Positions 1 through 64,000 of a DNA stretch of 64,000 nucleotides are shown here, in pieces; positions within the stretch are counted from its first letter, which is position 1, and every line of letters begins with the position of its first letter. Source of the stretch: a bacterium BMS3Abin06 (GTDB lineage: Bacteria; Nitrospirota; Thermodesulfovibrionia; UBA6902); contig BDSY01000106.1 in the NCBI GenBank assembly GCA_002897895.1, positions 1,922 to 65,921 of the forward strand, in the 5' to 3' direction. The notes under the pieces are model-generated. The model was given only the letters and a program-made list of their open reading frames with translations. It searched no databases and was not told where the DNA came from. The translations under genes were made by a program, and so were the position numbers.

Positions 1-59
1 GTAGGCTGTATAATATTCGAGGAGCTTGACGATTTCAGTCTTTTTTTTGCGTTTTTTTT

Positions 60-1349
60 TCACAAAACCTCAACAATCACTGATGATGATTGCCCGCCCA
101 CTCCATAGCTTACTGACAGAAAATGGTTTTTTGCACAACTCAGGGGAGATGCGGATATTTTTAAGCCGGAAAATTCTTTTTCAGTTGCCTGGAAATTTAA
201 TGTGGCGGGGACAGTCCCTTCTGCCACGGAATTAATACCCAGAATAACTTCTGCAATGTCACTCGCTGCTCCCATGTGCCCGGTATAAGGCTTTAGTCCG
301 CACAATGGCACGTCTGCTTTTTTATCACTGAGGACATCCATAAGCGACCATAACTCTGATCTGTCGCCTTTACGGGTACCGCTGCCGTGCGGAATGATAA
401 GAGCGAGATCGTCTATTGTACACGCTGTTTCCTCTATCACTGAAAGCATATTGCGCTTGCTGACTTTTGAGGGGACACTGAACGTATGATTTGAGGAAAA
501 CTCGATACAGTTTTCTACACCTTTTATTTTAGCAAGAACATTTGCGCCCCTTTTTTCTGCTATGTCGGCGGCTTCAAGAAAAATTGCGGAACCGCCCTCA
601 CCGGGAATAAATCCGTCTCTGTTTTTATCAAACGGTTTATAGGATTGAATGCCCTGTTTGCATTTTGAAAGTATTCCCAGGCCTTCAAGTTCATACAGGG
701 GGATTTCGGTTATCCAGTTGCCGTAGCCTACGGCTAATGCAACATCAGCTTTGTTTTGCTTAATGCTTCTGTATGCCATCTCCAGTGCGTTACCACCGTT
801 TGGTGAAAGAGTTGCCAGGCTGGTATTCGGCCCCATAAATTCTATGAAAGCCGAAAGAAAACTGAACAGATTATTATTTAATGACTCCAGCAGGAAAAAA
901 GGGTTAACCTTGTTTAATGCAGAGCTGTTAAGTTTTTCGTAATTTATTGACTCCCAATTTTTGTCGGTGCTCTCCTTTATGGCCGGATACATGAAATCAT
1001 AACCGAGCTTTGTGAAATCACCTGCTGCAACGTACAGGGCTCTCCGCCCCGGAGGAATATCTGCTATAATATCACGGGATTGAGAAACAGCTTCAGAGGC
1101 AGAGCAGAATCCAAGAATGGCGCCGCGATTCAGGAATTTCATCTGCCCCATCTGTTTTGGAGGGATGTCCGGCGGCAGATCATATTCAGCTACTTTGCCC
1201 GTATATTGAAGTACCTCAGGGAGGTTGTCTTTCGGATCACGGACTATGCCGGTCTTCATTGCTTTGACATTGCTCCAGCATTCCTCTGTATTTTTGCCGA
1301 TAGGAGTAGTAAGCCCGGTCCCTGTTATAACAATTTCCCGTTCATGCAT
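60..1349 (-). CDS. beta-ketoacyl-ACP synthase family protein (KAS I/II-like). The predicted active-site Cys is replaced by Ser.
   Basis: 429-aa ORF. N-terminus MHEREIVITGTGLTTPIG is typical of KAS. Conserved His motifs IIPHGSGT and GHMGAAS are present. The position equivalent to the FabF TACA(S) Cys reads ATLSPNGG. Confidence 0.8.
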   Translation of the reverse strand: MHEREIVITGTGLTTPIGKNTEECWSNVKAMKTGIVRDPKDNLPEVLQYTGKVAEYDLPPDIPPKQMGQMKFLNRGAILGFCSASEAVSQSRDIIADIPPGRRALYVAAGDFTKLGYDFMYPAIKESTDKNWESINYEKLNSSALNKVNPFFLLESLNNNLFSFLSAFIEFMGPNTSLATLSPNGGNALEMAYRSIKQNKADVALAVGYGNWITEIPLYELEGLGILSKCKQGIQSYKPFDKNRDGFIPGEGGSAIFLEAADIAEKRGANVLAKIKGVENCIEFSSNHTFSVPSKVSKRNMLSVIEETACTIDDLALIIPHGSGTRKGDRSELWSLMDVLSDKKADVPLCGLKPYTGHMGAASDIAEVILGINSVAEGTVPATLNFQATEKEFSGLKISASPLSCAKNHFLSVSYGVGGQSSSVIVEVL

Positions 1350-1353
1350 ACTG

Positions 1354-1803
1354 TTACCTCAACTCCCTGGTCAAAACCTTAAAGAACTTTTTCTGCTCTT
1401 CCACATCTTCAATATCTTCAAGCAATATGATTTCGCCTTCAAATTCTGCTGAGATCTTCTTTTTTCCTTTTACAAATCCGGTTCCTCTGTATACCTTTTT
1501 ATTCTGATCTCCTTCTGATACAAACTCAACTTCCAGTTCAACCTGGTCACCCGGAAATGCAAACCCGTAAAAAGCGGATTTCCCGACATTGCTGATCAGG
1601 AACCAGTTTTTAAAATCAGTTGATGCAGCTTCCAGCCAGCCTGTGAGCTGAGTTAATGCCTCCAACAGCATAACCCCGGGCATGATGGGATTTTTGGGGA
1701 AATGGAATTCGAGAAAATCTTCGCTCATTGCAACATTTTTAATGCCCTTGATTAACTCGCCGGGTTTATATTCTGTAATATGATCGATTAGCAGGTAACG
1801 CAT
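1354..1803 (-). CDS. FabZ/FabA-like 3-hydroxyacyl-ACP dehydratase (hot-dog fold)
   Basis: 149 aa. Lies 5 bp upstream of the KS gene. The ...HFPKNPIMPGVMLLEALTQ... motif is typical of FabZ-type dehydratases. Confidence 0.75.
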   Translation of the reverse strand: MRYLLIDHITEYKPGELIKGIKNVAMSEDFLEFHFPKNPIMPGVMLLEALTQLTGWLEAASTDFKNWFLISNVGKSAFYGFAFPGDQVELEVEFVSEGDQNKKVYRGTGFVKGKKKISAEFEGEIILLEDIEDVEEQKKFFKVLTRELR

Positions 1804-1838
1804 CGTATCGTTAATTCTCCTCTTTTATTTAAAGTTCT

Positions 1839-1964
1839 CAGGGAACAGTTGTCAGGGTGCAGGGTGCAGAAAAAAATATACATGGCTGACAGTAATACTG
1901 GCCGGTTCTTTTCCACACATCTAAATCTTCAAATTTCATCCTGCCCCCTGACAACTGCCCCCTG
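1839..1964. repeat. MITE/REP-like element. Terminal inverted repeats CAGGGTGCAGTTGTCAGGGTGCAG flank a ~90-nt core (copy 1 of 3).
   Basis: Left arm cagggaacagttgtcagggtgcagggtgcag. Right arm ctgccccctgacaactgccccctg. Homologous copies lie at 11573-11719 and 35859-35953. Sits between acpS and the dehydratase gene. Confidence 0.7.
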
Positions 1965-2001
1965 TTGTTACTAAATCACTTTGTGTGTCAAGAGTCTAAT
2001 A

Positions 2002-2400
2002 TTATACAGTATCCCGCCCGGTCAGTATTACCGTTGCAACTGCATGGTTTTCTGAATGAGAGATAGAAACGGTAAACTGATTTATACCCTTTTTCCCGCT
2101 TATTTTCTTTGCCCATCCGCTGAAAGAGAGCACGGGCTTTCCGGATGCTCCGGGTATGATCTCTATTTCTTTAAACATCCGGTCAATGCCTGTGCCGGAC
2201 ATTCCTGTGCCAAGCGCTTTAAGGCTTGCCTCTTTTGCCGCAAAACGGCCTGCAAAGTGTATGTAAGGGTCTTTTTTTGAGAGGCAGTATTCCCTCTCTT
2301 TTTCTGAAAAGATGTCAGAGACAAAGCTATCATTATTGAGAAATACTTTTTTGAATTTCGATATTTCTACAATGTCAACGCCCTGAAAGATCCGCATCAC
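2002..2400 (-). CDS. acpS: holo-ACP synthase (AcpS-type 4'-phosphopantetheinyl transferase)
   Basis: 132 aa. MRIFQGVDIVEISKF...FAAKEA motif as in AcpS. Overlaps fabG by 4 bp. Confidence 0.8.
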   Translation of the reverse strand: MMRIFQGVDIVEISKFKKVFLNNDSFVSDIFSEKEREYCLSKKDPYIHFAGRFAAKEASLKALGTGMSGTGIDRMFKEIEIIPGASGKPVLSFSGWAKKISGKKGINQFTVSISHSENHAVATVILTGRDTV

Positions 2401-3149
2401 GATATACTCATTCCTCCGTCAACAGATATTGCCTGGCCAGTAATGTAGTCTGCGTTATCAGAGGCAAGGAATACTACAACGTTTGCTATATCAGAGGGGT
2501 TACCATATCTGTTAGCAGGAATTCTTTCAAGTATCCTGTCTCCCGCCCGTTTTATGGCGCGACTGCTCATATCGGTTGCAATCATCCCCGGCAACACTGC
2601 ATTTATCCGGATGCCTTTGCCTGCCAGCTCAACTGCACATGCCCTGGTGAAAGAGATGAGCCCGCCTTTTGCAGATGCATAGTTGGTTTGCCCGCGAACA
2701 GCCTTTATGGCAACTATAGATGATATATTAATTATCTTTCCTGAATGATTGGCCATCATCATTTCAGCTGCATGCTGTGTGCATAGAAATGCCCCTCTCA
2801 AGTTTGTGTCAAGCACCTTGTCCCAGTCTGAAAGCTTCATTGCTATCAGTAAATTGTCTTTAATGATTCCTGCGTTGTTAACAAGAATGTCTAATTTATT
2901 ATATTTATCCATTATAAATGCGAAGAGCGCTTTAACTTCATCCGGATTTGAGACATCCGTCTGAAATACGTCCGCTTCATTACCGGCACTCAGGATTGCT
3001 TCTTTGACTTCGCCGGCCTTCTCTTTTGACTTGTTGTAATTGATAATCACCTTTGCTCCTGCTTTTGCAAGCTGAATGCCTGTTTCACGTCCAATGCCCC
3101 TGGATGCGCCGGTAACAAGGGCGACTTTGCCCGATAAATCAATTTTCAT
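2397..3149 (-). CDS. fabG: 3-oxoacyl-ACP reductase (FabG-like SDR)
   Basis: 250 aa. GKVALVTGASRGIGRE Rossmann motif. NAG and YxxxK SDR motifs. Overlaps the KS gene upstream by 4 bp. Confidence 0.85.
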   Translation of the reverse strand: MKIDLSGKVALVTGASRGIGRETGIQLAKAGAKVIINYNKSKEKAGEVKEAILSAGNEADVFQTDVSNPDEVKALFAFIMDKYNKLDILVNNAGIIKDNLLIAMKLSDWDKVLDTNLRGAFLCTQHAAEMMMANHSGKIINISSIVAIKAVRGQTNYASAKGGLISFTRACAVELAGKGIRINAVLPGMIATDMSSRAIKRAGDRILERIPANRYGNPSDIANVVVFLASDNADYITGQAISVDGGMSIS

Positions 3150-4456
3150 ATTTTGACCTCATCTTGAATCCCTGATTTAACATATTTTTTCACTACAATA
3201 GATGCATTCTGTCCGCCGAAACCGAATGAGTTTGAAATAGCTGCACGCACGGTTCCGGTTTTCTTCACATTCGGGACATAATCCAGATCACATTTCGGGT
3301 CAGGATTTTTCAGGTTAATAGTCGGGTGGATTTCATCCCTGTTCACACTTAATACAGTAAATACAAATTCAGGTCCACCGGAAGCTGCTATCAAATGCCC
3401 GATGATTGACTTGCTTGAGTTTATAGAAATATTGCAGGCGTTCTCTTTAAAAACTTTTTTAATTGCAAGTGTTTCTGCCGGGTCATTGAGTTTGGTGCTT
3501 GTGCCGTGGGCATTAATGTAATCTATCTCATCAACGCCCATATCCGCATCACTCAATGCCTTTATCATTGAGTGTTCTGCACCGCTACCCTGAGGATGGG
3601 GCGTCGTAACTTTATATGCGTCCATTGTTGAGCCGTATCCTGCAACTTCCGCATATACCTTTGCCCCCCTTTTGACTGCGTGGGATTCTTCTTCCAGAAT
3701 TGCTACACCGGCTCCTTCTCCCATGACAAGCCCTGATCGTTTCCTGTCAAAAGGCCTGCAAACTTCTGCCGGGTTTTCAGATGAGACAGAGGCAGCGCCG
3801 AGGAGGACAAAAAAGACAAGGCCGACCGGGTTTATCATGGAGTCGGCGCCGCCGGCAACCATCATATCCGCATCACCCCTGCTGATCGCCCTGTAAGCTG
3901 TTCCGATAGCCTGAGTGGCTGAAGCGCATGCAGTGGTTATGGTTGAATTATATCCGTTTAAGCCGAACCTCTTCGCAATCAGGGCCGCAGGCCTGTTTGA
4001 ATTATTTTTCATGAGAGATTCCCTGTGCACATTCTTATATTCTTTGCCGAATTTCAGGTAATCGAATTTACCATCTTTATTTGTCCAGCGTTGAATGTCT
4101 TCAAGCCTGTTTATTCCAAGACCTGCTGCCAGGGTAACGCCAAAACTGTCCCTGCAGCCGTCAAAATTTCCAAACCCTGCATCTTTCAGTGCGGATTGTG
4201 CAGCCCAGAGGGCAAAAAGCGTTCTCCTTTCACCTTCTTTTGCCGCATCATATTTGAATTCATTCTGTATTTTATCCCAGTCCTCTCCGGTCACTTGACC
4301 GACTGCCTGTACCGGTGATTTATCAGCACCCGGAAGCGCAAGTTTCGTGATGCCGGATATTCCGTCAAGCGCCTCTTGCCAGTTTTCCTCAACATCCAGG
4401 CCGAGCGAAGTTGCCAGTCCGAGCCCTGTAACAACAACTCTGCGCCTGCTAATCAT
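3146..4456 (-). CDS. beta-ketoacyl-ACP synthase I/II (canonical Cys-His-His)
   Basis: 436 aa. TTACASATQAIG active-site Cys motif. HGTST and GHLIAASG His motifs. Confidence 0.85.
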   Translation of the reverse strand: MISRRRVVVTGLGLATSLGLDVEENWQEALDGISGITKLALPGADKSPVQAVGQVTGEDWDKIQNEFKYDAAKEGERRTLFALWAAQSALKDAGFGNFDGCRDSFGVTLAAGLGINRLEDIQRWTNKDGKFDYLKFGKEYKNVHRESLMKNNSNRPAALIAKRFGLNGYNSTITTACASATQAIGTAYRAISRGDADMMVAGGADSMINPVGLVFFVLLGAASVSSENPAEVCRPFDRKRSGLVMGEGAGVAILEEESHAVKRGAKVYAEVAGYGSTMDAYKVTTPHPQGSGAEHSMIKALSDADMGVDEIDYINAHGTSTKLNDPAETLAIKKVFKENACNISINSSKSIIGHLIAASGGPEFVFTVLSVNRDEIHPTINLKNPDPKCDLDYVPNVKKTGTVRAAISNSFGFGGQNASIVVKKYVKSGIQDEVKI

Positions 4457-4909
4457 TCATGCTCCGTGATTAACCCTGATCCCACTGTAATAATAGAAGA
4501 GGGCTGAAAGATCCTCTGAATTGACTTTGTGGACATGGCTGTAAATTATGCGGTTCATTGAGGCTACTGTTTCGCCGTCAACTGTAATCCATGCCTTGCC
4601 GAGTGAATCCCTCCGGGAAGTGGAGATAATCTCTCCATGTATTTCAGCCCTGAAACCGGGTCTCAGTTCAGGGGGCACAGTTACATCTTCAACAAGTGAC
4701 ATGACTGCAGAGAGTTTAAAATTATGGGAATAAATAATCAGCCACCCGAGAAGCTGCGCCATTGCTTCTATATATATGATTCCGGGAACAAGCGCCTGTT
4801 TTTTGAAGTGCTTCCTGAAAAATTCTTCCGAAAGGGTGAAGGTCTTAACGCCGGTGATGGATTTGCCTTTTTCGATATTATCTATTTTATCGTAATACAA
4901 AAATCGCAT
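4457..4909 (-). CDS. FabA/FabZ-like hot-dog dehydratase
   Basis: 150 aa. Abuts the KS gene. ...HFKKQALVPGIIYIEAMAQ... resembles a FabZ/FabA active-site region. Confidence 0.7.
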   Translation of the reverse strand: MRFLYYDKIDNIEKGKSITGVKTFTLSEEFFRKHFKKQALVPGIIYIEAMAQLLGWLIIYSHNFKLSAVMSLVEDVTVPPELRPGFRAEIHGEIISTSRRDSLGKAWITVDGETVASMNRIIYSHVHKVNSEDLSALFYYYSGIRVNHGA

Positions 4910-4921
4910 CTATATGCCCTT

Positions 4922-6196
4922 TTAATCAATTGCCTCTATTATCAAAGAAGCGCACTGTCCTTCATAACTCCTGGAATTTATCAGTATCCGTTTCGGATTT
5001 GTTTTGAGCGGCTCCCTGCTCACAAGATTAAATTCAATGCTGTCATCTTCAGGCAGAGAATTATAAATAGCCGGAATTATACCATTTTTCAGGATATAAA
5101 TTCCCAGGACAGCATCAACAGCGGGTGCCCCTGCAAGCAGATGCCCCAAAGCCCCTTTTGAAGAAAACACATTGACTTTATCAATACAGCCCCCGAAAGT
5201 CCGATGAATTGCCTCGATCTCTTCCCTGTCTCCCATGTATGTGCCGTCAGCGTGGGCAATAATCAAATCAATGTCGGCAGGCCTGAGATTTGCCCGGGCA
5301 ATTGCCTTTTCCATTGAAAGGGAAATAGCCTTTGCGGCAGGGCAATTTGATTCTTTGCCTGTTTCAAAAGAAGCGCCGTATCCTGTGACGACTGCCAGAG
5401 GAGGGACATTTCTCTTCTCAGCAGTAGACTGCAGTTCCAGGGATATGATTCCGCAGCCTTCGCCTAAAACAGTTCCGCTTCTGCCTTTACCGAATGGGCG
5501 GCATTGAGCTTCATTGTCCGAGGTATTTAATATGCCGAAACACAGTGCGCGCGCCATACTCAGCGGTGAAACCTTTTCACTTACTCCACCTGCGAGCGCG
5601 ACCCGGGCTTTTTTTTCAATAACAATATTACAGGCTTCTATGATGGAATGTATGCCTGAGTCGGCATGAGAAGAGAAAACCGTATTTTCACCTTTGATGT
5701 TGAGATCAATAGCGACCTGGCAGAAACTTATATTGTTCAGCATTGAAAGAGGCCACAGAGGATGAATTTGCCGGCAGGCATCAGAAAAAAACCTGTCATA
5801 GTCTAAATTGCCTTCCCCGTCTAATGATTTCAAAACCGAAGGAAGAATATCTTCAATATTATAGTCGACCATTCCCATCCCGGCAAAGTATCCTGTTTCA
5901 TCCGGAGAAATGGAGCTGTTGTCAAGTTTCGACTGCTTATATGCACTGCGGCTGCTTTCCATCAGCATGAAAGAGTGCTTATCCATTATCCGCAAGTCCC
6001 TCGGGTGAATGCCGGGCACTGCAGGGTCCAGGCCCTGAACCTGAGCGGCTGCCTTACACTCGAATCCTTGCACATCAAAATCATCTACAGGCCGTATACC
6101 GCATTTGCCGGAGAGCAGGGCATCCCATGTTTCCGATGCACTGAGTCCGAGTGAGCTGACTATTCCTGTTCCGGTAATTACCACTTTGTCATCCAT
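4922..6196 (-). CDS. KS-like protein lacking an active-site Cys (chain-length-factor-like)
   Basis: Start placed at the internal ATG giving MDDKVVITGTGIV, which is typical of a KAS N-terminus; the longer ORF begins with TTG. His motifs AHADGT and GHLLAG are present, but the Cys position reads FSSHADSG. Confidence 0.7.
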   Translation of the reverse strand: MDDKVVITGTGIVSSLGLSASETWDALLSGKCGIRPVDDFDVQGFECKAAAQVQGLDPAVPGIHPRDLRIMDKHSFMLMESSRSAYKQSKLDNSSISPDETGYFAGMGMVDYNIEDILPSVLKSLDGEGNLDYDRFFSDACRQIHPLWPLSMLNNISFCQVAIDLNIKGENTVFSSHADSGIHSIIEACNIVIEKKARVALAGGVSEKVSPLSMARALCFGILNTSDNEAQCRPFGKGRSGTVLGEGCGIISLELQSTAEKRNVPPLAVVTGYGASFETGKESNCPAAKAISLSMEKAIARANLRPADIDLIIAHADGTYMGDREEIEAIHRTFGGCIDKVNVFSSKGALGHLLAGAPAVDAVLGIYILKNGIIPAIYNSLPEDDSIEFNLVSREPLKTNPKRILINSRSYEGQCASLIIEAID

Positions 6197-6561
6197 GATT
6201 ACAACATGATACAGGATGCATGATATACGATGCAATATGCAGCTCTCTTGCTGATACCGGCATCTCAAAAAACCATATGAACAGAGAAAATGCAATTTTA
6301 AAGCCTACCTGTCATTTTTGACAGGTGACATTTGAGAAATAAATCTGGTAATAATATATCACAAGCTATAACTACAGATAAACATATCCGAAATCCTGCA
6401 TTTATTTAACTGCAGAACCTATATTAGAGACAACGGCGGGGGGCCCCAACCAATATATGCTTGTTAGAGACAGGCTGAGTTGGGGCTTAACCTTTCTTAT
6501 AGAGTAAATGCCCATACCATTGCTGTAAAGCAAAGACAAAAAGGATAACAGAAAAATAAAT

Positions 6562-6798
6562 ATGGAATTTAAAATTAAAGCAGATATCCTGAATGAAACA
6601 GATAAGTGCAGAGAAAACCATTCCTGTTTAAACGGGGACAAAGACTGTCTCTGTGAGGTTGAAGACAGCTTCAGTAATAAAATAGTTTTCATTAAACCGG
6701 TTAACAATGCCGCTTGTGATTACAGGATGTCCTTTGGATATTCTTTTGTATGTAATTGTCCGACAAGGAAGGAGATTTTTAATCTCTATAAAAAGTAA
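6562..6798 (+). CDS. small Cys-rich hypothetical protein (78 aa, 7 Cys)
   Basis: ORF lies immediately upstream of the NarL-type regulator. Cys spacing C-x6-C-x-C...C...C-x-C. Paralogous to the ORF at 39645-39863. Confidence 0.35.
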   Translation: MEFKIKADILNETDKCRENHSCLNGDKDCLCEVEDSFSNKIVFIKPVNNAACDYRMSFGYSFVCNCPTRKEIFNLYKK

Positions 6799-6814
6799 TG
6801 AGCCCGGGACCGTC

Positions 6815-7471
6815 ATGTTAAAGCACAAGGTTTTTATAGTAGATGACCATCCTGTAATGTGTGAGGGGCTTTCACAGCTTATTAATAACGAAACAGACCT
6901 CACTGTTTGCGGGGATGCCCCCGATATCTCAAATGCATTGCAATCAATTCCCGAATGCAGGCCTGACGCAGCAATAGTTGATATTTCTCTCCGGAAAGGC
7001 AGCGGCATCCGGCTCATAGAAGAGCTCTCGATCAGCAACAGGAATTTGCCGGTTCTGGTTCTCTCCATGCACGAGGAATCCATTTATGCAGAACGATGCC
7101 TGAAGGCAGGGGCCAAAGGCTATATTATGAAACAGCAGTCTCCCGGGGAAGTGATATCGGCATTAAGAAAGATTCTGGACGGGGAAATATACGTTAGTGA
7201 AAATCTGAGATCAACTCTCTTTAATAAATTAATTACCAAACGATTTAAAGCGGATACTTCCCCGGTTGACAGACTCAGCAACCGCGAGCTTGAAGTCTTT
7301 CAGCTCATTGGGCAGGGCTTGCAAACGCGACAGGTTGCAGGAGAACTAAACCTCAGTGTCAAAACCATTGAAACCTATATAGAACATATAAAGCAAAAAA
7401 TGAACTTCAAGAGTCTCCATGAGCTTATCATACACGCCATTCGCTGGTTAACAGCCGGGAAGATACTCTAA
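6815..7471 (+). CDS. NarL/FixJ-family response regulator (REC + LuxR HTH)
   Basis: Start at MLKHKVFIVDDHPV, matching the N-terminus of the paralog at 9118. The LSNRELEVFQLIGQGL motif marks the LuxR-type HTH. Confidence 0.85.
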   Translation: MLKHKVFIVDDHPVMCEGLSQLINNETDLTVCGDAPDISNALQSIPECRPDAAIVDISLRKGSGIRLIEELSISNRNLPVLVLSMHEESIYAERCLKAGAKGYIMKQQSPGEVISALRKILDGEIYVSENLRSTLFNKLITKRFKADTSPVDRLSNRELEVFQLIGQGLQTRQVAGELNLSVKTIETYIEHIKQKMNFKSLHELIIHAIRWLTAGKIL

Positions 7472-7790
7472 TTGCAAGCCGCTGAATCTCCCTGCAAGAA
7501 CATTACTGCTTCTTATTCGCCCTGAAAACTTTGCCATTGATTAATCTCAGTGGTTAATTTAGAATCAGAGTCAATAAAAAAATCTGATATAATTTAGTAT
7601 GTGTATAAATAACACAGATGCTCAAAAGCATGTCATTCCCGCAAGCGAAGCGCGTCGGGAATGCTTTGTAAAGAAACGATTCCGGACAAGCCGGAATGAC
7701 AGGAAAACGACAAGTGTTTGAGTTTATACACAAACTCTGATTACAGTAATGAGAGAAATCGTTTAAGACTCGATTCTACGAGAGGAGATA

Positions 7791-8912
7791 ATGAAAGACC
7801 GATTGCAGCTTGAAGAGCTGTTACAAAGAAAAGGCGCAGAATTATCTGCTGCCAATGCCCGGCTCCAACAGGAAATTATCGACCGCATAGAAACTGAGAT
7901 AAAGCTGAGACAGGAAATTCACCTGAACAAGACTCTATTGAATAATATGCCCTGTGTGGCCATTCTCCTAAGGCCGGGCACGCGGGAGATTGTTGCGGCA
8001 AATGAGATGGCAATCAAGGCCGGCGCTGTTCCGGGCAAGCAGTGTTTTGCAACCCTCGGACAGCAAAAGTACCCGTGTCCCTGGTGTCTTGCTTCAAGGC
8101 TATGGGATGCCGGAAAAGTGCAGCGTCTGGAAGTGGAGGTGTCGGGTGTTGTATGGGATGTTCACTGGCTTCCCGTGTCGGATGATCTGTATATGCGCTA
8201 TGCTTCCGACATCACTGAGCGTAAAAAACTGGAAAAATCACTTATAGAGACCGAGGAACGGGAACGTCGCCGCATTGGACAGGACCTGCATGACGGACTG
8301 GGCCAGCTGCTTACCGGCATTTCATTTAAAACAAGCGGCCTGGTACGCAAATTAGAAAATAGCTGCCTGGAAGGGGCCGAAGATGCAACAGAGATTTCCA
8401 TCCTTGTAGATAAGGCAAAAAAAGAGGTTAGCCGTATGTCAAAGGGCCTTTTGCCTGTAGAAACGGATAAGGAAGGTCTTATGGCAGCCCTCGAGGAGCT
8501 TGCCGACCATACTAAAAAAATGTTTGGAATACCATGTGTTTTTAAATGCGATAAACCTGTTACTGTACGTAATAAAACAGCTGTTGCACAATTATACCGT
8601 ATTGCGCAGGAAGCGGTTACTAATGCTGTTAAACACGGCAAACCCAGGAAGGTCGAAATTTTTCTTACTGAGGAACACGGTAATATCTCACTGATAATAA
8701 AAGATGATGGAACAGGCATCCCGGAGATATCCCGGCATACTGGTGGTATGGGGCTGAAAATTATGAACTACCGGGCCGGCATAATCAATGCATCATTTGA
8801 TATCCGGCGGGATATCAGGGGAGGAACAATAGTAACATGTATTCTTCCGGACAAGCCGGGGGAAAAAATATATCCAAAAATTCAGATGTCTCGTAAGAGC
8901 TCCGGTACATAG
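7791..8912 (+). CDS. sensor histidine kinase (Cys-containing PAS + HisKA_3 + HATPase), NarX/DegS-like
   Basis: H-box ERERRRIGQDLHDGLGQ (HisKA_3). N/G boxes VTNAVKHG, DDGTGI, GGMGLKIM. PAS region contains C...CPWC. Confidence 0.85.
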   Translation: MKDRLQLEELLQRKGAELSAANARLQQEIIDRIETEIKLRQEIHLNKTLLNNMPCVAILLRPGTREIVAANEMAIKAGAVPGKQCFATLGQQKYPCPWCLASRLWDAGKVQRLEVEVSGVVWDVHWLPVSDDLYMRYASDITERKKLEKSLIETEERERRRIGQDLHDGLGQLLTGISFKTSGLVRKLENSCLEGAEDATEISILVDKAKKEVSRMSKGLLPVETDKEGLMAALEELADHTKKMFGIPCVFKCDKPVTVRNKTAVAQLYRIAQEAVTNAVKHGKPRKVEIFLTEEHGNISLIIKDDGTGIPEISRHTGGMGLKIMNYRAGIINASFDIRRDIRGGTIVTCILPDKPGEKIYPKIQMSRKSSGT

Positions 8913-9046
8913 AGTGCAAAACTGTTCTGCCTGGCCCGGTAACTTCAGTATTTTTTTGTGATAATATTAAAATACAGAATATAGTAATAGTTCACCTATA
9001 GGAAAATGTTTAATAGGAATTCAGAATTCAGGAGACAGGAGTCAGA

Positions 9047-9121
9047 ATGAAAAGATTAAAATCAAAATTATTAGAGGCATATTCCATTCTGGCTTCTGGC
9101 TTCTTCAAGGGTACCTTATGA
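9047..9121 (+). CDS. possible 24-aa upstream ORF (MKRLKSKLLEAYSILASGFFKGTL)
   Basis: Good RBS (caggagacaggag) 7 nt upstream. Stop overlaps the regulator's ATG in an ATGA arrangement. Too short for the ORF track. Confidence 0.2.
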   Translation: MKRLKSKLLEAYSILASGFFKGTL

Positions 9122-9771
9122 AGCACAAAGTTTTTATAGTCGATGATCATCCCATTGTGCGCCAGGGGCTTGCGCAGCTCATTAACCAGGAAATTGATTT
9201 TACGGTTTGCGGAGATGCGGGAGATGTCCCTCAAGCGTTAAAGGCTGTTGCAGACTCTCATCCGGACATTGTCATAGTCGATATTTCTCTCGGTCACAGC
9301 AGTGGAATAAAACTCATAGAAGATCTCATTTCACGCTATCCGGACTTATTCATTCTGATTCTTTCCATGCACGAGGAATCCGTATATGCCGAGCGTTGTC
9401 TCGGGGCGGGAGCAAGAGGCTATATTATGAAACAGGAACCGCCGGAGAAAGTAATATCCGCGTTAAAAAAGATTATGAACGGAGAAATATTTATCAGTGA
9501 CAAATTGAGCATAAAACTTTTACATAAAATCGTAAACAAGAAATCCGGTGTTTACAGTTCTCCTATTGATAGCCTAAGCAACCGTGAACTGGAGGTGTTC
9601 AGGCTGATCGGCCAGGGGTTGAAAACACGAAAGATAGCGGAAGATTTAAATCTCAGCATTAAAACCATTGAAACCTATGTAGATCATATCAAGAAGAAAA
9701 TGAACTTCCAGGACTCCCGCAATTTATTCCTGCATGCGGTTCAATGGTTAATGAATGAAGATACAAAATAA
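9118..9771 (+). CDS. NarL/FixJ-family response regulator
   Basis: 217 aa. MKHKVFIVDDHPIVRQGL...D(54)ISL...LuxR HTH. Paralog of 6815-7471. Confidence 0.85.
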   Translation: MKHKVFIVDDHPIVRQGLAQLINQEIDFTVCGDAGDVPQALKAVADSHPDIVIVDISLGHSSGIKLIEDLISRYPDLFILILSMHEESVYAERCLGAGARGYIMKQEPPEKVISALKKIMNGEIFISDKLSIKLLHKIVNKKSGVYSSPIDSLSNRELEVFRLIGQGLKTRKIAEDLNLSIKTIETYVDHIKKKMNFQDSRNLFLHAVQWLMNEDTK

Positions 9772-9818
9772 TTATTCAGACTCCTTACATCTTACCTTTT
9801 TTACCGGAGTATAGAGAA

Positions 9819-9888
9819 AACCCCTATACGTGGTAAGGGTTTCCCTTTCAAAAAAAACATATTTTCCCCTCTATAAAGAATTTCCTGT
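9819..9888 (+). promoter_or_regulatory. conserved ~70-nt upstream element (cccctatacgtggtaagggtttcccttt-caaaaaaaacatattttcccctctataaaga), copy 1
   Basis: About 80% identical to 11740-11807. Both lie ~110-140 bp upstream of + strand regulatory genes (the rpoD-like gene and an MCP). Confidence 0.4.
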
Positions 9889-9962
9889 TAGTAGGATAAT
9901 ATGACGGTCTGAATATAAGAATTCTAAATACATAAATTTAAAATTATTTCAGGGAGGCCGCG

Positions 9963-10028
9963 ATGACAGCTATTGTTATGAGGCGCAGGGAAGCAATAAT
10001 GTCTGTAAAGGCTGAGGGGTGGACATGA
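9963..10028 (+). CDS. possible 21-aa upstream ORF ([21 protein letters not shown])
   Basis: RBS gggagg 5 nt upstream. Stop overlaps the rpoD-like ATG (ATGA). Confidence 0.2.
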
Positions 10029-11551
10029 TTATGGAGAGCGCAAAGGCCCGCTCAAATACAAATTCCTCTTCAGACGACCCGATAAAAATGTATCTCAGGG
10101 ATATAGAATGCATCCCCCTTCTTACCAAACAAAGTGAAATAGATCTTGCCGTGAAAATAGAGGCCGGGAAAGAAAATATATCAAAGATTATTTTCACGGC
10201 TCCTTTCGTAATTAAGCACATATTAAAGCTCCCTCAACTGTTAAAGGGGGGAAAAGTTTCAATAAACAATACTTGCTCACCTGAAAAAGCCGGTGCGAGC
10301 CGGTTCCATGACCTGTCGGAAACAGAAAAAAAAGAGGTTTTGGAAGAGTTTTTAAAAACTGTCAGGTCATTAAAATATCTTATCCGGAAAAGGGATTCGT
10401 CTTTTGAATACCCAGCCAATAAAAGACTGAGCCGGAAAAATGCTGAAAAAAGAAATATCCGCTTAATAAAAAACAATAATAAAATAATTGATAAGATATC
10501 CGCTCTCCATCTAAAAGAAAAAATAATTGAAGGCTTCCTGTCTCAATTTAAAAAACTGGCAGCCTTATATGAAAATATATCCGGGGAGATAAGCAATATT
10601 CAGGAGAATGTAAAAATACCTCCTGCAAAATTAAGAAACAAAAACATATTACTTGATAAAGCGGATCAATTGGATAAAGAGCCGCATGAAATCAAAAAAC
10701 TCTATAGCAATTACAGGCGTCTCAGGAATGAAATGGCAATTATAGAGTCGGAGCTGGGGCTTAAAGGGATTGAAATAGAAAAAGCATTAAAGCTCATTCA
10801 GGAGAATGAGGAAGAAATCACTGAAGCAAAAAAAATGCTTACAGAAGCAAACCTGAGACTTGTGATCAGTATAGCAAGAAAACACATTGGCAGAGGGCTC
10901 AGCCTGACTGATCTTATTCAGGAAGGCAATATCGGACTGATGAGGGCTGTTGATAAATTCGACTATAAAAAAGGCTACAAATTCAGCACCTATGCGACCT
11001 GGTGGATACGGCAGGCAATCACACGGGCATTGGCGGACCAGGGAAGGACTATAAGGCTTCCCGTTCATATGATAGAGACCATAAACAGGCTGACACAGGT
11101 ATCCAAACACCTCGTTCAGGAACTTGGGAGAGAGCCACGGGCGGAAGAGATTGCAGGAAGGATGAATTTACCTTTAGAGAGAGTGCGGACAATTCTGAAG
11201 ATATGCAAGGAGCCAATCTCCCTGGAGACCCCCATAGGCAGCGATGAGGACAGTCACCTGGAAGACTTTATAGAGGATAAGGCATCACTTATTCCGCTGG
11301 ATGCAGTTATTCAGCAGGAACTGAAGGAGCAGGTAAAAAAAGTTATAAGTTCTCTTACGAATAAGGAAACAGAAATTATCAAAAGACGTTTTGGCCTTAC
11401 AGACAGCGTTTCACAAACGCTTGAAGAGGTAGGCAAACATTTTAAGGTCACACGGGAGAGAATAAGGCAATTAGAAGGAAAGGCACTGAGAAAGTTAAGG
11501 CATCCGGCAAAAAGTCAGTCGCTCAAACTTTTTCTGGAGAAACGTTTTTAA
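10025..11551 (+). CDS. RpoD-like sigma-70 factor (group 1/2), paralog A
   Basis: Region 2: [61 protein letters not shown]. Region 4 near the C-terminus ([24 protein letters not shown]). Region-1.2-like N-terminus ([10 protein letters not shown]). RBS gagggg precedes the ATG at 10025. Confidence 0.85.
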
Positions 11552-11572
11552 TGATAAATACTGAACCGTCCA

Positions 11573-11719
11573 CAGGGTGCAGTTGTCAGGGTGCAGAAAA
11601 ACCGGGAGGCTGATAGTTTCCCGGATTCTTTAACCTTCGTCTCCCGCTCAACCTTGCTGCCTCTTTCCACACATATTTAAATCTTCAAATTCATCCTGCA
11701 CCCTGACAACTGTACCCTG
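11573..11719. repeat. MITE/REP-like element, copy 2
   Basis: Arms cagggtgcagttgtcagggtgcag and ctgcaccctgacaactgtaccctg. Lies 3' of the rpoD-like gene. Confidence 0.7.
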
Positions 11720-11739
11720 TCGCTTCCGGCACATACAGG

Positions 11740-11807
11740 AACCCCCTATGTCCGGTAATGTTTCCCCTTCTAAAAAAAACATATTTCCCCCTCTTTAGAA
11801 CACTTCC
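11740..11807 (+). promoter_or_regulatory. conserved upstream element with A8 tract, copy 2
   Basis: Sequence aaccccctatgtccggtaatgtttccccttctaaaaaaaacatatttccccctctttagaa. Lies ~110 bp upstream of the MCP at 11918. Confidence 0.4.
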
Positions 11808-11917
11808 CTATAATTCGATAAGAAGAACACGTGGCTATGAAGTTTCCCTGTTTTAGGGTGTCAAAAAACCGGATGTGATAAAAGCGGGAAATCAAGAAAA
11901 CAGCAAGGAGACAAAAC

Positions 11918-13126
11918 GTGACAAATGACTGGAAGACTTATTTGAAAATAATTGCAATTCTTACGCTGCTTACGGTTCCTTCTTTTATAGAGGAAAGCCT
12001 ATTCAGGATCATTATAAACGCACTCGTTTATTCCGCAGTTATTGCCGCAGCCTTTGTGTTTATAAAGAAGCATATTAAGAACATGCAACACAAATATGAA
12101 ACAGAACAAAAACAGTACCTCTCGGGGGTCGAGTCCTTGATAAAAGGCATGAAAGATACTCTTTTTGAAAAGTCACAACTCATCCCTGTTCTTGTCAATC
12201 AGCTGCAGGAAGTAACACAACAGACTGAGTCCGCAGCCATGGACATCGGCAGCCGCTTTATGAATATTGTTGAAAGGGCGAGAAATCAATCATCAGGGGC
12301 GTCAAGTGCTTTTTCCAGACTTGCCGGAGACGGTGGGGACAAAAATGAAACCCTGCTTGATCTTAGCAAAAAATCCCTCTCGGATGTAATAGAAAGCTTG
12401 CGGGGAGCCACCACAGTTACTAATCAGACCCTGAGTGACATGGAAATGATCATTGAAGCTACAGGGAGTGCAAAAACGATGGTTGATGAGATTGGATATA
12501 TTGCAGAGCAGACAAATCTTTTAGCGCTGAATGCAGCAATAGAGGCAGCGAGGGCAGGCGAGCATGGAAGGGGTTTTGCCATTGTTGCCGATGAAGTGAG
12601 AAAACTGTCGGACAGGTCAAACAAGGCAGCTGAGGAGATTCGCAAGCTCGTCACAGAAATTGAAACAGATACAAAAGAAATATACCGGAAGACAGAGAAG
12701 AGCGTTTCAGAAATCAATGATACTTCTACAGAGGCCGCGGCAGTGGTCGATGACACACTGAAAAAAATAGACGGGACAATAAATGGAGTAAAGACCCAGC
12801 TTGACGAACTTATGAGGGAAACCGAATCACTTGCAAAGGACATAAGCGATATAGTCATCTCAATGCAGTTCCAGGATATCACGAGACAGCGGATCGAACA
12901 TGTGATTGAACCGCTGCTTTCGTTTAAATCGGAGATTGAGAATATATTGCAGAACACAAAAAGTATGGGCGCTAAAATTCATGACCGGAACGGCAACGGA
13001 GGAGGGAACCGGCTTGAAGAAATGTACACAATGGAATCTGAAAGAAAGGTATTAAAAAACACATTATCAATAAATGACGAAATCAAGAATGAGCAGGAGT
13101 GTGAGATATGGGAAAAACAATCCTGA
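11918..13126 (+). CDS. short membrane-anchored methyl-accepting chemotaxis protein (2 TM, no periplasmic domain)
   Basis: GTG start after an AAGGAG RBS. Signalling motif [37 protein letters not shown]-terminal QFQDITRQ motif is shared with the MCP at 29201. Confidence 0.85.
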
Positions 13127-13473
13127 TAGTCGATGACTCAGCCTCCATGAGGCAGCTCGTAACCTTTGCGCTGAAGGATGCAGGATACGATGTTATAGCA
13201 GCGGTCGATGGCAAGGATGCAATAGTTAAATTAAGCGGAACAAAAGCAGATATGGTAGTAACCGACCTGAATATGCCGAATATGGACGGGATTGAACTCA
13301 TAAAACAAATCCGGAGCACGGCGGCTTTCAAGTTTATACCTGTGGTAATGCTGACAACAGAATCCCAGGAATCCAGAAAACAGGAAGGCAAACAGGCCGG
13401 GGCAAGCGGATGGCTCGTGAAACCGTTTACGCCTGAAAAACTGATAGATGTCATAAAAAAGTTTGTACGATGA
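13108..13473 (+). CDS. cheY: CheY-like single-domain response regulator
   Basis: 121 aa. [12 protein letters not shown] in VVTDLNMP, T in MLTTES, K in LVKPF. Confidence 0.85.
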
Positions 13474-13492
13474 AAGGAGAATGGAGGAATTC

Positions 13493-13852
13493 ATGATCGA
13501 CTTTAAGATTGAACAATCGGATGACAAAAGGATACTGACCATCAACGGCGAACTGACCATACAAAATGCCGATGCACTGCAGGATATATTAATTCACTCA
13601 CTGGAATATGCAGAGCATCTGGTTCTGAATCTTGAAAATGTGACGGATGTGGATTTATCCGGCCTTCAGCTTCTCTTCTCAGCCTGCAAAACGACAATGG
13701 AATTAAAGAAAGATTTTACGCTGAACGGCAACTGTCCGGAAGTATTCAAAGAGGCTGCGAGGGATGCCGGTTACTCACTGCACACGGGCTGCGGATCAGG
13801 CTGCAATAAAATGTGTCTATGGATGGTCGGTGATGATGAGCAAAAAAATTAA
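13493..13852 (+). CDS. STAS-domain protein (anti-sigma-factor-antagonist fold)
   Basis: MIDFKIEQSDDKRILTINGELTIQNADALQD...VDLSGLQLLFSA. RBS ggagg lies 5 nt upstream of this ATG. Confidence 0.75.
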   Translation: MIDFKIEQSDDKRILTINGELTIQNADALQDILIHSLEYAEHLVLNLENVTDVDLSGLQLLFSACKTTMELKKDFTLNGNCPEVFKEAARDAGYSLHTGCGSGCNKMCLWMVGDDEQKN

Positions 13853-13912
13853 ATTAACGGTAATTACAAATTTTTCATTGAAAAAGCATCGACAGGTTAT
13901 ACAGAAGCCATA

Positions 13913-16108
13913 ATGTCAAAAACAGACCAGCACAGGGATGCATACAAAGAAGAAGCCTACGAGCTGCTTGCAGAGCTTGAGACCTCTCTGCTTGAATTAG
14001 AGGAAAGTCCGGATGATCCGGAACTTATCGGGAGTATCTTCAGGGCGCTGCATACAATCAAGGGCTCAGGCGCCATGTTCGGTTTTGATGATATAGCTGC
14101 ATTTACGCATGAGGTGGAAACAGTATTCGACATGGTGCGCAATGGAGAAATGTCCGTCACAAAAGAACTCATAGACCTTACCCTCTCTGCCCGTGATCAT
14201 ATCAAAGCAATACTTGATAATCCGGATTCAATAGACAAACAAAAAGCCGGGGAGCTAATTGCCTCCTTTAAAAAGCTGTCCCCCGACACAAAAGAGCAAG
14301 AAGAAGTCAACCCCTGCTCCCCGGCTTCCCCCCCTCATGAGAATAATCCGGAGTCTGAACATCAGGAGAGAAACATAACTTATCGAATTCGATTTCGCCC
14401 TCCACCCGATATCTTCACAAAGGGAATAAATCCCGTTCTTTTAATAAATGAACTATCCACTCTCGGGGACTGCAGGATTGCGGCGCAGACAGATGCCATC
14501 CCTCAGTTAAATGATATTAATCCTGAACTCTGCTACACATACTGGGATGTAATTCTGACCACCGGCCAGGGGATAAATGCAATTAAAGATATTTTCATCT
14601 TTATTGAAGATGACTGTGGGCTGGATATTGATGCCATTGATGACGGCAAAAATCCCGATGAAGAATCCGGATATATGAAACTGAGAGAGGTGCTTGTTGA
14701 CAGAGGATACATAACCCGGGATGATTTTCAAAAAATAACAGGCACACATAAACGCATCGGTGAAATTCTTGTTGAACGCGGTGATATAAGACAGGAGGAC
14801 CTTCAGAAGATTCTTGTTGAACAGAAACCTGTCGGAGAGATGCTGATTGATGCCGGACTGGTTGACACGGGAAAAGTGGAATCCGCGCTGACCGAGCAGC
14901 AGCATGTCAGTAATGTGCGGCGGAAACAGCAGAAAACAGACCCTGTATCAAGCATCCGCGTATCATCCGACAAACTCGACAGATTAGTAGACCTGGTCGG
15001 GGAGCTGGTAACTGTACAGGCCCGGCTAACACAGACAACAGCTACTGTAAACGATCCGGAGCTGCTCCTGATTGCAGAGGAAGTGGAACGGCTGACCAAC
15101 GAGCTTCGGGACAATACAATGAGCGTCCGCATGGTTACTATCGGGGCCATGTTCAGCAAGTTCAAACGTCTGGTTCGGGACCTCTCGGGTGAATTGGGCA
15201 AAGAGGTTGAAATGTCCACGGAAGGGGCCGAGACCGAGCTGGATAAAACAGTAATAGACAAACTCAATGATCCGCTGGTTCATCTGATCAGGAACAGCAT
15301 AGACCATGGCATTGAAGCTCCTGATGTCCGTAAGGCTTCAGGGAAGCCCGGGCAGGGAATAGTTCATCTCTCAGCCAGGCACTCGGGAGCCAATGTATTA
15401 ATAGAAATAATGGATGACGGCGCGGGTCTCAACCCTGAGGCCATACGCGCCAAGGCCGTGGAAAAAGGCCTGATAGAGCCTGATGCTGAACTCTCTGAAA
15501 GAGATGCATTCGCGCTTATCCTTGCACCCGGGTTTTCCACTGCCGGCAAAATAACCGGGGTATCGGGCCGCGGGGTGGGCATGGATGTGGTAAAGCGCAG
15601 CATCGATGCGCTCCGGGGTTCAATAGATATAAGCAGTGAAAGAGGTATCGGCACAACAATAAGCCTGAAACTGCCGCTTACACTGGCTATTATTGACGGC
15701 CTTCTGGTGAAGATAGGGCAGGACTTTTTTGTCTTGCCGCTTTCATTGGTAGAGGAATGTGTGGAATTGACAAGAGAGGATGTGGCAAGCGCCCACGGCC
15801 GCCAGATAGCAAATGTAAGGGGTGAGATAGTTCCGTACATCAGCCTGCGGGAACAGTTCATGATAAACGGGGGCACACCTGAAATTGAACAGATTGTGAT
15901 TACGGGTATAGACAGCCACAGAGTCGGTTTTGTGGTTGACCATGTAATAGGCGAGCACCAGACAGTAATCAAGACACTCGGCAGGGTTTACAGGGACGTG
16001 GAAGGAGTCACCGGGGCAACCATACTCGGTGACGGCACGGTAGCGCTTATACTGGATGTCCCGAAGCTTGTACAGAATGTGGAGAAAGAGGAGTTGGTCG
16101 GGAATTAG
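13913..16108 (+). CDS. cheA: chemotaxis histidine kinase CheA
   Basis: 731 aa. Hpt FRALHTIKGSGAMFGF. HATPase HLIRNSIDHGIE, DDGAGL, GRGVGMDVV. C-terminal CheW-like domain. Confidence 0.9.
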   Translation: MSKTDQHRDAYKEEAYELLAELETSLLELEESPDDPELIGSIFRALHTIKGSGAMFGFDDIAAFTHEVETVFDMVRNGEMSVTKELIDLTLSARDHIKAILDNPDSIDKQKAGELIASFKKLSPDTKEQEEVNPCSPASPPHENNPESEHQERNITYRIRFRPPPDIFTKGINPVLLINELSTLGDCRIAAQTDAIPQLNDINPELCYTYWDVILTTGQGINAIKDIFIFIEDDCGLDIDAIDDGKNPDEESGYMKLREVLVDRGYITRDDFQKITGTHKRIGEILVERGDIRQEDLQKILVEQKPVGEMLIDAGLVDTGKVESALTEQQHVSNVRRKQQKTDPVSSIRVSSDKLDRLVDLVGELVTVQARLTQTTATVNDPELLLIAEEVERLTNELRDNTMSVRMVTIGAMFSKFKRLVRDLSGELGKEVEMSTEGAETELDKTVIDKLNDPLVHLIRNSIDHGIEAPDVRKASGKPGQGIVHLSARHSGANVLIEIMDDGAGLNPEAIRAKAVEKGLIEPDAELSERDAFALILAPGFSTAGKITGVSGRGVGMDVVKRSIDALRGSIDISSERGIGTTISLKLPLTLAIIDGLLVKIGQDFFVLPLSLVEECVELTREDVASAHGRQIANVRGEIVPYISLREQFMINGGTPEIEQIVITGIDSHRVGFVVDHVIGEHQTVIKTLGRVYRDVEGVTGATILGDGTVALILDVPKLVQNVEKEELVGN

Positions 16109-16276
16109 GAATTATCAGAAAAAATAGCCGGTATTGCCGCAGACCCGGGCAATGGCGGATCAGATAGAGAGTGAGAAATATTAATTTCGTTATTCGTAAC
16201 CGTTCAGCGTGTCCGTGAAAAAAGACGGATTACGGATAGCGGACACGGACCACGATTAAATTAAGGAGGTCAAAAA

Positions 16277-18526
16277 ATGAAATGGAAGGATCTTAAGATC
16301 GGGAAAAAACTGGCAATAGGTTTCGGGAGCCTGCTTCTTTTGATAGCAATCGCAAGCCTTGTGGGGTTTAACGGAATCCAGAAAGTAGGCCACGACCTTT
16401 TTGTTGTAGGTGAGAAGGAATCTCCTGTGGTTGAAATGGCCAATCGGATGAAAATAGCGCTCATGATGGCAAGAGATGCAATGTCTGAATTCAAAAGCGC
16501 CACTTCCGCGATCGCCACAGACAATGAGGCAAGTCTTGAGGGCATAGTTCAGAACTACAATCAATCGGTGGCTGATTTTGACCGGTTCACAGGGGCTGTT
16601 CTGGAAGGCGCCAGGCTTAAAGACGGAACAACGGTTATTAAAACAGATAATGAAAAACTGGCAGAGACAATCAGCCAGGCAGAGGAACTGCACGAAGAAA
16701 AGTTTCAGGCTGCTGCAACTGAGATGATGCTGGCCGGCAGGGAGCTTTTGAAGAAAAAGGCGGAAAGCGATAATGCCATTAGTGAAATGGATAAAATTTT
16801 TAATGAAGTATACAATGACGCAGGCTCTGTAGAGGAAATAATCTCTTCCGACATAGATAAAAAGGCAAAACAGGCCAATATCGGGAGTAAAGCCAGGGCC
16901 ATCCTGCGTGAAGAAGTCCCCCTCGCTGATATGGCAAACGAGATCAAAATCATTATGGGACAAACCCGTCTTACGCTGGAGGAATATGTTCAGACACGTG
17001 ATTTGAAGGACCTGGATAAGATAGAAGAAAAGTATGGGGAGTGGGTATCGCAATTCGATAAAATTGTATCGGCAATCCTTGACGGCAGCACCGTGGACGG
17101 TAAAAAAATCATTGCCACCGGCAATAAAGCCGTCCGGGATGCAGTCAAGGAACTGGATGGAAACCACCTTGATTTTCAAAAAAAGGCTGCCACCCTGATG
17201 GCAGCCCACCGCCTGGTTATTGAAAAAGCCGGCAAAAGCGCTGAGGCAATGAATAATCTCGAGAGGATTGGTGAAGAAGCAGCCTCCTTGCTCACCAAGG
17301 TTGAAGAACTTGCAGGCGAGCAGATGTCCGGAGCCATAAAAAGCGGCGCTGCTTCCAAAAAGAGCGCTGTGGCCATGCTCCTCGGGGTAGCGTCTTTATC
17401 CATCCTGCTTGGTGTATTTCTGGGAATAGTTATTACAAGGGGGATCACCGGTCCGCTTTCTGAAGGGGTCGACTTTGCAAAGGCCATAGCAGAAGGCGAC
17501 CTTTCCGCTGATATAGATATAAACCGGAAGGATGAGGTCGGTATCCTGACAAATGCATTGAAAGAGATGGCATCGAAACTAAGAAATATTGTCGGAGATA
17601 TAAAGTCTGCCGCGGACAATGTATCATCCGGGAGCCAGGAGCTGAGCGCCACTTCCGAGCAGATGTCGCAGGGCGCAACAGAGCAGGCAGCCTCGGCAGA
17701 GGAGGCATCGTCATCAATGGAGCAGATGGCCGCCAACATCAGGCAGAACTCGGACAATGCCCAGCAGACCGACAAGATCGCCGGCAAATCCGCTGCAGAC
17801 GCTAAGGAAGGCGGCGAAGCGGTCTCAGAGGCAGTGACAGCCATGAAAGAGATTGCCGGCAAGATTTCAATTATCGAAGAAATAGCAAGACAGACAAACC
17901 TCCTGGCCTTAAACGCAGCCATTGAGGCGGCAAGGGCAGGCGAGCACGGCAAAGGCTTTGCAGTAGTGGCTGCCGAGGTCCGCAAGCTTGCAGAGCGCAG
18001 CCAGGCAGCGGCAGCCGAGATCAGCGACCTGTCTTCCTCCAGTGTGGAGGTTGCTGAAAAGGCAGGTGAAATGCTGAAAAAGCTCGTGCCCGACATACAG
18101 AAGACAGCGGAGCTTGTGCAGGAGATAAATGCTGCAAGCAATGAGCAGAACACAGGGGCCGAACAGATCAATAAGGCCATACAGCAGTTAGACCAGGTGA
18201 TCCAGCAGAATGCCGGGGCTTCCGAAGAGATGTCCTCAACAGCGGAAGAGCTTTCCTCCCAGGCGGAACAGCTCCAGGACACAATAGCCTTCTTTAAAGT
18301 CGGAGACAGCGGCAGCGGGATGAAGAGGCACAAGATAATCACTGGAAAGAGGACGGCTCCAATAGCAGCGCAGCAATTAAAGGTTGCGCATATTGCGCAT
18401 GGAGAAGCAAAAACACATCAGGCCATTTCAAATGAAACAGCAGAAACTGCAAAACCTTCAGGAGTTGCCATAGAGATGGATAATGACGGCGGCAATGGAA
18501 CAGATGAGGAGTTTGAGAAATATTAA
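16277..18526 (+). CDS. methyl-accepting chemotaxis protein with large helical periplasmic domain + HAMP
   Basis: 749 aa. TM1 near the N-terminus, ~330-aa periplasmic region, TM2, then signalling motif [36 protein letters not shown]. Confidence 0.9.
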
Positions 18527-18624
18527 AAAAGCTTTCAGCAATCGGCAATCAGCCTTCAGCACGGAAAAATGCAGGGCTGAAGGCTGAAAGCTAATCGCTA
18601 ATCGCTTTTTCAAAGGAGGTAAAA

Positions 18625-19185
18625 ATGACCATAGCAGAAATAACAGAGGCAACCCAGCATCTGACATTCAAGTTAGATGAAGAAATATTCGCTCTTGATA
18701 TCTCCAAGGTCAGGGAGGTGCTTGAGTTCACGACTGTGACAAAGGTGCCGCAAACGCCCGATTTCATGTGTGGGGTGATTAATCTCAGAGGCGGTGTGGT
18801 TCCGGTAGTTGACCTAAGATTGAAATTCGGGATGCCGGTGGCGGAGAAGACGGTCAACACCTGCATCATCATTGTGGAAGTATCGTTAGACGGAGAGACC
18901 ACGGTACTCGGCGCGCTGGCGGATTCCGTGCAGGAGGTGCTTGAACTTGAGCCTGACCAGATAGAGCCTGCGCCGAAAATCGGAACAAGATTGAAGACCG
19001 ACTTTATAAAGGGCATGGGGAAACGCGATGACCAGTTCATCATGATCCTGGATATTGACAAGGTCTTCTCCTCGGATGAGCTGGCTATTGTTCAGGATGC
19101 AGGCGGTTATGCGACTGCGGAAGAAGCAGAAACTGAAGCGGGGAGACGGGGAGACGGAGAAACAGGGATTTCACGACGGGTTTAA
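18625..19185 (+). CDS. cheW: CheW coupling protein
   Basis: 186 aa. FALDISKVREVLEF...GVINLRGGVVPVVDLR. Confidence 0.9.
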   Translation: MTIAEITEATQHLTFKLDEEIFALDISKVREVLEFTTVTKVPQTPDFMCGVINLRGGVVPVVDLRLKFGMPVAEKTVNTCIIIVEVSLDGETTVLGALADSVQEVLELEPDQIEPAPKIGTRLKTDFIKGMGKRDDQFIMILDIDKVFSSDELAIVQDAGGYATAEEAETEAGRRGDGETGISRRV

Positions 19186-19240
19186 TTTTGTAGATTGAAC
19201 CCGCAAAAGGCTGAGAGCTGACAACCGAGTGCTGATTATT

Positions 19241-20125
19241 ATGCCGAAGCTAATAAATGACAACAGCTATATGAATACGTTTAAGGCAGCTCTGTCCGAA
19301 AAGGATTTTAAACGCTTAAGCAAGTTCATACACTCTGAATGCGGCATCAAGATGCCTGATTCCAAAAAGACAATGCTTGAGTCACGACTTCAGAAGAGGC
19401 TGCGCCGTCTGAGACTGACATCATTCACTGAATACTGTGATTATCTGTTCAGCCCGCAAGGGATTGAGAATGAACTTGTTCATATGATCGATGTGGTAAC
19501 CACCAACAAGACCGATTTTTTCAGGGAGCCGGGGCATTTTGATTACCTGGCCCAGAAGGCATTGCCGGAATTAATTGCTTTGCACGGAGCAGGCATCAGA
19601 AAGAATCTCATGGTATGGAGCGCCGGGTGTTCCACAGGAGAGGAGCCGTACACACTGGCAATCGTCCTGAGTGAGTTTACAGAGAGATGCCCCGGATTTA
19701 AATTCAGGTATTTAATTCTTGCCACGGATATATCAACAGAAGTTCTTGAAAAGGCAAAACACGGAATTTATGAACATGAGAGAGTGGATCCGCTCCCCCC
19801 GGGCATGAAAAAGAAATACCTCCTGAAGGGTAAAAACAAAAGCAGCGGGCTTGTGCGCATAGTGCCTGAACTGAGATCCAAAGTAAGATTTAGAAGACTG
19901 AACTTCCTGGAGGGAGACTTCGGCATGCGCGAACATATGGATATCATATTCTGCCGCAATGTCATTATCTATTTTGACAGGCCTACACAGGAGAAGCTGT
20001 TAATCAGGTTTTGCCGCCACCTGGGTCCCGGGGGATATATATTTATGGGACACTCCGAGACCCTGCACGGCATGAATCTGCCGCTGGCACAGGTTGCGCC
20101 GACAATTTACAGGAAACAGCAATGA
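19241..20125 (+). CDS. cheR: CheR chemotaxis methyltransferase
   Basis: Motifs FFREPGHF and VWSAGCSTGEEPYTLAIVL. The ATG at 19241 is preferred over the upstream GTG. Confidence 0.85.
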   Translation: MPKLINDNSYMNTFKAALSEKDFKRLSKFIHSECGIKMPDSKKTMLESRLQKRLRRLRLTSFTEYCDYLFSPQGIENELVHMIDVVTTNKTDFFREPGHFDYLAQKALPELIALHGAGIRKNLMVWSAGCSTGEEPYTLAIVLSEFTERCPGFKFRYLILATDISTEVLEKAKHGIYEHERVDPLPPGMKKKYLLKGKNKSSGLVRIVPELRSKVRFRRLNFLEGDFGMREHMDIIFCRNVIIYFDRPTQEKLLIRFCRHLGPGGYIFMGHSETLHGMNLPLAQVAPTIYRKQQ

Positions 20126-21426
20126 ATACGCATAATGATTCAAACATTCAAACAAAACCCATCGTACTCGTAGTTGACGACAGCCAGTCGATCTTGACAT
20201 ATGTCAAAGGACTGCTCGAAGAGGCCGGTTTCAGAGTATTTACTGCGTCCGACGGTCGCATGGGACTTGAATGCATAGAATCTCATAAGCCTGATATAGT
20301 GCTTCTTGATATAGAGATGCCGGTAATGAACGGTCTGGAGGTCCTGGATAAATTAGGGAAGCCCGGACGGTTGTTTTCGATTATTCTATTAACCTCTCTT
20401 TCCGACATTAAAAACCGGATAGAGGGACTGGATAAGGGCGCTGATGATTACATTACAAAGCCGTTTGACGAAAGAGAATTGATCGCCCGCGTAAGTGCAG
20501 CAGTAAGAACAACAAGCCTGAAAAGAGAACTCGAAAGCGCAAAATGTATTGCTGAAGATGCATTGAGCAAATTTCGCAAAGCTCAAAGCAAAGTAATCGA
20601 AGAACAGAAAATTAACGCTATAGCAAGACTTGCATCAGGCATGGCGCATGAAATCAACAACCCGCTGGGATTTATTCAAAGCAATATCGGTACGCTTAAA
20701 AACTACTCCGGCATACTGTCCGAAGGCGCAAGCCGTTTTATGGAAATATCAGCCGGCGGCTGCAATGCGGAGAAAGTCATAAAGGAAACTCTTCCCTGGA
20801 TAAAAAACTCAAAGCTTGAATTTATCTGCCGGGATATCGAGCCGCTGATTTCGGAAACACTAAATGGGGTAACCCGTATCTCGTCCATCCTCCGGTGTTT
20901 GCTGATAATGGACCAGGCCGTGTTTTACACTGAAACCGAAGTGATGGATTTAAACAGCATAGCAAGGATATTTGATAGTCCTTCCTGTCCGGAACTTCCA
21001 CAGGGAGTATCAATTGTGACTGATCTCACCGATTCCCCGCTGATGGTAACAGGCAAATCCGACCAGTTAAGGATCGCTATTGAAAATATTTTTAAAAATG
21101 CAATCCATGCCGTGGGAGAACAGGGTGAGATCAGGGTAACAACACGCCTTGAGAACAATCTGGCCTGTATGGAAATCCGGGATTCAGGGGAAGGCATTCC
21201 GGAGGAGATTATGCCTATTGTATTTGAACCGTTTTTTACAACAGGAAAATCTCATGAAACGATCGGCCTGGGGCTGACTATTTCACAATACTTTGTTCAG
21301 GCACACGGCGGTCGAATAACAGTAGAGTCCGGTGCAGGAGCAGGCACATGTGTAAAAATCCTGGTGCCCGGGAACAATGAGGCCGGGGCAGGCACAGAGG
21401 CACAAAGTATCAAAGGCACAAAGTGA
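20122..21426 (+). CDS. REC-HisKA-HATPase hybrid kinase embedded in the che operon (CheS3-like architecture)
   Basis: ATG overlaps the cheR stop (ATGA). REC: LVVDDSQS, D in LLDIEMP, K in YITKPF. H-box MAHEINNPLGF. HATPase GLGLTISQ. Confidence 0.8.
   Translation: MNTHNDSNIQTKPIVLVVDDSQSILTYVKGLLEEAGFRVFTASDGRMGLECIESHKPDIVLLDIEMPVMNGLEVLDKLGKPGRLFSIILLTSLSDIKNRIEGLDKGADDYITKPFDERELIARVSAAVRTTSLKRELESAKCIAEDALSKFRKAQSKVIEEQKINAIARLASGMAHEINNPLGFIQSNIGTLKNYSGILSEGASRFMEISAGGCNAEKVIKETLPWIKNSKLEFICRDIEPLISETLNGVTRISSILRCLLIMDQAVFYTETEVMDLNSIARIFDSPSCPELPQGVSIVTDLTDSPLMVTGKSDQLRIAIENIFKNAIHAVGEQGEIRVTTRLENNLACMEIRDSGEGIPEEIMPIVFEPFFTTGKSHETIGLGLTISQYFVQAHGGRITVESGAGAGTCVKILVPGNNEAGAGTEAQSIKGTK
21391..21423. 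repeat. half-copy of the GGCACA(A/G)AG nonamer array, inside the 3' end of the kinase gene
   Basis: ggcacagaggcacaaagtatcaaaggcacaaag. Full palindromic copies lie at 37428-37539 and 40207-40323. Confidence 0.5.
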
Positions 21427-21442
21427 AGAAAGAGGGAAAAGC

Positions 21443-21988
21443 ATGAGACCGTCCGAGACAAAACTGCCAAACTTTTATCTTAAACCCGGACAGATATATA
21501 TAGCTGAAAAGCCTACCCTCGTATCAACAGTGCTCGGCTCCTGTATCTCCGTGACCATGTTCAACAGCCGTTTTAAAATCGGTGCCATAAGTCACGGGAT
21601 GCTGCCTTTATGCAAAAGCATGAATTCCTGTGCCGGTGAATGCCATGAAAGTTTCAAATATGTCGACTGTTCTATACGGCGGATGATCAAAATGTTTAAT
21701 ACATACGGCATTAAGTCCGGCGAAATTGAGGTCAAGCTGTTCGGCGGCGCGGATGTTCTCGGTTCTGGAAATGTCGGCAACATCATGTCTGTCGGCGGGA
21801 TGAATATTGAAACAGCCCTGAAGATGATCAGGACAAAAGGCCTCAATATAGTTATCTCCGACGTAGGAGGATTATGCGGACGTAAAATTTATTTCTACAC
21901 ACATACCGGAGAAATCTTCCTGAAACGTCTGGAAAAAATGGGGAAAATAGATTTACCGGATCAGAGAATCGTTAAAGGGGTATATTAA
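21443..21988 (+). CDS. cheD: CheD chemoreceptor glutamine deamidase
   Basis: Start at MRPSETKL after RBS agaggga. CheD motif VLGSCISV...HGMLP. Confidence 0.75.
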   Translation: MRPSETKLPNFYLKPGQIYIAEKPTLVSTVLGSCISVTMFNSRFKIGAISHGMLPLCKSMNSCAGECHESFKYVDCSIRRMIKMFNTYGIKSGEIEVKLFGGADVLGSGNVGNIMSVGGMNIETALKMIRTKGLNIVISDVGGLCGRKIYFYTHTGEIFLKRLEKMGKIDLPDQRIVKGVY

Positions 21989-23056
<1,068 letters not shown>

Positions 23057-23097
23057 CCGGGAACAGCTACAGATGTTGTTTATTGAGGTAAATTTTA

Positions 23098-26007
23098 ATG
23101 CTTTACAATAAGGCGCTCAGATACATCTTTATCGTTTCCTGCGTTATAGCAATAATATATCCGCTGGTCAATATTTACTTTATATTTCCTTTATTCGGGG
23201 AAGTGGTGAATAAAAACGCCGAAGATGACGCTGTGCGCATTGCAAATCTCCTGTCAACAGGGCTCTCTTTAGACAAGGGTGGATTGACAAAAGACTCGGT
23301 CCCCGCGGATTTCCAGGCTAAGGCGGAAGAAATGAAAGAAAAATTGCATATCTCGAAAATCAAGATATTTTCGAGATCCGGGAAGATATTGTTTTCCACC
23401 GACCCCCGGGATGTAGGAAAGGTAAATAAAAAGAGCTACTTTTATGAAATTGTGGCAAAAGGAAATCCCCTCACCAAGATTCTGCAAAGCAATGCCGCAT
23501 CACTTGAAGACCGGATGGTAAATGCCGATGTGGTGGAAACATATGTGCCGGTAATGGCCGGTAACAGATTTCTCGGAGCATTTGAGATATATGACGATAT
23601 TACACTCAAACAACGGATGCTTCACGAGGTGGTACTCCGGTCTTCTGCAATACCCCTGATCCTGATGTTCGGCTTTTTGTTCATAATATTGTTGATTTTA
23701 TTCAGGGCGGACAAAGATATATCCGTTTTCGAGGAAGCCGGGTCAAAGAGATTCAGATCCCCTCTTTATATCATATTAATTATAATTGTCTCAATGTTTA
23801 TTGCCCATTTTGCGGCCATGTTTCTTCTCTCAGGGTTTCCGTCGGCCTCTGATACAGCCCTCTCAATTATGGATATATCCTTATCGACCCTCCTGGTCTC
23901 TCCAGTGCTTTACTTTTTTATATTCCGGCCCCAGGCCATGCATATCTCCTGGCGCAAGAAGGCAGAGGAGGCATTGACGAAGAGCAGGAAAACTCTGAAA
24001 AAAGAAAGGAACAACCTTCGTTCAGCGCTTGATATGTTCTCTAACACAATTAAAGAAGTGGAAGAAAGTAAAGGATTTGAAAATATCCTTTATAAACCGG
24101 TTGAAAATCCTGACATTCCCGTATGCTGGGAGATGAAAAACTGCGGCTATAAGGAATGTCCTGTGCATGGCCGGAGAAATGCAAGATGCTGGCAGATAGC
24201 CCGCACTCACTGCGGGGGAAAAGTGCAGGGACAGTTTGCAATTAAGTTTGGCGACTGTGAGAAATGTGATGTTTATAAAGAGTCTGTCAAAGATCCGAAG
24301 TATGAGATAGGGGAGGCTTTTAATAATATGATGTTTATGTTAGCCGGCACACACTCTGAATTAACTAAAGCGCGTTTTGCTGCAGAGGCTGCCAACCGTG
24401 CCAAGAGTGAATTCCTTGCCAACATGAGCCATGAGATCCGCACACCCATGAATGCAATTATAGGCATGACCGACCTGACCCTTGATACGGACCTGAGCCG
24501 GGAACAAAGGGAATACATTGAAATGGTCAAATACTCCGCCGATTCCCTGCTCAGGTTGTTAAACGATATTCTGGATTTTTCAAAAATCGAGGCCGGCAAG
24601 CTGCAGCTTGAAAAAAAGGACTTCAATCTTCACTCTACACTGGGCAGTATAATCAAAACCCTGTCTGTTCAGGCAAACAAGAAAGGGCTTGAGCTGTTCT
24701 GCCGCATCAGCCCCGATGTCCCTGCAGAGTTGAAAGGCGATGACATACGGCTCAGGCAGATCATTGTTAACCTGGTGGGGAATGCCGTCAAATTTACCGA
24801 TAAGGGGAAGATTATTGTAAAAGTTGAACGCTGCACTTCCGGAAATGGCAATAACGGCACTGACAGGAAGCAGGATGGCCGGACAATCCTCATTCATTTT
24901 TCCGTTTCCGACACAGGCATAGGCATCCCTGCAGACAAACTTAAAAGCATATTTGAGAGCTTTACTCAAGTGAATGGTGTTGCTAACGGAAAACACGGCG
25001 GCACAGGACTCGGCCTGGCCATCTCCAGAAAACTTGTGGATATGATGGATGGAGAAATCCGGGTTGAAAGCGAAGCCGGCAAAGGAAGCGCCTTTCACTT
25101 TACCGCAAGATTCGGCATTGTAAGCAACTCAGTAAAACAAGAGACTTCTTTGCCTGATATTGACGGTGACGGAGGGTACTCATACAGTCGGCACATAAGC
25201 CATGAAGGCAGAAAAACACTCAACATCCTCCTTGTTGAAGACAATGTTTTAAATCAGAAAGTGGCTGCCGGCATGTTAAAAAACCGGGGGTATTCCTTGA
25301 CGCTTGCCGGTAATGGTGTGGAAGCGCTTGAAGTCCTGAAAAAACAGCGCTTTGACATCGTGCTGATGGACATACAGATGCCGGAAATGGACGGGATAGA
25401 GGCTGCACTGGCAATCAGGAACTCGAAGGTCCCCGGCTTTGACTCCCGGGTTCCCATAATAGCCCTGACTGCCCATGCCTTTGCAGAAGACAGACAGCGG
25501 TGTATAGAAGCCGGAATGAATGACTATATTACAAAACCATTTAAAAAGCATGAGCTTTTCAAAAAAATTGAAAGCCTTGTTTTAACCGGGGTTCATGCTG
25601 CTGAGGCTGAATCGATTGAACCTCCGGGCAACGGCGATGTGATATACAGGGCCGAGACGCTGGAACGGCTGGGTGGTGATGAAGAGCTTCTCAGGGAGCT
25701 CTGGGAGATATTTATTGATGACGCCCCGAGGCAGATGGAAATTCTGAAAAAAGCTATAGATGCCGGCGACATTGCCTTGACCGAACGTCAGGCACATTCG
25801 TTAAAGAGCGCTGCCGCCAATATAGGAGCAAATTTAATGAGTGACAAGGCATCCGGATTAGAACTGGCTGCAAGAGACAAAAACCTGAATAATGCCCGTA
25901 TGCTTTATGAAAAACTTGAACATGAATTAAAGAAGGCGCTGAAGGCATTGACAAAAGATGGAATTTATAACCCGGCTGCGGACAGGACAGATAGTGAATT
26001 GAAATGA
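23098..26007 (+). CDS. hybrid sensor histidine kinase (periplasmic sensor, TMs, Cys-rich insert, HisKA, HATPase, REC, Hpt)
   Basis: 969 aa. H-box [23 protein letters not shown] with D in [13 protein letters not shown]-terminal Hpt [13 protein letters not shown]. Eight-Cys segment [16 protein letters not shown]...CEKC. Confidence 0.85.
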
Positions 26008-28739
26008 TATTTAACAGTATTTCCAGAAAAATCATCGCCCTGTTTTTAAGCATTATTCTTGCGTCGGTAATTGTTGTCAGCGCCATAGCCTACCGGATAT
26101 CTTCTTCTAACCTCATGCAGGAGATAGAAAAACATTATATTGACAGGGTTGTAGATATTATGGTTGCAATTGATGAAATCATGTATTCAAAATACAAGCT
26201 CATACAGGATATTGCCGATAATGCGGTCATAAGATCAGGGGACAGCGCTCCCGAGGAGATCAATGCGGAATTATTGAAATACAACAAAAGATATCCTGAA
26301 ATCATGTCCATGTCTTTTTTTGATATGAACAGGATCAGGCTGGCGGATACAAAAGGCATGAACATCGGGAAACAGGACCGGATCATCGGTTACTGGGAAA
26401 GGGCCTTGGAAGGCAGGATAACGGCCGGAGAAGATATAAGAACTGCTGAGGATATTAAGGTTCCCGTTATCTACTTTGCCGCTCCTGTAAAAAATATGCA
26501 GGGGAAACAGTCCGGTGTTGTAGTTGCACGGCTGGTTGCAACAGAAATCAACAGGGAGCTGAAAGAATTGACCATAAACCCGGATATTATGCACATTACC
26601 TTATTTGATAAAGAAAAGAACATCCTGTTTTCCAGTAACAATTATTATAAAGGCAAGGCGCTGAACCGGAAAATTCGTGATTCACTTCCCACCGGGGAGG
26701 CTTTAAAAGGATACACAGGAGCTGTTGTTGAATATGGCTCCGGGCAGGAACACAAGCACCTGACTGTCTATGCCCGTGAGCAAGGCGTAAGAGATTTTAA
26801 AGGCAATGGCTGGTCAATAATCTTATCTCTGGATATGGATCAGGCGATGCTGCCTCTTAAAGAGATGAGGAACAGGATATTTATAGTGTCTTTAATAATT
26901 GCCTCAGTGGCCGGCCTGATTGCCTATCTCGTGACTTTGAGTATTTCCGGACCGATAAAAAAACTGCAGAAGGGGATAGAAATAGTTGAAGGAGGACAAC
27001 CTGATTATGAAGTAAAGGTAAAGAGCAGGGATGAAATCGGCCGGTTGACAAACTCATTCAATAAAATGGTCAATGCCTTAAAAGAGCAGACCGTTGATCT
27101 TCTGGCGTCAAACAGGGCGCTGGAGGAGGAGATATCAGAGCGGATGCGTATAGAGGAAACGCTGATAGAATCTGAAGAGAAATATAAAAGTGTTGTGGAT
27201 AATATCGGCATAGGGGTACTGCTTATAAGCCCGAAACTGGAGATATTGGCCCTGAATAAAAAGATGAGAGAATGGTTCCCGGGCATTGATGTTTTAAAGA
27301 AGCCGGTTTGTTACAGAGTCCTTAATGAGTCCCCGAAGGAAGACGCATCCGCTCATTGCCCGAGCCGCAAGACACTAAAAGACGGACAGACTCATGAATC
27401 AACAACCACCTATCCTGCCGGCAGTGAAACGGTAAACTACAGGATACTTTCCTCTCCGGTTAAGGACAAACATGAAAATGTTATTGCAGTGGTAGAGCTC
27501 TTTGAAGACATTACCGAACGCAGGAAATATGAAGAGGCGCTCAAAAAGGCAAAAGAAGCTGCCGAGGCCGCCAGCCGCGCCAAGAGCGAATTTCTGTCCA
27601 ACATGAGCCATGAGATCCGCACACCTATGAATGCAATCCTGGGTATGACCGAGCTGACACTTGATACTGCTCTGTCTCCGGAGCAAAGAGAATACGTTGA
27701 AACCGTCAAACAATCTGCTGATTCTCTTCTTGCCCTGCTGAACGATATTCTGGATCTCTCAAAAATCGAGTCAGGCAAAATGAAACTTGAAGAGATGGAT
27801 TTCAACCTGCAGACCACAATAGACGGAATAATCAAGACCAATACTTTTCAGTCGCTTAACAAAGGGCTTGACCTGCTCTGTCATATCAACCCTGATGTCC
27901 CTCTGGGTCTGAGAGGCGATGAGCTACGCCTGTGGGAAATTATTGTCAATGTGTTAGGGAATGCTATCAAGTTTACCGAGAGAGGCAGGATTATCCTGAA
28001 GGTTGAGCGCCGGACTTCCGGAAACGGCAATGAAGATCAGGACAGTCAGACCGTTTCCCTTCATTTTTCCGTTTCCGATACCGGCATAGGCATTCCTGAA
28101 GACAAACTTAAAATAATATTTGAGAGCTTTACCCAGTCGGATGGTTCAAGCACCAGAAAATACGGCGGGACAGGACTCGGTCTGGCTATCTCCAAAAAGC
28201 TTGTCAATATGATGGGTGGAGAAATCTGGGCTGAAAGCGAACCCGGGAAAGGAAGCACCTTCCACTTTACCGCTGTATTCGGTATTAGCCATAAAGCGGT
28301 AGAACAAGAGCCCCCTTCACAGGATACCGGCGTTGAGACCGAACCTTTCACAAAGAGGCTTAATATTCTTCTTGCTGAAGACAATATTTTAAATCAAAGA
28401 CTGGCAACACGCATGTTAGAGAGAGCGGGACATGCCGTGGAAGTTGCAAACAACGGGCAGGAAGTGCTTGAAGCTTTGAAAAAACAGCGCTTTGACCTCG
28501 TGCTGATGGATGTGCAGATGCCGGAAATGGACGGGATAGAGGCTGCGCGGATAATCAGAAATTCCGGGGGCAGCGGCTTTGACCCTGCAATTCCGATAAT
28601 TGCTGTAACCGCCCATACTTTTAAAGAGGACAGGCAGCGCTGCCTCAAGGCCGGAATAAATATATGCATTACAAAACCTTTTAGAAGGCAGGAGCTTTTA
28701 GCGGAGATTGAAAGGTTTGTTTCCAGCCGGGACAACTAA
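26004..28739 (+). CDS. hybrid sensor histidine kinase (Cache-like periplasmic domain, HAMP, PAS, HisKA, HATPase, REC)
   Basis: 911 aa. ATGA overlap with the previous gene. HisKA, HATPase and REC segments are 85-90% identical at the DNA level to those of the previous gene. Confidence 0.85.
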
Positions 28740-28771
28740 TGATTTATAACAAATGAAAAGGGAGGCGCAAA

Positions 28772-29170
28772 ATGAGAGTTTTAATAGTTGAAGATGACTT
28801 TACCAGCCGCAAGCTGCTGCAAAAGTTCCTTTCTCCTTATGGTGATTGCGATATTGCGGTTGACGGCAAAGAGGCACTTGAGGCATATAAAATGTCCTGG
28901 GTGAAAAGTGAACCATATGATCTTATCTGTATGGATATCATGATGCCCAATGTAGACGGGCAGGAGGCGCTGAAAAAAATCCGTGAAATAGAAAAGGATA
29001 TGGGCATCAAAAACCATGATGAGGTGAAAGTAGTCATGACTACAGTCCTTGATGACCCGAAAAACGTTTTTAAGGCATTGAACAAGGGAGGAGCTACATC
29101 TTATATCATTAAACCCATCAGCAAACAAACGCTTCTCGAAGAGCTGCGCAAGCTCGGTTTGATCATATAA
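28772..29170 (+). CDS. single-domain response regulator (CheY-like)
   Basis: 132 aa. VLIVEDD; D in LICMDIMMP; T in VVMTT; K in YIIKP. RBS gggagg. Confidence 0.8.
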   Translation: MRVLIVEDDFTSRKLLQKFLSPYGDCDIAVDGKEALEAYKMSWVKSEPYDLICMDIMMPNVDGQEALKKIREIEKDMGIKNHDEVKVVMTTVLDDPKNVFKALNKGGATSYIIKPISKQTLLEELRKLGLII

Positions 29171-29200
29171 GGGGGGTAAAAAATAAAATTCAGGTTTTAT

Positions 29201-30550
29201 TTGGAAATTATGAATAACGATAAAAGAAATATAGAGATTTCATATGATGGACTACTTATTCTCAACTTGCCGAAATTGAAGCGCATATTGCCTCTATATA
29301 TCGCCCTTATAGCTGTAACAACCTCAATCTCAGTGTATTTTTTTGACGAATATTTTCATGTTTTATTTCTCCCATATACTTGCATGGTGGAGCATCTCAT
29401 GTGGGTTTTTATCACAGCGGGGTTGTGCCTGTTCACTATTATAAAAATATCTGCAACCCCCTTGACGAAAATAACTGATAGAGAACAAAAAATAATAGTT
29501 GAGTTCATGGCGCAAACCGAATATCAAAAAACACGGACCGGCAAGCTGTCACAGTATTTTGGTTCCCAGCTGAAATTAGATGCCCTTACCAGGGCACACC
29601 TGGAAAATATAGTCAGTGAAACGGATTCCGCAGCCCTCCGGATTATTACACAGGCACAGGATATAGACCTCTCTATGACAGAACTGATCAATGTGCTTGC
29701 GTCGTTGCACAGCAAGAGTGAAGAGCTGGCAAAAATATCTAATATGACGATTATGGAAAACAGGCAGACCATTGTTCATTTACGTGAATATGTTGATACG
29801 CGTCTGGAGGAATTGGAAAATGATCATAAAAGGGCTATTTCTTTATCCGAAAACGCCGGATCCATGATAAAACTGGTGGATCTGCTCAGAGATATCAGCG
29901 ATAAGACCAATCTCCTTGCGCTCAATGCGGCAATCGAAGCGGCCCGGGCAGGGGAAGACGGAAGAAGCTTTGCAGTAGTGGCCGCAAAAGTGCGGGAACT
30001 GTCTATCCAGTCGGAACACGCGGCAGCCCAGGTCGGGAAGGCCATTACGGGCATGGCAAAAGAAATCGAGTCACAATTCACCGACAAGTTAGCTAAACAA
30101 ACAAATGAAACAGAGAAAGAACTGCTTGGTAACCTTGAATTACAGCTTGTTAATCTCGGGAACAGTTACGAGCAATTAGACGGCTTTAACAGACAGGTTC
30201 TTGAGCAGGTTGAGATAAGCAGCCGGAAGGTAGCGCAAAAGATTATGGAGCTGCTGGCAAACATACAGTTTCAGGACATAACCAGACAGCAGATCGAACT
30301 GATAATCCGCTGCCTTTCCGATATAGACATCTACATTGAAAATCTTAAAGTCTATGTTAATAAAGCTGTCCCGTGTGATACAAACTGTATTATCCCTGAC
30401 TTTGATATAGATGATATATGCAAATATTATACGATGAAAAAGCAGCGTGATATACATTATGAGGCAACGAGTGGACTCGTAAATCGAGAGTTGATACAGG
30501 AGGTTGGAAAAACCGATAAGTCTAATGGAGATGATATTACTTTCTTTTAA
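29201..30550 (+). CDS. MCP-like signalling protein (2 TM, no sensor domain)
   Basis: [45 protein letters not shown] motif shared with the MCP at 11918. Cys-containing C-terminal tail. Confidence 0.75.
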
Positions 30551-30599
30551 TCAGGGATGGGTAATGATTATAAAAGAGTATCTTTTTACGGAGGGTTAA

Positions 30600-30968
30600 A
30601 TGGCTAAGACAATAATGATAATTGATGATTCGGCATCAATACGAATGGTGGTGAGTATAGCTTTAAAAAAGACAGGCTATGAAGTGATAGAAGCAAAAGA
30701 CGGCAAAGACGCGCTGGGCAAGATGACAGGGCAGAAGATTCATCTTATACTCTGTGATGTTAACATGCCGAACATGGATGGGATATCCTTTTTAAAGTCA
30801 ATCAAACAGAATCAGAATTATAAGTTTACTCCTATTATCATGCTCACCACAGAGTCTCAGGAAGCAAAAAAACAGGAAGGCAAGGCAGCAGGCGCAAAGG
30901 CCTGGGTTGTAAAACCTTTTAAGCCGGAGCAAATGCTTTCGGCAATAGAAAAGCTGGTACTGCCGTGA
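30600..30968 (+). CDS. cheY: CheY-like response regulator
   Basis: 122 aa. Paralog of 13108 ([35 protein letters not shown]). Confidence 0.85.
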   Translation: MAKTIMIIDDSASIRMVVSIALKKTGYEVIEAKDGKDALGKMTGQKIHLILCDVNMPNMDGISFLKSIKQNQNYKFTPIIMLTTESQEAKKQEGKAAGAKAWVVKPFKPEQMLSAIEKLVLP

Positions 30969-30984
30969 TGGAAGGGTGAATGTT

Positions 30985-31281
30985 ATGAAGGTTAACGCAG
31001 AAAAAAATAATGGCTTATGCAGGTTGCAGATAGAAGGTGAAATGACTATTTCTGCTGCGACAGAGCTGAAAAAGAGCCTTCTCGATAATCTTGCAAATTG
31101 TTCGGAACTTGAGATAGACCTGTCGCAGGTCAGCGAGATGGATACAACAGGTTTTCAACTTCTGTTTCTGGTTAAAAGGGAGGCCTCTCTTTTAAATAAA
31201 GTTTTTCGAATTATCTCACACAGTCCAAAAACATTGTCGGTACTGAAACTGTACAACATGAAAGATTTTTTTGAAAGTTGA
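30985..31281 (+). CDS. STAS-domain protein
   Basis: MKVNAEKNNGLCRLQIEGEMTISAATELKK...DLSQVSEMDTTGFQLL. MDTTG aligns with the SpoIIAA MDSSG phospho-site region. Confidence 0.7.
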   Translation: MKVNAEKNNGLCRLQIEGEMTISAATELKKSLLDNLANCSELEIDLSQVSEMDTTGFQLLFLVKREASLLNKVFRIISHSPKTLSVLKLYNMKDFFES

Positions 31282-31288
31282 AATTTCT

Positions 31289-33286
31289 ATGAAAACAGAC
31301 CCTGTATTACAGACATTTATCATCGAAAGCAGTGAAAATGTTCAGGAGATGGAGAATTCCCTGCTCCAGCTCGAAACCTCTCCTGATGATGAAGATACCA
31401 TAAACGCCTTGTTCCGGGCAGCCCATACAATCAAAGGCTCAGCCGGCATTGTGGGCATTGATAATGTTGAGAGATTTACACATATAGTAGAAAATGTCCT
31501 CGAACAGGTTCGTCTGGGTGAGATCAAGGTAACCGGTGATCTGATCGGACTCCTTCTGAAGTGTTGCGACCATATAGGGCGTCTTGTAGATATTCTGAGT
31601 GAAGGGGAAGATAAAGCCGGCAACCCTGATCTTGAATTCGAAGGACAATCCATTATGGAACAACTCACGGCTTACATAGTGGCTGATAAGGATGACCTGC
31701 CCTCCGCGCAAAAGGATACACAGGGAGTTGCCGGGGAGCGGAAAGAAATTTCATCAGACAACAGAATGGTTGAAACCGGAAACTGGCATATATCCCTGAA
31801 ATTCAGCCGTGATGTGCTGCGAGACGGCATGGACCCTCTTTCATTTATAACCTATCTTTCAAAACTTGGTGAGATTGCCGGCCTGACCACCCTGCATGAT
31901 GCCATACCTGATGCCGGGGAAATGGATCCTGAAAGTTGTTATCTCGGTTTCGAGATAGACTTCAGGAGTGATTCCGACAAACAAACTATTGAGGATGTAT
32001 TTGAATTTGTACAGGAAGACTGTGAAATCAGCATACTGCCTCTTCACAGTGAAAACAAAGCAGATCCCCCCGTGGTAGGCGCAGCGCCGGAGAAACAAGA
32101 ACAGATCAAGGCCTTCAAGGCAAAAGAAGCTAAAACCATCCGAGTTGATACAAATAAACTCGATCAACTGATAAATATGGTAGGAGAGCTGGTGATTGCC
32201 AATGCCAATATAGATCAGCAGGCACAGCGCATAAGAGACAATAGTTTGCTTGAATCCGCCTCTGCTTTGTCGAGGCTGGTTGAAGATATCCGCGACAGGG
32301 CCATGAAAGTCCGCATGGTACCGATAGGCGAAACCTTTAACCGTTTCAAAAGAGTAGTGCGGGACATCAGCCGGAACACGGGCAAGGATATCGAACTGGT
32401 AATCAGCGGAGGCGACACTGAACTGGATAAGGGCGTTATAGAAAAGATCGGGGATCCCTTAATGCACTTAATTCGTAATTCAGCGGACCACGGAATTGAA
32501 GAGGCTGATGAGCGTCTTGCGCTAAACAAACCGGGCAAAGGCACCATCCGTCTCAATGCCTTTCAAGAGACGGGCAGTATAGTCATTGAAGTTTCTGACG
32601 ATGGGAGGGGACTGAACCGCAGCAGAATAATGAACAAGGCAATGGAACGCGGCATAATTAATCCCGGTCAAAGCCTCTCTGACCGCGAGATGTACGACCT
32701 CATATTTGAACCCGGATTTTCCACTGCCCAAAAGGTGACCAAAGTGTCTGGACGCGGTGTAGGCATGGATGTGGTGAAGCGCAATATAGAGACCCTTCGC
32801 GGCTCGGTTGACGTGGAAAGCCATGAAGGCGTCGGCGCCACGGTACACATTCGCCTGCCGCTGACAATGGCAATTATTGACGGCTTTATGGTGGGGGTGG
32901 GGCCGTTATTTTATGTAATTCCGCTGGACATGGTTGTTGAGTGTCTTGAACTGTCAGAGGCAGACAGGCAGGCATCGCTCAAACGGAATTATGCCGATCT
33001 ACACGGTAAAGTCCTGCCGTTTCTGCGGCTCAGAGACCTCTTCAATGAACAGAATGGCCGGCCCCCCTACGAGCATGTTGTGGTTGTACAGTATGCAGGC
33101 CGGAAGACCGGACTGGTAGTAGATGAATTGCATGGAGAGGTACAGGCTGTTATTAAATCACTGGGCAGGGTTTACAAAGACATAAAGGGGGTTTCCGGAG
33201 CGACAATCCTGGGCGACGGTACGGTAGCGTTAATACTGGATGTGCCAGGCCTCGTACAAACTGCAAAGAGAATGAGAAAAGTTTAA
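31289..33286 (+). CDS. cheA: CheA histidine kinase (second copy)
   Basis: Hpt FRAAHTIKGSAGIVG. HLIRNSADHGIE; DDGRGL; GRGVGMDVV. C-terminal CheW-like domain. Confidence 0.85.
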   Translation: MKTDPVLQTFIIESSENVQEMENSLLQLETSPDDEDTINALFRAAHTIKGSAGIVGIDNVERFTHIVENVLEQVRLGEIKVTGDLIGLLLKCCDHIGRLVDILSEGEDKAGNPDLEFEGQSIMEQLTAYIVADKDDLPSAQKDTQGVAGERKEISSDNRMVETGNWHISLKFSRDVLRDGMDPLSFITYLSKLGEIAGLTTLHDAIPDAGEMDPESCYLGFEIDFRSDSDKQTIEDVFEFVQEDCEISILPLHSENKADPPVVGAAPEKQEQIKAFKAKEAKTIRVDTNKLDQLINMVGELVIANANIDQQAQRIRDNSLLESASALSRLVEDIRDRAMKVRMVPIGETFNRFKRVVRDISRNTGKDIELVISGGDTELDKGVIEKIGDPLMHLIRNSADHGIEEADERLALNKPGKGTIRLNAFQETGSIVIEVSDDGRGLNRSRIMNKAMERGIINPGQSLSDREMYDLIFEPGFSTAQKVTKVSGRGVGMDVVKRNIETLRGSVDVESHEGVGATVHIRLPLTMAIIDGFMVGVGPLFYVIPLDMVVECLELSEADRQASLKRNYADLHGKVLPFLRLRDLFNEQNGRPPYEHVVVVQYAGRKTGLVVDELHGEVQAVIKSLGRVYKDIKGVSGATILGDGTVALILDVPGLVQTAKRMRKV

Positions 33287-33296
33287 GGAGGTAAAA

Positions 33297-34190
33297 ATGA
33301 ACAGGCTGACCGACAGCGAATTAATACAAGAACTTAATAAAAGATTTAAGGAAAACGAGGAAGCGCTTAACGCCCTGAGGGTAATGACGAAAAAGCTTGA
33401 GAAATTGAACAGGAAACTGCAGGAGGCAGAGTCATTAAAAAGCAATTTTCTTTCAAACATAAGGAACGAGATAAACAACCCGCTGACGTCCATTATATGC
33501 ATGTCAAAAGAACTTGCAGGAGAAACATTAGACAGCGAAACAGTTTCATCAATAGCCGGCATGATACATTCAGAGGCATTTAACCTTGATTCCCAGTTAA
33601 GGAATATCTTTGCTGCCGCAGAGTTCGAAGCAGGAGAGGCAGCCCTGAGTATATCCAAAGTGGATATGGATATGCTTATAAACAGTACGATTGAATTATT
33701 AGATCATAAAGCGGATAAGAAAAGAATAAAGGTGAATTATATGTCGCTGGATGAGTCAGGGGATGAAACTTATTTTAACACAGATTCTGAAAAAGTCCAG
33801 ATCGTCATTTTTAATCTCCTGGGCAATGCCATTGAATATAGCCATGAAGAAGGACAGGTGGAATTAAAGGCATGGAGACATGAGGGGCACATGAATATCT
33901 CTGTGAAAGATCATGGGATGGGGATGGATGTACCAGACCAGGAAATAATTTTTGACAGGTTCAGACAGCTTGACACAGGCGTTGCAAAAAGTCATTCAGG
34001 TCACGGCCTTGGCCTCAGTATAATAAAGGCCGCAATCGAATTGTTATATGGAACGGTTTCCATTGAATGTGTTAAGGACAAGGGGTGTGTTTTTACAATA
34101 TCTATACCTGAGGCAGAGAGTGAGATGGAAGCATATACCATTTCAAATGACGGCAATGAGTTCATTTTCGAAGGGGTGGAAGAATTTTAG
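33297..34190 (+). CDS. soluble histidine-kinase-like protein with His-less H-box (H->N) and an intact HATPase
   Basis: H-box position reads FLSNIRNEINNPLTSI (compare AHEINNPL in 20122 and 36144). N/G boxes NLLGNAIEYS, DHGMGMD, GHGLGLSI are intact. Confidence 0.7.
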   Translation: MNRLTDSELIQELNKRFKENEEALNALRVMTKKLEKLNRKLQEAESLKSNFLSNIRNEINNPLTSIICMSKELAGETLDSETVSSIAGMIHSEAFNLDSQLRNIFAAAEFEAGEAALSISKVDMDMLINSTIELLDHKADKKRIKVNYMSLDESGDETYFNTDSEKVQIVIFNLLGNAIEYSHEEGQVELKAWRHEGHMNISVKDHGMGMDVPDQEIIFDRFRQLDTGVAKSHSGHGLGLSIIKAAIELLYGTVSIECVKDKGCVFTISIPEAESEMEAYTISNDGNEFIFEGVEEF

Positions 34191-34201
34191 GAGGGGGGTG
34201 T

Positions 34202-34684
34202 ATGGAGACAAAAGAAGCCGTAAAAACACATTTTCTGCATCCCGGAGGGATTTTTGCCGATAAAAGCGAATGTCTTGTAACTACCATTCTCGGTTCATGT
34301 GTGTCGGTTTGTCTATTGGATCCTGTGTTGAAAATAAGCGGGATAAACCATTATATGCTTGCTTTATGGAATGGAGAAGGTCTGCCCTCTCCCCGGTATG
34401 GCAATATTGCAATAACAAAACTGATCGAGAAGATGCTTGGCCTCGGGAGTAAAAAACAGGATCTAAGAGCAAAGGTCTTCGGCGGTGCATCTTTAATCCA
34501 GAGTTCGAGCGGCTTCTTAAATATCGGCAAGCGTAATATTTTAATAGCTGAGGATATGCTGCGGGATGAAAATATACAGATAATAAGCCGTGATGTTGAG
34601 GGGAATGCCGGACGCAAGCTGATTTTAAATACAAAAACAGGGAGTGTTTTATTAAAGAAAGTCATAAAAAAACAGATAAGATGA
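34202..34684 (+). CDS. cheD: CheD-like deamidase (second copy)
   Basis: 160 aa. TTILGSCVSVCLLDP...HYMLALW. Confidence 0.7.
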   Translation: METKEAVKTHFLHPGGIFADKSECLVTTILGSCVSVCLLDPVLKISGINHYMLALWNGEGLPSPRYGNIAITKLIEKMLGLGSKKQDLRAKVFGGASLIQSSSGFLNIGKRNILIAEDMLRDENIQIISRDVEGNAGRKLILNTKTGSVLLKKVIKKQIR

Positions 34685-34754
34685 TTTTTCCGATGGGATG
34701 TAAATCCATTAACCGGCAAAAAGAAAAAAGCTGAAAACAAAGAGAGATTAAGTT

Positions 34755-35840
34755 ATGCATTCAAAAGATAACAAAGGACAATCTGGAATAGATCCTGATA
34801 ATGTAATGAAAGATTTATCAAATATGCGCCAGGGGATCCGTACACTCATGAATACTATAACCGGTATGACCGAGCTAATCCTTGATACGGACCTGACACA
34901 GGAGCAAAAAGAAAACATTAAAATTACCAGGCAATCTGCCGACTCTCTCCTTGATCTGATAAACAGTATCTTGGATATTTCAAAACCCGGCATCGGCCAT
35001 GAGTCGATAACACAGCGCCATGCTTCAGAGAACAGTGGCGTTGAGGGCGAATTTTCCACAAAGAAGATTCATATCCTTCTTGCCGAGGACAATGTCCTGA
35101 ACCAGAAAGTAACTGTCCGCATTTTAGAGAAACAGGGACATTCCGTGGAAGTCGCAGCCAACGGCAAAGAAGCGCTTTATATCCTGGGGAAAAAGCATTT
35201 TGACCTTGTGCTCATGGATATCCAGATGCCGGATATGGACGGGATAGTAGCCACACGGATAATCAGGAAATCAAAAGACGCGGGCATTGACCCTGGGATT
35301 CCGATCATCGCCCTGACCGCCCATGCCTTTCAGCGGGATAAAGAAGAGTGCCTGAAAGCTGGAATGAACGGTTATATTACAAAACCATTTAAAAAGCAGG
35401 AACTTCTCAGTAAAATTGAACGGCTTGTCTCAGGTAATGGCTCTGCTGCCGGGGTTAAAACAACTACAGTCTCATACGCCGGTGATGTAGTAGTAGACAG
35501 GGTAGAGTCCCTGTCACGGCTTGACGGTGATGAAGAACTTCTCCGGGAACTCTGGGAGATATTCATTGATGACACTCCCGGGCAGATGCAGGCTCTCAAA
35601 AAAGCTATAGATACCGGCGACTTTGTAATAGTGGAACGTACAGCACACTCGCTAAAGAGCGCTGCCGCCAATATTGGCGCAAATTTAATGAGGGCTGAGG
35701 CATTCAGTATCGAGCTGGCCGGGAAATATAACAATATAGATAATGCCCGTATATTATATGAAAAGCTTGAATATGAATTTAAAAGGCTACTGGAAACACT
35801 TACCGGCCTGCTCAGTATATATCATAAGGTCCATCATTAA
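34755..35840 (+). CDS. REC-Hpt phosphotransfer protein with a degenerate HisKA remnant (H->Q) and no HATPase
   Basis: N-terminus [21 protein letters not shown] aligns with [20 protein letters not shown] (D in [12 protein letters not shown]). Hpt [16 protein letters not shown]. About 80% DNA identity to the REC-Hpt part of 23098. Confidence 0.75.
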
Positions 35841-35858
35841 AAACATCGTAATAGGTTA

Positions 35859-35953
35859 CAGGGTACAGTTGTCAGGGTGCAGGGTGCAGAAAAAAACGGC
35901 CCGGTTTCAGGATATATTCATTCTTTACCCTGACAACTGCCCTCTGCACCCTG
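35859..35953. repeat. MITE/REP-like element, copy 3 (shorter core)
   Basis: cagggtacagttgtcagggtgcagggtgcag ... ccctgacaactgccctctgcaccctg. Lies 3' of 34755. Confidence 0.7.
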
Positions 35954-36143
35954 TGAACGGTTATAACAATTCCTGAGTTTTTTTAAAATCTTCAATGAAA
36001 ATCTTTAAAAACTTCTTGGATTTTTTAATTGAATACATATTATTATTTATCAATAGCTTGCTGCTAAGCAATATTGGATTAACTCCCTGATAAACGGATG
36101 GAGACCTTGAATTTAAGAAGAGATTTCAGGATGGGAAAGGCAT

Positions 36144-37418
36144 ATGGCCGATATGACCGGACGTAGACAGGAGGAAGAGAGCGGGAAGAATGTGGAAGAG
36201 GCACTGCGGAAAAAAGAGAGGCAGCTTGCAGCCTCCCAGAGGGTCGCCCGTCTCGGCAGCTGGGAGTGGGATATTGTCAACAACAAGATAACCTGGTCTG
36301 ATGAGCTTTACCGCATATTCGGCTTAAAGCCGCAGGAGTTTGAAGCGACTTATGAGGCATTTTTGAATGTGGTGCATCCGGACGACAGGGAAAAACTTGA
36401 CAGTGCGGTAAAAAAGTCACTGAGCGATAAAAAGCCTTATCACGTTGATGCCCGCATTATTCGCCCGGATGGGTCGGAATGGGTGATGGAAGCACGCGGA
36501 GAGGTAACGTACGATAAATCCGGCAACCCGCTTTTAATGGGGGGCACTGCCCAGGACGTCACAGAACGCAAACAGATAGAGGAAGACCTGCTCAGACACC
36601 GCAAAGAGCTGTCCCTGTTAATAGAAGATAAAACTTCTGAACTGAAAGCAGTCATTGAACTTCTCCAGGACGAGATCGCGAGGCGCAGGACTGTTGAGGC
36701 GGAAGCTGTACGCGCCGGCCACCTGGCAGCGCTCGGTGAATTAGCTGCGGGTGTGGCCCATGAAATCAACAACCCCATTAACGGCATTATAAATTATACC
36801 CAGATACTGGCAAACAGGAGCAAAAAGGGAAGCGAGGAACACGATATTGCCAATAGAATTATAAAGGAGAGCAACCGCATTGCCGGCATTGTCAGCAATC
36901 TCCTTTCATTTGCCCGCGACAGGAAAGACGAAAAAATTCCAACCGGAATTCAGGATGTATTGTCAGACTCGCTTGCCCTTATCGAAACACAAATAAGAAA
37001 AGAGGGCATCAGGCTCAAGGTCGACATTCCGTCAAATCTGCCCGCAGTCTCTGCCCAGCCGCAGCAGCTCGAACAGGTATTTTTAAATATAATAAGTAAT
37101 GCACGCTATGCCCTTAACCAGAAATATCCGGGAGCAGATGACAATAAAACCCTTGAAATCCTTGGAGAAAAAGCAACTTTAAACAATAGCCGGCATATAC
37201 GCATAATATTTCATGACAGGGGGACAGGAATCAAAAATGAAATACTTGATAAAATAATAAACCCGTTTTTTTCAACCAAATCCGCTGACAAGGGTACAGG
37301 ACTTGGGTTAAGTATCAGCCATGGTATTATAAGTAACCATGGAGGCAAACTTATCATTGAAAGTATCGAAGGAGAGTTTACGAGAGTAATAATTGAACTA
37401 CCGGCCATGAAGAAATGA
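36144..37418 (+). CDS. cytoplasmic PAS histidine kinase
   Basis: 424 aa. PAS (LGSWEWDIVNNKITWSDELYRIFG). H-box VAHEINNPINGI. HATPase NARYAL, DRGTGI, GTGLGLSIS. Confidence 0.85.
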   Translation: MADMTGRRQEEESGKNVEEALRKKERQLAASQRVARLGSWEWDIVNNKITWSDELYRIFGLKPQEFEATYEAFLNVVHPDDREKLDSAVKKSLSDKKPYHVDARIIRPDGSEWVMEARGEVTYDKSGNPLLMGGTAQDVTERKQIEEDLLRHRKELSLLIEDKTSELKAVIELLQDEIARRRTVEAEAVRAGHLAALGELAAGVAHEINNPINGIINYTQILANRSKKGSEEHDIANRIIKESNRIAGIVSNLLSFARDRKDEKIPTGIQDVLSDSLALIETQIRKEGIRLKVDIPSNLPAVSAQPQQLEQVFLNIISNARYALNQKYPGADDNKTLEILGEKATLNNSRHIRIIFHDRGTGIKNEILDKIINPFFSTKSADKGTGLGLSISHGIISNHGGKLIIESIEGEFTRVIIELPAMKK

Positions 37419-37427
37419 GTGACTGCG

Positions 37428-37539
37428 AAGGCACAGAGAAGCAAAGGCACAAAGGCACAGAGTTTAAAAAAAATATAAGGAAAGTTTTTATCCTTTTCTT
37501 TTACTTTGTGCCTTTGCTCCTCTGTGCCTCTGTGCCTTC
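37428..37539. repeat. palindromic element built from GGCACA(A/G)AG nonamers (36-nt arms, ~40-nt A/T loop)
   Basis: gaaggcacagagaagcaaaggcacaaaggcacagag ... ctttgtgcctttgctcctctgtgcctctgtgccttc. Lies between the kinase stop and the sigma-54 activator start. Confidence 0.65.
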
Positions 37540-37560
37540 GCTGTTAAAAAGGTAAAACAT

Positions 37561-39261
37561 ATGTCCAGGATTTTAGTTGTCGACGACGAAGAAAGCATTC
37601 GTTTTACATTTGATAGTTTTCTCTCGGATGAAGGGTATGAGGTGACCACTGCCGCAGACTACGATGAAGCCATGGGCAGGCTGCTTGAAAAGGATTTTGA
37701 TTTGATATTCATGGATATCGTTTTAGGCGGGAAGACAGGAATCGATCTCCTGCAGGAAGTAAGGAAGAGGGAACTTCACTGTCCTGTAGTCATGATAACA
37801 GGATATCCTAATGTTGAAACAGCGTCCGGCGCTCTCCGGTCCGGTGCCTTTGACTATATATATAAACCGGTAAACCAGGAGACCCTGCTTCATACAGCCG
37901 TCATGGCATTGCAGTACAAGACCCTCCAGGATGAAAACGAGAAATACCGCCTGAATCTTGAAGCAATTTTCAGGAGTGTAAAAGATGCCATCATTACAGT
38001 AGATAAAGATATGGTAGTGCTTGAAGTTAATGAAGCGGCTGAAAATATTTGCGGCATTAATCGCAGCTTTATCGGCAAGACCCTCGGCGCCTTTCAGACA
38101 GACTGCATTTATAAATGTCTTGATACCCTCAGAGAAACCATCACTAAAAAAAAGGCGGTTGAAGTATATCGCACTGAATGTATACATAATGGCCGGTTCA
38201 GGCAGGTTGTATCAATAAACACATCCCCTCTTTTAGACAGTAAGGGCGAATTCTCCGGCGCTGTCATGGTTGTGAGGGATGAAACCCGCCTGAATGATCT
38301 CGAGCGCAATCTGCGGGAACGCCGGCAATTTCATCATATTATCGGACAGAATAAAACCATGCAGAAAATTTACTCGCTTATAGAAGACCTGGCCGATGTG
38401 CAAACCACGGTACTGATTACCGGTGAAAGCGGAACCGGCAAAGAACTGGTTGCTGAAGCAATTCACTACAAGGGTATACGAAGCAGCAAACCCCTGGTAA
38501 AAGTAAACTGCTCGGCCCTGTCTGAAAGCCTGCTTGAAAGCGAACTCTTCGGCCATGTGAGGGGAGCATTTACAGGGGCTGAGAAAGACAGGACAGGCCG
38601 CTTTCAAAGGGCGGACGGCGGGACCATCTTTCTGGATGAAATAGGTGATCTCTCTCCGGGGATGCAGCTGCGTCTACTCAGGGTAATCCAGGAAAAGGAG
38701 TTTGAGCGTGTAGGAGACTCTACCCCTCTGAAGGCGGATGTTCGTGTTATTGCTGCCACAAATCAGGATCTGGCGGAAAAAGTCAGGCTTGGCGAATTCA
38801 GGGAAGACCTCTATTACCGCCTGAAAGTCGTTGAACTGGCATTACCGCCCCTCAGGGAACGAAGGGACGATATACCGTTTCTGACAGATTATTTTCAGCA
38901 GAAGTTCAACAACAAATTCAATAAAAATATTATAGCTTTCTCTCAAGAAGTCCGGAAGAGGTTTATGGATTATGCCTGGCCCGGCAATGTCAGAGAGCTT
39001 GAACATGCGATCGAGCATGCATTTGTCACAGCACACCAGAATACCATAACTGTTGACCGGCTTCCCCTGAGCTTCCATGAACTTGCGGAAGAAATTACCC
39101 CGTTGACAAAACATGAGACGGAATCAGGCCGTGACACTCTCCTGGATGCACTGAAAAAGACCGGATGGAACAAATCCAAAGCAGCCCGCCTCCTGGGTAT
39201 AAACGTACGGACGATTTACCGGAAAATCGAAAAGTACAATATTAAGACAGAAGAAATATAA
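37561..39261 (+). CDS. sigma-54-dependent transcriptional activator (REC-PAS-AAA+-HTH, NtrC/Fis family)
   Basis: 566 aa. REC with D in IFMDIVL. Walker A GESGTGKE. GAFTGA motif. ESELFGH. C-terminal Fis-type HTH. Confidence 0.9.
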   Translation: MSRILVVDDEESIRFTFDSFLSDEGYEVTTAADYDEAMGRLLEKDFDLIFMDIVLGGKTGIDLLQEVRKRELHCPVVMITGYPNVETASGALRSGAFDYIYKPVNQETLLHTAVMALQYKTLQDENEKYRLNLEAIFRSVKDAIITVDKDMVVLEVNEAAENICGINRSFIGKTLGAFQTDCIYKCLDTLRETITKKKAVEVYRTECIHNGRFRQVVSINTSPLLDSKGEFSGAVMVVRDETRLNDLERNLRERRQFHHIIGQNKTMQKIYSLIEDLADVQTTVLITGESGTGKELVAEAIHYKGIRSSKPLVKVNCSALSESLLESELFGHVRGAFTGAEKDRTGRFQRADGGTIFLDEIGDLSPGMQLRLLRVIQEKEFERVGDSTPLKADVRVIAATNQDLAEKVRLGEFREDLYYRLKVVELALPPLRERRDDIPFLTDYFQQKFNNKFNKNIIAFSQEVRKRFMDYAWPGNVRELEHAIEHAFVTAHQNTITVDRLPLSFHELAEEITPLTKHETESGRDTLLDALKKTGWNKSKAARLLGINVRTIYRKIEKYNIKTEEI

Positions 39262-39644
39262 ACATTCTAAAAGCATGACATGTCATGTTTTCATGACAGC
39301 ATGTTTTCATGACATGTCATACATCCCCCCTTCGATAATCTCAATTTTCACGATCAGAAGCCCTTTCAAAAGTCCTTTATTTGTCTTCATGGATTTGTTT
39401 CAGGGTCTCACAACACATTGATTTTACGAGATTCTGAAACAAGTTGAGAATGAGAGTTGATAGCATTTTCAGACTTTTGAAAGGGCTTCAAATATCTCGC
39501 ATATCGCTGGCATAATTCTTGTAGTATATTTTCTTATCAGTGGGGATTCTCCCTTGGAATTTATTTAAAAGCAATTGAGTCTCTATATAAACTGATCCCG
39601 GATATGGCGGGACAATGGAGGTGAATCAGGGAGGGCTGATAATA

Positions 39645-39863
39645 ATGAATTCTCATATAAATAGTAAATTGTGCCCTTTTGTTAAAAAACCGTTTACTGA
39701 TTGTTACTGCTTTAACCTGACCAGTAGAGACATTAATTCGGCAATACATTATTGCAGCAGTGATTTCAAATCATGTGATATCTATAAAAGAGGGTCAGAC
39801 CGGCAAGAATTCCCCCCTCCCTCTGGTCGAAATGAGAGGCAAGGAGCCTTATGGAAAAAATGA
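39645..39863 (+). CDS. small Cys-rich hypothetical protein (paralog of 6562)
   Basis: MNSHINSKLCPFVKKPFTDCYCFNL...HYCSSDFKSCDIY. RBS gggaggg lies 9 nt upstream of this ATG. Overlaps the STAS gene by 13 bp. Confidence 0.35.
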   Translation: MNSHINSKLCPFVKKPFTDCYCFNLTSRDINSAIHYCSSDFKSCDIYKRGSDRQEFPPPSGRNERQGALWKK

Positions 39864-40189
39864 ACTTTACATTTGAACAATTCGGCAATGTAGGGATATT
39901 TAATCTGACCGGAGAGCTGACTGCAGAACATGAGGATGAATTATACCTGCTCCTCATGAGGGCAATACACAGTGACGGGCGTTCAGTGTTGAACCTGAAA
40001 AAAGTCACGAGAATTGATCTTACATGTTTAAAATTGCTCGAAAAAGCCTGTTGCGCATCGATCCGGCTGAAAAACGCTATAATTCTGACCGAACTTCCAA
40101 AGCATTACTTATCAGAATTATTTAATCTCAGGACTGCTGATAGCATTAAGACCGAACAGCTTGCGAATCACGGTAAAAGCGCTGTTTAA
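39851..40189 (+). CDS. STAS-domain anti-sigma-factor antagonist-like protein
   Basis: 112 aa. GIFNLTGELTAEHEDELY...IDLTCLKLLEKAC resembles STAS/SpoIIAA. No clear phosphorylatable Ser/Thr at the aligned position. Confidence 0.75.
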   Translation: MEKMNFTFEQFGNVGIFNLTGELTAEHEDELYLLLMRAIHSDGRSVLNLKKVTRIDLTCLKLLEKACCASIRLKNAIILTELPKHYLSELFNLRTADSIKTEQLANHGKSAV

Positions 40190-40206
40190 GATTTAAAGTA
40201 ACTATT

Positions 40207-40323
40207 CAGGTAGGCACAAAGGCACATAGTGGCAAAGGCACAAAGTAAAAAAAGGGATGAAAAACTTCTCCTGTATTTCTGTAACCCTTTGTGCCTATGT
40301 GCCTTTGTTACTTTGTACCTGAG
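40207..40323. repeat. palindromic GGCACA(A/T)AG nonamer element, copy 2
   Basis: gtaggcacaaaggcacatagtggcaaaggcacaaagtaa ... ctttgtgcctatgtgcctttgttactttgtacctgag. Lies between the STAS gene and rpoD-like paralog B. Confidence 0.65.
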
Positions 40324-40365
40324 TAGTTACAAATTTAAAATCATATACCTTGCAGGGGGGTAAAC

Positions 40366-41868
40366 ATGGCAGAACAGTCAGAGTATACAGGGCTTAAAGA
40401 CAACATATACACCGACAGTATAACAGAGGAGGCTGAAAACTCTGATCGCGGGACAAGAAGGGTTGTCCTTATGGCAAACTACTCTGCCGGAGACCCGATA
40501 AAAATCTATCTCAGAGACATGGAATCACTCCCCCTTCTGAGCAAAGAGGGCGAGGTGGAGATTGCCCGGAAAATAGAAATTGAGAAAGAAAAAATAGCCG
40601 GGTTTGTTTTTAAAGCTCCTTTTGTCTTTGAACAGATACTTGATTTTCCACATTTATTAAAAGGGGGGGAAGCGACGATAAACAATATTTGCATCATCGG
40701 TAAAGATATGTCCGATACAGACAAGGCAGATATTCTGGAAGAATTCTTAAAGACAGTCAGGTCACTGAAACATCTTATTCAAAAAAGAAACTCTTATATG
40801 CAGGAACCAGCCGATAAAAAACAGTGCAGGAGAAACGCAGAGACAATAAAGGCCCGGATAGAGAAAAACAATATTAAAGTAGTTAATAAAATTTCCGCCC
40901 TTCATCTCAAGGTAAAATTAATCGAGGGTTTTATATCCCAGTTTAAAAGACTGGCAGCCCTTTATATCAGCATAGTCAGGGAAACAGACAATATCCGGGG
41001 GGATGAAACCGGCACATTCCATACTAATTACATATTGCTTAAGAAAAAAATGGCGACTATAGAATCAGAACTCGGGCTTGAAGGAATTGAAGTGGAAAGG
41101 GCGTTAAACTCAATACAAAACAGTGAACGAGAGATTAATGAAGCAAGAAAGATTCTCACGGAGTCCAATCTAAGGCTTGTAATGAGCATAGCAAGGAAAT
41201 ACACAGGCAGGGGGCTCGCTTTAGCCGACCTTGTCCAGGAGGGCAATATCGGCCTCATGAAGGCTGTTGACAAATTCGATTATAAAAAAGGCTATAAATT
41301 CAGCACATATGCTACCTGGTGGATTAAACAGGCTATTACACGGGCGCTTGCGGATCAGGCAAGAACCATAAGGCTTCCTGTTCATATGATAGAAACCATC
41401 AACAGGCTGACACAGGTGTCAAAAGAACTTACACAGGAACTCGGCAGAGAGCCCGAGATAGAGGAAATTGCAAAACAGATGGAAATTCCCGTTGAAAAAA
41501 TCAGGGCAACTCTCAGGATATGCAGGGAACCGGTATCATTGGAGACTCCCATAGGAAACGACGAGGAGAGTCATCTGGAAGACCTTATAGAGGACAAGGC
41601 ATCGCTTATTCCCCTGGATGCCGTCATACAGCAGGAGCTGAAGACGCAGGTAAGAAAGGTTATAAATTCTCTCACCGGAAAAGAGGCTGAAATTATTAAA
41701 AAACGTTTTGGCATTGAAGAAGGCCACTCACAGACCCTCGAAGAAGTAGGCAGACATTTCAAAGTCACACGGGAGCGGATAAGGCAATTAGAAGGAAAGG
41801 CCATAAGAAAATTAAGACATCCGCTGAGAAGTTATTCCCTTAAACTTTTCCTGGAGAAAAATATTTAA
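40366..41868 (+). CDS. RpoD-like sigma-70 factor, paralog B
   Basis: 500 aa. [61 protein letters not shown]. Region 4 [27 protein letters not shown] gggggg. Confidence 0.85.
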
Positions 41869-41915
41869 AAGAATAGAAGTTGAACACTTCCCCCCCTCCC
41901 TTTATAATTACTGTC

Positions 41916-44531
41916 ATGGACGTAATTACAACTCATCTGAATGCCGACTTTGATGCCCTTGCCTCTATGGCTGCCGCCCGGAAATACTATCCTGACGCAA
42001 TTATTGTATTTCCGGGGTCGCAGGAAAAAAACGTCCGTGATTTCCTGGAAAAATCGCATATAACGCTGGAATTCAGAAAACTCAAAGATATTAATCTTCA
42101 GGAGGTCACCCGGTTAATCCTTGTCGATGTCAAGAGCCCTTCAAGGATCGGAAAATTTTCGGAGATATTAGGCAAGGAGGGGCTGATAATCCATATATTC
42201 GACCACCATCCACTTGCAGCTAAGGACATAAAGGGAGATAAAGAAATTATAGAAAATGTAGGAGCCACTACAACCATCTTTACGGAAATGATCCGGAAAG
42301 ACAAAATCCGGCTTTCGCCGGTTGAAGCCACATTATTAATGCTGGGTATTTACGAGGAAACCGGATCTCTCATTTTCCCGTCCACAACAGTAAGAGACCT
42401 GACGGCAGCCGCCTTTCTGCTTAAAAAAGGGGCTAACCTGAAAATCGTTTCAGGCTTTATCACCAGAGAGCTTGGCCCAGAGGAGATTGACCTGCTCAAT
42501 GAACTCATTCAGGCTGCAAGAGGTTACGTAATTCACGACATGAGGATAAAAATCGCCAGGGCATCCAGAGAGACTTATATCGGGGATATTGCTTTTTTAG
42601 CGCATAAGATACTGGAGATTGAAGAGGTTGATGCAATTTTCCTTGTTGTGATGATGAAAGACAGGGTGCAGGTTATAGCAAGGAGCCACACACCTGAAGT
42701 AGACGTCTCCGAAGTGCTGCATGAAATCGGAGGCGGCGGCCATCCGCAGGCAGCCTCGGCAGTTGTCAGAGACATGTCGCTGGAGGAAACCGAAAGCAGG
42801 CTTTTGAGTATCCTGGAGAAAAAAATACACCCCTCAAAAACAGCAAAGGATATAATGACGAGTCCGGTGAAGACCATCCCATGGAACACTACGATTAAAA
42901 CAGCGGAAAAAACCATGACAAAGTATGGGGTCAATGTTTTGCCTGTCCTCAAAAAAGATATCTTTTACGGACTCATATCCAGGGAGGTGGTTGAAAAGGC
43001 GCTCTTTCACGGTTTTGACAAAAGCAGGGTTGCGGAATTCTGTACAACAGGTGTCCCTACAGTAAAGCCCTCAACAGCATTAAACATAGTTGAGTCACTG
43101 ATGATAGAACAAAACCGGAGGTTTATGCCCGTGGTTGAGGGTAATAAAATCACAGGAGCAATAACAAGGACCGACCTGCTGCGGTCGCTGTATGAAAGCC
43201 TTTTGAGAAAAAACAGGATAAGCGCGCGTGAAAAATTAACGGAAAAACCTTCCATAGGCAAAAATCTCTCATCTGCCCTCAAATCCAGATTTCCACCAGA
43301 GATCTTCAATCTGCTCAAATTATCAGGTGAAGTTGCCGGTGATCTTGGATTTTCAGCATACCTCGTAGGCGGCTCGGTCAGAGACCTCCTGCGGGGGGAA
43401 ACAAATTTTGACATAGATATTGTAATTGAAGGCAACGGGATAACCTTTGCGCAGGCGCTCGCTGAAAAACTCAATGTGAAGGTTAAAAGCCACAAGAGGT
43501 TCGGCACAGCGGTTGTAATAACGGACTTTTTGAAGTTTGATGTGGCCACTGCAAGGACTGAATATTACGAATCTCCCGCAGCCCTGCCCAGGGTGGAAAT
43601 ATCATCGATAAAAAAAGACCTTTACAGGAGGGACTTTACCATAAACACACTGGCAATAAAACTGGATCCCGGGGATTTCGGAAAGCTTATTGATTTTTTC
43701 GGCGGACAGAAAGACATTAAGGAAAAGACAATAAGGATCCTCCACAATCTCAGCTTCATAGAAGACCCTACACGGGCTTTCAGGGCCATAAGATTCTCCG
43801 AGCGTTTCGGTTTCAAGATAAGCAAGCATACGATAAATTTAATAAAAACCGCTGTACGCATAAATCTCTTCGACAAACTGTCCGGCTCCAGAATGTACGA
43901 TGAGCTTAATCTCCTGTTCACGGAAACAGAACCGCTAAAGGCAGTCAAAAGGCTGGCTGAATTAGATCTCCTGAAATTCATCCATCACGGCCTTGCGGTC
44001 ACAAAGACACTTGAAGAGACATTTAAGGCCATACAGGAGACATATGCCTGGTTCAAACTCCTTTTCTTTGAGGAAGAACTGAACAAGTCACATCTCTTTC
44101 TCATGGCGCTGCTTAATGAGTTAACCCCACGGGAAAGGAGCGAGGCATTACAAAGACTCTTTGTCCCGCCTGCTGCACGGAAGGAAATACTCGATGCCAT
44201 TGAACAGTCGGAAAAGGCCCTCACCGGACTGCAAAAGGCATCTCAAAAAGAAATCTACCATACACTATTTCCTCTCAACCTTCCAACCATCCTCTTCACG
44301 ATGGCAAGGGCCGGGGATGAGGAGCAGAAAAAGGCCATCTCCCTGTATTTAACTGAATTAAGAAAAATCAGGCCTGAACTCAGAGGAAAAGACCTTAAAA
44401 ACATGGGATATACACCCGGGCCGCTCTTTAAGAAGATATTAGTATCACTGCTTGAGGCGAGACTCGAAAGAAAAATCAAAAGCCGGGAAGAAGAGATTGA
44501 GTTTGTGAAAAACAACTTCCCTGTTCAATAA
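41916..44531 (+). CDS. DHH/DHHA1-CBS-polyA polymerase / tRNA nucleotidyltransferase (CCA-adding family) fusion protein
   Basis: Start at MDVITTHLNADFDAL (DHH motif I). IFDHHP. GGGGHPQAA (DHHA1). Tandem CBS region. GGSVRDLLRG...DIDIV nucleotidyltransferase head. Confidence 0.8.
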   Translation: MDVITTHLNADFDALASMAAARKYYPDAIIVFPGSQEKNVRDFLEKSHITLEFRKLKDINLQEVTRLILVDVKSPSRIGKFSEILGKEGLIIHIFDHHPLAAKDIKGDKEIIENVGATTTIFTEMIRKDKIRLSPVEATLLMLGIYEETGSLIFPSTTVRDLTAAAFLLKKGANLKIVSGFITRELGPEEIDLLNELIQAARGYVIHDMRIKIARASRETYIGDIAFLAHKILEIEEVDAIFLVVMMKDRVQVIARSHTPEVDVSEVLHEIGGGGHPQAASAVVRDMSLEETESRLLSILEKKIHPSKTAKDIMTSPVKTIPWNTTIKTAEKTMTKYGVNVLPVLKKDIFYGLISREVVEKALFHGFDKSRVAEFCTTGVPTVKPSTALNIVESLMIEQNRRFMPVVEGNKITGAITRTDLLRSLYESLLRKNRISAREKLTEKPSIGKNLSSALKSRFPPEIFNLLKLSGEVAGDLGFSAYLVGGSVRDLLRGETNFDIDIVIEGNGITFAQALAEKLNVKVKSHKRFGTAVVITDFLKFDVATARTEYYESPAALPRVEISSIKKDLYRRDFTINTLAIKLDPGDFGKLIDFFGGQKDIKEKTIRILHNLSFIEDPTRAFRAIRFSERFGFKISKHTINLIKTAVRINLFDKLSGSRMYDELNLLFTETEPLKAVKRLAELDLLKFIHHGLAVTKTLEETFKAIQETYAWFKLLFFEEELNKSHLFLMALLNELTPRERSEALQRLFVPPAARKEILDAIEQSEKALTGLQKASQKEIYHTLFPLNLPTILFTMARAGDEEQKKAISLYLTELRKIRPELRGKDLKNMGYTPGPLFKKILVSLLEARLERKIKSREEEIEFVKNNFPVQ

Positions 44532-44548
44532 CGGCTGAAACAATGTCT

Positions 44549-44764
44549 TTAAACAATCCTTACCCCCGTATAATAACAGCAGTGTGAACTCTCAAGGTCA
44601 TTGATAAACGATCTCTCCTTTCCATCTTCAAACAGAATCCTTACAAAACAGAACCCGCCTGAAAGATGGGAATGCCTTTCTTCAATAACCTCGCCTACAC
44701 CCCACCGGGAATAATTAAGGTGATTTACCTTATCACCTACCCTCAGATACAGCCTCTTTCTCAT
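44549..44764 (-). CDS. DUF3553-like small protein
   Basis: Start placed at MRKRLYLRVGDKVNH. ...WGVGEVIEE...VRILFEDGKERSF resembles a DUF3553/Tudor-like fold. The longer ORF track start seems unlikely. Confidence 0.5.
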   Translation of the reverse strand: MRKRLYLRVGDKVNHLNYSRWGVGEVIEERHSHLSGGFCFVRILFEDGKERSFINDLESSHCCYYTGVRIV

Positions 44765-44898
44765 AATTAATATTATAAAATAATAATACGGACATGCAAA
44801 AATTATTTTGCCGGCACAACGGATGTTGAGTTGTAAAATCCCATCCGTTATGTTATAAAACAGACTGAAATTCAAGATAATTTAAAGGAGAGAGTCAG

Positions 44899-45822
44899 AT
44901 GAAAAAAATTTTGTTTTACATTTTATTATTGTCATTTTCAACCGTATTTCTTCTGGGATGCGATCAATCCGGGGATGCAAAGACAGACAGCCCTGTTATT
45001 GCAAAAGTTGACAATGCAGTAATTACGGAAGATGATTTTATCAAGGCGATCAGCCGTGTGCCGGAATGGGCAAGAAGCCAGTTCACGGATAAAGAAGGCA
45101 AAATGAAATTCCTTGATGAACTTATTAAAAGAGAGCTGATTTATCAGAATGCAAAAAACATGAGGCTTAACAAAGATAAGGATTATGTTGCAAAGGTTGA
45201 AGAGTTTAAGAAAATGACGCTTCTGTCTCTTATCATCAATAAAGAAGTTGAAGAAAAAGCAAGGGTAGACGATGCAGAGGTCAAGGCATTCTTCGATGAA
45301 AACAAAGATAAATTCACAGTAGGCACACAGGTGAGGGCAAGCCACATCCTTGTGGATACGGAAAAAGAAGCAAAAGATATACTTGAAAGAATTGAGAAAG
45401 GCGAAAGCTTTGCCGCACTTGCAAAATCCCTCTCCAAAGATAAAGGTTCAGCGGAAAAAGGAGGCGACCTCGGTTATTTCGGCAGAGGCAAGATGGTGCC
45501 GGAATTTGAGAGAGCGGCGCTCGCTCTTAAACCGGGAGAGATCAGCGATCCTGTGAGGACCCGCTTCGGCTATCACATTATTAAACTCATGGATATAAAA
45601 AAGGGGAAGCCGGCTAATTTCGAACAAACAAAAGAATCAATAAGAAAACAGCTCATCATGCAGAAAAAGAAGGAGCTTTTTGATGCATACGTTGAAAAGT
45701 TAAAAGCAGAAAGCAATATAACGAAGGATGAAGAGATAGTCGCAGCCATCCCTCTTCCGTGGGAACCGGCTGAGGAATCAGAAGCGGAGCCCGGACAGCA
45801 GGAAGAACCGGAGGCGGAATAA
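44899..45822 (+). CDS. parvulin-type peptidyl-prolyl isomerase lipoprotein (PrsA/SurA-like)
   Basis: Lipobox LLGC. Parvulin domain SHILV...GGDLGYFGRGKMVPEFE...GYHIIKL. Confidence 0.85.
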   Translation: MKKILFYILLLSFSTVFLLGCDQSGDAKTDSPVIAKVDNAVITEDDFIKAISRVPEWARSQFTDKEGKMKFLDELIKRELIYQNAKNMRLNKDKDYVAKVEEFKKMTLLSLIINKEVEEKARVDDAEVKAFFDENKDKFTVGTQVRASHILVDTEKEAKDILERIEKGESFAALAKSLSKDKGSAEKGGDLGYFGRGKMVPEFERAALALKPGEISDPVRTRFGYHIIKLMDIKKGKPANFEQTKESIRKQLIMQKKKELFDAYVEKLKAESNITKDEEIVAAIPLPWEPAEESEAEPGQQEEPEAE

Positions 45823-45877
45823 ACTAAATTAATCCTTTCTGCCGGTCATTGGCGGATTATACGGAAAGCCACAAAAT

Positions 45878-45920
45878 GCAGGATTCAGGTTGCAAAAAAA
45901 CCTGAATCCTGCATTTTTTT
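45878..45920 (+). terminator. rho-independent terminator downstream of the PPIase gene
   Basis: gcaggattcaggtt-tgcaaaa-aacctgaatcctgc followed by T7. Confidence 0.8.
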
Positions 45921-46171
45921 AATTAGAGTCTATGCCTGAACTCAATGTGTCTGTCTGTCATTCCGGCAGTCTTTAACCGGAATCCATTCTTTTCAATAGG
46001 TTCTGGATGCCCGATTAAAAACTTCGGGCATGACGAAAATAAAAAATAGCAATTTTTAAAAGTTGCTCCAATAATTCAGTCTGAACTGTTTGTGAGCTTA
46101 ATCACATTTTTATTCGAATATGATAGTAAATAATAGAGTTCATTTAAGAGATAAAAACGCAGGGGGGAGCA

Positions 46172-46558
46172 ATGACAATAAACAGGATGGTAATAAGATT
46201 CAAAGACAAATCATTAATGAAAGGAAGAAGCAGTGACTTTTCTCTTGATAAAACATCCTTCCATTTGAAACTCTTAAGCGGCGAAGTAGTGACAGTCGAT
46301 ATGGAAAGGTTGAAAGCAGTGTTCCATGTTAAAAGTCTAAGCGGCAATAAAAACTATAAGTGCTCATACAAGGACCCTATTCTCTGGGGAGGCAATAAGG
46401 TCAGAGTCGAGTTTCTCGACGGGGAAGTAATGGTAGGGTATACTCCTTACCACATTTCCGGGAATAACGCTGTCTTAATAACACCTGCCGACTTGCGATG
46501 CAACAACAAACAGATTTTTGTCATAACTTCCGCAACCAGAGAAATAACTTTCCTGTAG
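46172..46558 (+). CDS. hypothetical protein with internal two-fold repeat
   Basis: 128 aa. The two halves (VIRFKDKS...LKAVFHVKS and VRVEFLDGE...IFVITSA) are related. No recognised motif. Confidence 0.5.
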   Translation: MTINRMVIRFKDKSLMKGRSSDFSLDKTSFHLKLLSGEVVTVDMERLKAVFHVKSLSGNKNYKCSYKDPILWGGNKVRVEFLDGEVMVGYTPYHISGNNAVLITPADLRCNNKQIFVITSATREITFL

Positions 46559-46620
46559 CCCATGGGCAAAGTGATGCATTGCGGCCTTGCTGCAACCGGG
46601 AAAGCCTAAGACAACTCTTT

Positions 46621-46914
46621 TTATTTGAATTTCGATTTTACTTTTTCGATAGCGGCTTTCATATCCTGCCATAGATCCTCTGTCCCGGACCTGAGATCTT
46701 TCCAGGTTTCCCCGCTTGCTTCCTTCAGTTTCCGGAGCCTTTTCTTGATATCTTCCCTTTTGATTTGCAGGTCCTCGATCCTTTTATGGAATTCTTCCCT
46801 GATCTTCGCCTCTGAATTTCCAGCCTTTTCCTTCAATTTGTCAATATCAACAGACCATTCCCTAAGTTTTGCCTCCAGTTTTTCTATATAAGCCTTTTTC
46901 GATGCCCCGCTCAT
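46621..46914 (-). CDS. small coiled-coil protein (97 aa, K/E-rich)
   Basis: Strong RBS aaggagga. Heptad-like KLEAKLREW...IEDLQIKRED. Confidence 0.55.
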   Translation of the reverse strand: MSGASKKAYIEKLEAKLREWSVDIDKLKEKAGNSEAKIREEFHKRIEDLQIKREDIKKRLRKLKEASGETWKDLRSGTEDLWQDMKAAIEKVKSKFK

Positions 46915-47099
46915 AATATCCTCCTTTCCGGACTATTTAACAAGGTTTATCACTCAGTCCGGCATTATCTGAATTCTATCAAATATACACCGGAAGTCAA
47001 TGTTTGCAGTCCTCCATTTTTAGATCTCAGTATTTGTTTTATCCCTGAAATCCGCTTTGGGGAGGCAAATAAATCTTTGCCTCCCCGGATAATCCTCTG

Positions 47100-49013
47100 T
47101 CAGGCTACATCCTCAAATTCCGCATCAACCACATCTTCCTCTCCCGCGGTTTTTGCGCCCTTCTCCTGCTGCCGGCCCTCCGGGGATGCCGCACCCTCCT
47201 GTGACGCAGTCTCTTTATACATATGCTCTGCAAGTTTATGGGATGCTGCAGTCAGCGCCGCAATTGCGGATTTTATTTCATCAGGGTTATCAGACGTATC
47301 CTTTGCATTTCTGCATCTCTCCAGGGCGTCTTCAATATCCTTTTTCTCTGCTTCGGAGATTTTGTCTCCGTGTTCCTTCAATGTTTTTTCAACGGAATAA
47401 ACAAGTGTGTCTGCTTCATTTTTTGCCTCAATAAGCTGCTTCTTTTTCCTGTCTTCCTCAGCATGCAGCTCGGCATCCTTTACCATCCTGTTGATTTCGT
47501 CTTCAGACAGTCCGCTTGATGCAGTAATTCTTATGGACTGTTCTTTCCCGGTTCCGAGGTCTTTGGCAGATACATGAAGGATACCGTTGGCATCAATGTC
47601 GAACGTAACCTCTATCTGAGGCACACCCCTTGGAGCCGGGGGAATCCCGACGAGCTCAAAATTGCCAAGGAGTTTATTGTCCGCCGCCATCTCCCTTTCA
47701 CCCTGGAATACCCTCACAGTCACTGAAGGCTGATTATCAGTCGCTGTCGAGAATATCTGGCTCTTCTTTGCCGGAATGGTCGTGTTTCTCTCTATGAGTT
47801 TTGTGAATACTCCGCCAAGGGTCTCTATCCCGAAAGAGAGAGGCGTGACATCAAGGAGCAGTACATCCTTCATATCCCCTTTGAGTACGGCTGCCTGTAT
47901 GGCTGCGCCTGCTGCTACAACTTCATCGGGGTTAACGCTTTTGTTCGGTTCTTTATTGAAAAAATCCTGTACTGTCCGGTAAACCTTCGGGGTCCTCGTC
48001 TGTCCGCCTACAAGCAATACCTCATCAATATCCGATGCGGAAAGACCTGCATCCTTAAGCGCCAGCTTGCACGGCTCTACAGAGAGTTTCAAGAGATCAC
48101 TGATCAACTGCTCAAGTTTGGCCCGTGAAAGTTTTTTAACCAGATGTTTGGGGCCCGATGCATCAGCGGTTATAAACGGAAGATTGATCTCTGTTTCCTG
48201 GGCCGTAGATAATTCTATCTTCGCCTTTTCAGCGGTTTCTTTCAGTCTCTGGAGGGCCATTTTATCCTGTCTGAGGTCAATGCCCTGTTCTTTTTTAAAT
48301 TCCTCGATTATCCAGTCCATAATCCTGAGGTCAAAGTCATCCCCTCCCAGAAAGGTATTGCCGTTCGTGGATTTTACCTCAGTTACTCCTTCTCCTATCT
48401 CAAGTATGGATATATCGAAGGTTCCGCCTCCAAGGTCATAAACAGCGACTTTCTCGTCTTTTTTCTTATCCACGCCGTAAGCAAGAGAGGCTGCGGTCGG
48501 TTCGTTTATAATCCTCAGGACATTCAGGCCCGCTATCTTGCCTGCATCCTTTGTTGCCTGCCTTTGACTGTCGTCAAAATATGCCGGGACAGTTATTACC
48601 GCCTCAGTCACAGGTTCCCCAAGATAGTCTTCGGCAGCCTGTTTCAGTTTTTGCAGTATCATGGCGGATATCTCGGGCGGAGAGTATCTCTTCCCCCTTA
48701 TCTCCACATGCGCGTCTCCGTTCGGCGCCTCGACGATTTTGTAGGGGAGTTTCTTTATAGCGTCCTGCACCTCTTTTGATTTGTACTTTCTGCCCATCAA
48801 CCTTTTTATCGAAAAGATCGTGTTTTCAGGATTTGTAACAGCCTGCCTCTTGGCCATCTGGCCGACAAGCCTTTCTCCCTTGTCGGTAAAAGCTACAACA
48901 GACGGGGTTGTCCTCTCACCCTCCTGATTGGGGACAATAATCTGTTCATTGTTCTGGAAAACAGAAACAACCGAATTTGTAGTACCAAGGTCTATGCCTA
49001 TTGCCTTTGCCAT
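47100..49013 (-). CDS. dnaK: molecular chaperone DnaK (Hsp70)
   Basis: 637 aa. [16 protein letters not shown]; DLGGGTFD; full Hsp70 architecture. Confidence 0.97.
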
Positions 49014-49104
49014 TTTCCTTACCTCCGTTTTTTTATTATTTATTCGTAATAAGTTCAGTACCCCCCTTCACAGGGTGGGGTTAACTATTACGTTTTTTCT
49101 TATT

Positions 49105-49262
49105 TCGTTGAAGTTAATTTGCAAAGGGTATGCCAGTGTAAAACATCGTTCAATTTCAATGAGTTATAAATAGCAGATAAATTTCAGCAGAGGTGATCAG
49201 GACATTCTGGCCTGCATATGATTAGGACATATTGCCCCAGGGGATAATATGTCCTACAGTGG
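49105..49262. repeat. ~160-bp conserved 5' element with AGGACAT half-sites and a 9-N12-9 palindrome (copy 1, upstream of dnaK)
   Basis: gcaaagggtatgccagtg...tcaggacattctggcctgcatatgattaggacatattgccccaggggataatatgtcc. About 80% identical to 52743-52900. Confidence 0.7.
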
Positions 49263-49306
49263 AATTCTTTTGAGATTTAGCGGAAATTCTGAAGCGGTGA
49301 ACTGTT

Positions 49307-51505
49307 TTATTTTATCACCATTACGCTGACACCTTCCGGTTTCTTCAGCACCTCTACAGTTACATCCTCACCATAACGCCTTATAAAGAGGTCAACGCTC
49401 TTTTTGCCCGTGACTGACAGGTTCTTAAGGACTACACGATTTAAAAATTCGGGCAGCACAGGCTGTCTAAAAATTACCCTTTCCCGGTCGGACTCAAAAT
49501 CAAGCCCCAGCGATGCCTGAAGCATCAGGAGGAGCGAACCGGACGCCCACGTCTGCGGCATGCATGCAACCGGATAAAGCGTGGGAGAAGCGCCTTTTCT
49601 CCTCTGAAAACCACAGAACAGCTCGGGAAGACGCTGAAATTCCATAAACAGGGAGGCATCGAAAATACCGGAAAAGACCTTTAAAAAGTGTTCCTTTAAT
49701 CCGCAGGAAGAAAACCCATAGGCTATAAGTGCGTTGTCGTGCGGCCACACAGAACCATTATGGTATGACATCGGGTTATAGAGTGCCTCATGCTCGCTCA
49801 CTGTCCTTATTCCCCATCCGGAAAATACCGCTTCCGATGTCAGTGTCTCCGCCACTTTCAGGGCCTTATCAGGCTCGGCAATCCCTGTGAAAAGGACCTG
49901 CCCGGCATTGGAAGATACTACCCTGCATGGTTTTTTCAGACCATCAAGGGCAAGTACATAAGTGCCCATTTCCTCATCCCAGAATATATTGTTGAATTTC
50001 TCCTTCAACTCTTCCGCCTCTTTCAGAAGCTTCTGTGAGAGCCCCTCTTTACCCATAACTTTTGCAAGTATGGCTGCTTCTTTTTTTGCAGCGTACTGGT
50101 AGCACTGAACCTCGCAGAGGGCAATCGGTCCCTCGGCAAGAGAACCGTCATTATGAAAAACAGAATCATGAGAGTCCTTCCATCCCTGGTTGCGGAGCCC
50201 CCTGATATCAGGAACATATTCGAGAAAACCGTCGCCGTCAACATCACCGTAATCTTTCATCCACCTGAGGGCATGCCTGATGTTGTCCCAGATATTACGG
50301 ATAAAGCCTGTATCACCTGTCCTTCTCCAGTAGGCGCCTGCAAGCATAATAAAGAGCGGAGTCGAATCAACACTCCCGTAATAAAGCCCGAAGGGAATCT
50401 CGCCAAGGGCAGCCAGTTCACCTTTGCGCACTTCGTGGAGTATCTTGCCGGGCTCGGCTGCCCTTGATGCGTCGATGCTCTTTGCCTGCCTTGCTGCAAG
50501 GTAGCTGAGGACTCCCTTTGCAAGTCCGGGTTTTATCCACATGGTTTCCAGTGCGGTTATGATCCCGTCCCTGCCAAAGGGGGTACAGAACCAGGGGATG
50601 CCTCCGTAAGGGTAAATTCCATCCCCTGTTTCTGTAAGCATCATGTTGATGTCCGCAAGCGAACGTTTGACGGATTCATTGAATTGCTCGTTGGAAGTTT
50701 CTATCACAGCGCTGCTTTTGTTTTTTTCCCTTAACCTGTTACGCGACTTCTTCAGCGCCTCTCTAAAATCCGTTCTCCTGCTCCCTTTGTCATTCATGCT
50801 GCATGTAACAGTAAAAAAAATCTCCTTTGCACTGCCCGGCTGCAGCGTGATAAGAAATGAAAATGTCTTGTTCCTGACCGACTCCGGTTTTACGGAAGAT
50901 ATGATTTCAGTCTTCCTCATGACCCCGTCAAGCCCTTCATAGGACAGCTCCATCTCATTGTCTGCATATCTTATGGGACAGCGTTTTCCGTTCCGCTCTC
51001 TTTTCAGCCCTCTTACCTCAAAGATATCCCTGAAATCCGCATCAATGAGAAAATCGAGGCTGATGCTTACAGTCTTCCGCCCGAAATTCTTAATCCTGAT
51101 ATATTCGAGGTCCTGCATATCGTACAGTATCTTTGACCGCATGATATGCAGCGAATCCTTTGCTATGAGGAGACGGCCCTTTGCGTAGAGATCGGGGTTT
51201 GTCAGGTCGATAGTCAGCAGGATGTCGTCTTCATCAACATTGGAGCTGAGAAAAAGCGGCCTCAGGCCGTTAATCCTGAGTTCACATAGGGAGAGAAACC
51301 TTGTCCCGCCGAGATACAGTCCCTGCTCATTTCTTCCAACCGGCAGGATGTCGCCAAAACGGTTGAAGACCCCGAAGATGTCTCCGTCCTTGACTATGAG
51401 CATTGAAGGATCAAGGATAGAGGATGTAGCAGAGATATAGTATTTGTCCTTTATTCTGCTGACTTCAGGCATCAGTATTTGTGAATTTTTGTATGCGTCT
51501 TGCAT
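49307..51505 (-). CDS. amylo-alpha-1,6-glucosidase family protein (glycogen-debranching-enzyme-like, GDE_C)
   Basis: 732 aa. Hallmark PWF..FGRD motif (GGIPWFCTPFGRDGIITALE). N-terminal GDE_N-like region (GLYLGGTRFLS). Confidence 0.75.
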   Translation of the reverse strand: MQDAYKNSQILMPEVSRIKDKYYISATSSILDPSMLIVKDGDIFGVFNRFGDILPVGRNEQGLYLGGTRFLSLCELRINGLRPLFLSSNVDEDDILLTIDLTNPDLYAKGRLLIAKDSLHIMRSKILYDMQDLEYIRIKNFGRKTVSISLDFLIDADFRDIFEVRGLKRERNGKRCPIRYADNEMELSYEGLDGVMRKTEIISSVKPESVRNKTFSFLITLQPGSAKEIFFTVTCSMNDKGSRRTDFREALKKSRNRLREKNKSSAVIETSNEQFNESVKRSLADINMMLTETGDGIYPYGGIPWFCTPFGRDGIITALETMWIKPGLAKGVLSYLAARQAKSIDASRAAEPGKILHEVRKGELAALGEIPFGLYYGSVDSTPLFIMLAGAYWRRTGDTGFIRNIWDNIRHALRWMKDYGDVDGDGFLEYVPDIRGLRNQGWKDSHDSVFHNDGSLAEGPIALCEVQCYQYAAKKEAAILAKVMGKEGLSQKLLKEAEELKEKFNNIFWDEEMGTYVLALDGLKKPCRVVSSNAGQVLFTGIAEPDKALKVAETLTSEAVFSGWGIRTVSEHEALYNPMSYHNGSVWPHDNALIAYGFSSCGLKEHFLKVFSGIFDASLFMEFQRLPELFCGFQRRKGASPTLYPVACMPQTWASGSLLLMLQASLGLDFESDRERVIFRQPVLPEFLNRVVLKNLSVTGKKSVDLFIRRYGEDVTVEVLKKPEGVSVMVIK

Positions 51506-51526
51506 ATTAAATCCTCAATTCGGATT

Positions 51527-52618
51527 TTAATTGTAAGAGCGCTGCAAATCCGCGCTGATCCCGGCAAAATCACCGGTTTTTGCTCCAGCCCGCTTCGCTA
51601 TAAGTATATTGTACGCCATCAGATAATCCCTTGCCATCCTTTCCGCTGAAAAGCGTATCTCAAACCGCTGTCTGCACCGTCTCCTTGAAAAACCGGACAG
51701 GTCATTCCTGACGCAGTAAGCAGCCTCGTCATCATTTTCAAATATAAATCCCGTTATTCCGTGGTCAACCACCTCTGGTATGGACCCCCTTCTTCTGGCT
51801 ATTACCGGCGTGCCGCATGCCATTGCCTCGATCATGGCAACACCGAAAGGCTCAGGCCAGTCTACAGGATGGAGGAATGCCAGGGCAGACCCGAGAAGCA
51901 TGTTTTTTTCTTTATCATTGACCTCTCCCAGAAACTCTACAAGCGAGTTATCCAGGAGCGGACGGATTTCAGCTTCAAAATACTCCCTGTCAGCCCTGTC
52001 CACCTTTGCCGCAATCTTAAGGGGAATACCGGCCTTAAGCGCAATATTTATGGCGGAATCCACTTTTTTCTCCGGTGATATTCTCCCGACATATAGGAGA
52101 TAGTCCCCGCCTTTTTCATTAAAATCATACAGGTCTTTCGGCAGGCCGTGATAAACCGTGGCAATCCAGTTTGCATAAGGCAAAGGCTTCCTCTGAGCAT
52201 TTGAAATCGATATAAGAGGGGCTTCACTGTATTCCCTGAAAATAAACTGGTGATCCCAGAGATCAAGCCTTCCGTGAAGCGTGTTTACAACAGGCAGCAG
52301 GGTCCTTCTTCCGAGAACAAACCCTATGCTGTCTATATGGGAATGTATGATATCGAATTCATCCTGGCGTTTAAGCACCTCCTCCATTAAGAGGAAATGC
52401 AAGGCCACCGGGTCTATGCAACGACCTTCAAACCTTAAAGCCCTCTCATATAAGGGCGACAGTTCAGCAGCCGTCAGTGAATCACCGGAAGCAAAAAGGA
52501 CTACTTCATGCCCTGCCCTCACAAGCTCTTCGGTAAGATATGAAACTATCCTTTCCGTCCCTCCATATAATTTAGGAGGCACACTTTCATAAAGAGGAGC
52601 AATCTGAGCTATCTTCAT
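51527..52618 (-). CDS. glycosyltransferase family 4 (GT-B, group 1)
   Basis: MKIAQIAPLYESVPPKLYGGTERIV. C-terminal EX7E region EPFGVAMIEAMACGTPVIA. Lies 21 bp upstream of the GDE gene, so probably an operon. Confidence 0.85.
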   Translation of the reverse strand: MKIAQIAPLYESVPPKLYGGTERIVSYLTEELVRAGHEVVLFASGDSLTAAELSPLYERALRFEGRCIDPVALHFLLMEEVLKRQDEFDIIHSHIDSIGFVLGRRTLLPVVNTLHGRLDLWDHQFIFREYSEAPLISISNAQRKPLPYANWIATVYHGLPKDLYDFNEKGGDYLLYVGRISPEKKVDSAINIALKAGIPLKIAAKVDRADREYFEAEIRPLLDNSLVEFLGEVNDKEKNMLLGSALAFLHPVDWPEPFGVAMIEAMACGTPVIARRRGSIPEVVDHGITGFIFENDDEAAYCVRNDLSGFSRRRCRQRFEIRFSAERMARDYLMAYNILIAKRAGAKTGDFAGISADLQRSYN

Positions 52619-52742
52619 AATACAAACACCCCCTTTCTGACAGTGTAATTCATTGGTTTATTTTAAAATTTTCTCCTCTTCAGCGCCCTTGTATAAAGAG
52701 CGCTAATTTTTATTTACAGAAATTTTTTCAAAAAGTCAATAT

Positions 52743-52900
52743 TCGTCAAGCTGGAAAGCAAAGGGCATGCCAGGGTGAAATATCATTGAATTTCAAAAGG
52801 TAATGAATAGCGGATAGATTTTGGAAGGGGTTATCAGGACATTTTGGCCTGCATATGATCAGGACATTTTGCCCCAGGGGACAATATGTACTGCAGGGGA
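52743..52900. repeat. conserved 5' element, copy 2 (upstream of the GT4-GDE operon)
   Basis: gcaaagggcatgccagggtg...tcaggacattttggcctgcatatgatcaggacattttgccccaggggacaatatgtac. Confidence 0.7.
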
Positions 52901-53007
52901 GGCAGTATAAGGTTTCAACTTGCGGTGATTTTCATAACATTCAGGTTAACTCGTAATAATCCGGCCATCAGCTTTCAGCGGTCAGTTCTCAGCTTTAAAA
53001 TAAATAA

Positions 53008-53316
53008 TCAACTCCCGCTATCTCCTTCATCCGTCCCCTCTGTCCACTTCTGCAGGGCGTTAATAATCTTTTTTGCCTGATCTTTGCTCGATATATTGAA
53101 TTTCGATTTCTGGCTGTAAACATCATTCCTTTTCTGATACCTGCGAATGGAGTAGCGGTCTTCACCGTATTTTTCATTCTTGCGGTTCCACTGCCGGTAT
53201 CTGAAAATAATCGTTGCCCATGCCCCTTTGGAAAGGACAATTTTATCAAGCTCCTTCACAATAAGGATATTATCTTCTTCGTAATTCATGGTTATATCTT
53301 CAACACTTGAGGCCAT
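53008..53316 (-). CDS. hypothetical protein (102 aa)
   Basis: RBS aaggaga precedes the ATG. No recognised motif. Confidence 0.45.
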   Translation of the reverse strand: MASSVEDITMNYEEDNILIVKELDKIVLSKGAWATIIFRYRQWNRKNEKYGEDRYSIRRYQKRNDVYSQKSKFNISSKDQAKKIINALQKWTEGTDEGDSGS

Positions 53317-53441
53317 GGTTTTCTCCTTTTCTCATGAGGTATTCAGAGTAAATAATTTCCCGGGAATCATATCTCAACATGAGTAAAATCCGGCATGGGA
53401 CCGGGAGGCTGATTTGATGCGACGTCATCTTTTTATTGATA

Positions 53442-54164
53442 TTATTTTTTGACGGTTGCCTGTTCCACAATCACGGCATATTTGTAACCACCGCCGAAGT
53501 CCTTATCCTTATACAGTGTCCCTTTAACTGTTACAATGTCTCCCTCTGAAAGAATGTCCTGTGATGTAACCGGAATATCATTGGTGCCCTTTGAAGGACT
53601 TCCGCTTCCGTCTTGTATGTGTATCCAGTTCTTTCCCATGATGTTGGCTGAAAATTTAACAACCTGACCTCTGACAACAACGTCTTTCCCGTCAAGCGCT
53701 CTGCTTTTTTCGTAAAGCCCGGCTACTGTGTATGCATCGGGCCCGGAGGCTTTCTTAACATTAATTATCATATTTACGGGAACTTTTGCCTGCTTGCGCT
53801 CCACAGGTTTACTGACAGATTCTGTTTCGTGCTGACCTGTAGCCCCACTTGAAAATACTATACTTTCGAATGTCCGCTTAAGGGTTTTGCTCGTAAAATT
53901 GCTCATGGCCATGCCGGGCTGAAAGGATATATCCTGCCCGACCGATACCTTCATTTGGGGAACAGCCACCCAGGTTTTTTTACCGTCTTTCTCGATGTTG
54001 ACATACGTGTAACCACTGCTATTCATCGTCTCCACGACCTTGCCGGAGAGAGAAGACATGCCCTGTTGAGCGACCGGGTTTTGTGAACCCGCATATATGG
54101 CAACGAGGGAAACTATCAGCAGCAATGTTATGGTTAATACAAATAATACCAAAAATCTTTTCAT
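53442..54164 (-). CDS. exported protein with signal peptide. C-terminal part is reminiscent of YgiW/BOF OB-fold stress proteins.
   Basis: N-terminus MKRFLVLFVLTITLLLIVSLVAIYA. C-terminus GKDVVVRGQVVKF...GDIVTVKGTLYKDKDFGGGYKYAVIV. Confidence 0.55.
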   Translation of the reverse strand: MKRFLVLFVLTITLLLIVSLVAIYAGSQNPVAQQGMSSLSGKVVETMNSSGYTYVNIEKDGKKTWVAVPQMKVSVGQDISFQPGMAMSNFTSKTLKRTFESIVFSSGATGQHETESVSKPVERKQAKVPVNMIINVKKASGPDAYTVAGLYEKSRALDGKDVVVRGQVVKFSANIMGKNWIHIQDGSGSPSKGTNDIPVTSQDILSEGDIVTVKGTLYKDKDFGGGYKYAVIVEQATVKK

Positions 54165-54165
54165 T

Positions 54166-54354
54166 TCATATCTCCTTTACACGGCCCACTTCTCCACTTT
54201 CCAGACGAACCTTAATCCCATGTGGATGCGCAGGTGAATTGGTTAAAATATCTTTTACAGTTCCTTCTGTCAGTTTCCCGGTCCGCTGGTCCTTTTTCAA
54301 TACGATTGAAACACGTAATCCCGGACTTATATCGGAACGTTTAGTTCCATTCAT
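54166..54354 (-). CDS. YwbE-like small protein (DUF2196)
   Basis: 62 aa. KKDQRTGKLTEGTVKDILTNSPAHPHGIKVRLESGEVGRV matches the remembered YwbE consensus. Confidence 0.6.
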   Translation of the reverse strand: MNGTKRSDISPGLRVSIVLKKDQRTGKLTEGTVKDILTNSPAHPHGIKVRLESGEVGRVKEI

Positions 54355-54465
54355 ACATTGTTCTCCTCTTAATTATTCTTCAGAGTGGAAGTTCCTCAAA
54401 ATCCCCTATAGCCGATGACATGGAAGGGATTAATATTTTTGCCATTTCTGTTTGACAAGAATTCT

Positions 54466-54900
54466 TTAAACGGGTATGCCGGATTCATTATTCTGAATGA
54501 GCAGCTTAGGGCCATCTTCAAAGAGGATTTTTATTTTATTAATTTGAATTATGGATAAAACTATCCCGATTCCGAATTTAGAGTGGTCTATTATCTCATC
54601 CTGTTCAAAATTCCCTTTTATACTATATTTTTTGGCATTAGAAAGATCAGCGCCTGTTAACCGGGATATATACTCATTGTAATTTGTTTTTTGAGATTTT
54701 GTTTTCCGGGAAGAGCTTTTTGATTTTGTGCGGTTTTTTTCAGATGGTTTGGCACGATAGTTGTGTTGTCCATTACAGGTATTACATTTAACTCTTTTAG
54801 GGAAATCATCAACCATGGCAATAATTGTATGACCTAATTCCAGTTTACATTTTGTACACCATGCCTCAATATCTCCACCTGCCGAGTAATTATTAATCAT
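54466..54900 (-). CDS. zinc-ribbon protein with C-terminal DUF3553-like domain
   Basis: CTKCK-x17-CNTCNG zinc ribbon. C-terminus HSKFGIGIVLSI...KILFEDGPKLL resembles the C-terminal domain of 44549-44764. Confidence 0.5.
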   Translation of the reverse strand: MINNYSAGGDIEAWCTKCKLELGHTIIAMVDDFPKRVKCNTCNGQHNYRAKPSEKNRTKSKSSSRKTKSQKTNYNEYISRLTGADLSNAKKYSIKGNFEQDEIIDHSKFGIGIVLSIIQINKIKILFEDGPKLLIQNNESGIPV

Positions 54901-55013
54901 TATATTTTTACCTTTTAAAATTTAATATTGTTATTTATAACTTCTTGCAAAAGCATGAAAATGCCTATCTCTGTTATTTCGGCCAAAGGGAAAAAACCTT
55001 TGATTCTTATCCG

Positions 55014-55205
55014 CTATTTATCCGTTACTCCAGGCGTGTCTCCAGAGGATCCCGGTTCAGTATTCATCGAGTCCGCTCCTTCGGCGTCTTGAGAACTATC
55101 CGTAACACTCTTTTGTCGTTTCAGTCTTTTCTCTTCCTGTTTTTTTTGTCGCTTCAGTTCTTTTTTCCGCTTATTGCTGCTGTACATGCCTGAACGCCTT
55201 GCCAT
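55014..55205 (-). CDS. small highly basic protein (63 aa, K/R-rich)
   Basis: Strong RBS gaggggagg 5 nt upstream. Low-complexity composition, so could be spurious. Confidence 0.3.
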   Translation of the reverse strand: MARRSGMYSSNKRKKELKRQKKQEEKRLKRQKSVTDSSQDAEGADSMNTEPGSSGDTPGVTDK

Positions 55206-55321
55206 AGTTGCCTCCCCTCATTGATTAACTTTTCTGAAAAATATTTATTATAGCCGAAATTCAACGGCAAATTATTGAAGAGTGTTCAAAGATTGAGAAG
55301 GAAGATGATTCAGTGACCTAT

Positions 55322-55353
55322 TGAAAAAGCAGGCCCCGGTTGACGGGGCCTGC
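55322..55353 (-). terminator. rho-independent terminator of cspA
   Basis: On the minus strand: gcaggccccg-tcaac-cggggcctgc followed by TTTTT. Confidence 0.75.
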
Positions 55354-55361
55354 TTCCGGGT

Positions 55362-55565
55362 TTACAGCTTTACAATATTTGTTGCCTTCGGACCCTTATC
55401 GCCTTCAACGATATCAAAGCTCACAGCATCGCCTTCGGCCAGGTTTTTAAAACCCTCTCCCTGAATCTCTGAATAGTGTGCAAAAACATCGGCGCCACCA
55501 TCATCCTGGGTTATGAAACCGAACCCCTTGGACTCATTGAACCATTTTACAGTTCCGTTTGCCAT
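55362..55565 (-). CDS. csp: cold-shock protein (CspA family)
   Basis: [38 protein letters not shown]1 and RNP2 motifs. Confidence 0.95.
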
Positions 55566-55786
55566 ACTAATTTCCCTCCTTACTTAATAGACCAAATTCC
55601 CATGGAATCCAGCACTTAATAAAAAAAGACCACAAAGTATAAAGTCTTTGCGGCCTTACTTATGACAAAAACTCCTAAAACTTCGTATCAATAATGGCAT
55701 CTTTTATTCTGAAAAGTCAAATGCCGATAACTTTCAGGGCCAAAAGCGAATTACCGGGGAGACGCCTGGAAGTCGAAGAAAGTATT

Positions 55787-55815
55787 CCTGCCCCGCAATA
55801 CGGTAGCGGGGCAGG
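55787..55815 (-). terminator. hairpin downstream of the protease gene (candidate terminator)
   Basis: cctgccccgc-aatacggta-gcggggcagg, a perfect 10-bp stem. The flanking T-run is weak. Confidence 0.4.
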
Positions 55816-55863
55816 AAATTTTACTCTGCAATCATGAAGATCGGTAAATACCGCAGCATAGTA

Positions 55864-58566
55864 TTACTGCCCTGTGCCGTTTAAATCTACATACAGATGC
55901 GGCGTATCCGGATCGTTGCTGTCTATGCCGATTTTCGCGTACATTAAACCCGTCTTTGTAGGTACGTACTGCGCCTCCATTGTGCAGCTTGCTCCCGGTA
56001 TCAGCGTCGTACCTCCGCAGGTGTCATTTTGCAGGCTGAACTGGTAAGGGTTCGGGCCTGTTAAATATACACCGCCTATAACAAGGTTCGATGCGCCGGT
56101 GTTGGATATCGTAAATACCTGAACCACAGACACGCTTCCTACAGCTACGATGCCGAAGTCCTTGCTTACCGGTGTGGCTGAGATATCAGGGCCCTGCACC
56201 TGAACGCCTGTTCCGGTTAAGGCTATATAAAGCTTTGGTGTATCAGGGTCATTGCTTCCAATGGCTATATCTGCATACATTGTGCCGGCCTTTGTAGGTA
56301 CGTACTGCGCCTCCATTGTGCAGCTTGCTCCCGGTATCAGTGTCGCACCTGCGCAGGTGTCATTTTGCAGGCTGAACTGGTAAGGGTTCGGGCCTGTTAA
56401 ATATACCTTGCGTAACACGAGGTCTAATGCGCCAGTGTTGGATATCGTAAATACCTGAACCGCAGACACGCTTCCTACATCTACGGTGCCGAAGTCCCTG
56501 TTTGCCGGTGAGGCTGAGATATCAGGCTCAACAACTGTTATACCTACCCCTGTTAATGATACTGTAAAATCAGGTGTGTCAGGGTCATTCGATGGAATAT
56601 TGGAACTGGAAACAAAGGTTGCTTCTGATGCGGGTGAAAATCTGTATGTGATGGTGCATGTTGCCGAGGAGACAAGGGTCAGGCCGGAACAATTATCTGC
56701 TGTTATGCTGAAAGGAGACAAAGGTAATGTGACTGAGCCGATTATCAGATCATTCACTCCAACGTTCTCTACAGTTACTATCTGATCTGATGAGTTGCCG
56801 ACAGTAACATACCCGAAGTCCACACTTGAAGGCGTCACTGAGATGTCAGGATCCTGCACCTGAACGCCTGTTCCGGTTAAGGCTATATAAAGCTTTGGTG
56901 TATCAGGGTCATTGCTTCCAATGGCTATATCCGAGTACATTGTGCCCGTCTTTGTAGGCACGTACTGCGCCTCCATTGTGCAGCTTGCTCCCGGTATCAG
57001 CGTCGCACCTGCGCAGGTGTCATTTTGCAGGCTGAACTGGTAAGGGTTCGGCGCTGTTAAATATATATTGTTGCCTATCACAAGGTCTGATGTGCCGTCG
57101 TTGGATATTGTAAATACCTGAACCGCAGACACGCTTCCAACAGTTGCGGTACCGAAGTCCTTGTTTGGAGGTGTGGCTGAGATGTCGGGGGCGGTGACCA
57201 CTCCGGTTAATGCATTGTAGGCATTTAATCTTCCACCGGTGGCGACTTTGCCTGAGAGTGAATTTATGGGATCAGCGGTATTCAGAACTCTGCTTCTTAT
57301 CTCAAGATTGCTGAATGCGGGGTTTAACGCCTTTACCAGGCCTGCTACTCCTGATACATGGGGGGTTGCCATGGATGTTCCGCTGTAAGAAGCATAACCA
57401 TTATTCCGTACTGTGCTGTAAATACTTACACCGGGCGCTCCGATATCAACCGAGGTAACACCATAATTTGAAAAGGATGCCAGTCCGTCCGTATCCGTAG
57501 TTGCCGCCACTGATATAAGATTTACGCTTGTATAGTTTGATGGATAATGAGCTATGCTATCATTGTTAGTGCCGTCATTGCCCGCCGCGCATACTACTAC
57601 TGCAGGAGAGGCGTCAATGGCATCCTTAAGCGCCTGGCTGTATCCTCCACCGCCCCAGCTATTGCTTATCACATCAGCTCCATTGGCATTTGCATAGAGT
57701 ATTGCTGAAATGGCGTTAGCTGTTGATCCTGAACCATTTGCATCCAGAAATTTCAAAGGCATGATAGAGGCCGTCCAGTTGACACCTGTGACTCCATTGG
57801 CATTATTTCCCTCTGCCGCTATTGTGCCGGATACATGGGTGCCGTGGTTGTTATCATCCATCGGATTATTGTCATTATTGGCAAAGTCCCATCCACGGCA
57901 GTCATCAACATAACCGTTGGCGTCATTGTCAATGCCGTCCGAGCAATTCGTTTCCCCGGTATTGGTCCAGATGTTGGAATTCAGATCAGTATGGTTATAA
58001 TCAACTCCCGTGTCAACAACGGCTATAACAACACTGCCCGACCCGGTTGTCAGATCCCAGGCCTCCGGCGCATCTATGTCGGCATCATTGGTCCCGCCTG
58101 TCTGCCCGGTGTTATTAAGCCCCCATAATTGACTAAAAGAAGTGTCATTGGGGAGCAGATCGGCATGCACTATATAGTTCGGTTCCACATACTCCACCTG
58201 GGGGTTCGCAAGATAATATTTCAGTGCCTGCCTCAGGGAAACATTCCCCGGAACCTTCACCTGTTGCAGCCCTTTTAATTTCCCGAATTCCTTCTCAATA
58301 ACCGAGCCTATTCGAGAATGGACTTGCTCTGAGACATCTGCAAGCAGAGCGGAATCCATGGCTATATCATTCCTGAATTTAACAATGAGTTCACCTTCAA
58401 TATGCTCAGCGGATAAAAGACTGTCAATCATGCTGACAGTATCTGCACTGCTGATATTCCCGGCCACTGCAATATTAACCGGGAAAACAAGACCGGCTGC
58501 TGCGCTGAAAACAAGCGCAATCAGGAAAAGATACGAATAACTTCCCTTATTTTTTTTCATTATCAT
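55864..58566 (-). CDS. secreted subtilisin-like serine protease (S8) with four C-terminal ~105-aa beta-domain repeats (choice-of-anchor-D / DUF1573-like)
   Basis: Signal peptide. Catalytic triad motifs VAVVDTGVD, HGTHVSGT, GTSMATPHVSG. Repeats DISATP..DFGTV.VGS....VFTISN.G...L......LTGPNPYQFSLQNDTCAG.TLIPGASCTMEAQYVPT. Confidence 0.9.
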   Translation of the reverse strand: MIMKKNKGSYSYLFLIALVFSAAAGLVFPVNIAVAGNISSADTVSMIDSLLSAEHIEGELIVKFRNDIAMDSALLADVSEQVHSRIGSVIEKEFGKLKGLQQVKVPGNVSLRQALKYYLANPQVEYVEPNYIVHADLLPNDTSFSQLWGLNNTGQTGGTNDADIDAPEAWDLTTGSGSVVIAVVDTGVDYNHTDLNSNIWTNTGETNCSDGIDNDANGYVDDCRGWDFANNDNNPMDDNNHGTHVSGTIAAEGNNANGVTGVNWTASIMPLKFLDANGSGSTANAISAILYANANGADVISNSWGGGGYSQALKDAIDASPAVVVCAAGNDGTNNDSIAHYPSNYTSVNLISVAATTDTDGLASFSNYGVTSVDIGAPGVSIYSTVRNNGYASYSGTSMATPHVSGVAGLVKALNPAFSNLEIRSRVLNTADPINSLSGKVATGGRLNAYNALTGVVTAPDISATPPNKDFGTATVGSVSAVQVFTISNDGTSDLVIGNNIYLTAPNPYQFSLQNDTCAGATLIPGASCTMEAQYVPTKTGTMYSDIAIGSNDPDTPKLYIALTGTGVQVQDPDISVTPSSVDFGYVTVGNSSDQIVTVENVGVNDLIIGSVTLPLSPFSITADNCSGLTLVSSATCTITYRFSPASEATFVSSSNIPSNDPDTPDFTVSLTGVGITVVEPDISASPANRDFGTVDVGSVSAVQVFTISNTGALDLVLRKVYLTGPNPYQFSLQNDTCAGATLIPGASCTMEAQYVPTKAGTMYADIAIGSNDPDTPKLYIALTGTGVQVQGPDISATPVSKDFGIVAVGSVSVVQVFTISNTGASNLVIGGVYLTGPNPYQFSLQNDTCGGTTLIPGASCTMEAQYVPTKTGLMYAKIGIDSNDPDTPHLYVDLNGTGQ
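55900..57190 (-). repeat. intragenic tandem DNA repeats (three near-identical ~330-bp units plus one diverged unit)
   Basis: Units at ~55900-56230, 56236-56525 and 56896-57190 are more than 90% identical. The unit at 56530-56890 is diverged. Confidence 0.8.
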
Positions 58567-59239
58567 GCCCTCCTTATTTTATTTTGAAATATTTGAAATA
58601 TAAGTATCTGCCAGTACCAAGCTGTTCGAGTATGAAGTAGACGTCTCTTCCCTTATTCTGAATTTAACCAGGAATACTTTTGTTTACAACATGTTATATC
58701 CGGGAAAAGACGAGAAGTTCACATTGAGAGTTCCGGATTGCCTGTTGACTGCCCGGGTACAGAAAAAAATATTTAATGCGTTTTCAGAGACTTCTACCCC
58801 CTTTCTTACAATTATTGTACGGATATTGTAAGGAAACTTTTACGCTCTCTTTATTAGAATTACTACAAGTTTTGTATTCAGTTTCGCTGTATTGGCTGAG
58901 GATGATAGAGATGTCAGGGAATCTTCTTTATGACTTTACTATTCTAACAATAAAATGGATATAAATGCAATACAAAAATTGCATCATGAAAAAACTATCT
59001 TAACCTGGAATGGTTGCCCCATTAGATTCCATCTAAATTGAGCGATATAGGCACAACCTTCAGGTTGCGTAGTTCGTCAGGATTTTTAACCCACCAGGCA
59101 GATGTTGATATACGCACGGACAACAAATTAAAAGAGGATGCTGACATGTTTAGGGGACATGGCTGAACTTAAAAGGCAGGCTTTTAATATCAGTATCAGC
59201 ATCCTCGGTACGGAGTATAACAGAATATTCTTTTGAATA

Positions 59240-59551
59240 TCAACTATCGATATCATCTTTTTTCTTCAACCGTTCCAGGTATTCCTCCCATTCAATGGGG
59301 AGGGCATGTTTCTTTTTATTATTGCACTCCTTACAGGCCGGGACAACATTATTCTTTGTTGATTTCCCTCCCCGTACGATGGGCACAATATGGTCCATGG
59401 TCAGCTCCCCGGGCAACACTCCCCTCCCGCAGTAATAACACCTTCCTTCAGCGCATTTCCGCTTCCACCACTGTGCCTTCCGAAGATCCCGCGCCTTCTG
59501 TTTTTCTTTCCTGATCTCCTGATCAGTAGCCGTAGAAATAAAATAATCCAT
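59240..59551 (-). CDS. small HNH endonuclease
   Basis: CYYCGRGV...LTMDHIVPIVRGG...NNVVPACKECNNKK, an HNH ββα-metal motif. Confidence 0.75.
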   Translation of the reverse strand: MDYFISTATDQEIRKEKQKARDLRKAQWWKRKCAEGRCYYCGRGVLPGELTMDHIVPIVRGGKSTKNNVVPACKECNNKKKHALPIEWEEYLERLKKKDDIDS

Positions 59552-59617
59552 TATGTTTCAATCCCAATCCAGCTAAGTGGAGCCCGGCCATTCTGCTATT
59601 CCCCTTTTTATCAGGAT

Positions 59618-60202
59618 TTATTTTAAATCTTCAAAATCTTCTCTAATTTTTTCAATTTTATTCCTGTACTCATTGCCGTCACCATACTCAAAAAATTTTT
59701 GATAGCGGCTATGAATAGTACCGATTCTCCTGGCATGCTTGATTGGACACCAGTATTGTTCGGTTCTGGCAGCTATTTCCTGAACATATGCGATCAGGCC
59801 ATTGAAGTACCCGCAATATACGCAATTTAACTTTTCTATTGCATTCAGATAGTTAAGAGCATGACGATCTATCACTATATAATCGTTTCGTTTCACTTTG
59901 GGGATTTTGTACACCGGAAAACATATGGCCTGATAAACTGCGGCCACCAAATCCAGAAAAATTGCCGGGACAAGGCAAAACCAGATCACCGGAGCCGTTA
60001 GTATATTTAACCATGCAGCATTGAATATATAAGTATAAATCCGGGTAACAAGCGTTTCATGGTATCGTTTGGTCGCTTCTTCAAATTCGACCTTTTTCCC
60101 ATGAATTTTATAGAAGAATTCCTCTTCTTTTTTCTGAATTTCCAAAGATAATCTTTTTTGAAGATTATTTATCTGTTCCATAATATCCTGTATATTTTTC
60201 AT
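59618..60202 (-). CDS. hypothetical membrane protein (N-terminal coiled coil, 2 TM, C-terminal Cys/His-containing tail)
   Basis: TM segments LNILTAPVIWFCLVPAIFLDLVAAVY. Tail NCVYCG...WCPIKH. Confidence 0.5.
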   Translation of the reverse strand: MKNIQDIMEQINNLQKRLSLEIQKKEEEFFYKIHGKKVEFEEATKRYHETLVTRIYTYIFNAAWLNILTAPVIWFCLVPAIFLDLVAAVYQAICFPVYKIPKVKRNDYIVIDRHALNYLNAIEKLNCVYCGYFNGLIAYVQEIAARTEQYWCPIKHARRIGTIHSRYQKFFEYGDGNEYRNKIEKIREDFEDLK

Positions 60203-60568
60203 ATCACTCCTTATAAAATGTGTATTTGTATCACTAAACTATTAATGTCCATATATTATGACAAACCCTGTAACAACTTACAGGGTGCGGGTATGAAAGA
60301 CAGTAATTCTCATCATAACAGATACCATACGGAATGTGTTCAATTAATATACTGATATTTTAAATAATCAAGAGGGGAATTACCGGCAGTGCAGGGGTTG
60401 GCGACCTCCCCCGATTTTTATAGAAAAATTTTTATAATAAAGCAGGCTTTTTTTAAAGATTTATAAATGGAAATCCGTTATTTTAAATAAATGAGCTTGT
60501 TATTCTCAAAAAAGAGCGGTGGTATATATGAAATTCCTAAAATAAAAAAAGGTATATCGGGGTGATTT

Positions 60569-61057
60569 ATGAAAAAAATCTCATTATATGTCTGGGTTGT
60601 CAGCTTAATAGTACTTCTTTCTATAAATACAGCAGCTATTGCTTCTGATATAACGGTAAGCGGTTCAGCTTACTTTAAATGCAATTTCAGATCGACTTAC
60701 ATGAAAAAACATGGTTATTATTTTATCGAAGAAACGTTATATCAAAGAAGCGCCAAAACAAATCTCTTTGCTGCAAGGGATGCCGAAGTTATTATAAAAA
60801 ACAATCACAACACCATTTTAGGAGTCGGGAAGACGGATAAAAAAGGGAAGTTCTCTATTTCCGTACCTGAGGACAGGAGTTATCAAATCGTCATCAGATT
60901 TCATAATCGTGAAATTGAAGATATAGTATCCTCTTCAGATGCAAAAAACTTTATTGCTGATTTAGGTTATTTCAGCACGGAAAAAGTAGGGAGCTGGATA
61001 GATTCCTATCAAAAACAATCCTCAAATAAAAAAAACAGGTGTTTCCATAACTGTTAA
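60569..61057 (+). CDS. hypothetical secreted protein in an AT-rich patch
   Basis: Signal peptide MKKISLYVWVVSLIVLLSINTAAIA. Local AT-rich composition. Confidence 0.5.
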   Translation: MKKISLYVWVVSLIVLLSINTAAIASDITVSGSAYFKCNFRSTYMKKHGYYFIEETLYQRSAKTNLFAARDAEVIIKNNHNTILGVGKTDKKGKFSISVPEDRSYQIVIRFHNREIEDIVSSSDAKNFIADLGYFSTEKVGSWIDSYQKQSSNKKNRCFHNC

Positions 61058-61083
61058 GAGCCTGTTGAACGAATTCTTCCCAG

Positions 61084-63102
61084 TCAGTCTCCGAATTTCG
61101 CCATGAAGTTCTCGTATAATTTTTTCACGTAGGCGCTCTCCTGTTCAGGGTCCATTTTCTCGAACCTGTCAATCACCCTGGTCACCTCCTCCGGGATCTC
61201 CTCCAGAAACCTGGAGGGAATGGAAGGCGTCTCCTTTCCGTACTTCCTTCTGTGGTCTGTGTATGTAATGAACAGCTCTTTCATCGCCCTTGTAATTCCC
61301 ACATAGAAGAGCCTTCTTTCCTCCTCGAGCCCTCCATCACTCTCCACTGATTTCCTGTGCGGAAGTATCTCCTCTTCCGTCCCTGCGATAAATACCACGG
61401 GGAATTCCAGGCCCTTTGATGAGTGAAAGGATATCAGGGTTACGCCTTGCCCCTCTTTTTCTTTCTTATCCTCAATCAGGTCGGTCAGGGCCATTGTCTC
61501 AAGGAACCCCTGAAGGGAAGGAGAATCCTCCATTGATTCGTAGTGGGTTATGGAATCGACAAACCCGTCGATGATTTCTATCCTCCTGTATGCAGCATCG
61601 GGGGTCTTATAGAGCCTGATTATATAATCCCTGTAATCGATTTCCTTGATGAGGGCCTTGAGGGTCTTGCCCATCTCTTTGCCATTGCCGAACATATCCC
61701 GGTAACGGCGGATAAGGCCGAAAAGGGTTTCAGCCGACGCTGCCGCCCTCTGGCCAAGGCCCTCAATTTCATCTGCTTTTCCAAAGGCATCTAAAAGACC
61801 CACTGAGCCGGAGCGCGCGAAATCCGAAAACCTGCCTATGGCTGAAGGTCCAAGACCTCTCTTCGGCGCATTAACCGCCCTCATGAGGCTCAGGTCGTCG
61901 GAGGGATTTGCTATGATCTTGAGCCAGGCTGCGAGGTCCTTGATCTCCTTGCGTTCAAAATAGCTTGTTCCGCCCACTACGGTATAGGGGATTCTCCTGC
62001 TCCTCAGGGCCTCTTCAAAGGGCCTTGAAAATATGTTCGCCCTGTAGATAACGGCAATCCCCTCGCAGGGAATATTCTTTTCGTCACTTATCATCGATAT
62101 CCTGTCGGCAACCCATTCCGCTTCATCTTCCGTGTCAACAGCCTTGAATATATTGACCTTCGGGCCGGCGCCCTTTTCTGTCCAGAGGGATTTCTCCATT
62201 CTCTTTTTGTTGTTTTTTATCACCCCGTTTGCCGCCTTGAGGATATGGTCAAAGGAGCGGTAGTTCTGTTCAAGCCTCACTGTCACAGCGCCGGGGAAAT
62301 CCTTTTCAAAATCGAGGATGTTGCCGAGATCAGCGCCCCTCCAGCCGTATATGGACTGGTCATCGTCCCCGACTACGCAGAGGTTCCTTGTCTCTCCTGC
62401 AAGAAGTTTGACAAAATCATACTGAATACGGTTCGTATCCTGATACTCATCAACCATTATATACCTGAACCGTTCCCTGTACTTTCCGAGGACACCGGGA
62501 TGCTCCCTGAAAAGCCTCAGCGTAAGCAGGAGGAGGTCATCAAAGTCAAGGACGTTCATTGACTTCAGCGCCTCATGATAGCGGGGATAAATGAGCGCAG
62601 AGGCCTCTTCTACAGGGTCATCGGCGTCAGCGGCATCCGGCGGGGCGAAATCATTTTTTGTCCTGCTGATCCTCTCCAGGATGGACTCGGCCTTGAAGCT
62701 CTTGTCGTAGAACTTAATATCCGAGAGGATGTTCCTGAGGAGTGAAACCTGCTCCGAGGTGTTGTAGATGGTAAAGTCTTTTCTGTAACCGAGGGGTTCG
62801 ATCTCGCGCCGAAGGATCCTGAGGCAGAGGGAATGAAATGTAGAGATAACGGGCGTCCCCTTTGTGCCCTTCAGCATGGACTTTACCCTTTTCTTCATCT
62901 CCCTTGCGGCCTTGTTGGTAAAGGTGACCGCCAGAACGGAACCGGCTTTGACGCCGGTGTGTATCAGGTATGCGGTCCTCGTGGTTATCACCCTCGTCTT
63001 TCCCGAACCGGCTCCTGCGAGAATGAGAAGCGGGCCATCGGCATGCATGACCGCCTCCTTCTGCCTGGGATTAAGACGCGCTATTGCTCTGTATATATCC
63101 AT
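61084..63102 (-). CDS. ATP-dependent DNA helicase, UvrD/PcrA/Rep (SF1) family
   Basis: LNPRQKEAVMHADGPLLILAGAGSGKTRVIT...VTFTNKAAREM; DEYQDTN; C-terminal motifs. Confidence 0.9.
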   Translation of the reverse strand: MDIYRAIARLNPRQKEAVMHADGPLLILAGAGSGKTRVITTRTAYLIHTGVKAGSVLAVTFTNKAAREMKKRVKSMLKGTKGTPVISTFHSLCLRILRREIEPLGYRKDFTIYNTSEQVSLLRNILSDIKFYDKSFKAESILERISRTKNDFAPPDAADADDPVEEASALIYPRYHEALKSMNVLDFDDLLLLTLRLFREHPGVLGKYRERFRYIMVDEYQDTNRIQYDFVKLLAGETRNLCVVGDDDQSIYGWRGADLGNILDFEKDFPGAVTVRLEQNYRSFDHILKAANGVIKNNKKRMEKSLWTEKGAGPKVNIFKAVDTEDEAEWVADRISMISDEKNIPCEGIAVIYRANIFSRPFEEALRSRRIPYTVVGGTSYFERKEIKDLAAWLKIIANPSDDLSLMRAVNAPKRGLGPSAIGRFSDFARSGSVGLLDAFGKADEIEGLGQRAAASAETLFGLIRRYRDMFGNGKEMGKTLKALIKEIDYRDYIIRLYKTPDAAYRRIEIIDGFVDSITHYESMEDSPSLQGFLETMALTDLIEDKKEKEGQGVTLISFHSSKGLEFPVVFIAGTEEEILPHRKSVESDGGLEEERRLFYVGITRAMKELFITYTDHRRKYGKETPSIPSRFLEEIPEEVTRVIDRFEKMDPEQESAYVKKLYENFMAKFGD

Positions 63103-63376
63103 TGATATTTATATTTCCTTTCAGACACTTACCCCTGAGACAGTGGGCGTAACATTTTCACTCCGGAATGAAATTTTCCTGTGTCCGGCAGGGTTTGCCG
63201 GAGAAAAAAATCGGAACGGTCTATATTAAAGCTTTGGCAGCAATAAGGCAATAAATATTGCAGGAGCTTCAAATATTAAATTACAATTTTAATAATTGGC
63301 TCTTTCAATTTGTTTTAAAAGCAAAAATATTAGCTGATTTATTTGCTTTCAGGCAAATTTATTGTATAATTGGCTT

Positions 63377-64000
63377 ATGCTTAAAAACAGGTATCTGACA
63401 TCGTTTATCATAGAAGACCTGAAGGACAAGATGGCATTTGTCGGCGGTCCGCGCCAGGTTGGGAAAACAACGCTCTGCCAAAATCTCGTGGCATCTCATT
63501 TCAAAAGCCATGCATATTTCAACTGGGACAACCGGACTGACAGGAAAGCCATTACCGCTTCTGTCTGGCCGGGAGATGCAGAACTGCTCATCTTTGATGA
63601 GATCCATAAGTACCGGCAATGGAAGGGGCTTATTAAGGGTGAATATGACAAGCTTAAACATATCTATAAGTTCCTTGTTACCGGCAGTGCGCGGCTTGAT
63701 CTCTATCGAAGGGGCGGCGATTCGCTGCAGGGAAGATATCATTATTACCGGCTTCATCCGTTTACCATAGCCGAAATAGAAGGTCTTGCCTGCAGGGCAT
63801 CCGTTCAGTATGAATTGCCGATAGGAGAGGGTTTTTATCAGGATTCATTAGAGGCACTGGATGTTTTCGGCGGCTTCCCCGAACCTTTCATCAAGCAGAG
63901 CAAAAGGCAGCTCAGGCGCTGGCACAATGAGAAGATAGAACGTATGTTCCGGGAGGACATTATGGATGTTAAGGTAATACGGGACATCGGGAACATGAAG
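63377..64000 (+). CDS. AAA+ ATPase of the COG1373/DUF4143 type. 5' partial; runs off the window edge.
   Basis: Translated by hand from the ATG at 63377: MLKNRYLTSFIIEDLKDKMAFVGGPRQVGKTTL (Walker A) ... LLIFDEIHKY (Walker B) ... TGSARLDLYRRGGDSLQGRY. No stop before 64000, so it is absent from the ORF track. Confidence 0.75.
   Translation, partial: MLKNRYLTSFIIEDLKDKMAFVGGPRQVGKTTLCQNLVASHFKSHAYFNWDNRTDRKAITASVWPGDAELLIFDEIHKYRQWKGLIKGEYDKLKHIYKFLVTGSARLDLYRRGGDSLQGRYHYYRLHPFTIAEIEGLACRASVQYELPIGEGFYQDSLEALDVFGGFPEPFIKQSKRQLRRWHNEKIERMFREDIMDVKVIRDIGNMK

Follow-up and report, generated by a model that had tools for sequence, protein, structure and literature searches.

What an operon built like a type II fatty acid synthase (FAS-II) contributes to its host when two of its three ketosynthases (KS) lack the catalytic cysteine is the question raised by seven co-directional genes at the start of the 64,000-nucleotide stretch of DNA analysed here (hereafter the window). 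The original prediction, made from the sequence alone, had set these genes apart from the housekeeping fab operon and affiliated them with type II polyketide synthases (PKS) and aryl-polyene (APE) pathways. All seven ORFs were confirmed where they had been called, with strong Pfam matches to the predicted families. Since all of them lie on the minus strand, transcription runs from KS-C, a FabF paralog of putative chain-length-factor (CLF) type in which Ala replaces the catalytic Cys (4922..6196; 121 and 75 bits), through DH1, a divergent FabZ-like dehydratase (4457..4909; 48 bits; His and Glu kept), KS-B, a catalytically complete FabF-type ketosynthase (3146..4456; 144 and 117 bits), KR, a FabG-like 3-oxoacyl-ACP reductase (2397..3149; adh_short_C2, 236 bits), an AcpS-type 4'-phosphopantetheinyl transferase (2002..2400; PF01648, 61.7 bits; TIGR00516, 73.5 bits against a cut-off of 59.8) and DH2, a second divergent FabZ-like hot-dog dehydratase (1354..1803; FabA-like Pfam, 66 bits; catalytic His and Glu kept), to KS-A, a FabF-like paralog in which Ser occupies the place of the catalytic Cys (60..1349; PF00109, 80 bits; PF02801, 50 bits).

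The operon does not end with KS-A. An eighth gene, encoding an acyltransferase of the LpxL/LpxM family (AT; 315 aa at full length), begins at window position 63, so that only its first 21 codons (1..63, minus strand) fall within the window, where AT residues 9-21 map to 39..1 by tblastn; its start shares 4 nt with the end of KS-A. The gaps between the eight genes measure -4 to 12 nt with the single exception of the 198 nt between AcpS and DH2 (1804..2001, minus strand), which hold a long inverted repeat and a truncated ORF (MKFEDLDVWKR...) and are not conserved in relatives, the corresponding length ranging across loci from small overlaps to ~3.3 kb. At the other end the start of KS-C is uncertain (ATG at 6196, TTG at 6235 as in the public gene call, or TTG at 6295). 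A promoter-like consensus match, CTGTCA-18-TAAAAT (6295..6324, minus strand), overlaps a TGTCA-N4-TGACA palindrome (6310-6323) that was found again upstream of KS-C in a single, 90%-identical relative (L005). As originally predicted, no ACP is detectable by tblastn anywhere in the 64-kb window, and neither is FabH or FabD. The suggestion that an ACP gene might lie beyond position 1 fared less well: the identical public contig L001, which extends past the window, carries AT there and then an unrelated HEAT-like ORF. Looking past this edge thus yielded the acyltransferase that the prediction had proposed to search for and no ACP. We note that the terminal lipid A-type acyltransferase and the lipid A gene neighbourhood of the relatives were outside the view from which the prediction was made.

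The missing components were found in related genomes. Of 157 genome hits, the best 80 loci, from Nitrospirota and Desulfobacterota, were retrieved; the operon is conserved in these, and Acidobacteriota (L088/L089) and a 4.7-Mb contig (L090) carry the cluster too. The named homologs all come from MAGs, and we found no paper on this gene system; the operon is part of a conserved, uncharacterised extra fatty acid synthesis system of uncultured anaerobes. Many relatives carry it as a single unit of 10-11 genes, in the full order ER-ACP-KS-D-KS-C-DH1-KS-B-KR-AcpS-DH2-KS-A-AT, with 4-nt overlaps common, among them that of KS-D with KS-C. The three additional genes of this unit encode a FabL-like enoyl reductase (ER; 209 bits against the FabL model), a 187-aa ACP whose N-terminus matches ACP models and whose C-terminus forms a four-Cys domain, and a fourth ketosynthase, KS-D. 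These genes either open the operon or are found far away from it: in the related complete genome CP070644.1 ER-ACP-KS-D (2.34 Mb) is encoded apart from the KS-A locus (0.59 Mb), and pairs of loci that share a locus tag, each pair coming from a single MAG (DDX85, HZA14, HZA16, C4560), also point to a split form. By comparison with these genomes, the clade of the window probably keeps ER-ACP-KS-D at a second locus, which would supply the ACP partner that we infer for the window's own genome.

Alignment of the three window ketosynthases to solved FabF structures with HMMER upheld the claim that only the middle one, KS-B, has the catalytic Cys, and that both flanking paralogs nevertheless keep the two catalytic His, to which the Lys can now be added. 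In each of the three, ordinary FabF structures outscore any other solved KS. KS-B has the motif TTACASA, a Cys-His-Lys-His set and an FGFGG gate, with all catalytic positions invariant in 57 sequences (56 orthologs and the window); by their catalytic residues, both KS-B and KS-D are canonical. The two Cys-less families, each monophyletic and far from FabF, have behaved differently. In KS-A, ATLSPNG aligns with ATACTSG of FabF, which places S182 at the Cys position; H321, K353 and H358 are kept and Val stands in for the gating Phe. The Ser-His-Lys-His set is invariant in 120/120 homologs and in all 81 sequences formed by the 80 locus orthologs and the window, with Ser retained in representatives as low as ~35% identity, and because of this invariance KS-A is probably a functional variant. 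Its predicted structure is of moderate confidence (pLDDT 74), with the active-site loop modelled poorly. In 73/74 loci the gene immediately upstream of KS-A is DH2. In KS-C, by contrast, SSHADSG aligns with VTACATG (Cys to Ala), and across 49 sequences (48 orthologs and the window) this position is A, G or S, never Cys, while His303 is retained in 29/49, His340 in 25/49 and Lys335 in 32/49. A triad decaying in this manner is suggestive of a CLF-type partner, and DH1 always travels with KS-C in the retrieved loci. The prediction of a CLF-like protein is therefore supported as far as the behaviour of KS-C is concerned, but not in the sense of a Gln-type CLF.

How far the operon stands from housekeeping FAS-II can be read from the NCBIfam models. 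Against TIGR03150 (cut-off 493.75), KS-A scores 179, KS-C 250 and KS-B 425 bits, all below; DH1 and DH2 reach 65 and 85 bits against the FabZ model TIGR01750 (cut-off 155) and 65 and 90 bits against NF000582 (cut-off 113); KR falls short of TIGR01830 (288 against 297.75 bits) and passes NF009466 (253 against 222 bits). KS-B and KR thus clear broader subfamily models only, not equivalog cut-offs. DH1 and DH2 are 32-40% identical to FabZ (DH2 32-35% to genuine FabZ), whereas the canonical FabZ of CP070644.1 is 51% identical to EcFabZ and is encoded apart, in lpxD-fabZ-lpxA. With KS-A and KS-C far below the FabF cut-offs and a canonical FabZ encoded separately in the related genome, the assertion that this is not the plain housekeeping fab operon but a specialised lipid pathway is supported. 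A variant of primary fatty acid synthesis, whether an anaerobic unsaturated branch with FabA/FabB-like roles or an ordinary acyl supply for lipid A, with AcpS as the sole phosphopantetheinyl transferase of the cell, has in its favour that KS-B, KR and AcpS clear some of the general FabF, FabG and AcpS cut-offs. The cluster also contains neither FabD nor FabH and therefore depends on primary metabolism, and the machinery is partly interchangeable with housekeeping enzymes, since in some loci the cluster lacks AcpS (which 57/68 loci contain there), KR or the KS-C/DH1 pair, the absence of AcpS and KR in particular implying exchange with housekeeping functions. We nevertheless regard such a variant as improbable in view of the unusual dedicated 187-aa ACP and own ER, the canonical FabZ elsewhere in the related genome, the two Cys-less paralogs with their monophyletic families distant from FabF, and the tight coupling of KS-A to an acyltransferase.

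The affiliation originally proposed, that of a type II PKS or APE-like pathway in which a KS and CLF pair with dedicated DH and KR but no enoyl reduction would make a polyene or pigment, rests on a superficial match to the APE core. The operon and the APE cluster of E. coli CFT073 share three KS-like proteins, two hot-dog dehydratases, one ketoreductase and one acyltransferase of the PF03279 (LPLAT) type; DH2 is listed as 'ApeI-like' in precomputed Pfam annotation, and the window has no ER. BLASTP comparisons with the CFT073 proteins argue against this affiliation, every component being nearer to FabF, FabG, FabZ or LpxL of E. coli than to ApeO/R/C, ApeQ, ApeP/I or ApeD, and none being the closest homolog of its APE counterpart: KR is 43.5% identical to EcFabG against 36% to ApeQ, DH1 and DH2 have no match to ApeP or ApeI at E<0.001, AT has none to ApeD, and KS-A and KS-C have none to ApeC. 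ApeI/ApeP-like Pfam matches also fall on the genuine FabZ of the related genome and are therefore non-specific. The CFT073 cluster differs further in its short CLF (ApeC, 240 aa), ApeH, ApeK, ApeJ, ApeL/M/N, two small ACPs and lack of an ER, whereas the operon of the relatives includes the FabL-like ER. Glycosyltransferase and cyclase genes are also lacking from the system, and aryl-starter adenylating enzyme, thioesterase and LolA-like, MMPL or DUF3261 export genes are absent from the window operon and the Nitrospirota loci. Taken together, a polyene or pigment product appears very unlikely. As for the type II PKS in the strict sense, the Gln that would mark a CLF at the Cys position is found in neither Cys-less family (Ser, invariant, in KS-A; Ala, Gly or Ser in KS-C), DH1 separates KS-C from KS-B in the window, the operon has no cyclase-like ORF and the relatives have the FabL-like ER; adjacency of a KS and CLF gene pair is seen only in relatives, in the overlap of KS-D with KS-C.

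If the operon belongs to a dedicated fatty acid synthase, the acyltransferase is an indication of where its product goes. Full-length AT matches PF03279 with 151.5 bits against a cut-off of 22.3 and keeps the catalytic HX4E motif (PHIGNWEV aligned to PHFGTWEV of LpxM 5kn7), and in 70/76 loci its gene follows KS-A at a distance of no more than 600 nt. Its best NCBIfam matches are lipid A lauroyl acyltransferases, yet it stays under every equivalog cut-off (best 143 against 273 bits). An lpxB (294 bits), waaA and lpxK (197 bits) set, with lpxB and lpxK above cut-off, follows AT within 4.5 kb in 16/38, and thus under half, of the Nitrospirota loci; the L090 cluster is flanked by an MsbA-like ABC transporter, further PF03279 genes and LpxB; and in CP070644.1 the ER-ACP-KS-D trio adjoins lpxD-fabZ-lpxA-lpxI. 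Other loci have other neighbours. Right after AT, 11/38 Nitrospirota loci encode a condensation-like protein, a GHSQG lipoprotein and an ICMT-like methyltransferase, and a convergent MlaC/HpnM-like-MMPL-TolC-like set, restricted to Desulfobacterota and compatible with any outer-membrane lipid, adjoins 14/20 loci of that phylum. Together with the window's own contig, where no lipid A gene follows AT, the equivalog scores and the inclusion of PatA and ApeD-type enzymes in PF03279, these neighbours speak for a dedicated synthase whose AT would acylate another outer-membrane glycolipid, a lysophospholipid or an exported lipid instead of lipid A. We consider this rather unlikely, as AT reaches 41 bits with LpxM but 20 bits with PatA, has no BLAST match to ApeD, and belongs to a system whose lpxB-waaA-lpxK, MsbA-like, LpxB and lpxD-fabZ-lpxA neighbourhoods recur across independent lineages.

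A conserved extra fatty acid synthesis system that ends in a lipid A-type acyltransferase therefore probably places a special acyl chain on an outer-membrane lipid. The interpretation towards which we lean, with some reserve, is that of a dedicated second FAS-II-derived system, most of it encoded by the genes described here, handing its product to the LpxL/LpxM-family AT, which would equip lipid A, or possibly a closely related outer-membrane lipid, with a specialised acyl chain. AcpS would activate the dedicated 187-aa ACP, encoded elsewhere in this clade with the FabL-like ER and KS-D. KS-A would most likely initiate chains as a malonyl-ACP decarboxylase or priming enzyme, or else serve as a second non-condensing partner; condensations would be carried out by KS-B, and KS-C, as a catalytically decayed FabF paralog, may be the CLF-like partner of an active KS. 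KR, DH1 and DH2 would process the beta-carbon and ER would saturate the chain, a saturated product being implied by the presence of ER in the operon of the relatives. AT, translationally coupled to KS-A, would then take the completed chain off the ACP and attach it to the lipid acceptor.

Parts of this scheme have precedents. The KS-S loading domains of polyene-macrolide type I PKSs (NysA, AmphA, PimS0) have Ser for the catalytic Cys, keep both His and probably decarboxylate malonyl-ACP in chain initiation. KS-A shares with them the ketosynthase fold, the Cys to Ser replacement and both His; they are domains within modular megasynthases, however, whereas KS-A is a FabF-like, free-standing protein within a fatty acid context, coupled to an LpxL-type acyltransferase. 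For KS-C a parallel is the ladderane Cluster I of anammox bacteria, whose two FabF-derived, non-PKS paralogs, one keeping the triad and the other without Cys and with His decaying across the family, are encoded by adjacent genes in an operon that also provides special versions of ACP and FabZ (bioRxiv 10.64898/2026.05.19.726425). Only when combined in a heterodimer do amxFabF2 and amxFabFmut decarboxylate malonyl-ACP (bioRxiv 10.64898/2026.05.19.726425); the heterodimer so initiates synthesis, which suggests a function in a cluster that lacks FabH. In its sequence, KS-C resembles amxFabFmut in the loss of Cys and the decay of His and Lys over its 49 sequences. The present system differs in its second Cys-less paralog, KS-A, with a Ser-His-Lys-His set that is invariant instead of decayed, in its terminal acyltransferase, and in lacking the radical-SAM and phytoene-desaturase-like genes of Cluster I, neither of which is a conserved neighbour among the gene families of the 80 retrieved loci.

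A further comparison is with the rhizobial very-long-chain fatty acid cluster acpXL-fabZXL-fabF2XL-fabF1XL-adh-lpxXL, the LpxL-family acyltransferase of which is translationally coupled to the preceding gene, and which delivers its product to lipid A with the help of housekeeping FabD and other enzymes (PMC11901934). Its dedicated ACP, extra FabZ, two extra FabF and terminal LpxL-family acyltransferase are all present, and exceeded, in the full-form loci, the window lacking the ACP part; AcpXL (PDB 3lmo/2kw2) is moreover among the longest structural alignments of the relatives' ACP (122 columns). The present system is larger, with up to four KS (two of them Cys-less), two DH, its own KR, a FabL-like ER and AcpS; its ACP has 187 aa and a C-terminal four-Cys domain against ~92 aa in rhizobial AcpXL, the Zn-dehydrogenase gene adh has no counterpart, and it occurs in other phyla (Nitrospirota, Desulfobacterota and Acidobacteriota). 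Scores against PRK09116, PRK06519 and PRK06508, which we take to be the models of the rhizobial XL proteins, are far below the cut-offs. The characteristic chain of the rhizobial system is 27-OH-C28:0. The best reading is thus one of analogy, in which a system comparable to rhizobial AcpXL-LpxXL would supply a specialised acyl chain to lipid A.

The seven open reading frames at positions 60-6196 of the window all lie on the minus strand, and every assignment is backed by strong Pfam and NCBIfam scores. In transcription order they encode the ketosynthase (KS) paralog KS-C (6196..4922; its start may instead lie at 6235 or 6295), the FabZ-like hot-dog dehydratase DH1 (4909..4457), a second ketosynthase, KS-B (4456..3146), a FabG-like reductase (KR; 3149..2397), AcpS (2400..2002), a second dehydratase, DH2 (1803..1354), and a third ketosynthase, KS-A (1349..60), with intergenic spacings of 12, 0, -4, -4, 198 and 4 nt. 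Alignment to solved FabF structures bore out the original prediction that two of the three ketosynthases lack the catalytic cysteine: the position is occupied by Ser in KS-A ('ATLSPNG') and by Ala in KS-C ('SSHADSG'), KS-B reading 'TTACASA'. Though Cys-less, both window proteins retain the two His and the Lys.

No ACP, FabH or FabD was detectable in the whole 64 kb; when AcpP, ApeE/F and the related genomes' long ACP served as tblastn queries, no ACP match appeared in the window, its 198-nt AcpS-DH2 gap (1804-2001) included. A concealed ACP gene in this gap was ruled out, as it contains only a truncated, unrelated ORF. We note that this ORF, which begins 'MKFEDLDVWKR' and resembles the amino-terminal part of the four-helix-bundle proteins of 23S rRNA intervening sequences, is enclosed by a long inverted repeat, GGGCAGTTGTCAGGG ... 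CCCTGACAACTG. Among relatives, the AcpS-DH2 gap ranges from small overlaps up to ~3.3 kb, suggesting a site of repeated insertions.

The public contig L001, whose sequence is identical and extends beyond window position 1, revealed an eighth gene (AT), which starts at window position 63 with a 4-nt overlap of the KS-A stop codon. Its 315-aa product belongs to the lipid A late-acyltransferase family (PF03279, 151.5 bits), and its catalytic HX4E motif lines up with that of LpxM; the best NCBIfam matches are 'lipid A biosynthesis lauroyl acyltransferase' models, every one of them below its cut-off. Downstream of AT in L001 come a 190-nt gap and an unrelated ORF, and not the ACP gene that, according to the original prediction, might lie past position 1.

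A pattern scan for relatives, restricted to one genome per species, placed KS-A in a large family of 157 confirmed relatives. The best 80 loci were all found in metagenome-assembled genomes (MAGs), either Thermodesulfovibrionia-type Nitrospirota or Desulfobacterota (Syntrophobacteraceae, Desulfobacteraceae, Desulfarculales); ORFs were called in each and compared with the window proteins. DH2 lies immediately 5' of KS-A in 73 of 74 loci, AT within 600 nt 3' of KS-A in 70 of 76, and AcpS is part of the cluster in 57 of 68. About half of the loci carry an additional leading trio consisting of an SDR nearest the enoyl-ACP reductase FabL (ER; 209 bits against a cut-off of 328), a long ACP and a fourth ketosynthase, KS-D. 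The full form thus reads ER-ACP-KS-D-KS-C-DH1-KS-B-KR-AcpS-DH2-KS-A-AT, with frequent 4-nt gene overlaps, one of them between KS-C and KS-D; Acidobacteriota contigs (L088/L089) share this arrangement, and a reduced form is carried by a 4.7-Mb contig (L090). AcpS, KR and the KS-C/DH1 pair are each missing from the cluster in some genomes, so that parts are shared with primary metabolism. The proteins are named 'hypothetical' or 'beta-ketoacyl synthase N-terminal-like domain-containing protein' at NCBI; all named homologs are MAG-derived, and no cultured carrier was found among them.

The window's clade has the locus without the ER-ACP-KS-D trio. Five related genomes with the same split encode the long ACP elsewhere in the same genome, as illustrated by same-MAG locus-tag pairs (DDX85_13090/14040, HZA14_06010/00790, HZA16_12215/12845 and C4560_10570/04605) and by the complete chromosome CP070644.1, on which the ER-ACP-KS-D operon (2.34 Mb) lies apart from the KS-A locus (0.59 Mb). 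By extension from these genomes to the MAG under study, the missing ACP is most probably encoded at a second locus rather than past the window edge.

The long ACP itself (185-188 aa; L028-L084, L088, L090, L091 and L093, e.g. L091:8001-8564) is highly conserved, with 728 database matches. A normal ACP N-terminus ('DLGAESLD') is followed by ~100 additional residues that include a C-terminal CxxC...CxxC arrangement whose four cysteines (C139, C142, C157 and C160) are invariant. Its AlphaFold model (pLDDT 90) matches ACPs only, including AcpXL over 122 columns, and no solved structure matches the extra ~100 residues.

The four ketosynthases form four separate monophyletic families in a neighbour-joining tree, KS-B and KS-D falling near FabF and KS-A and KS-C being strongly diverged. 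No ortholog of KS-B or KS-D has lost a catalytic or gating residue. Among 49 KS-C sequences, the cysteine position holds Ala, Gly or Ser and never Cys, and His303, His340 and Lys335 are kept in 29, 25 and 32 sequences, respectively; the residue pattern is that of a non-catalytic partner of the chain-length-factor type. In KS-A, the Ser and the Pro after it are invariant, as are the two His, the Lys and the GD-motif Asp (120/120 database homologs and 81/81 locus sequences); the Ser is kept in representatives as distant as ~35% identity, and Val or Ile stands in place of the gating Phe. That the position is always Ser and not just any small residue argues that the hydroxyl matters. KS-A would serve either as a malonyl-ACP decarboxylase or priming enzyme, in a cluster that has no FabH, or as a second partner subunit. 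Decarboxylation is a known activity of ketosynthase variants with Cys replaced by Ser, Ala or Gln, and polyene PKSs contain KS-S loading domains. An alternative nucleophile, the Cys two residues past the Ser, was rejected because residue 184 (window 803-805) is not conserved, being Cys in 74 of 120 homologs ('SLSPCG'), Asn in the window protein and Tyr, Ser or Gly elsewhere. The structure model of KS-A, of moderate confidence (pLDDT 74), matched nothing but ordinary FabF/FabB in Foldseek searches and did not help to discriminate between functions. Chains B and C of PDB 9s5h gave good scores against all three window ketosynthases. DH1 and DH2 retain the catalytic His and Glu and share 32-40% identity with genuine FabZ; a related genome also encodes a canonical FabZ, 51% identical to that of E. 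coli.

The original prediction had further placed the operon among type II PKS or aryl-polyene (APE) pathways, an affiliation that found no support in a part-by-part comparison with the APE cluster of E. coli CFT073 and the fab, lpxL and fabZ loci of K-12, by which APE membership was rejected. Every window protein is nearer to FabF, FabG, FabZ or LpxL than to its APE counterpart; DH1 and DH2 have no significant match to ApeI or ApeP of CFT073, nor AT to ApeD, and the Cys-less KS-A and KS-C do not match ApeC (240 aa). An 'ApeI-like' Pfam match on DH2 was discarded as non-specific, as genuine FabZ has the same matches. The presence of an ER in the operon of relatives makes a polyene or aromatic product unlikely.

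Gene neighborhoods were compared as well. Of the 38 Nitrospirota loci with enough sequence downstream of AT, 16 have lpxB, waaA and lpxK in the same orientation no more than 4.5 kb away (lpxB 294 bits and lpxK 197 bits, both exceeding their cut-offs). The ER-ACP-KS-D operon of CP070644.1 adjoins lpxD-fabZ-lpxA-lpxI and two sugar-modifying genes. In L090 (11348-13907), the gene for a KS-A-like protein in which Pro occupies the Cys position precedes that for an MsbA-type ABC transporter, with two further PF03279 acyltransferase genes flanking the cluster on the opposite strand and LpxB nearby. Elsewhere (L026, L027, L033, L036-L038, L040, L043, L050, L056, L064), AT is directly followed by a weak condensation-domain-like protein (~430 aa), a lipoprotein (~356 aa) with the serine-hydrolase motif GHSQG and an ICMT-like membrane methyltransferase, a module that may tailor the lipid product. 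Syntrophobacteraceae-type loci (L053, L058, L060, L063, L067, L069-L083) have MlaC/HpnM-like, MMPL/RND transporter and TolC-like genes convergent on the opposite strand, directly facing AT. As a whole, these neighborhoods point to an envelope lipid, with lipid A as the most specific candidate. Another pairing of KS and lipid A genes is seen on the opposite strand of a Desulfobacteraceae locus (L054:13388-15800), where a second KS (39% identical to KS-B) lies beside waaA and another PF03279 acyltransferase (24% identical to AT).

A promoter-like site 5' of KS-C (6295-6324) overlaps a perfect palindrome, CCTGTCA-AAAA-TGACAGG, that may be an operator and recurs 5' of KS-C solely in a 90%-identical relative (L005). 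Divergent from and upstream of the operon (6707-11551) lie two LuxR/GerE-type response regulators on either side of a HisKA_3 histidine kinase, a two-component system that might control the operon, and then an RpoD-like sigma-70 gene; this neighborhood is not kept in more distant loci. Neither Rfam nor tRNA scans, run on the region and on the whole window, gave any match above threshold. Further along (44000-48000), the cumulative GC skew has its maximum at about 46 kb, the point at which genes turn from the plus to the minus strand, which may reflect simple strand bias or a replication-related switch.

The best explanation of these findings is a dedicated FAS-II-derived system feeding a lipid A-type acyltransferase, for which we infer the product, the acceptor, the ketosynthase pairings and the chemistry of KS-A. 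A bolder proposal, which we consider rather unlikely, is that KS-A is the founding member of a new class of free-standing Ser-His-His KS-fold enzymes whose catalytic Ser would serve priming, condensation or an acyl-O-enzyme relay to the coupled AT. With a zinc-ribbon-tailed ACP as well, the system would build an unusual lipid A chain (which could be very long, outer membrane-spanning or bifunctional) in anaerobic Nitrospirota, Desulfobacterota and Acidobacteriota that are uncultured, and these bacteria would have invented the rhizobial very-long-chain strategy independently. If the main reading, of a dedicated system feeding AT, is right, a custom-built acyl chain made by an 8-11-gene system without prior study would modify the outer membrane of large groups of environmentally important anaerobes (Thermodesulfovibrionia, Syntrophobacteraceae, some Acidobacteriota), predicting lipid A structures not seen before, perhaps lipid biomarkers too, and accounting for the odd 'fatty-acid-like' clusters that genome-mining tools report in these phyla. 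Enzymologists would have two natural experiments side by side, a FabF paralog decaying to a chain-length factor (KS-C) and a Cys replaced by an invariant Ser in an otherwise preserved active site (KS-A), the 187-aa ACP with its four-Cys tail being a further unusual part.

Searches of the literature turned up no paper devoted to this cluster; Rattray et al. 2009 describe deltaproteobacterial clusters with radical-SAM, CoA-ligase and glycosyltransferase genes, which are a different system. The closest functional analogue is the rhizobial acpXL-fabZXL-fabF2XL-fabF1XL-adh-lpxXL cluster, by which the very-long-chain fatty acid found in lipid A is made (PMC11901934). For the ketosynthase pair, the nearest precedent is anammox amxFabF2/amxFabFmut, a KS/CLF-like heterodimer of FabF origin whose subunits must form a complex to decarboxylate malonyl-ACP (bioRxiv 10.64898/2026.05.19.726425). 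Neither of the two has the size or phyla of the present system, its own ER and AcpS, its long ACP or its second Cys-less ketosynthase with a conserved Ser.

Follow-up and report, generated by a model that had tools for sequence, protein, structure and literature searches.

Some bacteria keep, beside the principal sigma, RpoD-like paralogs whose promoter-recognition residues are nearly the same, such as HrdA-D of Streptomyces and the group 2 sigmas of cyanobacteria. Sigma factors may also be targets of dedicated signalling systems. In the Hk2/Rrp2-RpoN-RpoS pathway of Borrelia burgdorferi, a PAS-type kinase and an NtrC-type activator work with a sigma-54 promoter located before the sigma gene (PMC2940757, PMC11109971). 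In Chlamydia trachomatis the primary sigma-66 is the target of the Rsb partner switch, in which RsbW serves as kinase and anti-sigma, RsbU serves as phosphatase and the RsbV proteins can be phosphorylated (PMC4552016, PMC8256260). Chemosensory clusters with anti-sigma antagonists have also been described, namely F7 'stage 1' and Shewanella Che1, the latter with CrsR/CrsA on RpoS (PMC7184735, PMC9855816).

We analysed a stretch of 64,000 nucleotides (the window) from the metagenome-assembled genome of an uncultured, Thermodesulfovibrionia-like member of the Nitrospirota, carrying two RpoD-type sigma genes, sigA and sigB. The features listed in Table 1 include all those named in a preliminary description of this DNA, each of which was found again at its position. 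Our preferred reading, which we consider reasonably probable, is that sigA and sigB are two anciently duplicated RpoD sigmas that are separately wired, sigB lying behind a sigma-54-type cassette and sigA being associated with a NarL-type module.

Table 1. Features of the window, with positions counted from its first nucleotide.
Feature	Position	Strand	Description
NarL-type two-component module	6707..9771	+	REC-LuxR regulator, HisKA_3 kinase, REC-LuxR regulator; upstream of sigA
Conserved 41-nt element, copy 1	9832..9872	+	upstream of sigA
sigA	10025..11551	+	RpoD-type sigma factor, 508 aa; GTG at 10019 is a possible alternative start
Conserved 41-nt element, copy 2	11754..11794	+	upstream of first Che1 gene (MCP, 11918)
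Che1 cluster	11918..23056	+	MCP, CheY, STAS-1, CheA, MCP, CheW, CheR, REC-kinase, CheD, CheB
Two hybrid histidine kinases and lone receiver	23098..29170	+	between Che1 and Che2
Che2 cluster	29201..35840	+	MCP, CheY, STAS-2, CheA, His-less kinase-like ATPase, CheD, HisKA-REC-Hpt protein
PAS histidine kinase	36144..37418	+	Pfam PAS_3, HisKA, HATPase_c
NtrC-type sigma-54 enhancer-binding protein	37561..39261	+	REC, PAS, AAA+ (GAFTGA), HTH_8
Palindrome ATGACATGTCAT, two copies 34 bp apart	39275..39320	.	putative enhancer (UAS) for activator
Sigma-54-type -24/-12 element TGGCAT-N5-TTGT, TGGCATAATTCTTGT	39508..39522	+	candidate; canonical C at -12 is T
Small Cys-rich protein, 72 aa, 5 Cys	39645..39863	+	first gene past sigma-54-type promoter; 3' end overlaps STAS start codon
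STAS-B, STAS-fold protein, 112 aa	39851..40189	+	Pfam STAS 25.9 bits (cut-off 22.6)
REP/MITE-like long hairpin	40198..40332	.	-66.9 kcal/mol, z = -6.3
sigB	40366..41868	+	RpoD-type sigma factor, 500 aa
DHH-CBS-PolyA_pol protein	41880..44531	+	resembles A-adding tRNA nucleotidyltransferase; start 11 nt past sigB

Both sigma proteins matched the Pfam models Sigma70_r1_2, r2, r3 and r4, which confirmed the earlier view of two full-length RpoD-like paralogs with regions 1.2, 2, 3 and 4. In sigA just 17 aa precede region 1.2, which is followed by a non-conserved region of ~210 aa and by regions 2, 3 and 4, while 42 aa precede region 1.2 in sigB. The two sequences are 64% identical across 495 columns (83% in r2, 78% in r3, 77% in r4 and 57% in the non-conserved region) and hardly differ in the segments that recognise -10 and -35; the near-identical region 2 string quoted in the preliminary description was correct. 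Both passed the NCBIfam model TIGR02393 RpoD_Cterm (370.8 bits for sigA and 358.1 for sigB, cut-off 354) and neither passed the RpoS models, so that both are indeed RpoD-type. For sigB, the sole one searched, the top solved-structure matches were primary sigmas, not RpoS. The top homologs were all Nitrospirota 'RpoD' proteins of 485-555 aa with this same architecture. The pair is not an artefact, each protein being recorded without change on six contigs (50-200 kb, several assemblies), and both genes are intact and under purifying selection, with dN/dS of 0.17-0.24 and equal dS to close relatives. Unlike HrdA-D and the group 2 sigmas, both copies retain the long non-conserved region and match the RpoD C-terminal model above its cut-off; since neither is visibly reduced, sequence alone gives no verdict on which copy is the principal one.

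Both proteins lack region 1.1 and scored below the cut-off of the full-length RpoD model, their alignment beginning at profile position 108. Neither gene adjoins dnaG, and a dnaG-linked sigma is known in another Nitrospirota lineage (L002), which would fit a third, dnaG-linked rpoD located elsewhere acting as primary sigma, with A and B both group-2-like accessory sigmas. We consider this quite improbable. With its equally short N-terminus, the L002 sigma shares this architecture, and the absence of region 1.1 therefore looks characteristic of the phylum. The family is as near to outgroup primary sigmas as those are to one another, it is annotated RpoD or primary sigma in the sources, and its monophyly (see below) as well as the RpoD C-terminal matches also argue against accessory status.

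The duplication itself is old. Both types are present in GCA_054043685.1, B-type P0005 and A-type P0098, each in its matching gene context. The B-type context (rpoD, A-adding tRNA nucleotidyltransferase, surA) was found in 9 lineages, that of the window and those of L001, L092, L094, L095, L099, L100, L101 and L102, and proS and ftsZ also lie in the B-type locus of some relatives. In all B-type loci the sigma gene is followed by the DHH-CBS-PolyA_pol gene, which is probably co-transcribed with sigB. L096, L097 and L098 share the A-type context, which is confined to one clade. In the sigma tree this clade received 54% bootstrap and the enclosing family was 100% monophyletic versus the outgroups, the deep nodes being unresolved; the closest non-A relative, P0006, has a B-type context. 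From this distribution, sigB appears to occupy the ancestral rpoD locus of the class (Thermodesulfovibrionia-like) and sigA to be a derived paralog, and sigB would most likely be the lineage's principal sigma, with the housekeeping role. The polarity of the preliminary description, in which paralog B was the 'alternative' copy, is thus reversed, since it is B that occupies the class-wide rpoD locus, the A-type genes forming a derived clade. In the model corresponding to that description, sigB, a 'housekeeping-like' alternative, would be expressed from a sigma-54 promoter and controlled after translation by a STAS partner switch, and sigA would be the true housekeeping sigma. A conserved activator and a sigma-54-type promoter do precede sigB, with a STAS-fold gene just upstream of it, and sigA shows the higher conservation in the genus of the window, where it lies nearer to the family consensus (distance over r2-r4 of 0.186, versus 0.239 for sigB). 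However, this asymmetry is opposite in GCA_054043685.1, no consistent difference in rate between A and B was observed, and the B locus is kept with flanking core genes in all lineages surveyed (9/9) while the A type is restricted and derived. We therefore hold this model to be unlikely.

We then return to our preferred reading and to the cassette behind which sigB lies. The PAS histidine kinase is likely the partner of the sigma-54 activator, and a kinase gene lies immediately before the activator gene in L001, L095, L100 and L102; the activator is 65-92% identical in relatives. The palindrome ATGACATGTCAT gave 2 matches versus 0.18 expected, and the pair, as exact copies or close variants spaced by 32-34 bp, is found in L094, L092, L001, L095, L101 and L102 in addition to the window. 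In 7 of the 8 activator-bearing loci it lies ~190-270 bp upstream of the sigma-54-type element. The sequence TGGCAT-N5-TTG is present in the spacer of all eight, as TGGCAT-N5-TTGT in the window, L094, L092, L095, L100, L101 and L102 and as TGGCAT-N5-TTGA in L001. The canonical C at -12 is therefore absent throughout, seven loci having T and one having A, and the N5 spacer and the flanks diverge among loci. The conservation of the motif in 8/8 activator loci, together with the palindromes in 7/8, strengthens what had been presented as a 'weak' candidate, which is now seen to be a conserved footprint and may function as a promoter. In favour of sigma-54 use by this genome, canonical TGGCAT-N5-TTGC sites precede dnaK and a glycosyltransferase gene of the window, within which no rpoN was found. 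The activator cassette is not obligatory, because L099 keeps a B-type sigma without it.

A simple scan also returned TTCAAA-18-CATAAT with a TG extension (39487-39516), overlapping the motif, so that TGGCAT...TTGT might be read as an extended -10 sigma-70 promoter (TGnCATAAT) instead of a sigma-54 site. This seems very unlikely: the -10 hexamer degrades to CATGTT in L095, CATATT in L100 and L101, CATGCT in L001 and CATAAA in L102, whereas TGGCAT and TTG, 5 nt apart, are unchanged in those loci, and the activator gene and the palindromic upstream sites accompany the motif. As in Borrelia, a PAS-type kinase and an NtrC-type activator would be combined with a putative sigma-54-type promoter ahead of a sigma-70-family gene. 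The Borrelia target is RpoS, an alternative sigma, and here it would be a sigma of RpoD type, encoded where the class as a whole has its rpoD. Further differences from Borrelia are the immediate proximity of the activator gene, the small Cys-rich, STAS and 'MGF' genes intercalated between promoter and sigma, and the TTGT of the -12 element.

The STAS-like gene reported directly before paralog B does encode a STAS fold, as indicated by its Pfam score and by the match of its AlphaFold model (pLDDT 79) to RsbV (TM 0.69/0.77, rmsd 2.2 A). Its orthologs have T, I or K at the position aligned with SpoIIAA Ser58, and the phospho-serine position is thus not conserved. The cassettes of L092, L100 and L102 have no STAS gene, and a search for a cognate RsbW-like anti-sigma kinase or a PP2C phosphatase found none encoded within the window. 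These observations speak against a partner switch acting on paralog B and against sigB being an alternative sigma gated in this way. STAS-B, which has a STAS domain only, is non-canonical and does not represent a phospho-switch of the RsbV type. The cascade proposed earlier is thus supported as to its putative sigma-54-dependent promoter, the motif being conserved, and not supported as to its partner-switching step. Chlamydia provides a precedent for STAS-only proteins tied to the control of a housekeeping sigma; unlike in Chlamydia, neither RsbW nor RsbU is found in the window and the phospho-site is not conserved.

The small Cys-rich protein had no match in Pfam, NCBIfam or PHROG, and six orthologs were found (L001, L092, L094, L095, L100 and L101), all of which retain its five core cysteines, L102 having different Cys-rich ORFs at this position. 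In seven relatives (L001, L092, L094, L095, L100, L101 and L102), the 'MGF' small gene lies between the STAS and sigma genes and overlaps the sigma start. All along the stretch that begins with the Cys-rich ORF and ends with the nucleotidyltransferase gene, neighbouring genes in relatives overlap or lie close together, which would fit their co-transcription. In the window the 'MGF' gene is replaced by the long hairpin, leaving only about its last 11 codons (about 40328-40360) in a 176-nt spacer. Read-through from the sigma-54-type promoter is for this reason less certain here than in relatives. The promoter could then serve the small Cys-rich and STAS genes only, with sigB transcribed separately and their adjacency an inherited order, a view which would also suit the L099 sigma devoid of cassette and the unlikelihood of a principal sigma depending solely on sigma-54. 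We regard it as possible but doubtful, in view of the overlapping sigma start and the short, operon-like upstream spacers in the seven relatives. Moreover the hairpin lacks a U-tract and did not register as a terminator, and it looks like a recent insertion because it belongs to a dispersed repeat family, its core being found again at 37446-37536. A simple scan detected no convincing sigma-70-type promoter for sigB.

As for the separate wiring of sigA, a REC-LuxR regulator is found immediately before every A-type sigma gene. The 41-nt element gave 2 matches versus 0 expected, both copies being kept in L097 and L098, and sigA and the Che1 operon are probably co-regulated since they have this upstream element in common. 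The ~30 kb separating the sigmas hold two Che-like clusters, each with the order MCP-CheY-STAS-CheA, which also follows sigA in L097 and L098. STAS-1 (13463-13852) retains the Ser in DLSG; Che2 comprises STAS-2 (30976-31281) and the His-less kinase-like ATPase (33297-34190), and a Che2-type cluster precedes the B-type sigma of L099 and L100. The F7 and Shewanella clusters similarly have embedded STAS genes, a sigma factor adjoining or functionally tied and a suspected non-motility output. They differ from the present clusters in gene order and by the serine phosphatase and CrsR-like anti-sigma regulator missing here, and the neighbouring sigmas are RpoD-type, not RpoS as for Shewanella Che1. 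The wiring of sigA, the Che-like clusters and the ancestral location of sigB had no place in the preliminary description.

On this basis, we propose that sigA and sigB direct RNA polymerase to the same promoters, as suggested by their almost identical -10/-35 recognition segments, and would differ in the timing and mode of their production or retention. Either sigma may be controlled in part by the small proteins or the Che clusters. The PAS kinase would phosphorylate the NtrC-type activator, which would then bind the palindromes and drive sigma-54 polymerase from TGGCAT-N5-TTGT. The transcript would pass through one or two small Cys-rich genes, the STAS-fold gene and the small 'MGF' gene before reaching rpoD, and the cassette would thereby give sigma expression a signal-dependent input.

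The two RpoD-type sigma genes, sigA and sigB, encode proteins that both carry Pfam regions 1.2, 2, 3 and 4 and are 64% identical overall. Regions 2, 3 and 4 show 83%, 78% and 77% identity, and the long non-conserved stretch that separates region 1.2 from region 2 shows 57%. In the parts that recognise the -10 and -35 elements the two proteins are virtually alike and agree with the RpoD consensus, from which we infer that sigA and sigB have the same promoter specificity. The two full RpoD-like paralogs announced in the preliminary description are present as it described them: both pass the NCBIfam RpoD C-terminal model TIGR02393 (370.8 for sigA and 358.1 for sigB, cut-off 354) and both fail the RpoS models TIGR02394 (293.8 and 281.3, cut-off 378.7) and NF004207 (278.5 and 270.3, cut-off 394). 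The best PDB matches of sigB are primary sigmas, at 346-366 bits compared to about 218 for RpoS. Membership of the anti-phage sigma family MzaA was rejected (348-355 bits, cut-off 800). No match to region 1.1 (PF03979) was found in either protein with Pfam, and region 1.2 is preceded by only 17 residues in sigA and 42 in sigB, too few for region 1.1; with NF004208 (cut-off 555) the two proteins score 537 and 508, and its alignment to sigA begins at profile position 108. Since the whole sigma family is likewise short before region 1.2 (median 43 residues), and since the sigma gene lying directly after dnaG in another Nitrospirota lineage (locus L002) also lacks region 1.1, the missing region looks like a lineage trait and is no argument against a primary role. 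A pseudogene and an assembly artefact or chimera were both excluded, because six contigs (50-200 kb) belonging to several assemblies encode each protein with unchanged sequence, with dN/dS values against close relatives of 0.20 for sigB and 0.24 for sigA at equal dS (0.23), and of 0.18 and 0.17, respectively, against a more distant genome.

Coordinates of the features discussed (window positions, or positions within a relative's locus where a locus handle is given)
Feature	Coordinates	Strand	Remarks
sigA	10025-11551	+	508 aa
sigB	40366-41868	+	500 aa
Che1	11918-23056		MCP, CheY, STAS-1, CheA, MCP, CheW, CheR, REC-kinase, CheD, CheB
STAS-1	13463-13852		within Che1
Hybrid kinase	23098-26007		
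Che2	29201-35840		MCP, CheY, STAS-2, CheA, 297-aa kinase-like protein, CheD, HisKA-REC-Hpt
His-less kinase-like ATPase	33297-34190		297 aa; orthologs L099 5367-6263, L100 247-1143
HisKA-REC-Hpt protein	34755-35840		within Che2
41-nt element	9832-9872; 11754-11794		upstream of sigA; upstream of Che1
GGCACAAAGGCACA repeats	40198-40332; 37446-37536; 21391-21404		STAS/sigB gap (hairpin); PAS kinase/activator gap; further site
STAS-B	39851-40189		
MGF remnant	about 40328-40363		
TGGCATACCCTTTGC	49121-49135	-	
dnaK	47100-49013	-	
TGGCATGCCCTTTGC	52758-52772	-	
Glycosyltransferase gene	51527-52618	-	
Lipid-type gene run	60-6295	-	
Genes near the far end	55864-63102	-	S8 subtilase 55864-58566; HNH endonuclease 59240-59551; UvrD-family helicase 61084-63102
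CPNLVEW... genes of relatives	L100 6304-6522; L001 3027-3250; L101 418-642; L102 7335-7559		
Intact MGF of relatives	L094 2536-2751; L092 2672-2887; L095 9817-10035; L001 3834-4049; L101 1427-1624; L102 7811-8038		
REC-LuxR regulator of L095	L095 2844-3542		complete genome CP070632.1

The two sigma genes lie in different surroundings, and neither is linked to dnaG. The B-type context was found in nine lineages (the window and the relatives' loci L001, L092, L094, L095, L099, L100, L101 and L102), with sigmas 55-89% identical to sigB; the sigma gene, typically preceded by a kinase, a sigma-54 activator and small genes, adjoins a tRNA nucleotidyltransferase gene (DHH-CBS-PolyA_pol) and in most loci surA, with proS, ftsZ and ftsA coming next in some. 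Such a locus does not hold sigA, which belongs to an A-type context shared with L096, L097 and L098: a REC-LuxR regulator gene precedes every sigma gene of this type, and MCP-CheY-STAS-CheA usually follows. Both types of gene occur in GCA_054043685.1, on separate contigs. A bootstrapped neighbour-joining tree, with dnaG-linked or other-phylum RpoDs as outgroups and with unresolved deep nodes, recovered the whole sigma family as monophyletic (100% bootstrap), the A-context sequences as one clade (54%) and the sigB group as another (99.5%); the A and B groups were not sisters. As the nearest relatives of sigA outside the A clade, the sigma homologs P0006 and P0046, carry the B-type context, the data are read most simply as an ancestral B locus from which the A type would derive by one old duplication. 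The preliminary description took sigB for the 'alternative' copy; this polarity is probably to be reversed, since sigB holds the B locus seen in nine lineages. Relative rate was dropped as a marker of a 'relaxed' copy because it gave opposite answers in two genomes, sigA being more conservative in the window's genus and the B type in GCA_054043685.1. A third RpoD may lie elsewhere in the genome, outside the window; a search with sigB of genome contigs other than those of the window's own genome returned mostly distant RpoDs, L001 being the only close relative. L095 has, a few kb ahead of its B-type cassette, a REC-LuxR regulator gene whose product is 58% identical to the regulator preceding sigA; a single ancestral locus may have combined both regulator kinds.

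Ahead of sigB, the STAS gene, PAS kinase, sigma-54 activator, Cys-rich ORF and TGGCAT-N5-TTGT motif all stand where they had been placed beforehand. The activator carries Sigma54_activat (237 bits) and HTH_8 domains and the GAFTGA motif. Directly after its stop codon are two ATGACATGTCAT palindromes, 34 bp apart and about 190-235 bp upstream of the promoter element TGGCATAATTCTTGT, which fits the range of about 100-250 bp expected for upstream activator sites. This pair, a putative set of activator sites, is found exactly or as close variants (L095), with 32-34 bp spacing, in seven of the eight activator-bearing loci; L100 has different palindromes in its place. TGGCAT-N5-TTG is kept in all eight loci (followed by T in seven and by A in L001), and the five spacer bases and surrounding sequence diverge. 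We estimate the chance of one such match at about 0.0015 per 400-nt spacer (4^-9 per position). Compared with the consensus TGGCAC-N5-TTGC, TGGCAT-N5-TTGT has the GG at -24, the 10-nt spacing and the G of the GC at -12, and its final C is changed to T. An extended -10 promoter was considered as another reading of this motif, and the variability of the spacer argues against it. A candidate previously called weak has thus gained support from its conservation in eight of eight loci, from the GAFTGA motif of the activator and from the palindromes, and we regard it as a highly probable sigma-54 promoter whose -12 element is unusual and conserved. Canonical intergenic elements of the TGGCAT-N5-TTGC type are also present in the window, TGGCATACCCTTTGC about 110 nt ahead of dnaK and TGGCATGCCCTTTGC about 140 nt ahead of a glycosyltransferase gene, so that sigma-54 is evidently in use by the organism. 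No rpoN was found within the window; its presence in the genome is implied by the activator and the canonical sites.

The Cys-rich ORF begins about 120 nt after TGGCATAATTCTTGT, and its end overlaps the STAS start codon. It has no Pfam, NCBIfam or PHROG match, its homolog search returned only itself and one relative, and its AlphaFold model (pLDDT 54) was too poor for use. The first gene after the sigma-54-type promoter in L100, L001, L101 and L102 is a further small Cys-rich gene (CPNLVEW...C...YC...C) that is absent from the window; given their similar cysteine spacing, the two may form one family. The order in relatives is Cys-rich gene(s), STAS where present, a gene of about 62 codons termed MGF (MGFRSLAEAVILQSLEDLW...) and sigma, and this succession looks like one operon in view of the short spacers and of the overlap of MGF with the sigma start codon. 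MGF has no Pfam, NCBIfam or PHROG match and no PDB sequence match. In the window, a hairpin of 135 nt (-66.9 kcal/mol, z = -6.3) stands in its place, and about the last 11 codons of MGF persist as a remnant. The repeat core of the hairpin, GGCACAAAGGCACA, has seven matches against 0.43 expected and belongs to a family of long palindromic intergenic repeats resembling REP or MITE elements. Because the hairpin lacks a U-tract and was not called as a terminator, read-through from the sigma-54-type promoter into sigB is still plausible, though less certain here than in relatives. The upstream cassette is common, not universal: in L099 the sigma gene comes directly after a Che cluster, without it. 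Rfam and tRNA scans of the window gave no match; none of the conserved intergenic elements therefore belongs to a known RNA family.

Partner switching through the STAS-fold protein upstream of sigB (STAS-B) had also been proposed. STAS-B scores 25.9 bits against 22.6 for Pfam STAS, and its AlphaFold model (pLDDT 79) aligns to RsbV (6m36) with TM scores of 0.69/0.77 and an rmsd of 2.2 Å; the model resembles MlaB as well, a STAS protein without phospho-regulation. The residue aligned with Ser58 of SpoIIAA is T in the window and L001, I in L094 and K in L095, and the gene is absent from L092, L100 and L102. A search for a cognate RsbW-like kinase found no small HATPase_c_2 protein of the RsbW/SpoIIAB type within the window, and the larger ORFs scanned across it contain no SpoIIE/PP2C (RsbU-type) phosphatase domain. 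With a variable Ser58 position, the gene absent from some relatives and neither RsbW nor PP2C in the window, a canonical phospho-dependent partner switch on sigB is not supported. A STAS-only protein might still play a non-canonical role (PMC8256260).

The interval between the sigmas, which the preliminary description left aside, contains the chemosensory cluster Che1, two hybrid kinases with a lone receiver, and the cluster Che2. The two clusters open with paralogous genes (identity 57% for CheY and 49% for CheA), and Che2 is without its own CheW, CheR and CheB. Che1 also follows the A-type sigma in L097 and L098, and in L099 and L100 the B-type sigma is likewise preceded by Che2. The phosphorylatable Ser is kept in STAS-1 (DLSG); STAS-2 has Thr at that position (DTTG) and its L099 ortholog has A. 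STAS-1 ends in a Cys-rich tail, HTGCGSGCNKMCLW, which could be a metal or redox site and is kept in L097 and L098 and absent from STAS-2 and STAS-B. The kinase-like ATPase of Che2 scores 27.3 bits against 27.4 for HATPase_c_2 and has an intact ATP-binding domain; in its H-box, NIRNEINNPL, Asn replaces the phospho-accepting His, as it does in L099 and L100 (three divergent genomes). Possible roles for this protein are those of a pseudo-kinase or of an atypical Ser/Thr kinase acting on the STAS protein next to it; within the window no other candidate for an atypical STAS kinase is seen, and such a role is speculative. The HisKA-REC-Hpt protein that ends Che2 shares 60% identity with the C-terminal REC-Hpt part of the hybrid kinase at 23098, apparently the outcome of a partial internal duplication in the signalling island.

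On the sigA side, the window contains a 41-nt element at just two places, upstream of sigA and upstream of Che1 (0 matches expected), and both copies are kept in L097 and L098. This common element suggests that sigA and Che1 are probably co-regulated, possibly by the adjacent NarL-type system. Within this element a -10-like block, inspected for a sigma-28-like -10 (CGATAA), is conserved, but no consistent -35 was visible by eye, and no such promoter is claimed. Elsewhere in the window, genes for ketoacyl synthases, FabA/ApeI-like dehydratases, a ketoreductase and a phosphopantetheinyl transferase adjoin a lipid A acyltransferase-like gene and resemble an aryl-polyene or other specialised lipid gene cluster. 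A large S8 subtilase with repeated Ig-like domains, a small HNH endonuclease and a UvrD-family helicase have no relation to the sigma finding.

Primary sigma factors are usually treated as constitutive. F7 'stage 1' clusters and Shewanella Che1-CrsR/CrsA-RpoS are precedents for a link between a Che cluster, STAS proteins and a sigma factor (PMC7184735, PMC9855816). In Chlamydia, STAS proteins are known to control a housekeeping sigma (PMC4552016), but the defining components of that system were sought in the window and not found. Closest to the predicted working of the sigB cassette is Borrelia Hk2/Rrp2-RpoN-RpoS (PMC2940757), whereas the target here is RpoD-type and sits at the class-wide rpoD locus. 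Literature searches returned nothing on a pair of RpoD copies in Thermodesulfovibrio or Nitrospirota, on a sigma-54-dependent rpoD or on the sigA/sigB arrangement. One far-reaching model, which we consider improbable, is that the principal sigma of Thermodesulfovibrionia would be a regulated output, its rpoD operon being driven by a dedicated two-component sigma-54 activator from a promoter with an atypical TTGT -12, and that STAS-containing Che-like arrays, together with the His-less ATPase and the Cys-rich proteins, would choose post-translationally which RpoD of the same specificity occupies RNA polymerase. If true, this would amount to chemosensory control of housekeeping transcription. 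Across a mostly uncultured Nitrospirota class, the rpoD locus carries a predicted, conserved sigma-54 activator-enhancer-promoter cassette; a sub-lineage has retained another full RpoD, whose predicted two-component input is different, and both loci adjoin STAS-containing chemosensory clusters. Even if the wiring is not real, this is a clean case of duplicated RpoD genes retained over the long term. If it is real, the logic of the Borrelia sigma-54 to sigma-S cascade would extend to an RpoD-type sigma, and the motif, the palindrome and the small proteins would be concrete targets in cultured Thermodesulfovibrio, should the cassette be there.

Follow-up and report, generated by a model that had tools for sequence, protein, structure and literature searches.

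Why would a chemosensory cluster contain a kinase-like protein that has no phospho-acceptor histidine, together with a REC-Hpt protein that begins with a kinase remnant? Such a cluster lies at positions 28772 to 35840 of the window (the whole 64-kb stretch of DNA analyzed here), and an earlier note had described it as stripped down and partly degenerate. Its account of the gene order and domains was reproduced with Pfam, and the absence of cheW, cheR, and cheB between 28772 and 35840 was borne out by Pfam and the open reading frames. The features of this region are as follows.

28772..29170 (+), REC, 132 aa, a stand-alone receiver retaining Asp, Thr, and Lys (Pfam Response_reg, E = 2.6e-20)
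29201..30550 (+), short membrane MCP, 449 aa (Pfam MCPsignal, E = 2.7e-20, and a weak CheZ match)
30600..30968 (+), CheY (REC), 122 aa (Pfam), 57% identical to the cluster 1 CheY at 13108
30976..31281 (+), STAS protein, 101 aa (Pfam STAS_2 and STAS)
31271..33286 (+), CheA, 671 aa (Pfam Hpt, H-kinase_dim, HATPase_c, and CheW-like domain)
33297..34190 (+), psHK, a His-less HisKA/HATPase protein, 297 aa (Pfam HisKA, 28.2 bits; HATPase_c, 83 bits)
33465..33467 (+), codon of Asn57 of psHK, at the phospho-acceptor His position (WalK alignment)
34202..34684 (+), CheD, 160 aa (Pfam CheD, E = 3.7e-27; NCBIfam CheD models)
34755..35840 (+), 361-aa protein with DHp (His replaced by Gln26), REC (Asp155), and Hpt (His298), without a CA domain (Pfam HisKA, 43.4 bits, REC, and Hpt; HATPase absent)
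34830..34832 (+), Gln26 codon (CAG) in the DHp remnant of 34755, where the His would be (paralogue comparison)

CheA contains P1, P3, P4, and P5 (CheW-like) domains and is 49% identical to the CheA of cluster 1, described below, across P3-P5. The REC domains, which had been said to keep their Asp, Thr, and Lys residues, indeed all retain equivalents of D13, D57, T87, and K109 of E. coli CheY, with Ser as the T87 equivalent in the REC of CheB. Phospho-acceptor histidines are present in P1 of CheA (H52) and in the Hpt domain of 34755 (H298). CheD starts 11 nt past the stop codon of psHK and contains the segments TTILGSCVSVC and GINHYML, within which we take its catalytic Thr, Cys, and His to lie.

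The genes from 29201 to 34684 form a compact chemosensory core. Related genomes have it too: the same MCP-CheY-STAS-CheA-psHK-CheD core is found in loci L086, L087, and L089, and in this sense "stripped down" is an apt description. The receiver at 28772 probably lies outside the core and is probably the partner of the upstream hybrid kinase (26004-28739); repeated pairs of hybrid kinase and REC genes stand 5' of the core in L086, L087, and L088, and the receiver is not within the near-identical tract common to the window and L089.

We found cheW, cheR, and cheB 7 to 10 kb upstream; they belong to a complete paralogue of this cluster (cluster 1), which is encoded on the same strand and could be the source of CheW, CheR, and CheB for the second cluster. 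The core sits within a large signaling island, with hybrid kinase/REC pairs on its 5' side and a PAS kinase, an NtrC-type activator, a STAS protein, and an RpoD-like sigma factor on its 3' side.

18625-19185 (+), cheW of cluster 1 (Pfam)
19229-20125 (+), cheR of cluster 1 (Pfam)
20011/20122-21426 (+), REC-HK of cluster 1 with an intact His, AHEINNPL (Pfam, sequence)
21377-21988 (+), cheD of cluster 1 (Pfam)
21989-23056 (+), cheB of cluster 1 (Pfam)
23098-26007 (+), hybrid histidine kinase with Hpt (Pfam), parent family of 34755
26004-28739 (+), hybrid histidine kinase with dCache-HAMP-PAS (Pfam), parent family of 34755
36144-37418 (+), PAS-HK, downstream regulatory gene that recurs in relatives
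37561-39261 (+), NtrC-type sigma-54 activator, downstream regulatory gene that recurs in relatives
39851-40189 (+), STAS protein of a second type, downstream regulatory gene that recurs in relatives
40366-41868 (+), RpoD-like sigma factor, downstream regulatory gene that recurs in relatives, 64% identical to one at 10019-11551

Locus L088 shares the order psHK-CheD-REC-HK-NtrC-...-sigma70, and in L089 the PAS-HK and NtrC genes likewise lie downstream.

A family with asparagine in place of histidine

Alignment to WalK (PDB 5c93) and Pfam searches confirmed that 33297 has an Asn at the H-box His position and an intact HATPase domain. The H-box reads FLSNIRNEINNPL; when flsnirNEinnPLts of psHK is set against fvsnvsHElrtPLts of WalK, Asn57 falls at the His position, giving the motif N57-E58-I-N-N61-P62-L63. 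The protein belongs to an ancient, tightly conserved family of ~300-aa proteins with Asn for the phospho-acceptor His. At E <= 1e-10 it matched 2549 database proteins, the best 120 of which were nearly all ~300 aa long and 48 to 100% identical. Asn occupies the His position in 68 of 69 genome loci, which span Nitrospirota, Desulfuromonadales/Geobacter, other "Deltaproteobacteria," Magnetococcales, Bacteroidota, Holophaga, and Chthoniobacteraceae; the same holds for 128 of the 131 sequences that represent 50% clusters. Conservation in the family extends to the neighboring Glu, the His+4 Asn, and the entire ATP-binding site: across 92 aligned sequences, N57, E58, N61, P62, and the N, F, and G2 boxes were invariant, and the G1 residues were nearly so (at least 90%). 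The His+1 residue is Gln or Lys in a few members, and the His+4 residue is Asp in one.

Both DHp helices of the family are unusually conserved. The predicted layout of 33297 is an N-terminal coiled coil leading into DHp helix 1 (residues 6-74), helix 2 (80-112), and a CA domain (119-271), followed by a conserved C-terminal tail, GNEFIFE..F, that is predicted to be disordered. An AlphaFold2 model (mean pLDDT, 81) has a canonical DHp+CA core, and Foldseek returned DivL (4q20) as its top match, followed by HK853-RR468 kinase-receiver complexes; RetS was among both the sequence and the structure matches. The ATPase domain is of the histidine kinase type (HATPase_c, 83 bits; HATPase_c_2, 27.3 bits, slightly under the cutoff). 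Published descriptions of the family were not found, and psHK seems to be a functional component of bacterial chemosensory systems that has gone undescribed, rather than a product of decay. The description "partly degenerate" thus does not fit 33297, in which the change from His to Asn is the signature of a large constrained family; it fits 34755 in one sense only, namely, that in descending from a hybrid kinase it lost its ATPase domain together with the catalytic His and Glu.

Derivation of the REC-Hpt protein

Pfam and an alignment of paralogues agree with the earlier description of 34755 as a HisKA remnant with Gln for His, joined to REC and Hpt, with no HATPase. Relative to paralogue 23098, it carries the changes His to Gln26, Glu to Gly27, and Pro to Leu31 and is missing residues 497-705 of 23098; identity is 60% in REC-Hpt and 51% in the DHp, and the DHp is 63% identical to that of 26004. 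Full-length homologues came from the window's lineage only; 34755 is lineage specific and arose by deletion from a hybrid kinase of the 23098/26004 type. Its ATG is preceded, at a distance of 8 nt, by a Shine-Dalgarno-like GAGAG.

Having lost its ATPase domain and both catalytic residues (His and Glu) and retained a complete DHp hairpin, REC, and Hpt, 34755 is most likely a dimer that acts as a REC-Hpt intermediate in a phosphorelay, and it may dock onto its full-length paralogues. RetS and RcsD are noncanonical kinases or relay proteins with a nonfunctional kinase core, and RetS forms a heterodimer with GacS. Like them, 34755 would be a kinase-derived module in which catalytic elements were lost and an Hpt or REC relay function remained, and by analogy with RetS-GacS, it might form heterodimers with the paralogous kinases; unlike them, it has no CA domain left at all and keeps DHp-REC-Hpt.

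Pairing of psHK with cheD and its possible role

The obligate neighbor of psHK is cheD, not STAS. In every evaluable locus, cheD lies directly 3' of psHK, with or without STAS. The pair was recovered by script in 57 of 66 loci, and in 5 more, missed by ORF-start calling, the genes are adjacent in the gene listing; the remaining loci are 3 in which the contig ends there and 1 that is frameshifted. The gap between the two genes has a median of 2 nt, and each of the 9 independently annotated contigs with a psHK gene shows the pairing. STAS is present in 14 of the 35 psHK loci having at least 8 kb on each side, and four loci have a lone psHK-cheD pair, such as that of "Ca. Magnetominusculus" between dnaN and gyrB. 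Holophaga foetida encodes a REC-psHK(Asn) fusion followed by cheD, and in cluster 1 of the window the REC-HK occupies the same R-_-D-B position. Among the psHK homologues, no genuine psHK-CheD fusion was found; two apparent ones were frameshift artifacts.

We postulate that psHK is a kinase-dead HisKA protein that acts on a phospho-receiver, by binding or dephosphorylation, and partners with CheD as a functional analogue of CheC-CheD, with 34755 as a CA-less relay duplicate. This is the best explanation overall, held tentatively at slightly less than an even chance. Since psHK would be unable to autophosphorylate on His and would retain both the HisKA surface and the Thr/Asn residue responsible for dephosphorylating phospho-receivers, its most likely activity is the binding or dephosphorylation of CheY~P or of a different phospho-receiver, for example, that of CheB. 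It would act jointly with CheD on receptors, as CheC does with CheD in Bacillus and Thermotoga; its conformation is probably set by nucleotide binding, and its acidic, Phe-terminated conserved tail is probably a docking peptide.

In Bacillus subtilis and Thermotoga maritima, the CheD deamidase is reportedly coupled genetically to a second protein, CheC. The pair in the window is similar in this respect and in lying within or beside adaptation genes (cheR - x - cheD - cheB), and psHK has residues that would be expected for CheY~P phosphatase chemistry. The two second proteins are not homologous, however: CheC is a phosphatase of the CheC/CheX/FliY fold, whereas psHK combines a HisKA-DHp with a GHKL ATPase whose ATP site is conserved, and, set against CheC-CheD, the psHK-CheD interaction is a putative one.

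CrdS, which belongs to the Myxococcus chemosensory (Che3) pathway, shares the H-box subtype of psHK (HEIxNP versus NEINNP). The HisKA phosphatase motif is H-E/D-x-x-T/N, and kinase-negative HisKA mutants (CrdS H371A and EnvZ His243 substitutions) leave phosphatase activity largely intact, the His+4 Asn/Thr being essential (PMC3510030). CrdA~P showed a half-life of 2.6 min with CrdS H371A, compared with 0.7 min with wild-type CrdS and 53.5 min without the kinase; N375A abolished the phosphatase, and E372 was required for kinase activity only (PMC3510030). These are laboratory mutants of bifunctional kinases, unlike psHK, in which the His-less state is natural and fixed family-wide. In some kinases, loss of the His abolishes phosphatase activity, as for PleC H610A (cited in PMC3510030). 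Observations that weigh against the best explanation are such phosphatase loss, the varied His+1 and His+4 residues, the lack of a genuine psHK-CheD fusion, and a CheZ-like MCP motif. An invariant ATP site is also not obviously needed by a pure phosphatase or scaffold and could mean phosphotransfer elsewhere.

An alternative hypothesis is that psHK is a pure scaffold of the DivL type, which senses CheY~P or CheB~P without hydrolysis and allosterically controls CheD or CheA; we consider this possible but rather unlikely. DivL of Caulobacter is a large membrane-anchored multi-PAS cell cycle protein that binds phospho-DivK. It is a sequence match to psHK as well as the best structural match (4q20; E = 6.7e-19; TM, 0.86 on target); like psHK, it keeps the fold of the HisKA+CA core with another residue in place of the phospho-acceptor His. 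The conservation of both DHp helices and the REC-psHK fusion in Holophaga also favor a scaffold. DivL has Tyr where psHK has Asn, however, the sequences are 29% identical, and psHK is a ~300-aa soluble protein without a sensor domain, coupled to cheD. The best-conserved residue after the Asn is the His+4 Asn, a catalytic phosphatase residue that binding alone would not obviously need. The scaffold overlaps the best explanation, from which it differs only in whether hydrolysis is catalyzed. Far less credible is that the second cluster is redundant and that 33297 and 34755 are kinase remnants turning into pseudogenes there. In favor of decay, neither protein has the phospho-acceptor His, and 34755 has no ATPase domain either and has full-length homologues in this lineage only; at the place equivalent to that of 34755, L086 has no gene and L088 has a plain REC. 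For 33297, decay is excluded by the cross-phylum family, invariant motif, conserved length, and cheD synteny. Against decay of 34755 are its intact reading frame, its complete REC and Hpt, dN/dS values versus L089 of ~0.04 (REC) and 0.2 (linker plus Hpt), a DHp scaffold in which the catalytic residues alone are altered, and the existence elsewhere of an independent CA-less DHp-REC-Hpt protein (P0149).

The idea raised in the earlier note, as speculation, is that psHK is a Ser/Thr kinase for STAS in the manner of RsbW/SpoIIAB. In a fuller form of this idea, psHK would be an active GHKL kinase that phosphorylates Thr57 of STAS (or CheD or the MCP), linked to a partner switch of the neighboring RpoD-like sigma factor. 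The N, G1, F, and G2 boxes persist despite the loss of the His, and in an alignment with SpoIIAA and RsbV sequences, Thr57 of STAS 30976 appears to correspond to Ser58 of SpoIIAA, which is phosphorylated; all 11 orthologues of this cluster 2-type STAS keep MD[TS]xG, with Thr or Ser at that position. The 64-kb window encodes no HATPase_c_2-type (RsbW-type) kinase or PP2C phosphatase, the island is flanked by STAS and sigma factor genes, and psHK resembles RsbW/SpoIIAB and CrsR-CrsA as a GHKL ATPase without a phospho-acceptor His near such genes. Chemosensory clusters with a STAS/anti-sigma partner switch are already known, namely, CrsR/CrsA tied to Che1 in Shewanella (PMC9855816) and the stage 1 F7 clusters (PMC7184735). 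The latter, like F-class gene orders drawn for Campylobacterota, combine STAS with a "histidine kinase" gene, and in the available parts of these papers K is a generic kinase, with neither the change from His to Asn nor obligate cheD pairing mentioned. Comparative data nevertheless disfavor a STAS kinase, which we regard as improbable. The constant partner is cheD, with STAS in a minority of loci and the four lone pairs without it; the ATPase scores best as HATPase_c and sits on a full HisKA DHp, whereas RsbW-type kinases are HATPase_c_2 proteins without a DHp; and the invariance of E58 and N61 would go unexplained, the conserved DHp residues being those of HisKA phosphatase chemistry. The phosphosite is Leu in the cluster 1 STAS and in STAS 39851. 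Locus L001 has a dedicated REC-SpoIIE-HATPase_c_2 (REC-PP2C-RsbW-type) protein adjoining its psHK-cheD and STAS-containing cluster, and L011 has, by similarity, such a gene in the same place.

The hairpin tip of the short MCP (29201) is conserved, and the protein also carries the invariant motif QFQDITRQ, a C-terminal region rich in Cys, and an ITFF tail at its C terminus. The motif was found in 11 of 14 ORFs matching short MCPs at >60 bits and was invariant in a 12-sequence alignment (A4); CheZ (1kmi) matched the short MCP at E = 0.5 only. The QFQDxxxQ pattern is CheZ-like, and if it is active, CheY~P hydrolysis could already come from the MCP.

Layout of the two chemosensory clusters

Between about 7.8 kb and 46.5 kb of the window, every gene is carried on the + strand. 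Pfam scans placed two paralogous chemosensory clusters there, head to tail, with cluster 2 (28772-35840, the module under study) beginning 32 nt after the end of cluster 1.

Genes of the two clusters and of the region downstream, named by start coordinate (Pfam scans, except for the H-box of the REC-HK gene).
10019-11551, + strand: RpoD-like sigma factor, cluster 1
11918-13126, + strand: short MCP, cluster 1
13108, + strand: CheY, cluster 1
13463, + strand: STAS, cluster 1
13913, + strand: CheA, cluster 1
16277, + strand: long MCP, cluster 1
18625, + strand: CheW, cluster 1
19229, + strand: CheR, cluster 1
20011-21426 (likely start 20122), + strand: REC-HK with an intact AHEINNPL H-box, cluster 1
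21377, + strand: CheD, cluster 1
21989, + strand: CheB, cluster 1
23098, + strand: hybrid kinase with Hpt, cluster 1
26004, + strand: hybrid kinase with dCache-HAMP-PAS, cluster 1
28772-29170, + strand: REC, cluster 2
29201-30550, + strand: short MCP, cluster 2
30600, + strand: CheY, cluster 2
30976, + strand: STAS, cluster 2
31271, + strand: CheA, cluster 2
33297, + strand: HisKA+HATPase protein, cluster 2
34202, + strand: CheD, cluster 2
34755, + strand: HisKA-REC-Hpt protein, cluster 2
36144, + strand: PAS kinase, after the cluster 2 core
37561, + strand: NtrC-type activator
39851, + strand: further STAS
40366-41868, + strand: second RpoD-like sigma factor

With identities between the clusters of 64% for the sigma factors, 57% for CheY, 49% for CheA, 40% for the short MCPs and 34% for CheD, their paralogy is clear. 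CheA 31271 has all four Pfam domains above cutoff (Hpt P1, P3 dimerization, P4 HATPase and CheW-like P5), and its His52 sits in AHTIKG. CheD 34202 scores 95 bits against Pfam CheD and contains both GSCVSVC and GINHY, which we take to be the catalytic Cys and His segments; it also matches the NCBIfam CheD models, with scores under their equivalog cutoffs. The markers of chemosensory class F9, DosM and triple-CheW (PMC9321776), were not seen in Pfam scans of the window, and a promoter and terminator scan yielded nothing informative.

The earlier note had called 28772-35840 stripped down and partly degenerate, and its gene order, domains and every other descriptive statement held in Pfam scans and alignments. 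The module is without cheW, cheR and cheB, all three of which lie 7-10 kb upstream on the same strand; no receiver has lost the acidic pocket, the Lys or the Thr (which is Ser in CheB); and the CheA and Hpt histidines are intact.

Pairs of a hybrid histidine kinase and a single REC gene are tandemly repeated ahead of the chemosensory core in the window (23098-29170) and in three loci of other genomes of this lineage (L086, L087 and L088), an arrangement that suggests a multi-input phosphorelay into the chemosensory module. The two RpoD-like sigma factors (10019-11551 and 40366-41868), each about 500 aa and 64% identical, bracket the whole signaling island, and STAS 39851, which has no phosphorylatable Ser, precedes the second of them. 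L088 encodes a similar sigma factor downstream of its NtrC-type gene. Control of a sigma factor may be the output of the island. Beyond the second sigma factor, 41880-44531 encodes an 883-aa protein with DHH/DHHA1, CBS and poly(A) polymerase/CCA-adding head domains, and a run of ketoacyl-synthase, FabA and reductase genes occupies 60-6295 on the minus strand.

A His-less kinase family and its pairing with cheD

Gene 33297 (33297-34190, 297 aa) belongs to a family of His-less HisKA+HATPase proteins, here termed psHK. The alignment with HisKA proposed in the earlier note was run: 33297 matches Pfam HisKA at 28.2 bits (cutoff 26.9) and HATPase_c at 83 bits, and the WalK phospho-acceptor His aligns with Asn57 of its H-box, FLSNIRNEINNPL, as the earlier note had read it. 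The protein has the DHp hairpin and the ATPase (CA) domain of a HisKA kinase and no phospho-acceptor His. The N, G1, F and G2 boxes of its CA domain are invariant or nearly so in the family, and it carries Asn at His+4, as in the H-E/D-x-x-T/N motif of phosphatase-competent DHp domains; this residue, N61, is invariant in family alignment A3 and is Asn in 68 of 69 genome loci.

A database search with 33297 returned 2549 proteins at E <= 1e-10, and the best 120 of these were nearly all about 300 aa long, with identities of 48-100%. Alignments of 28 and 92 members show no variation at N57, E58, N61 and P62, in the N, F and G2 boxes or at the terminal Phe, and almost none at the G1 residues. Scanning one genome per species gave at least 589 loci; the best 80 were examined, and 69 of them had an alignable family protein, with Asn at the His position in 68, Tyr in one (a frameshifted ORF) and His in none. 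The best 150 matches of an exhaustive profile search against 1.84 billion cluster representatives contained 131 family-sized proteins, in which the position is held by Asn in 128 and by His, Cys and Ser in one each; Phe is the last residue in 96 of the 131. The sole representative with His is P0261 (309 aa; FLSNIKHEINNP), which could be a revertant or an ancestral-state member, and those with Cys and Ser are P0328 and P0381, respectively.

Judged by record titles and source names, the hosts include Nitrospirota, Desulfuromonadales/Geobacter, other "Deltaproteobacteria," Magnetococcales, Holophaga and Chthoniobacteraceae, together with Cytophagales, Flavobacteriia and Prolixibacteraceae in the Bacteroidota and one metagenome bin each labeled Alphaproteobacteria and Deferribacteres. 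Holophaga foetida, Fulvivirga and Agaribacillus are cultured carriers; the Geobacter loci here come from metagenome-assembled genomes. No NCBIfam model is specific for the family, and genome annotation misleadingly gives its members the names of common sensor kinases ("HAMP domain-containing histidine kinase," "PhoR"). Database entries identical to window proteins (bacterium BMS3Abin06, Nitrospirae metagenome-assembled genome) are labeled PhoR and BarA.

Wherever the contig continues, cheD directly follows psHK on its strand, a median of 2 nt away, and independent gene calls placed it there in 9/9 psHK-carrying contigs. The typical order is MCP-CheY-STAS-CheA-MCP-CheW-CheR-psHK-CheD-CheB in Nitrospirota and delta lineages and CheY-CheA-CheW-MCP-CheR-psHK-CheD-CheB in Bacteroidota, while a third arrangement consists of psHK-CheD alone, as in "Ca. 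Magnetominusculus," between dnaN and gyrB. Among 35 well-flanked loci (>=8 kb on either side), CheA is present in 30 and STAS in 14, and four have no other che gene. The earlier note took CheD to have been retained although cheR and cheB were gone; by these loci, CheD comes instead as a unit with the His-less protein.

The compact core of the window recurs in L086, L087 and L089 (psHK identities of 79%, 75% and about 99%), and the stripped-down layout is therefore a stable arrangement; 33297, a member of a family conserved across all these alignments, is not degenerate. The earlier observation is confirmed and its interpretation partly supported: in place of decay, we find a conserved family of His-less kinases, apparently undescribed, whose genetic partner is CheD. 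The full-text literature that we searched gave no description of the family and no mention of the His-to-Asn change or of the obligate cheD pairing; earlier recognition is possible.

In "Ca. Magnetominusculus" (L003 and L007) and one further metagenome-assembled genome (L002), the lone pair sits near the replication origin in the order dnaA-dnaN-psHK-cheD-gyrB, with gyrA also seen after gyrB in L003. In H. foetida DSM 6591 (L061, 9437-10819), REC and psHK are naturally fused in one protein, which has the Asn motif FLSNVRNEINNPL and is followed by cheD; the host is cultured and could be used for genetics. In cluster 1, the usual psHK place between cheR and cheD is taken by REC-HK 20011, which gave no Pfam HisKA match at E <= 1e-4. 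Several candidate relationships were rejected. Apparent psHK-CheD Rosetta-stone fusions, a 459-aa ORF in L046 (10001-11380) and P0243 (464 aa, found with a concatenated query), are frameshift artefacts or pseudogenes in which an out-of-frame Arg/Gly/Pro-rich stretch takes the place of some of the ATPase domain and leads into the cheD frame. Protein 33297 is not a close paralogue of REC-HK 20011 (25% identity, ATPase domain only), nor is it the excised kinase half of the parent of 34755 (26-28% identity to 23098 and 26004).

Possible roles of psHK with CheD

Many chemosensory systems have CheD without CheC, and how CheD is controlled and CheY~P removed in them is poorly understood. In Bacillus and Thermotoga, the partner of CheD is CheC, a CheY~P phosphatase, and the complex that the two form is modulated by CheY~P. 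By analogy, the simplest reading, to which we give slightly less than an even chance, is that psHK fills the place of CheC without being homologous to it, as a kinase-dead protein that would bind or hydrolyze a phospho-receiver and would act together with CheD on receptors. The likeness to CheC/CheX/FliY phosphatases is functional and syntenic only; 33297 has no CheC or CheX Pfam match, so it does not qualify as a CheC-fold homologue. The REC-psHK fusion of Holophaga and the REC-HK in the same slot of window cluster 1 tie the psHK slot to receiver domains. In the HisKA motif H-E/D-x-x-T/N, the acidic residue is needed for kinase activity only and the Thr/Asn for phosphatase activity only (PMC3510030). 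The kinase CrdS (HEIxNP) with H371A still lowers CrdA~P's half-life from 53.5 to 2.6 min, and N375A abolishes this shortening (PMC3510030); the psHK motif N-E-I-N-N-P retains exactly the HisKA phosphatase residue. The conserved ATP site is the main fact that a phosphatase role explains only weakly, with nucleotide as a conformational cofactor.

An alternative, which we regard as rather unlikely, is that psHK binds a phospho-receiver without catalysis, as a DivL-like protein. In an AlphaFold2 model of 33297 (mean pLDDT 81), one long helix (6-74) runs as a coiled coil into DHp helix 1, helix 2 spans 80-112, and the standard CA domain (119-271), whose ATP lid is flexible, is followed by a disordered tail with a conserved GNEFxF...F motif. 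Its top PDB structural match is DivL, a pseudokinase of Caulobacter that has Tyr in place of the His, and HK853-RR468 kinase-receiver complexes come next. It seems improbable that psHK is instead an ATP-using kinase for STAS or another acceptor. Cluster 2 STAS and its orthologues do keep Thr or Ser at the SpoIIAA Ser58 position (11/11; Thr57 in STAS 30976), with Leu there in cluster 1 STAS and in STAS 39851, and Pfam scans of the window found no REC-PP2C-HATPase_c_2-type gene, which leaves room for such a kinase in this genome. However, STAS accompanies psHK in just 14/35 well-flanked loci, and phosphorylation of STAS fails to explain the family-wide pattern. Moreover, a CrsR-like REC-PP2C-HATPase_c_2 protein, a more conventional STAS kinase/phosphatase, adjoins psHK-cheD and the STAS-bearing cluster in L001, and a gene at the same place in L011 was matched alike in the similarity listing. 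RsbW and SpoIIAB have HATPase_c_2 without DHp, whereas 33297 scores 27.3 bits against HATPase_c_2 (cutoff 27.4), compared with 83 bits for HATPase_c, and carries a full HisKA domain.

Published gene-order schemes include che clusters in which K denotes a "histidine kinase" gene and S a STAS gene (PMC9239204), stage-1 F7 clusters bear STAS and a Ser phosphatase (PMC7184735), and Che1 of Shewanella is coupled to the RpoS partner switch CrsR/CrsA (PMC9855816). Stated most broadly, the idea that psHK is an active HisKA-derived enzyme passing phosphate from ATP to a non-His acceptor (STAS Thr/Ser, CheD or a receptor) is a long shot; if true, it would define a new class of bacterial protein kinase derived from a two-component kinase and would connect chemoreceptor arrays directly with the partner-switch control of an RpoD-like sigma factor. 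As a conserved, cross-phylum cheD partner that keeps a kinase fold, the ATP site and the phosphatase residue and lacks a phospho-acceptor, psHK is a concrete candidate for CheD control and CheY~P removal in systems without CheC. It would extend the chemotaxis parts list by a new auxiliary component and would be a natural case of a histidine kinase fixed kinase-off. Receptor mimicry through a CheD substrate-like E/Q-E/Q-x-x-A-S/T site in the conserved N-terminal helix (LQESEA) was rejected, as the Gln/Glu pair is unconserved across family alignment A1.

The short membrane MCPs (29201-30550 and 11918-13126) share an invariant QFQDI(T/V)RQ(Q/R)IE motif with orthologues in L001, L005, L006, L011, L013, L014, L016, L021, L086 and L087; in most of these MCPs the C-terminal region is rich in Cys and the C terminus is a conserved ...ITFF. 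The spacing of the motif is that of the CheZ catalytic Asp143/Gln147. CheZ homology was rejected, with Pfam (24.5 and 17.3 bits), NCBIfam and PDB (1kmi, E = 0.5) matches all below threshold. The motif might be a receptor-borne CheY~P phosphatase site.

The remnant-REC-Hpt protein and a near-identical tract

The 361-aa protein 34755 matches hybrid kinase 23098 over its DHp domain (residues 2-77 against 419-496, 51% identity) and over REC-Hpt (103-350 against 706-952, 60%). The intervening ATPase domain of 23098 (497-705) has no counterpart in 34755, which also gave no HATPase match. Its N terminus is, as the earlier note held, a HisKA remnant with His replaced by Gln (SHEIRTPMN of 23098 against RQGIRTLMN). 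With Gln26 for the H-box His and no CA domain, it is not a hybrid histidine kinase; the DHp is nonetheless whole (Pfam HisKA positions 6-63 of 66), and D155, Thr, Lys and His298 (in AHSLKS) of a REC-Hpt phosphorelay are kept. By these alignments, 34755 is a duplicate from the 23098/26004 hybrid-kinase family minus the sensor, the CA domain and the H-box His, Glu and Pro. Full-length homologues are confined to this lineage; L086 has nothing in the slot after cheD, and L088 has a plain REC there.

Window positions 29250-35100 (~5.9 kb) are 99.3-100% identical to L089, a related assembly, with flanks at 87-95%. This tract runs from MCP to CheD and on into 34755, taking in its DHp remnant and the beginning of its REC, and dS is 0-0.02 inside and 0.28-0.47 outside it, which suggests that the core module was recently recombined or transferred or that an assembly is chimeric. 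Database proteins P0121 and P0242 differ by 0 changes in residues 1-78 and by 17 elsewhere. Purifying selection on the DHp remnant was rejected as an explanation, since the remnant lies inside the near-identical tract and the pattern is uninformative on selection. The REC and Hpt domains of 34755 are under purifying selection relative to L089 (dN/dS of about 0.04 and 0.2, respectively). P0149, which is unrelated, combines DHp, REC and Hpt without a CA domain and has an intact His; the architecture as such is therefore viable. We read 34755 as a probable REC-Hpt relay protein whose DHp would serve in dimerization or docking.
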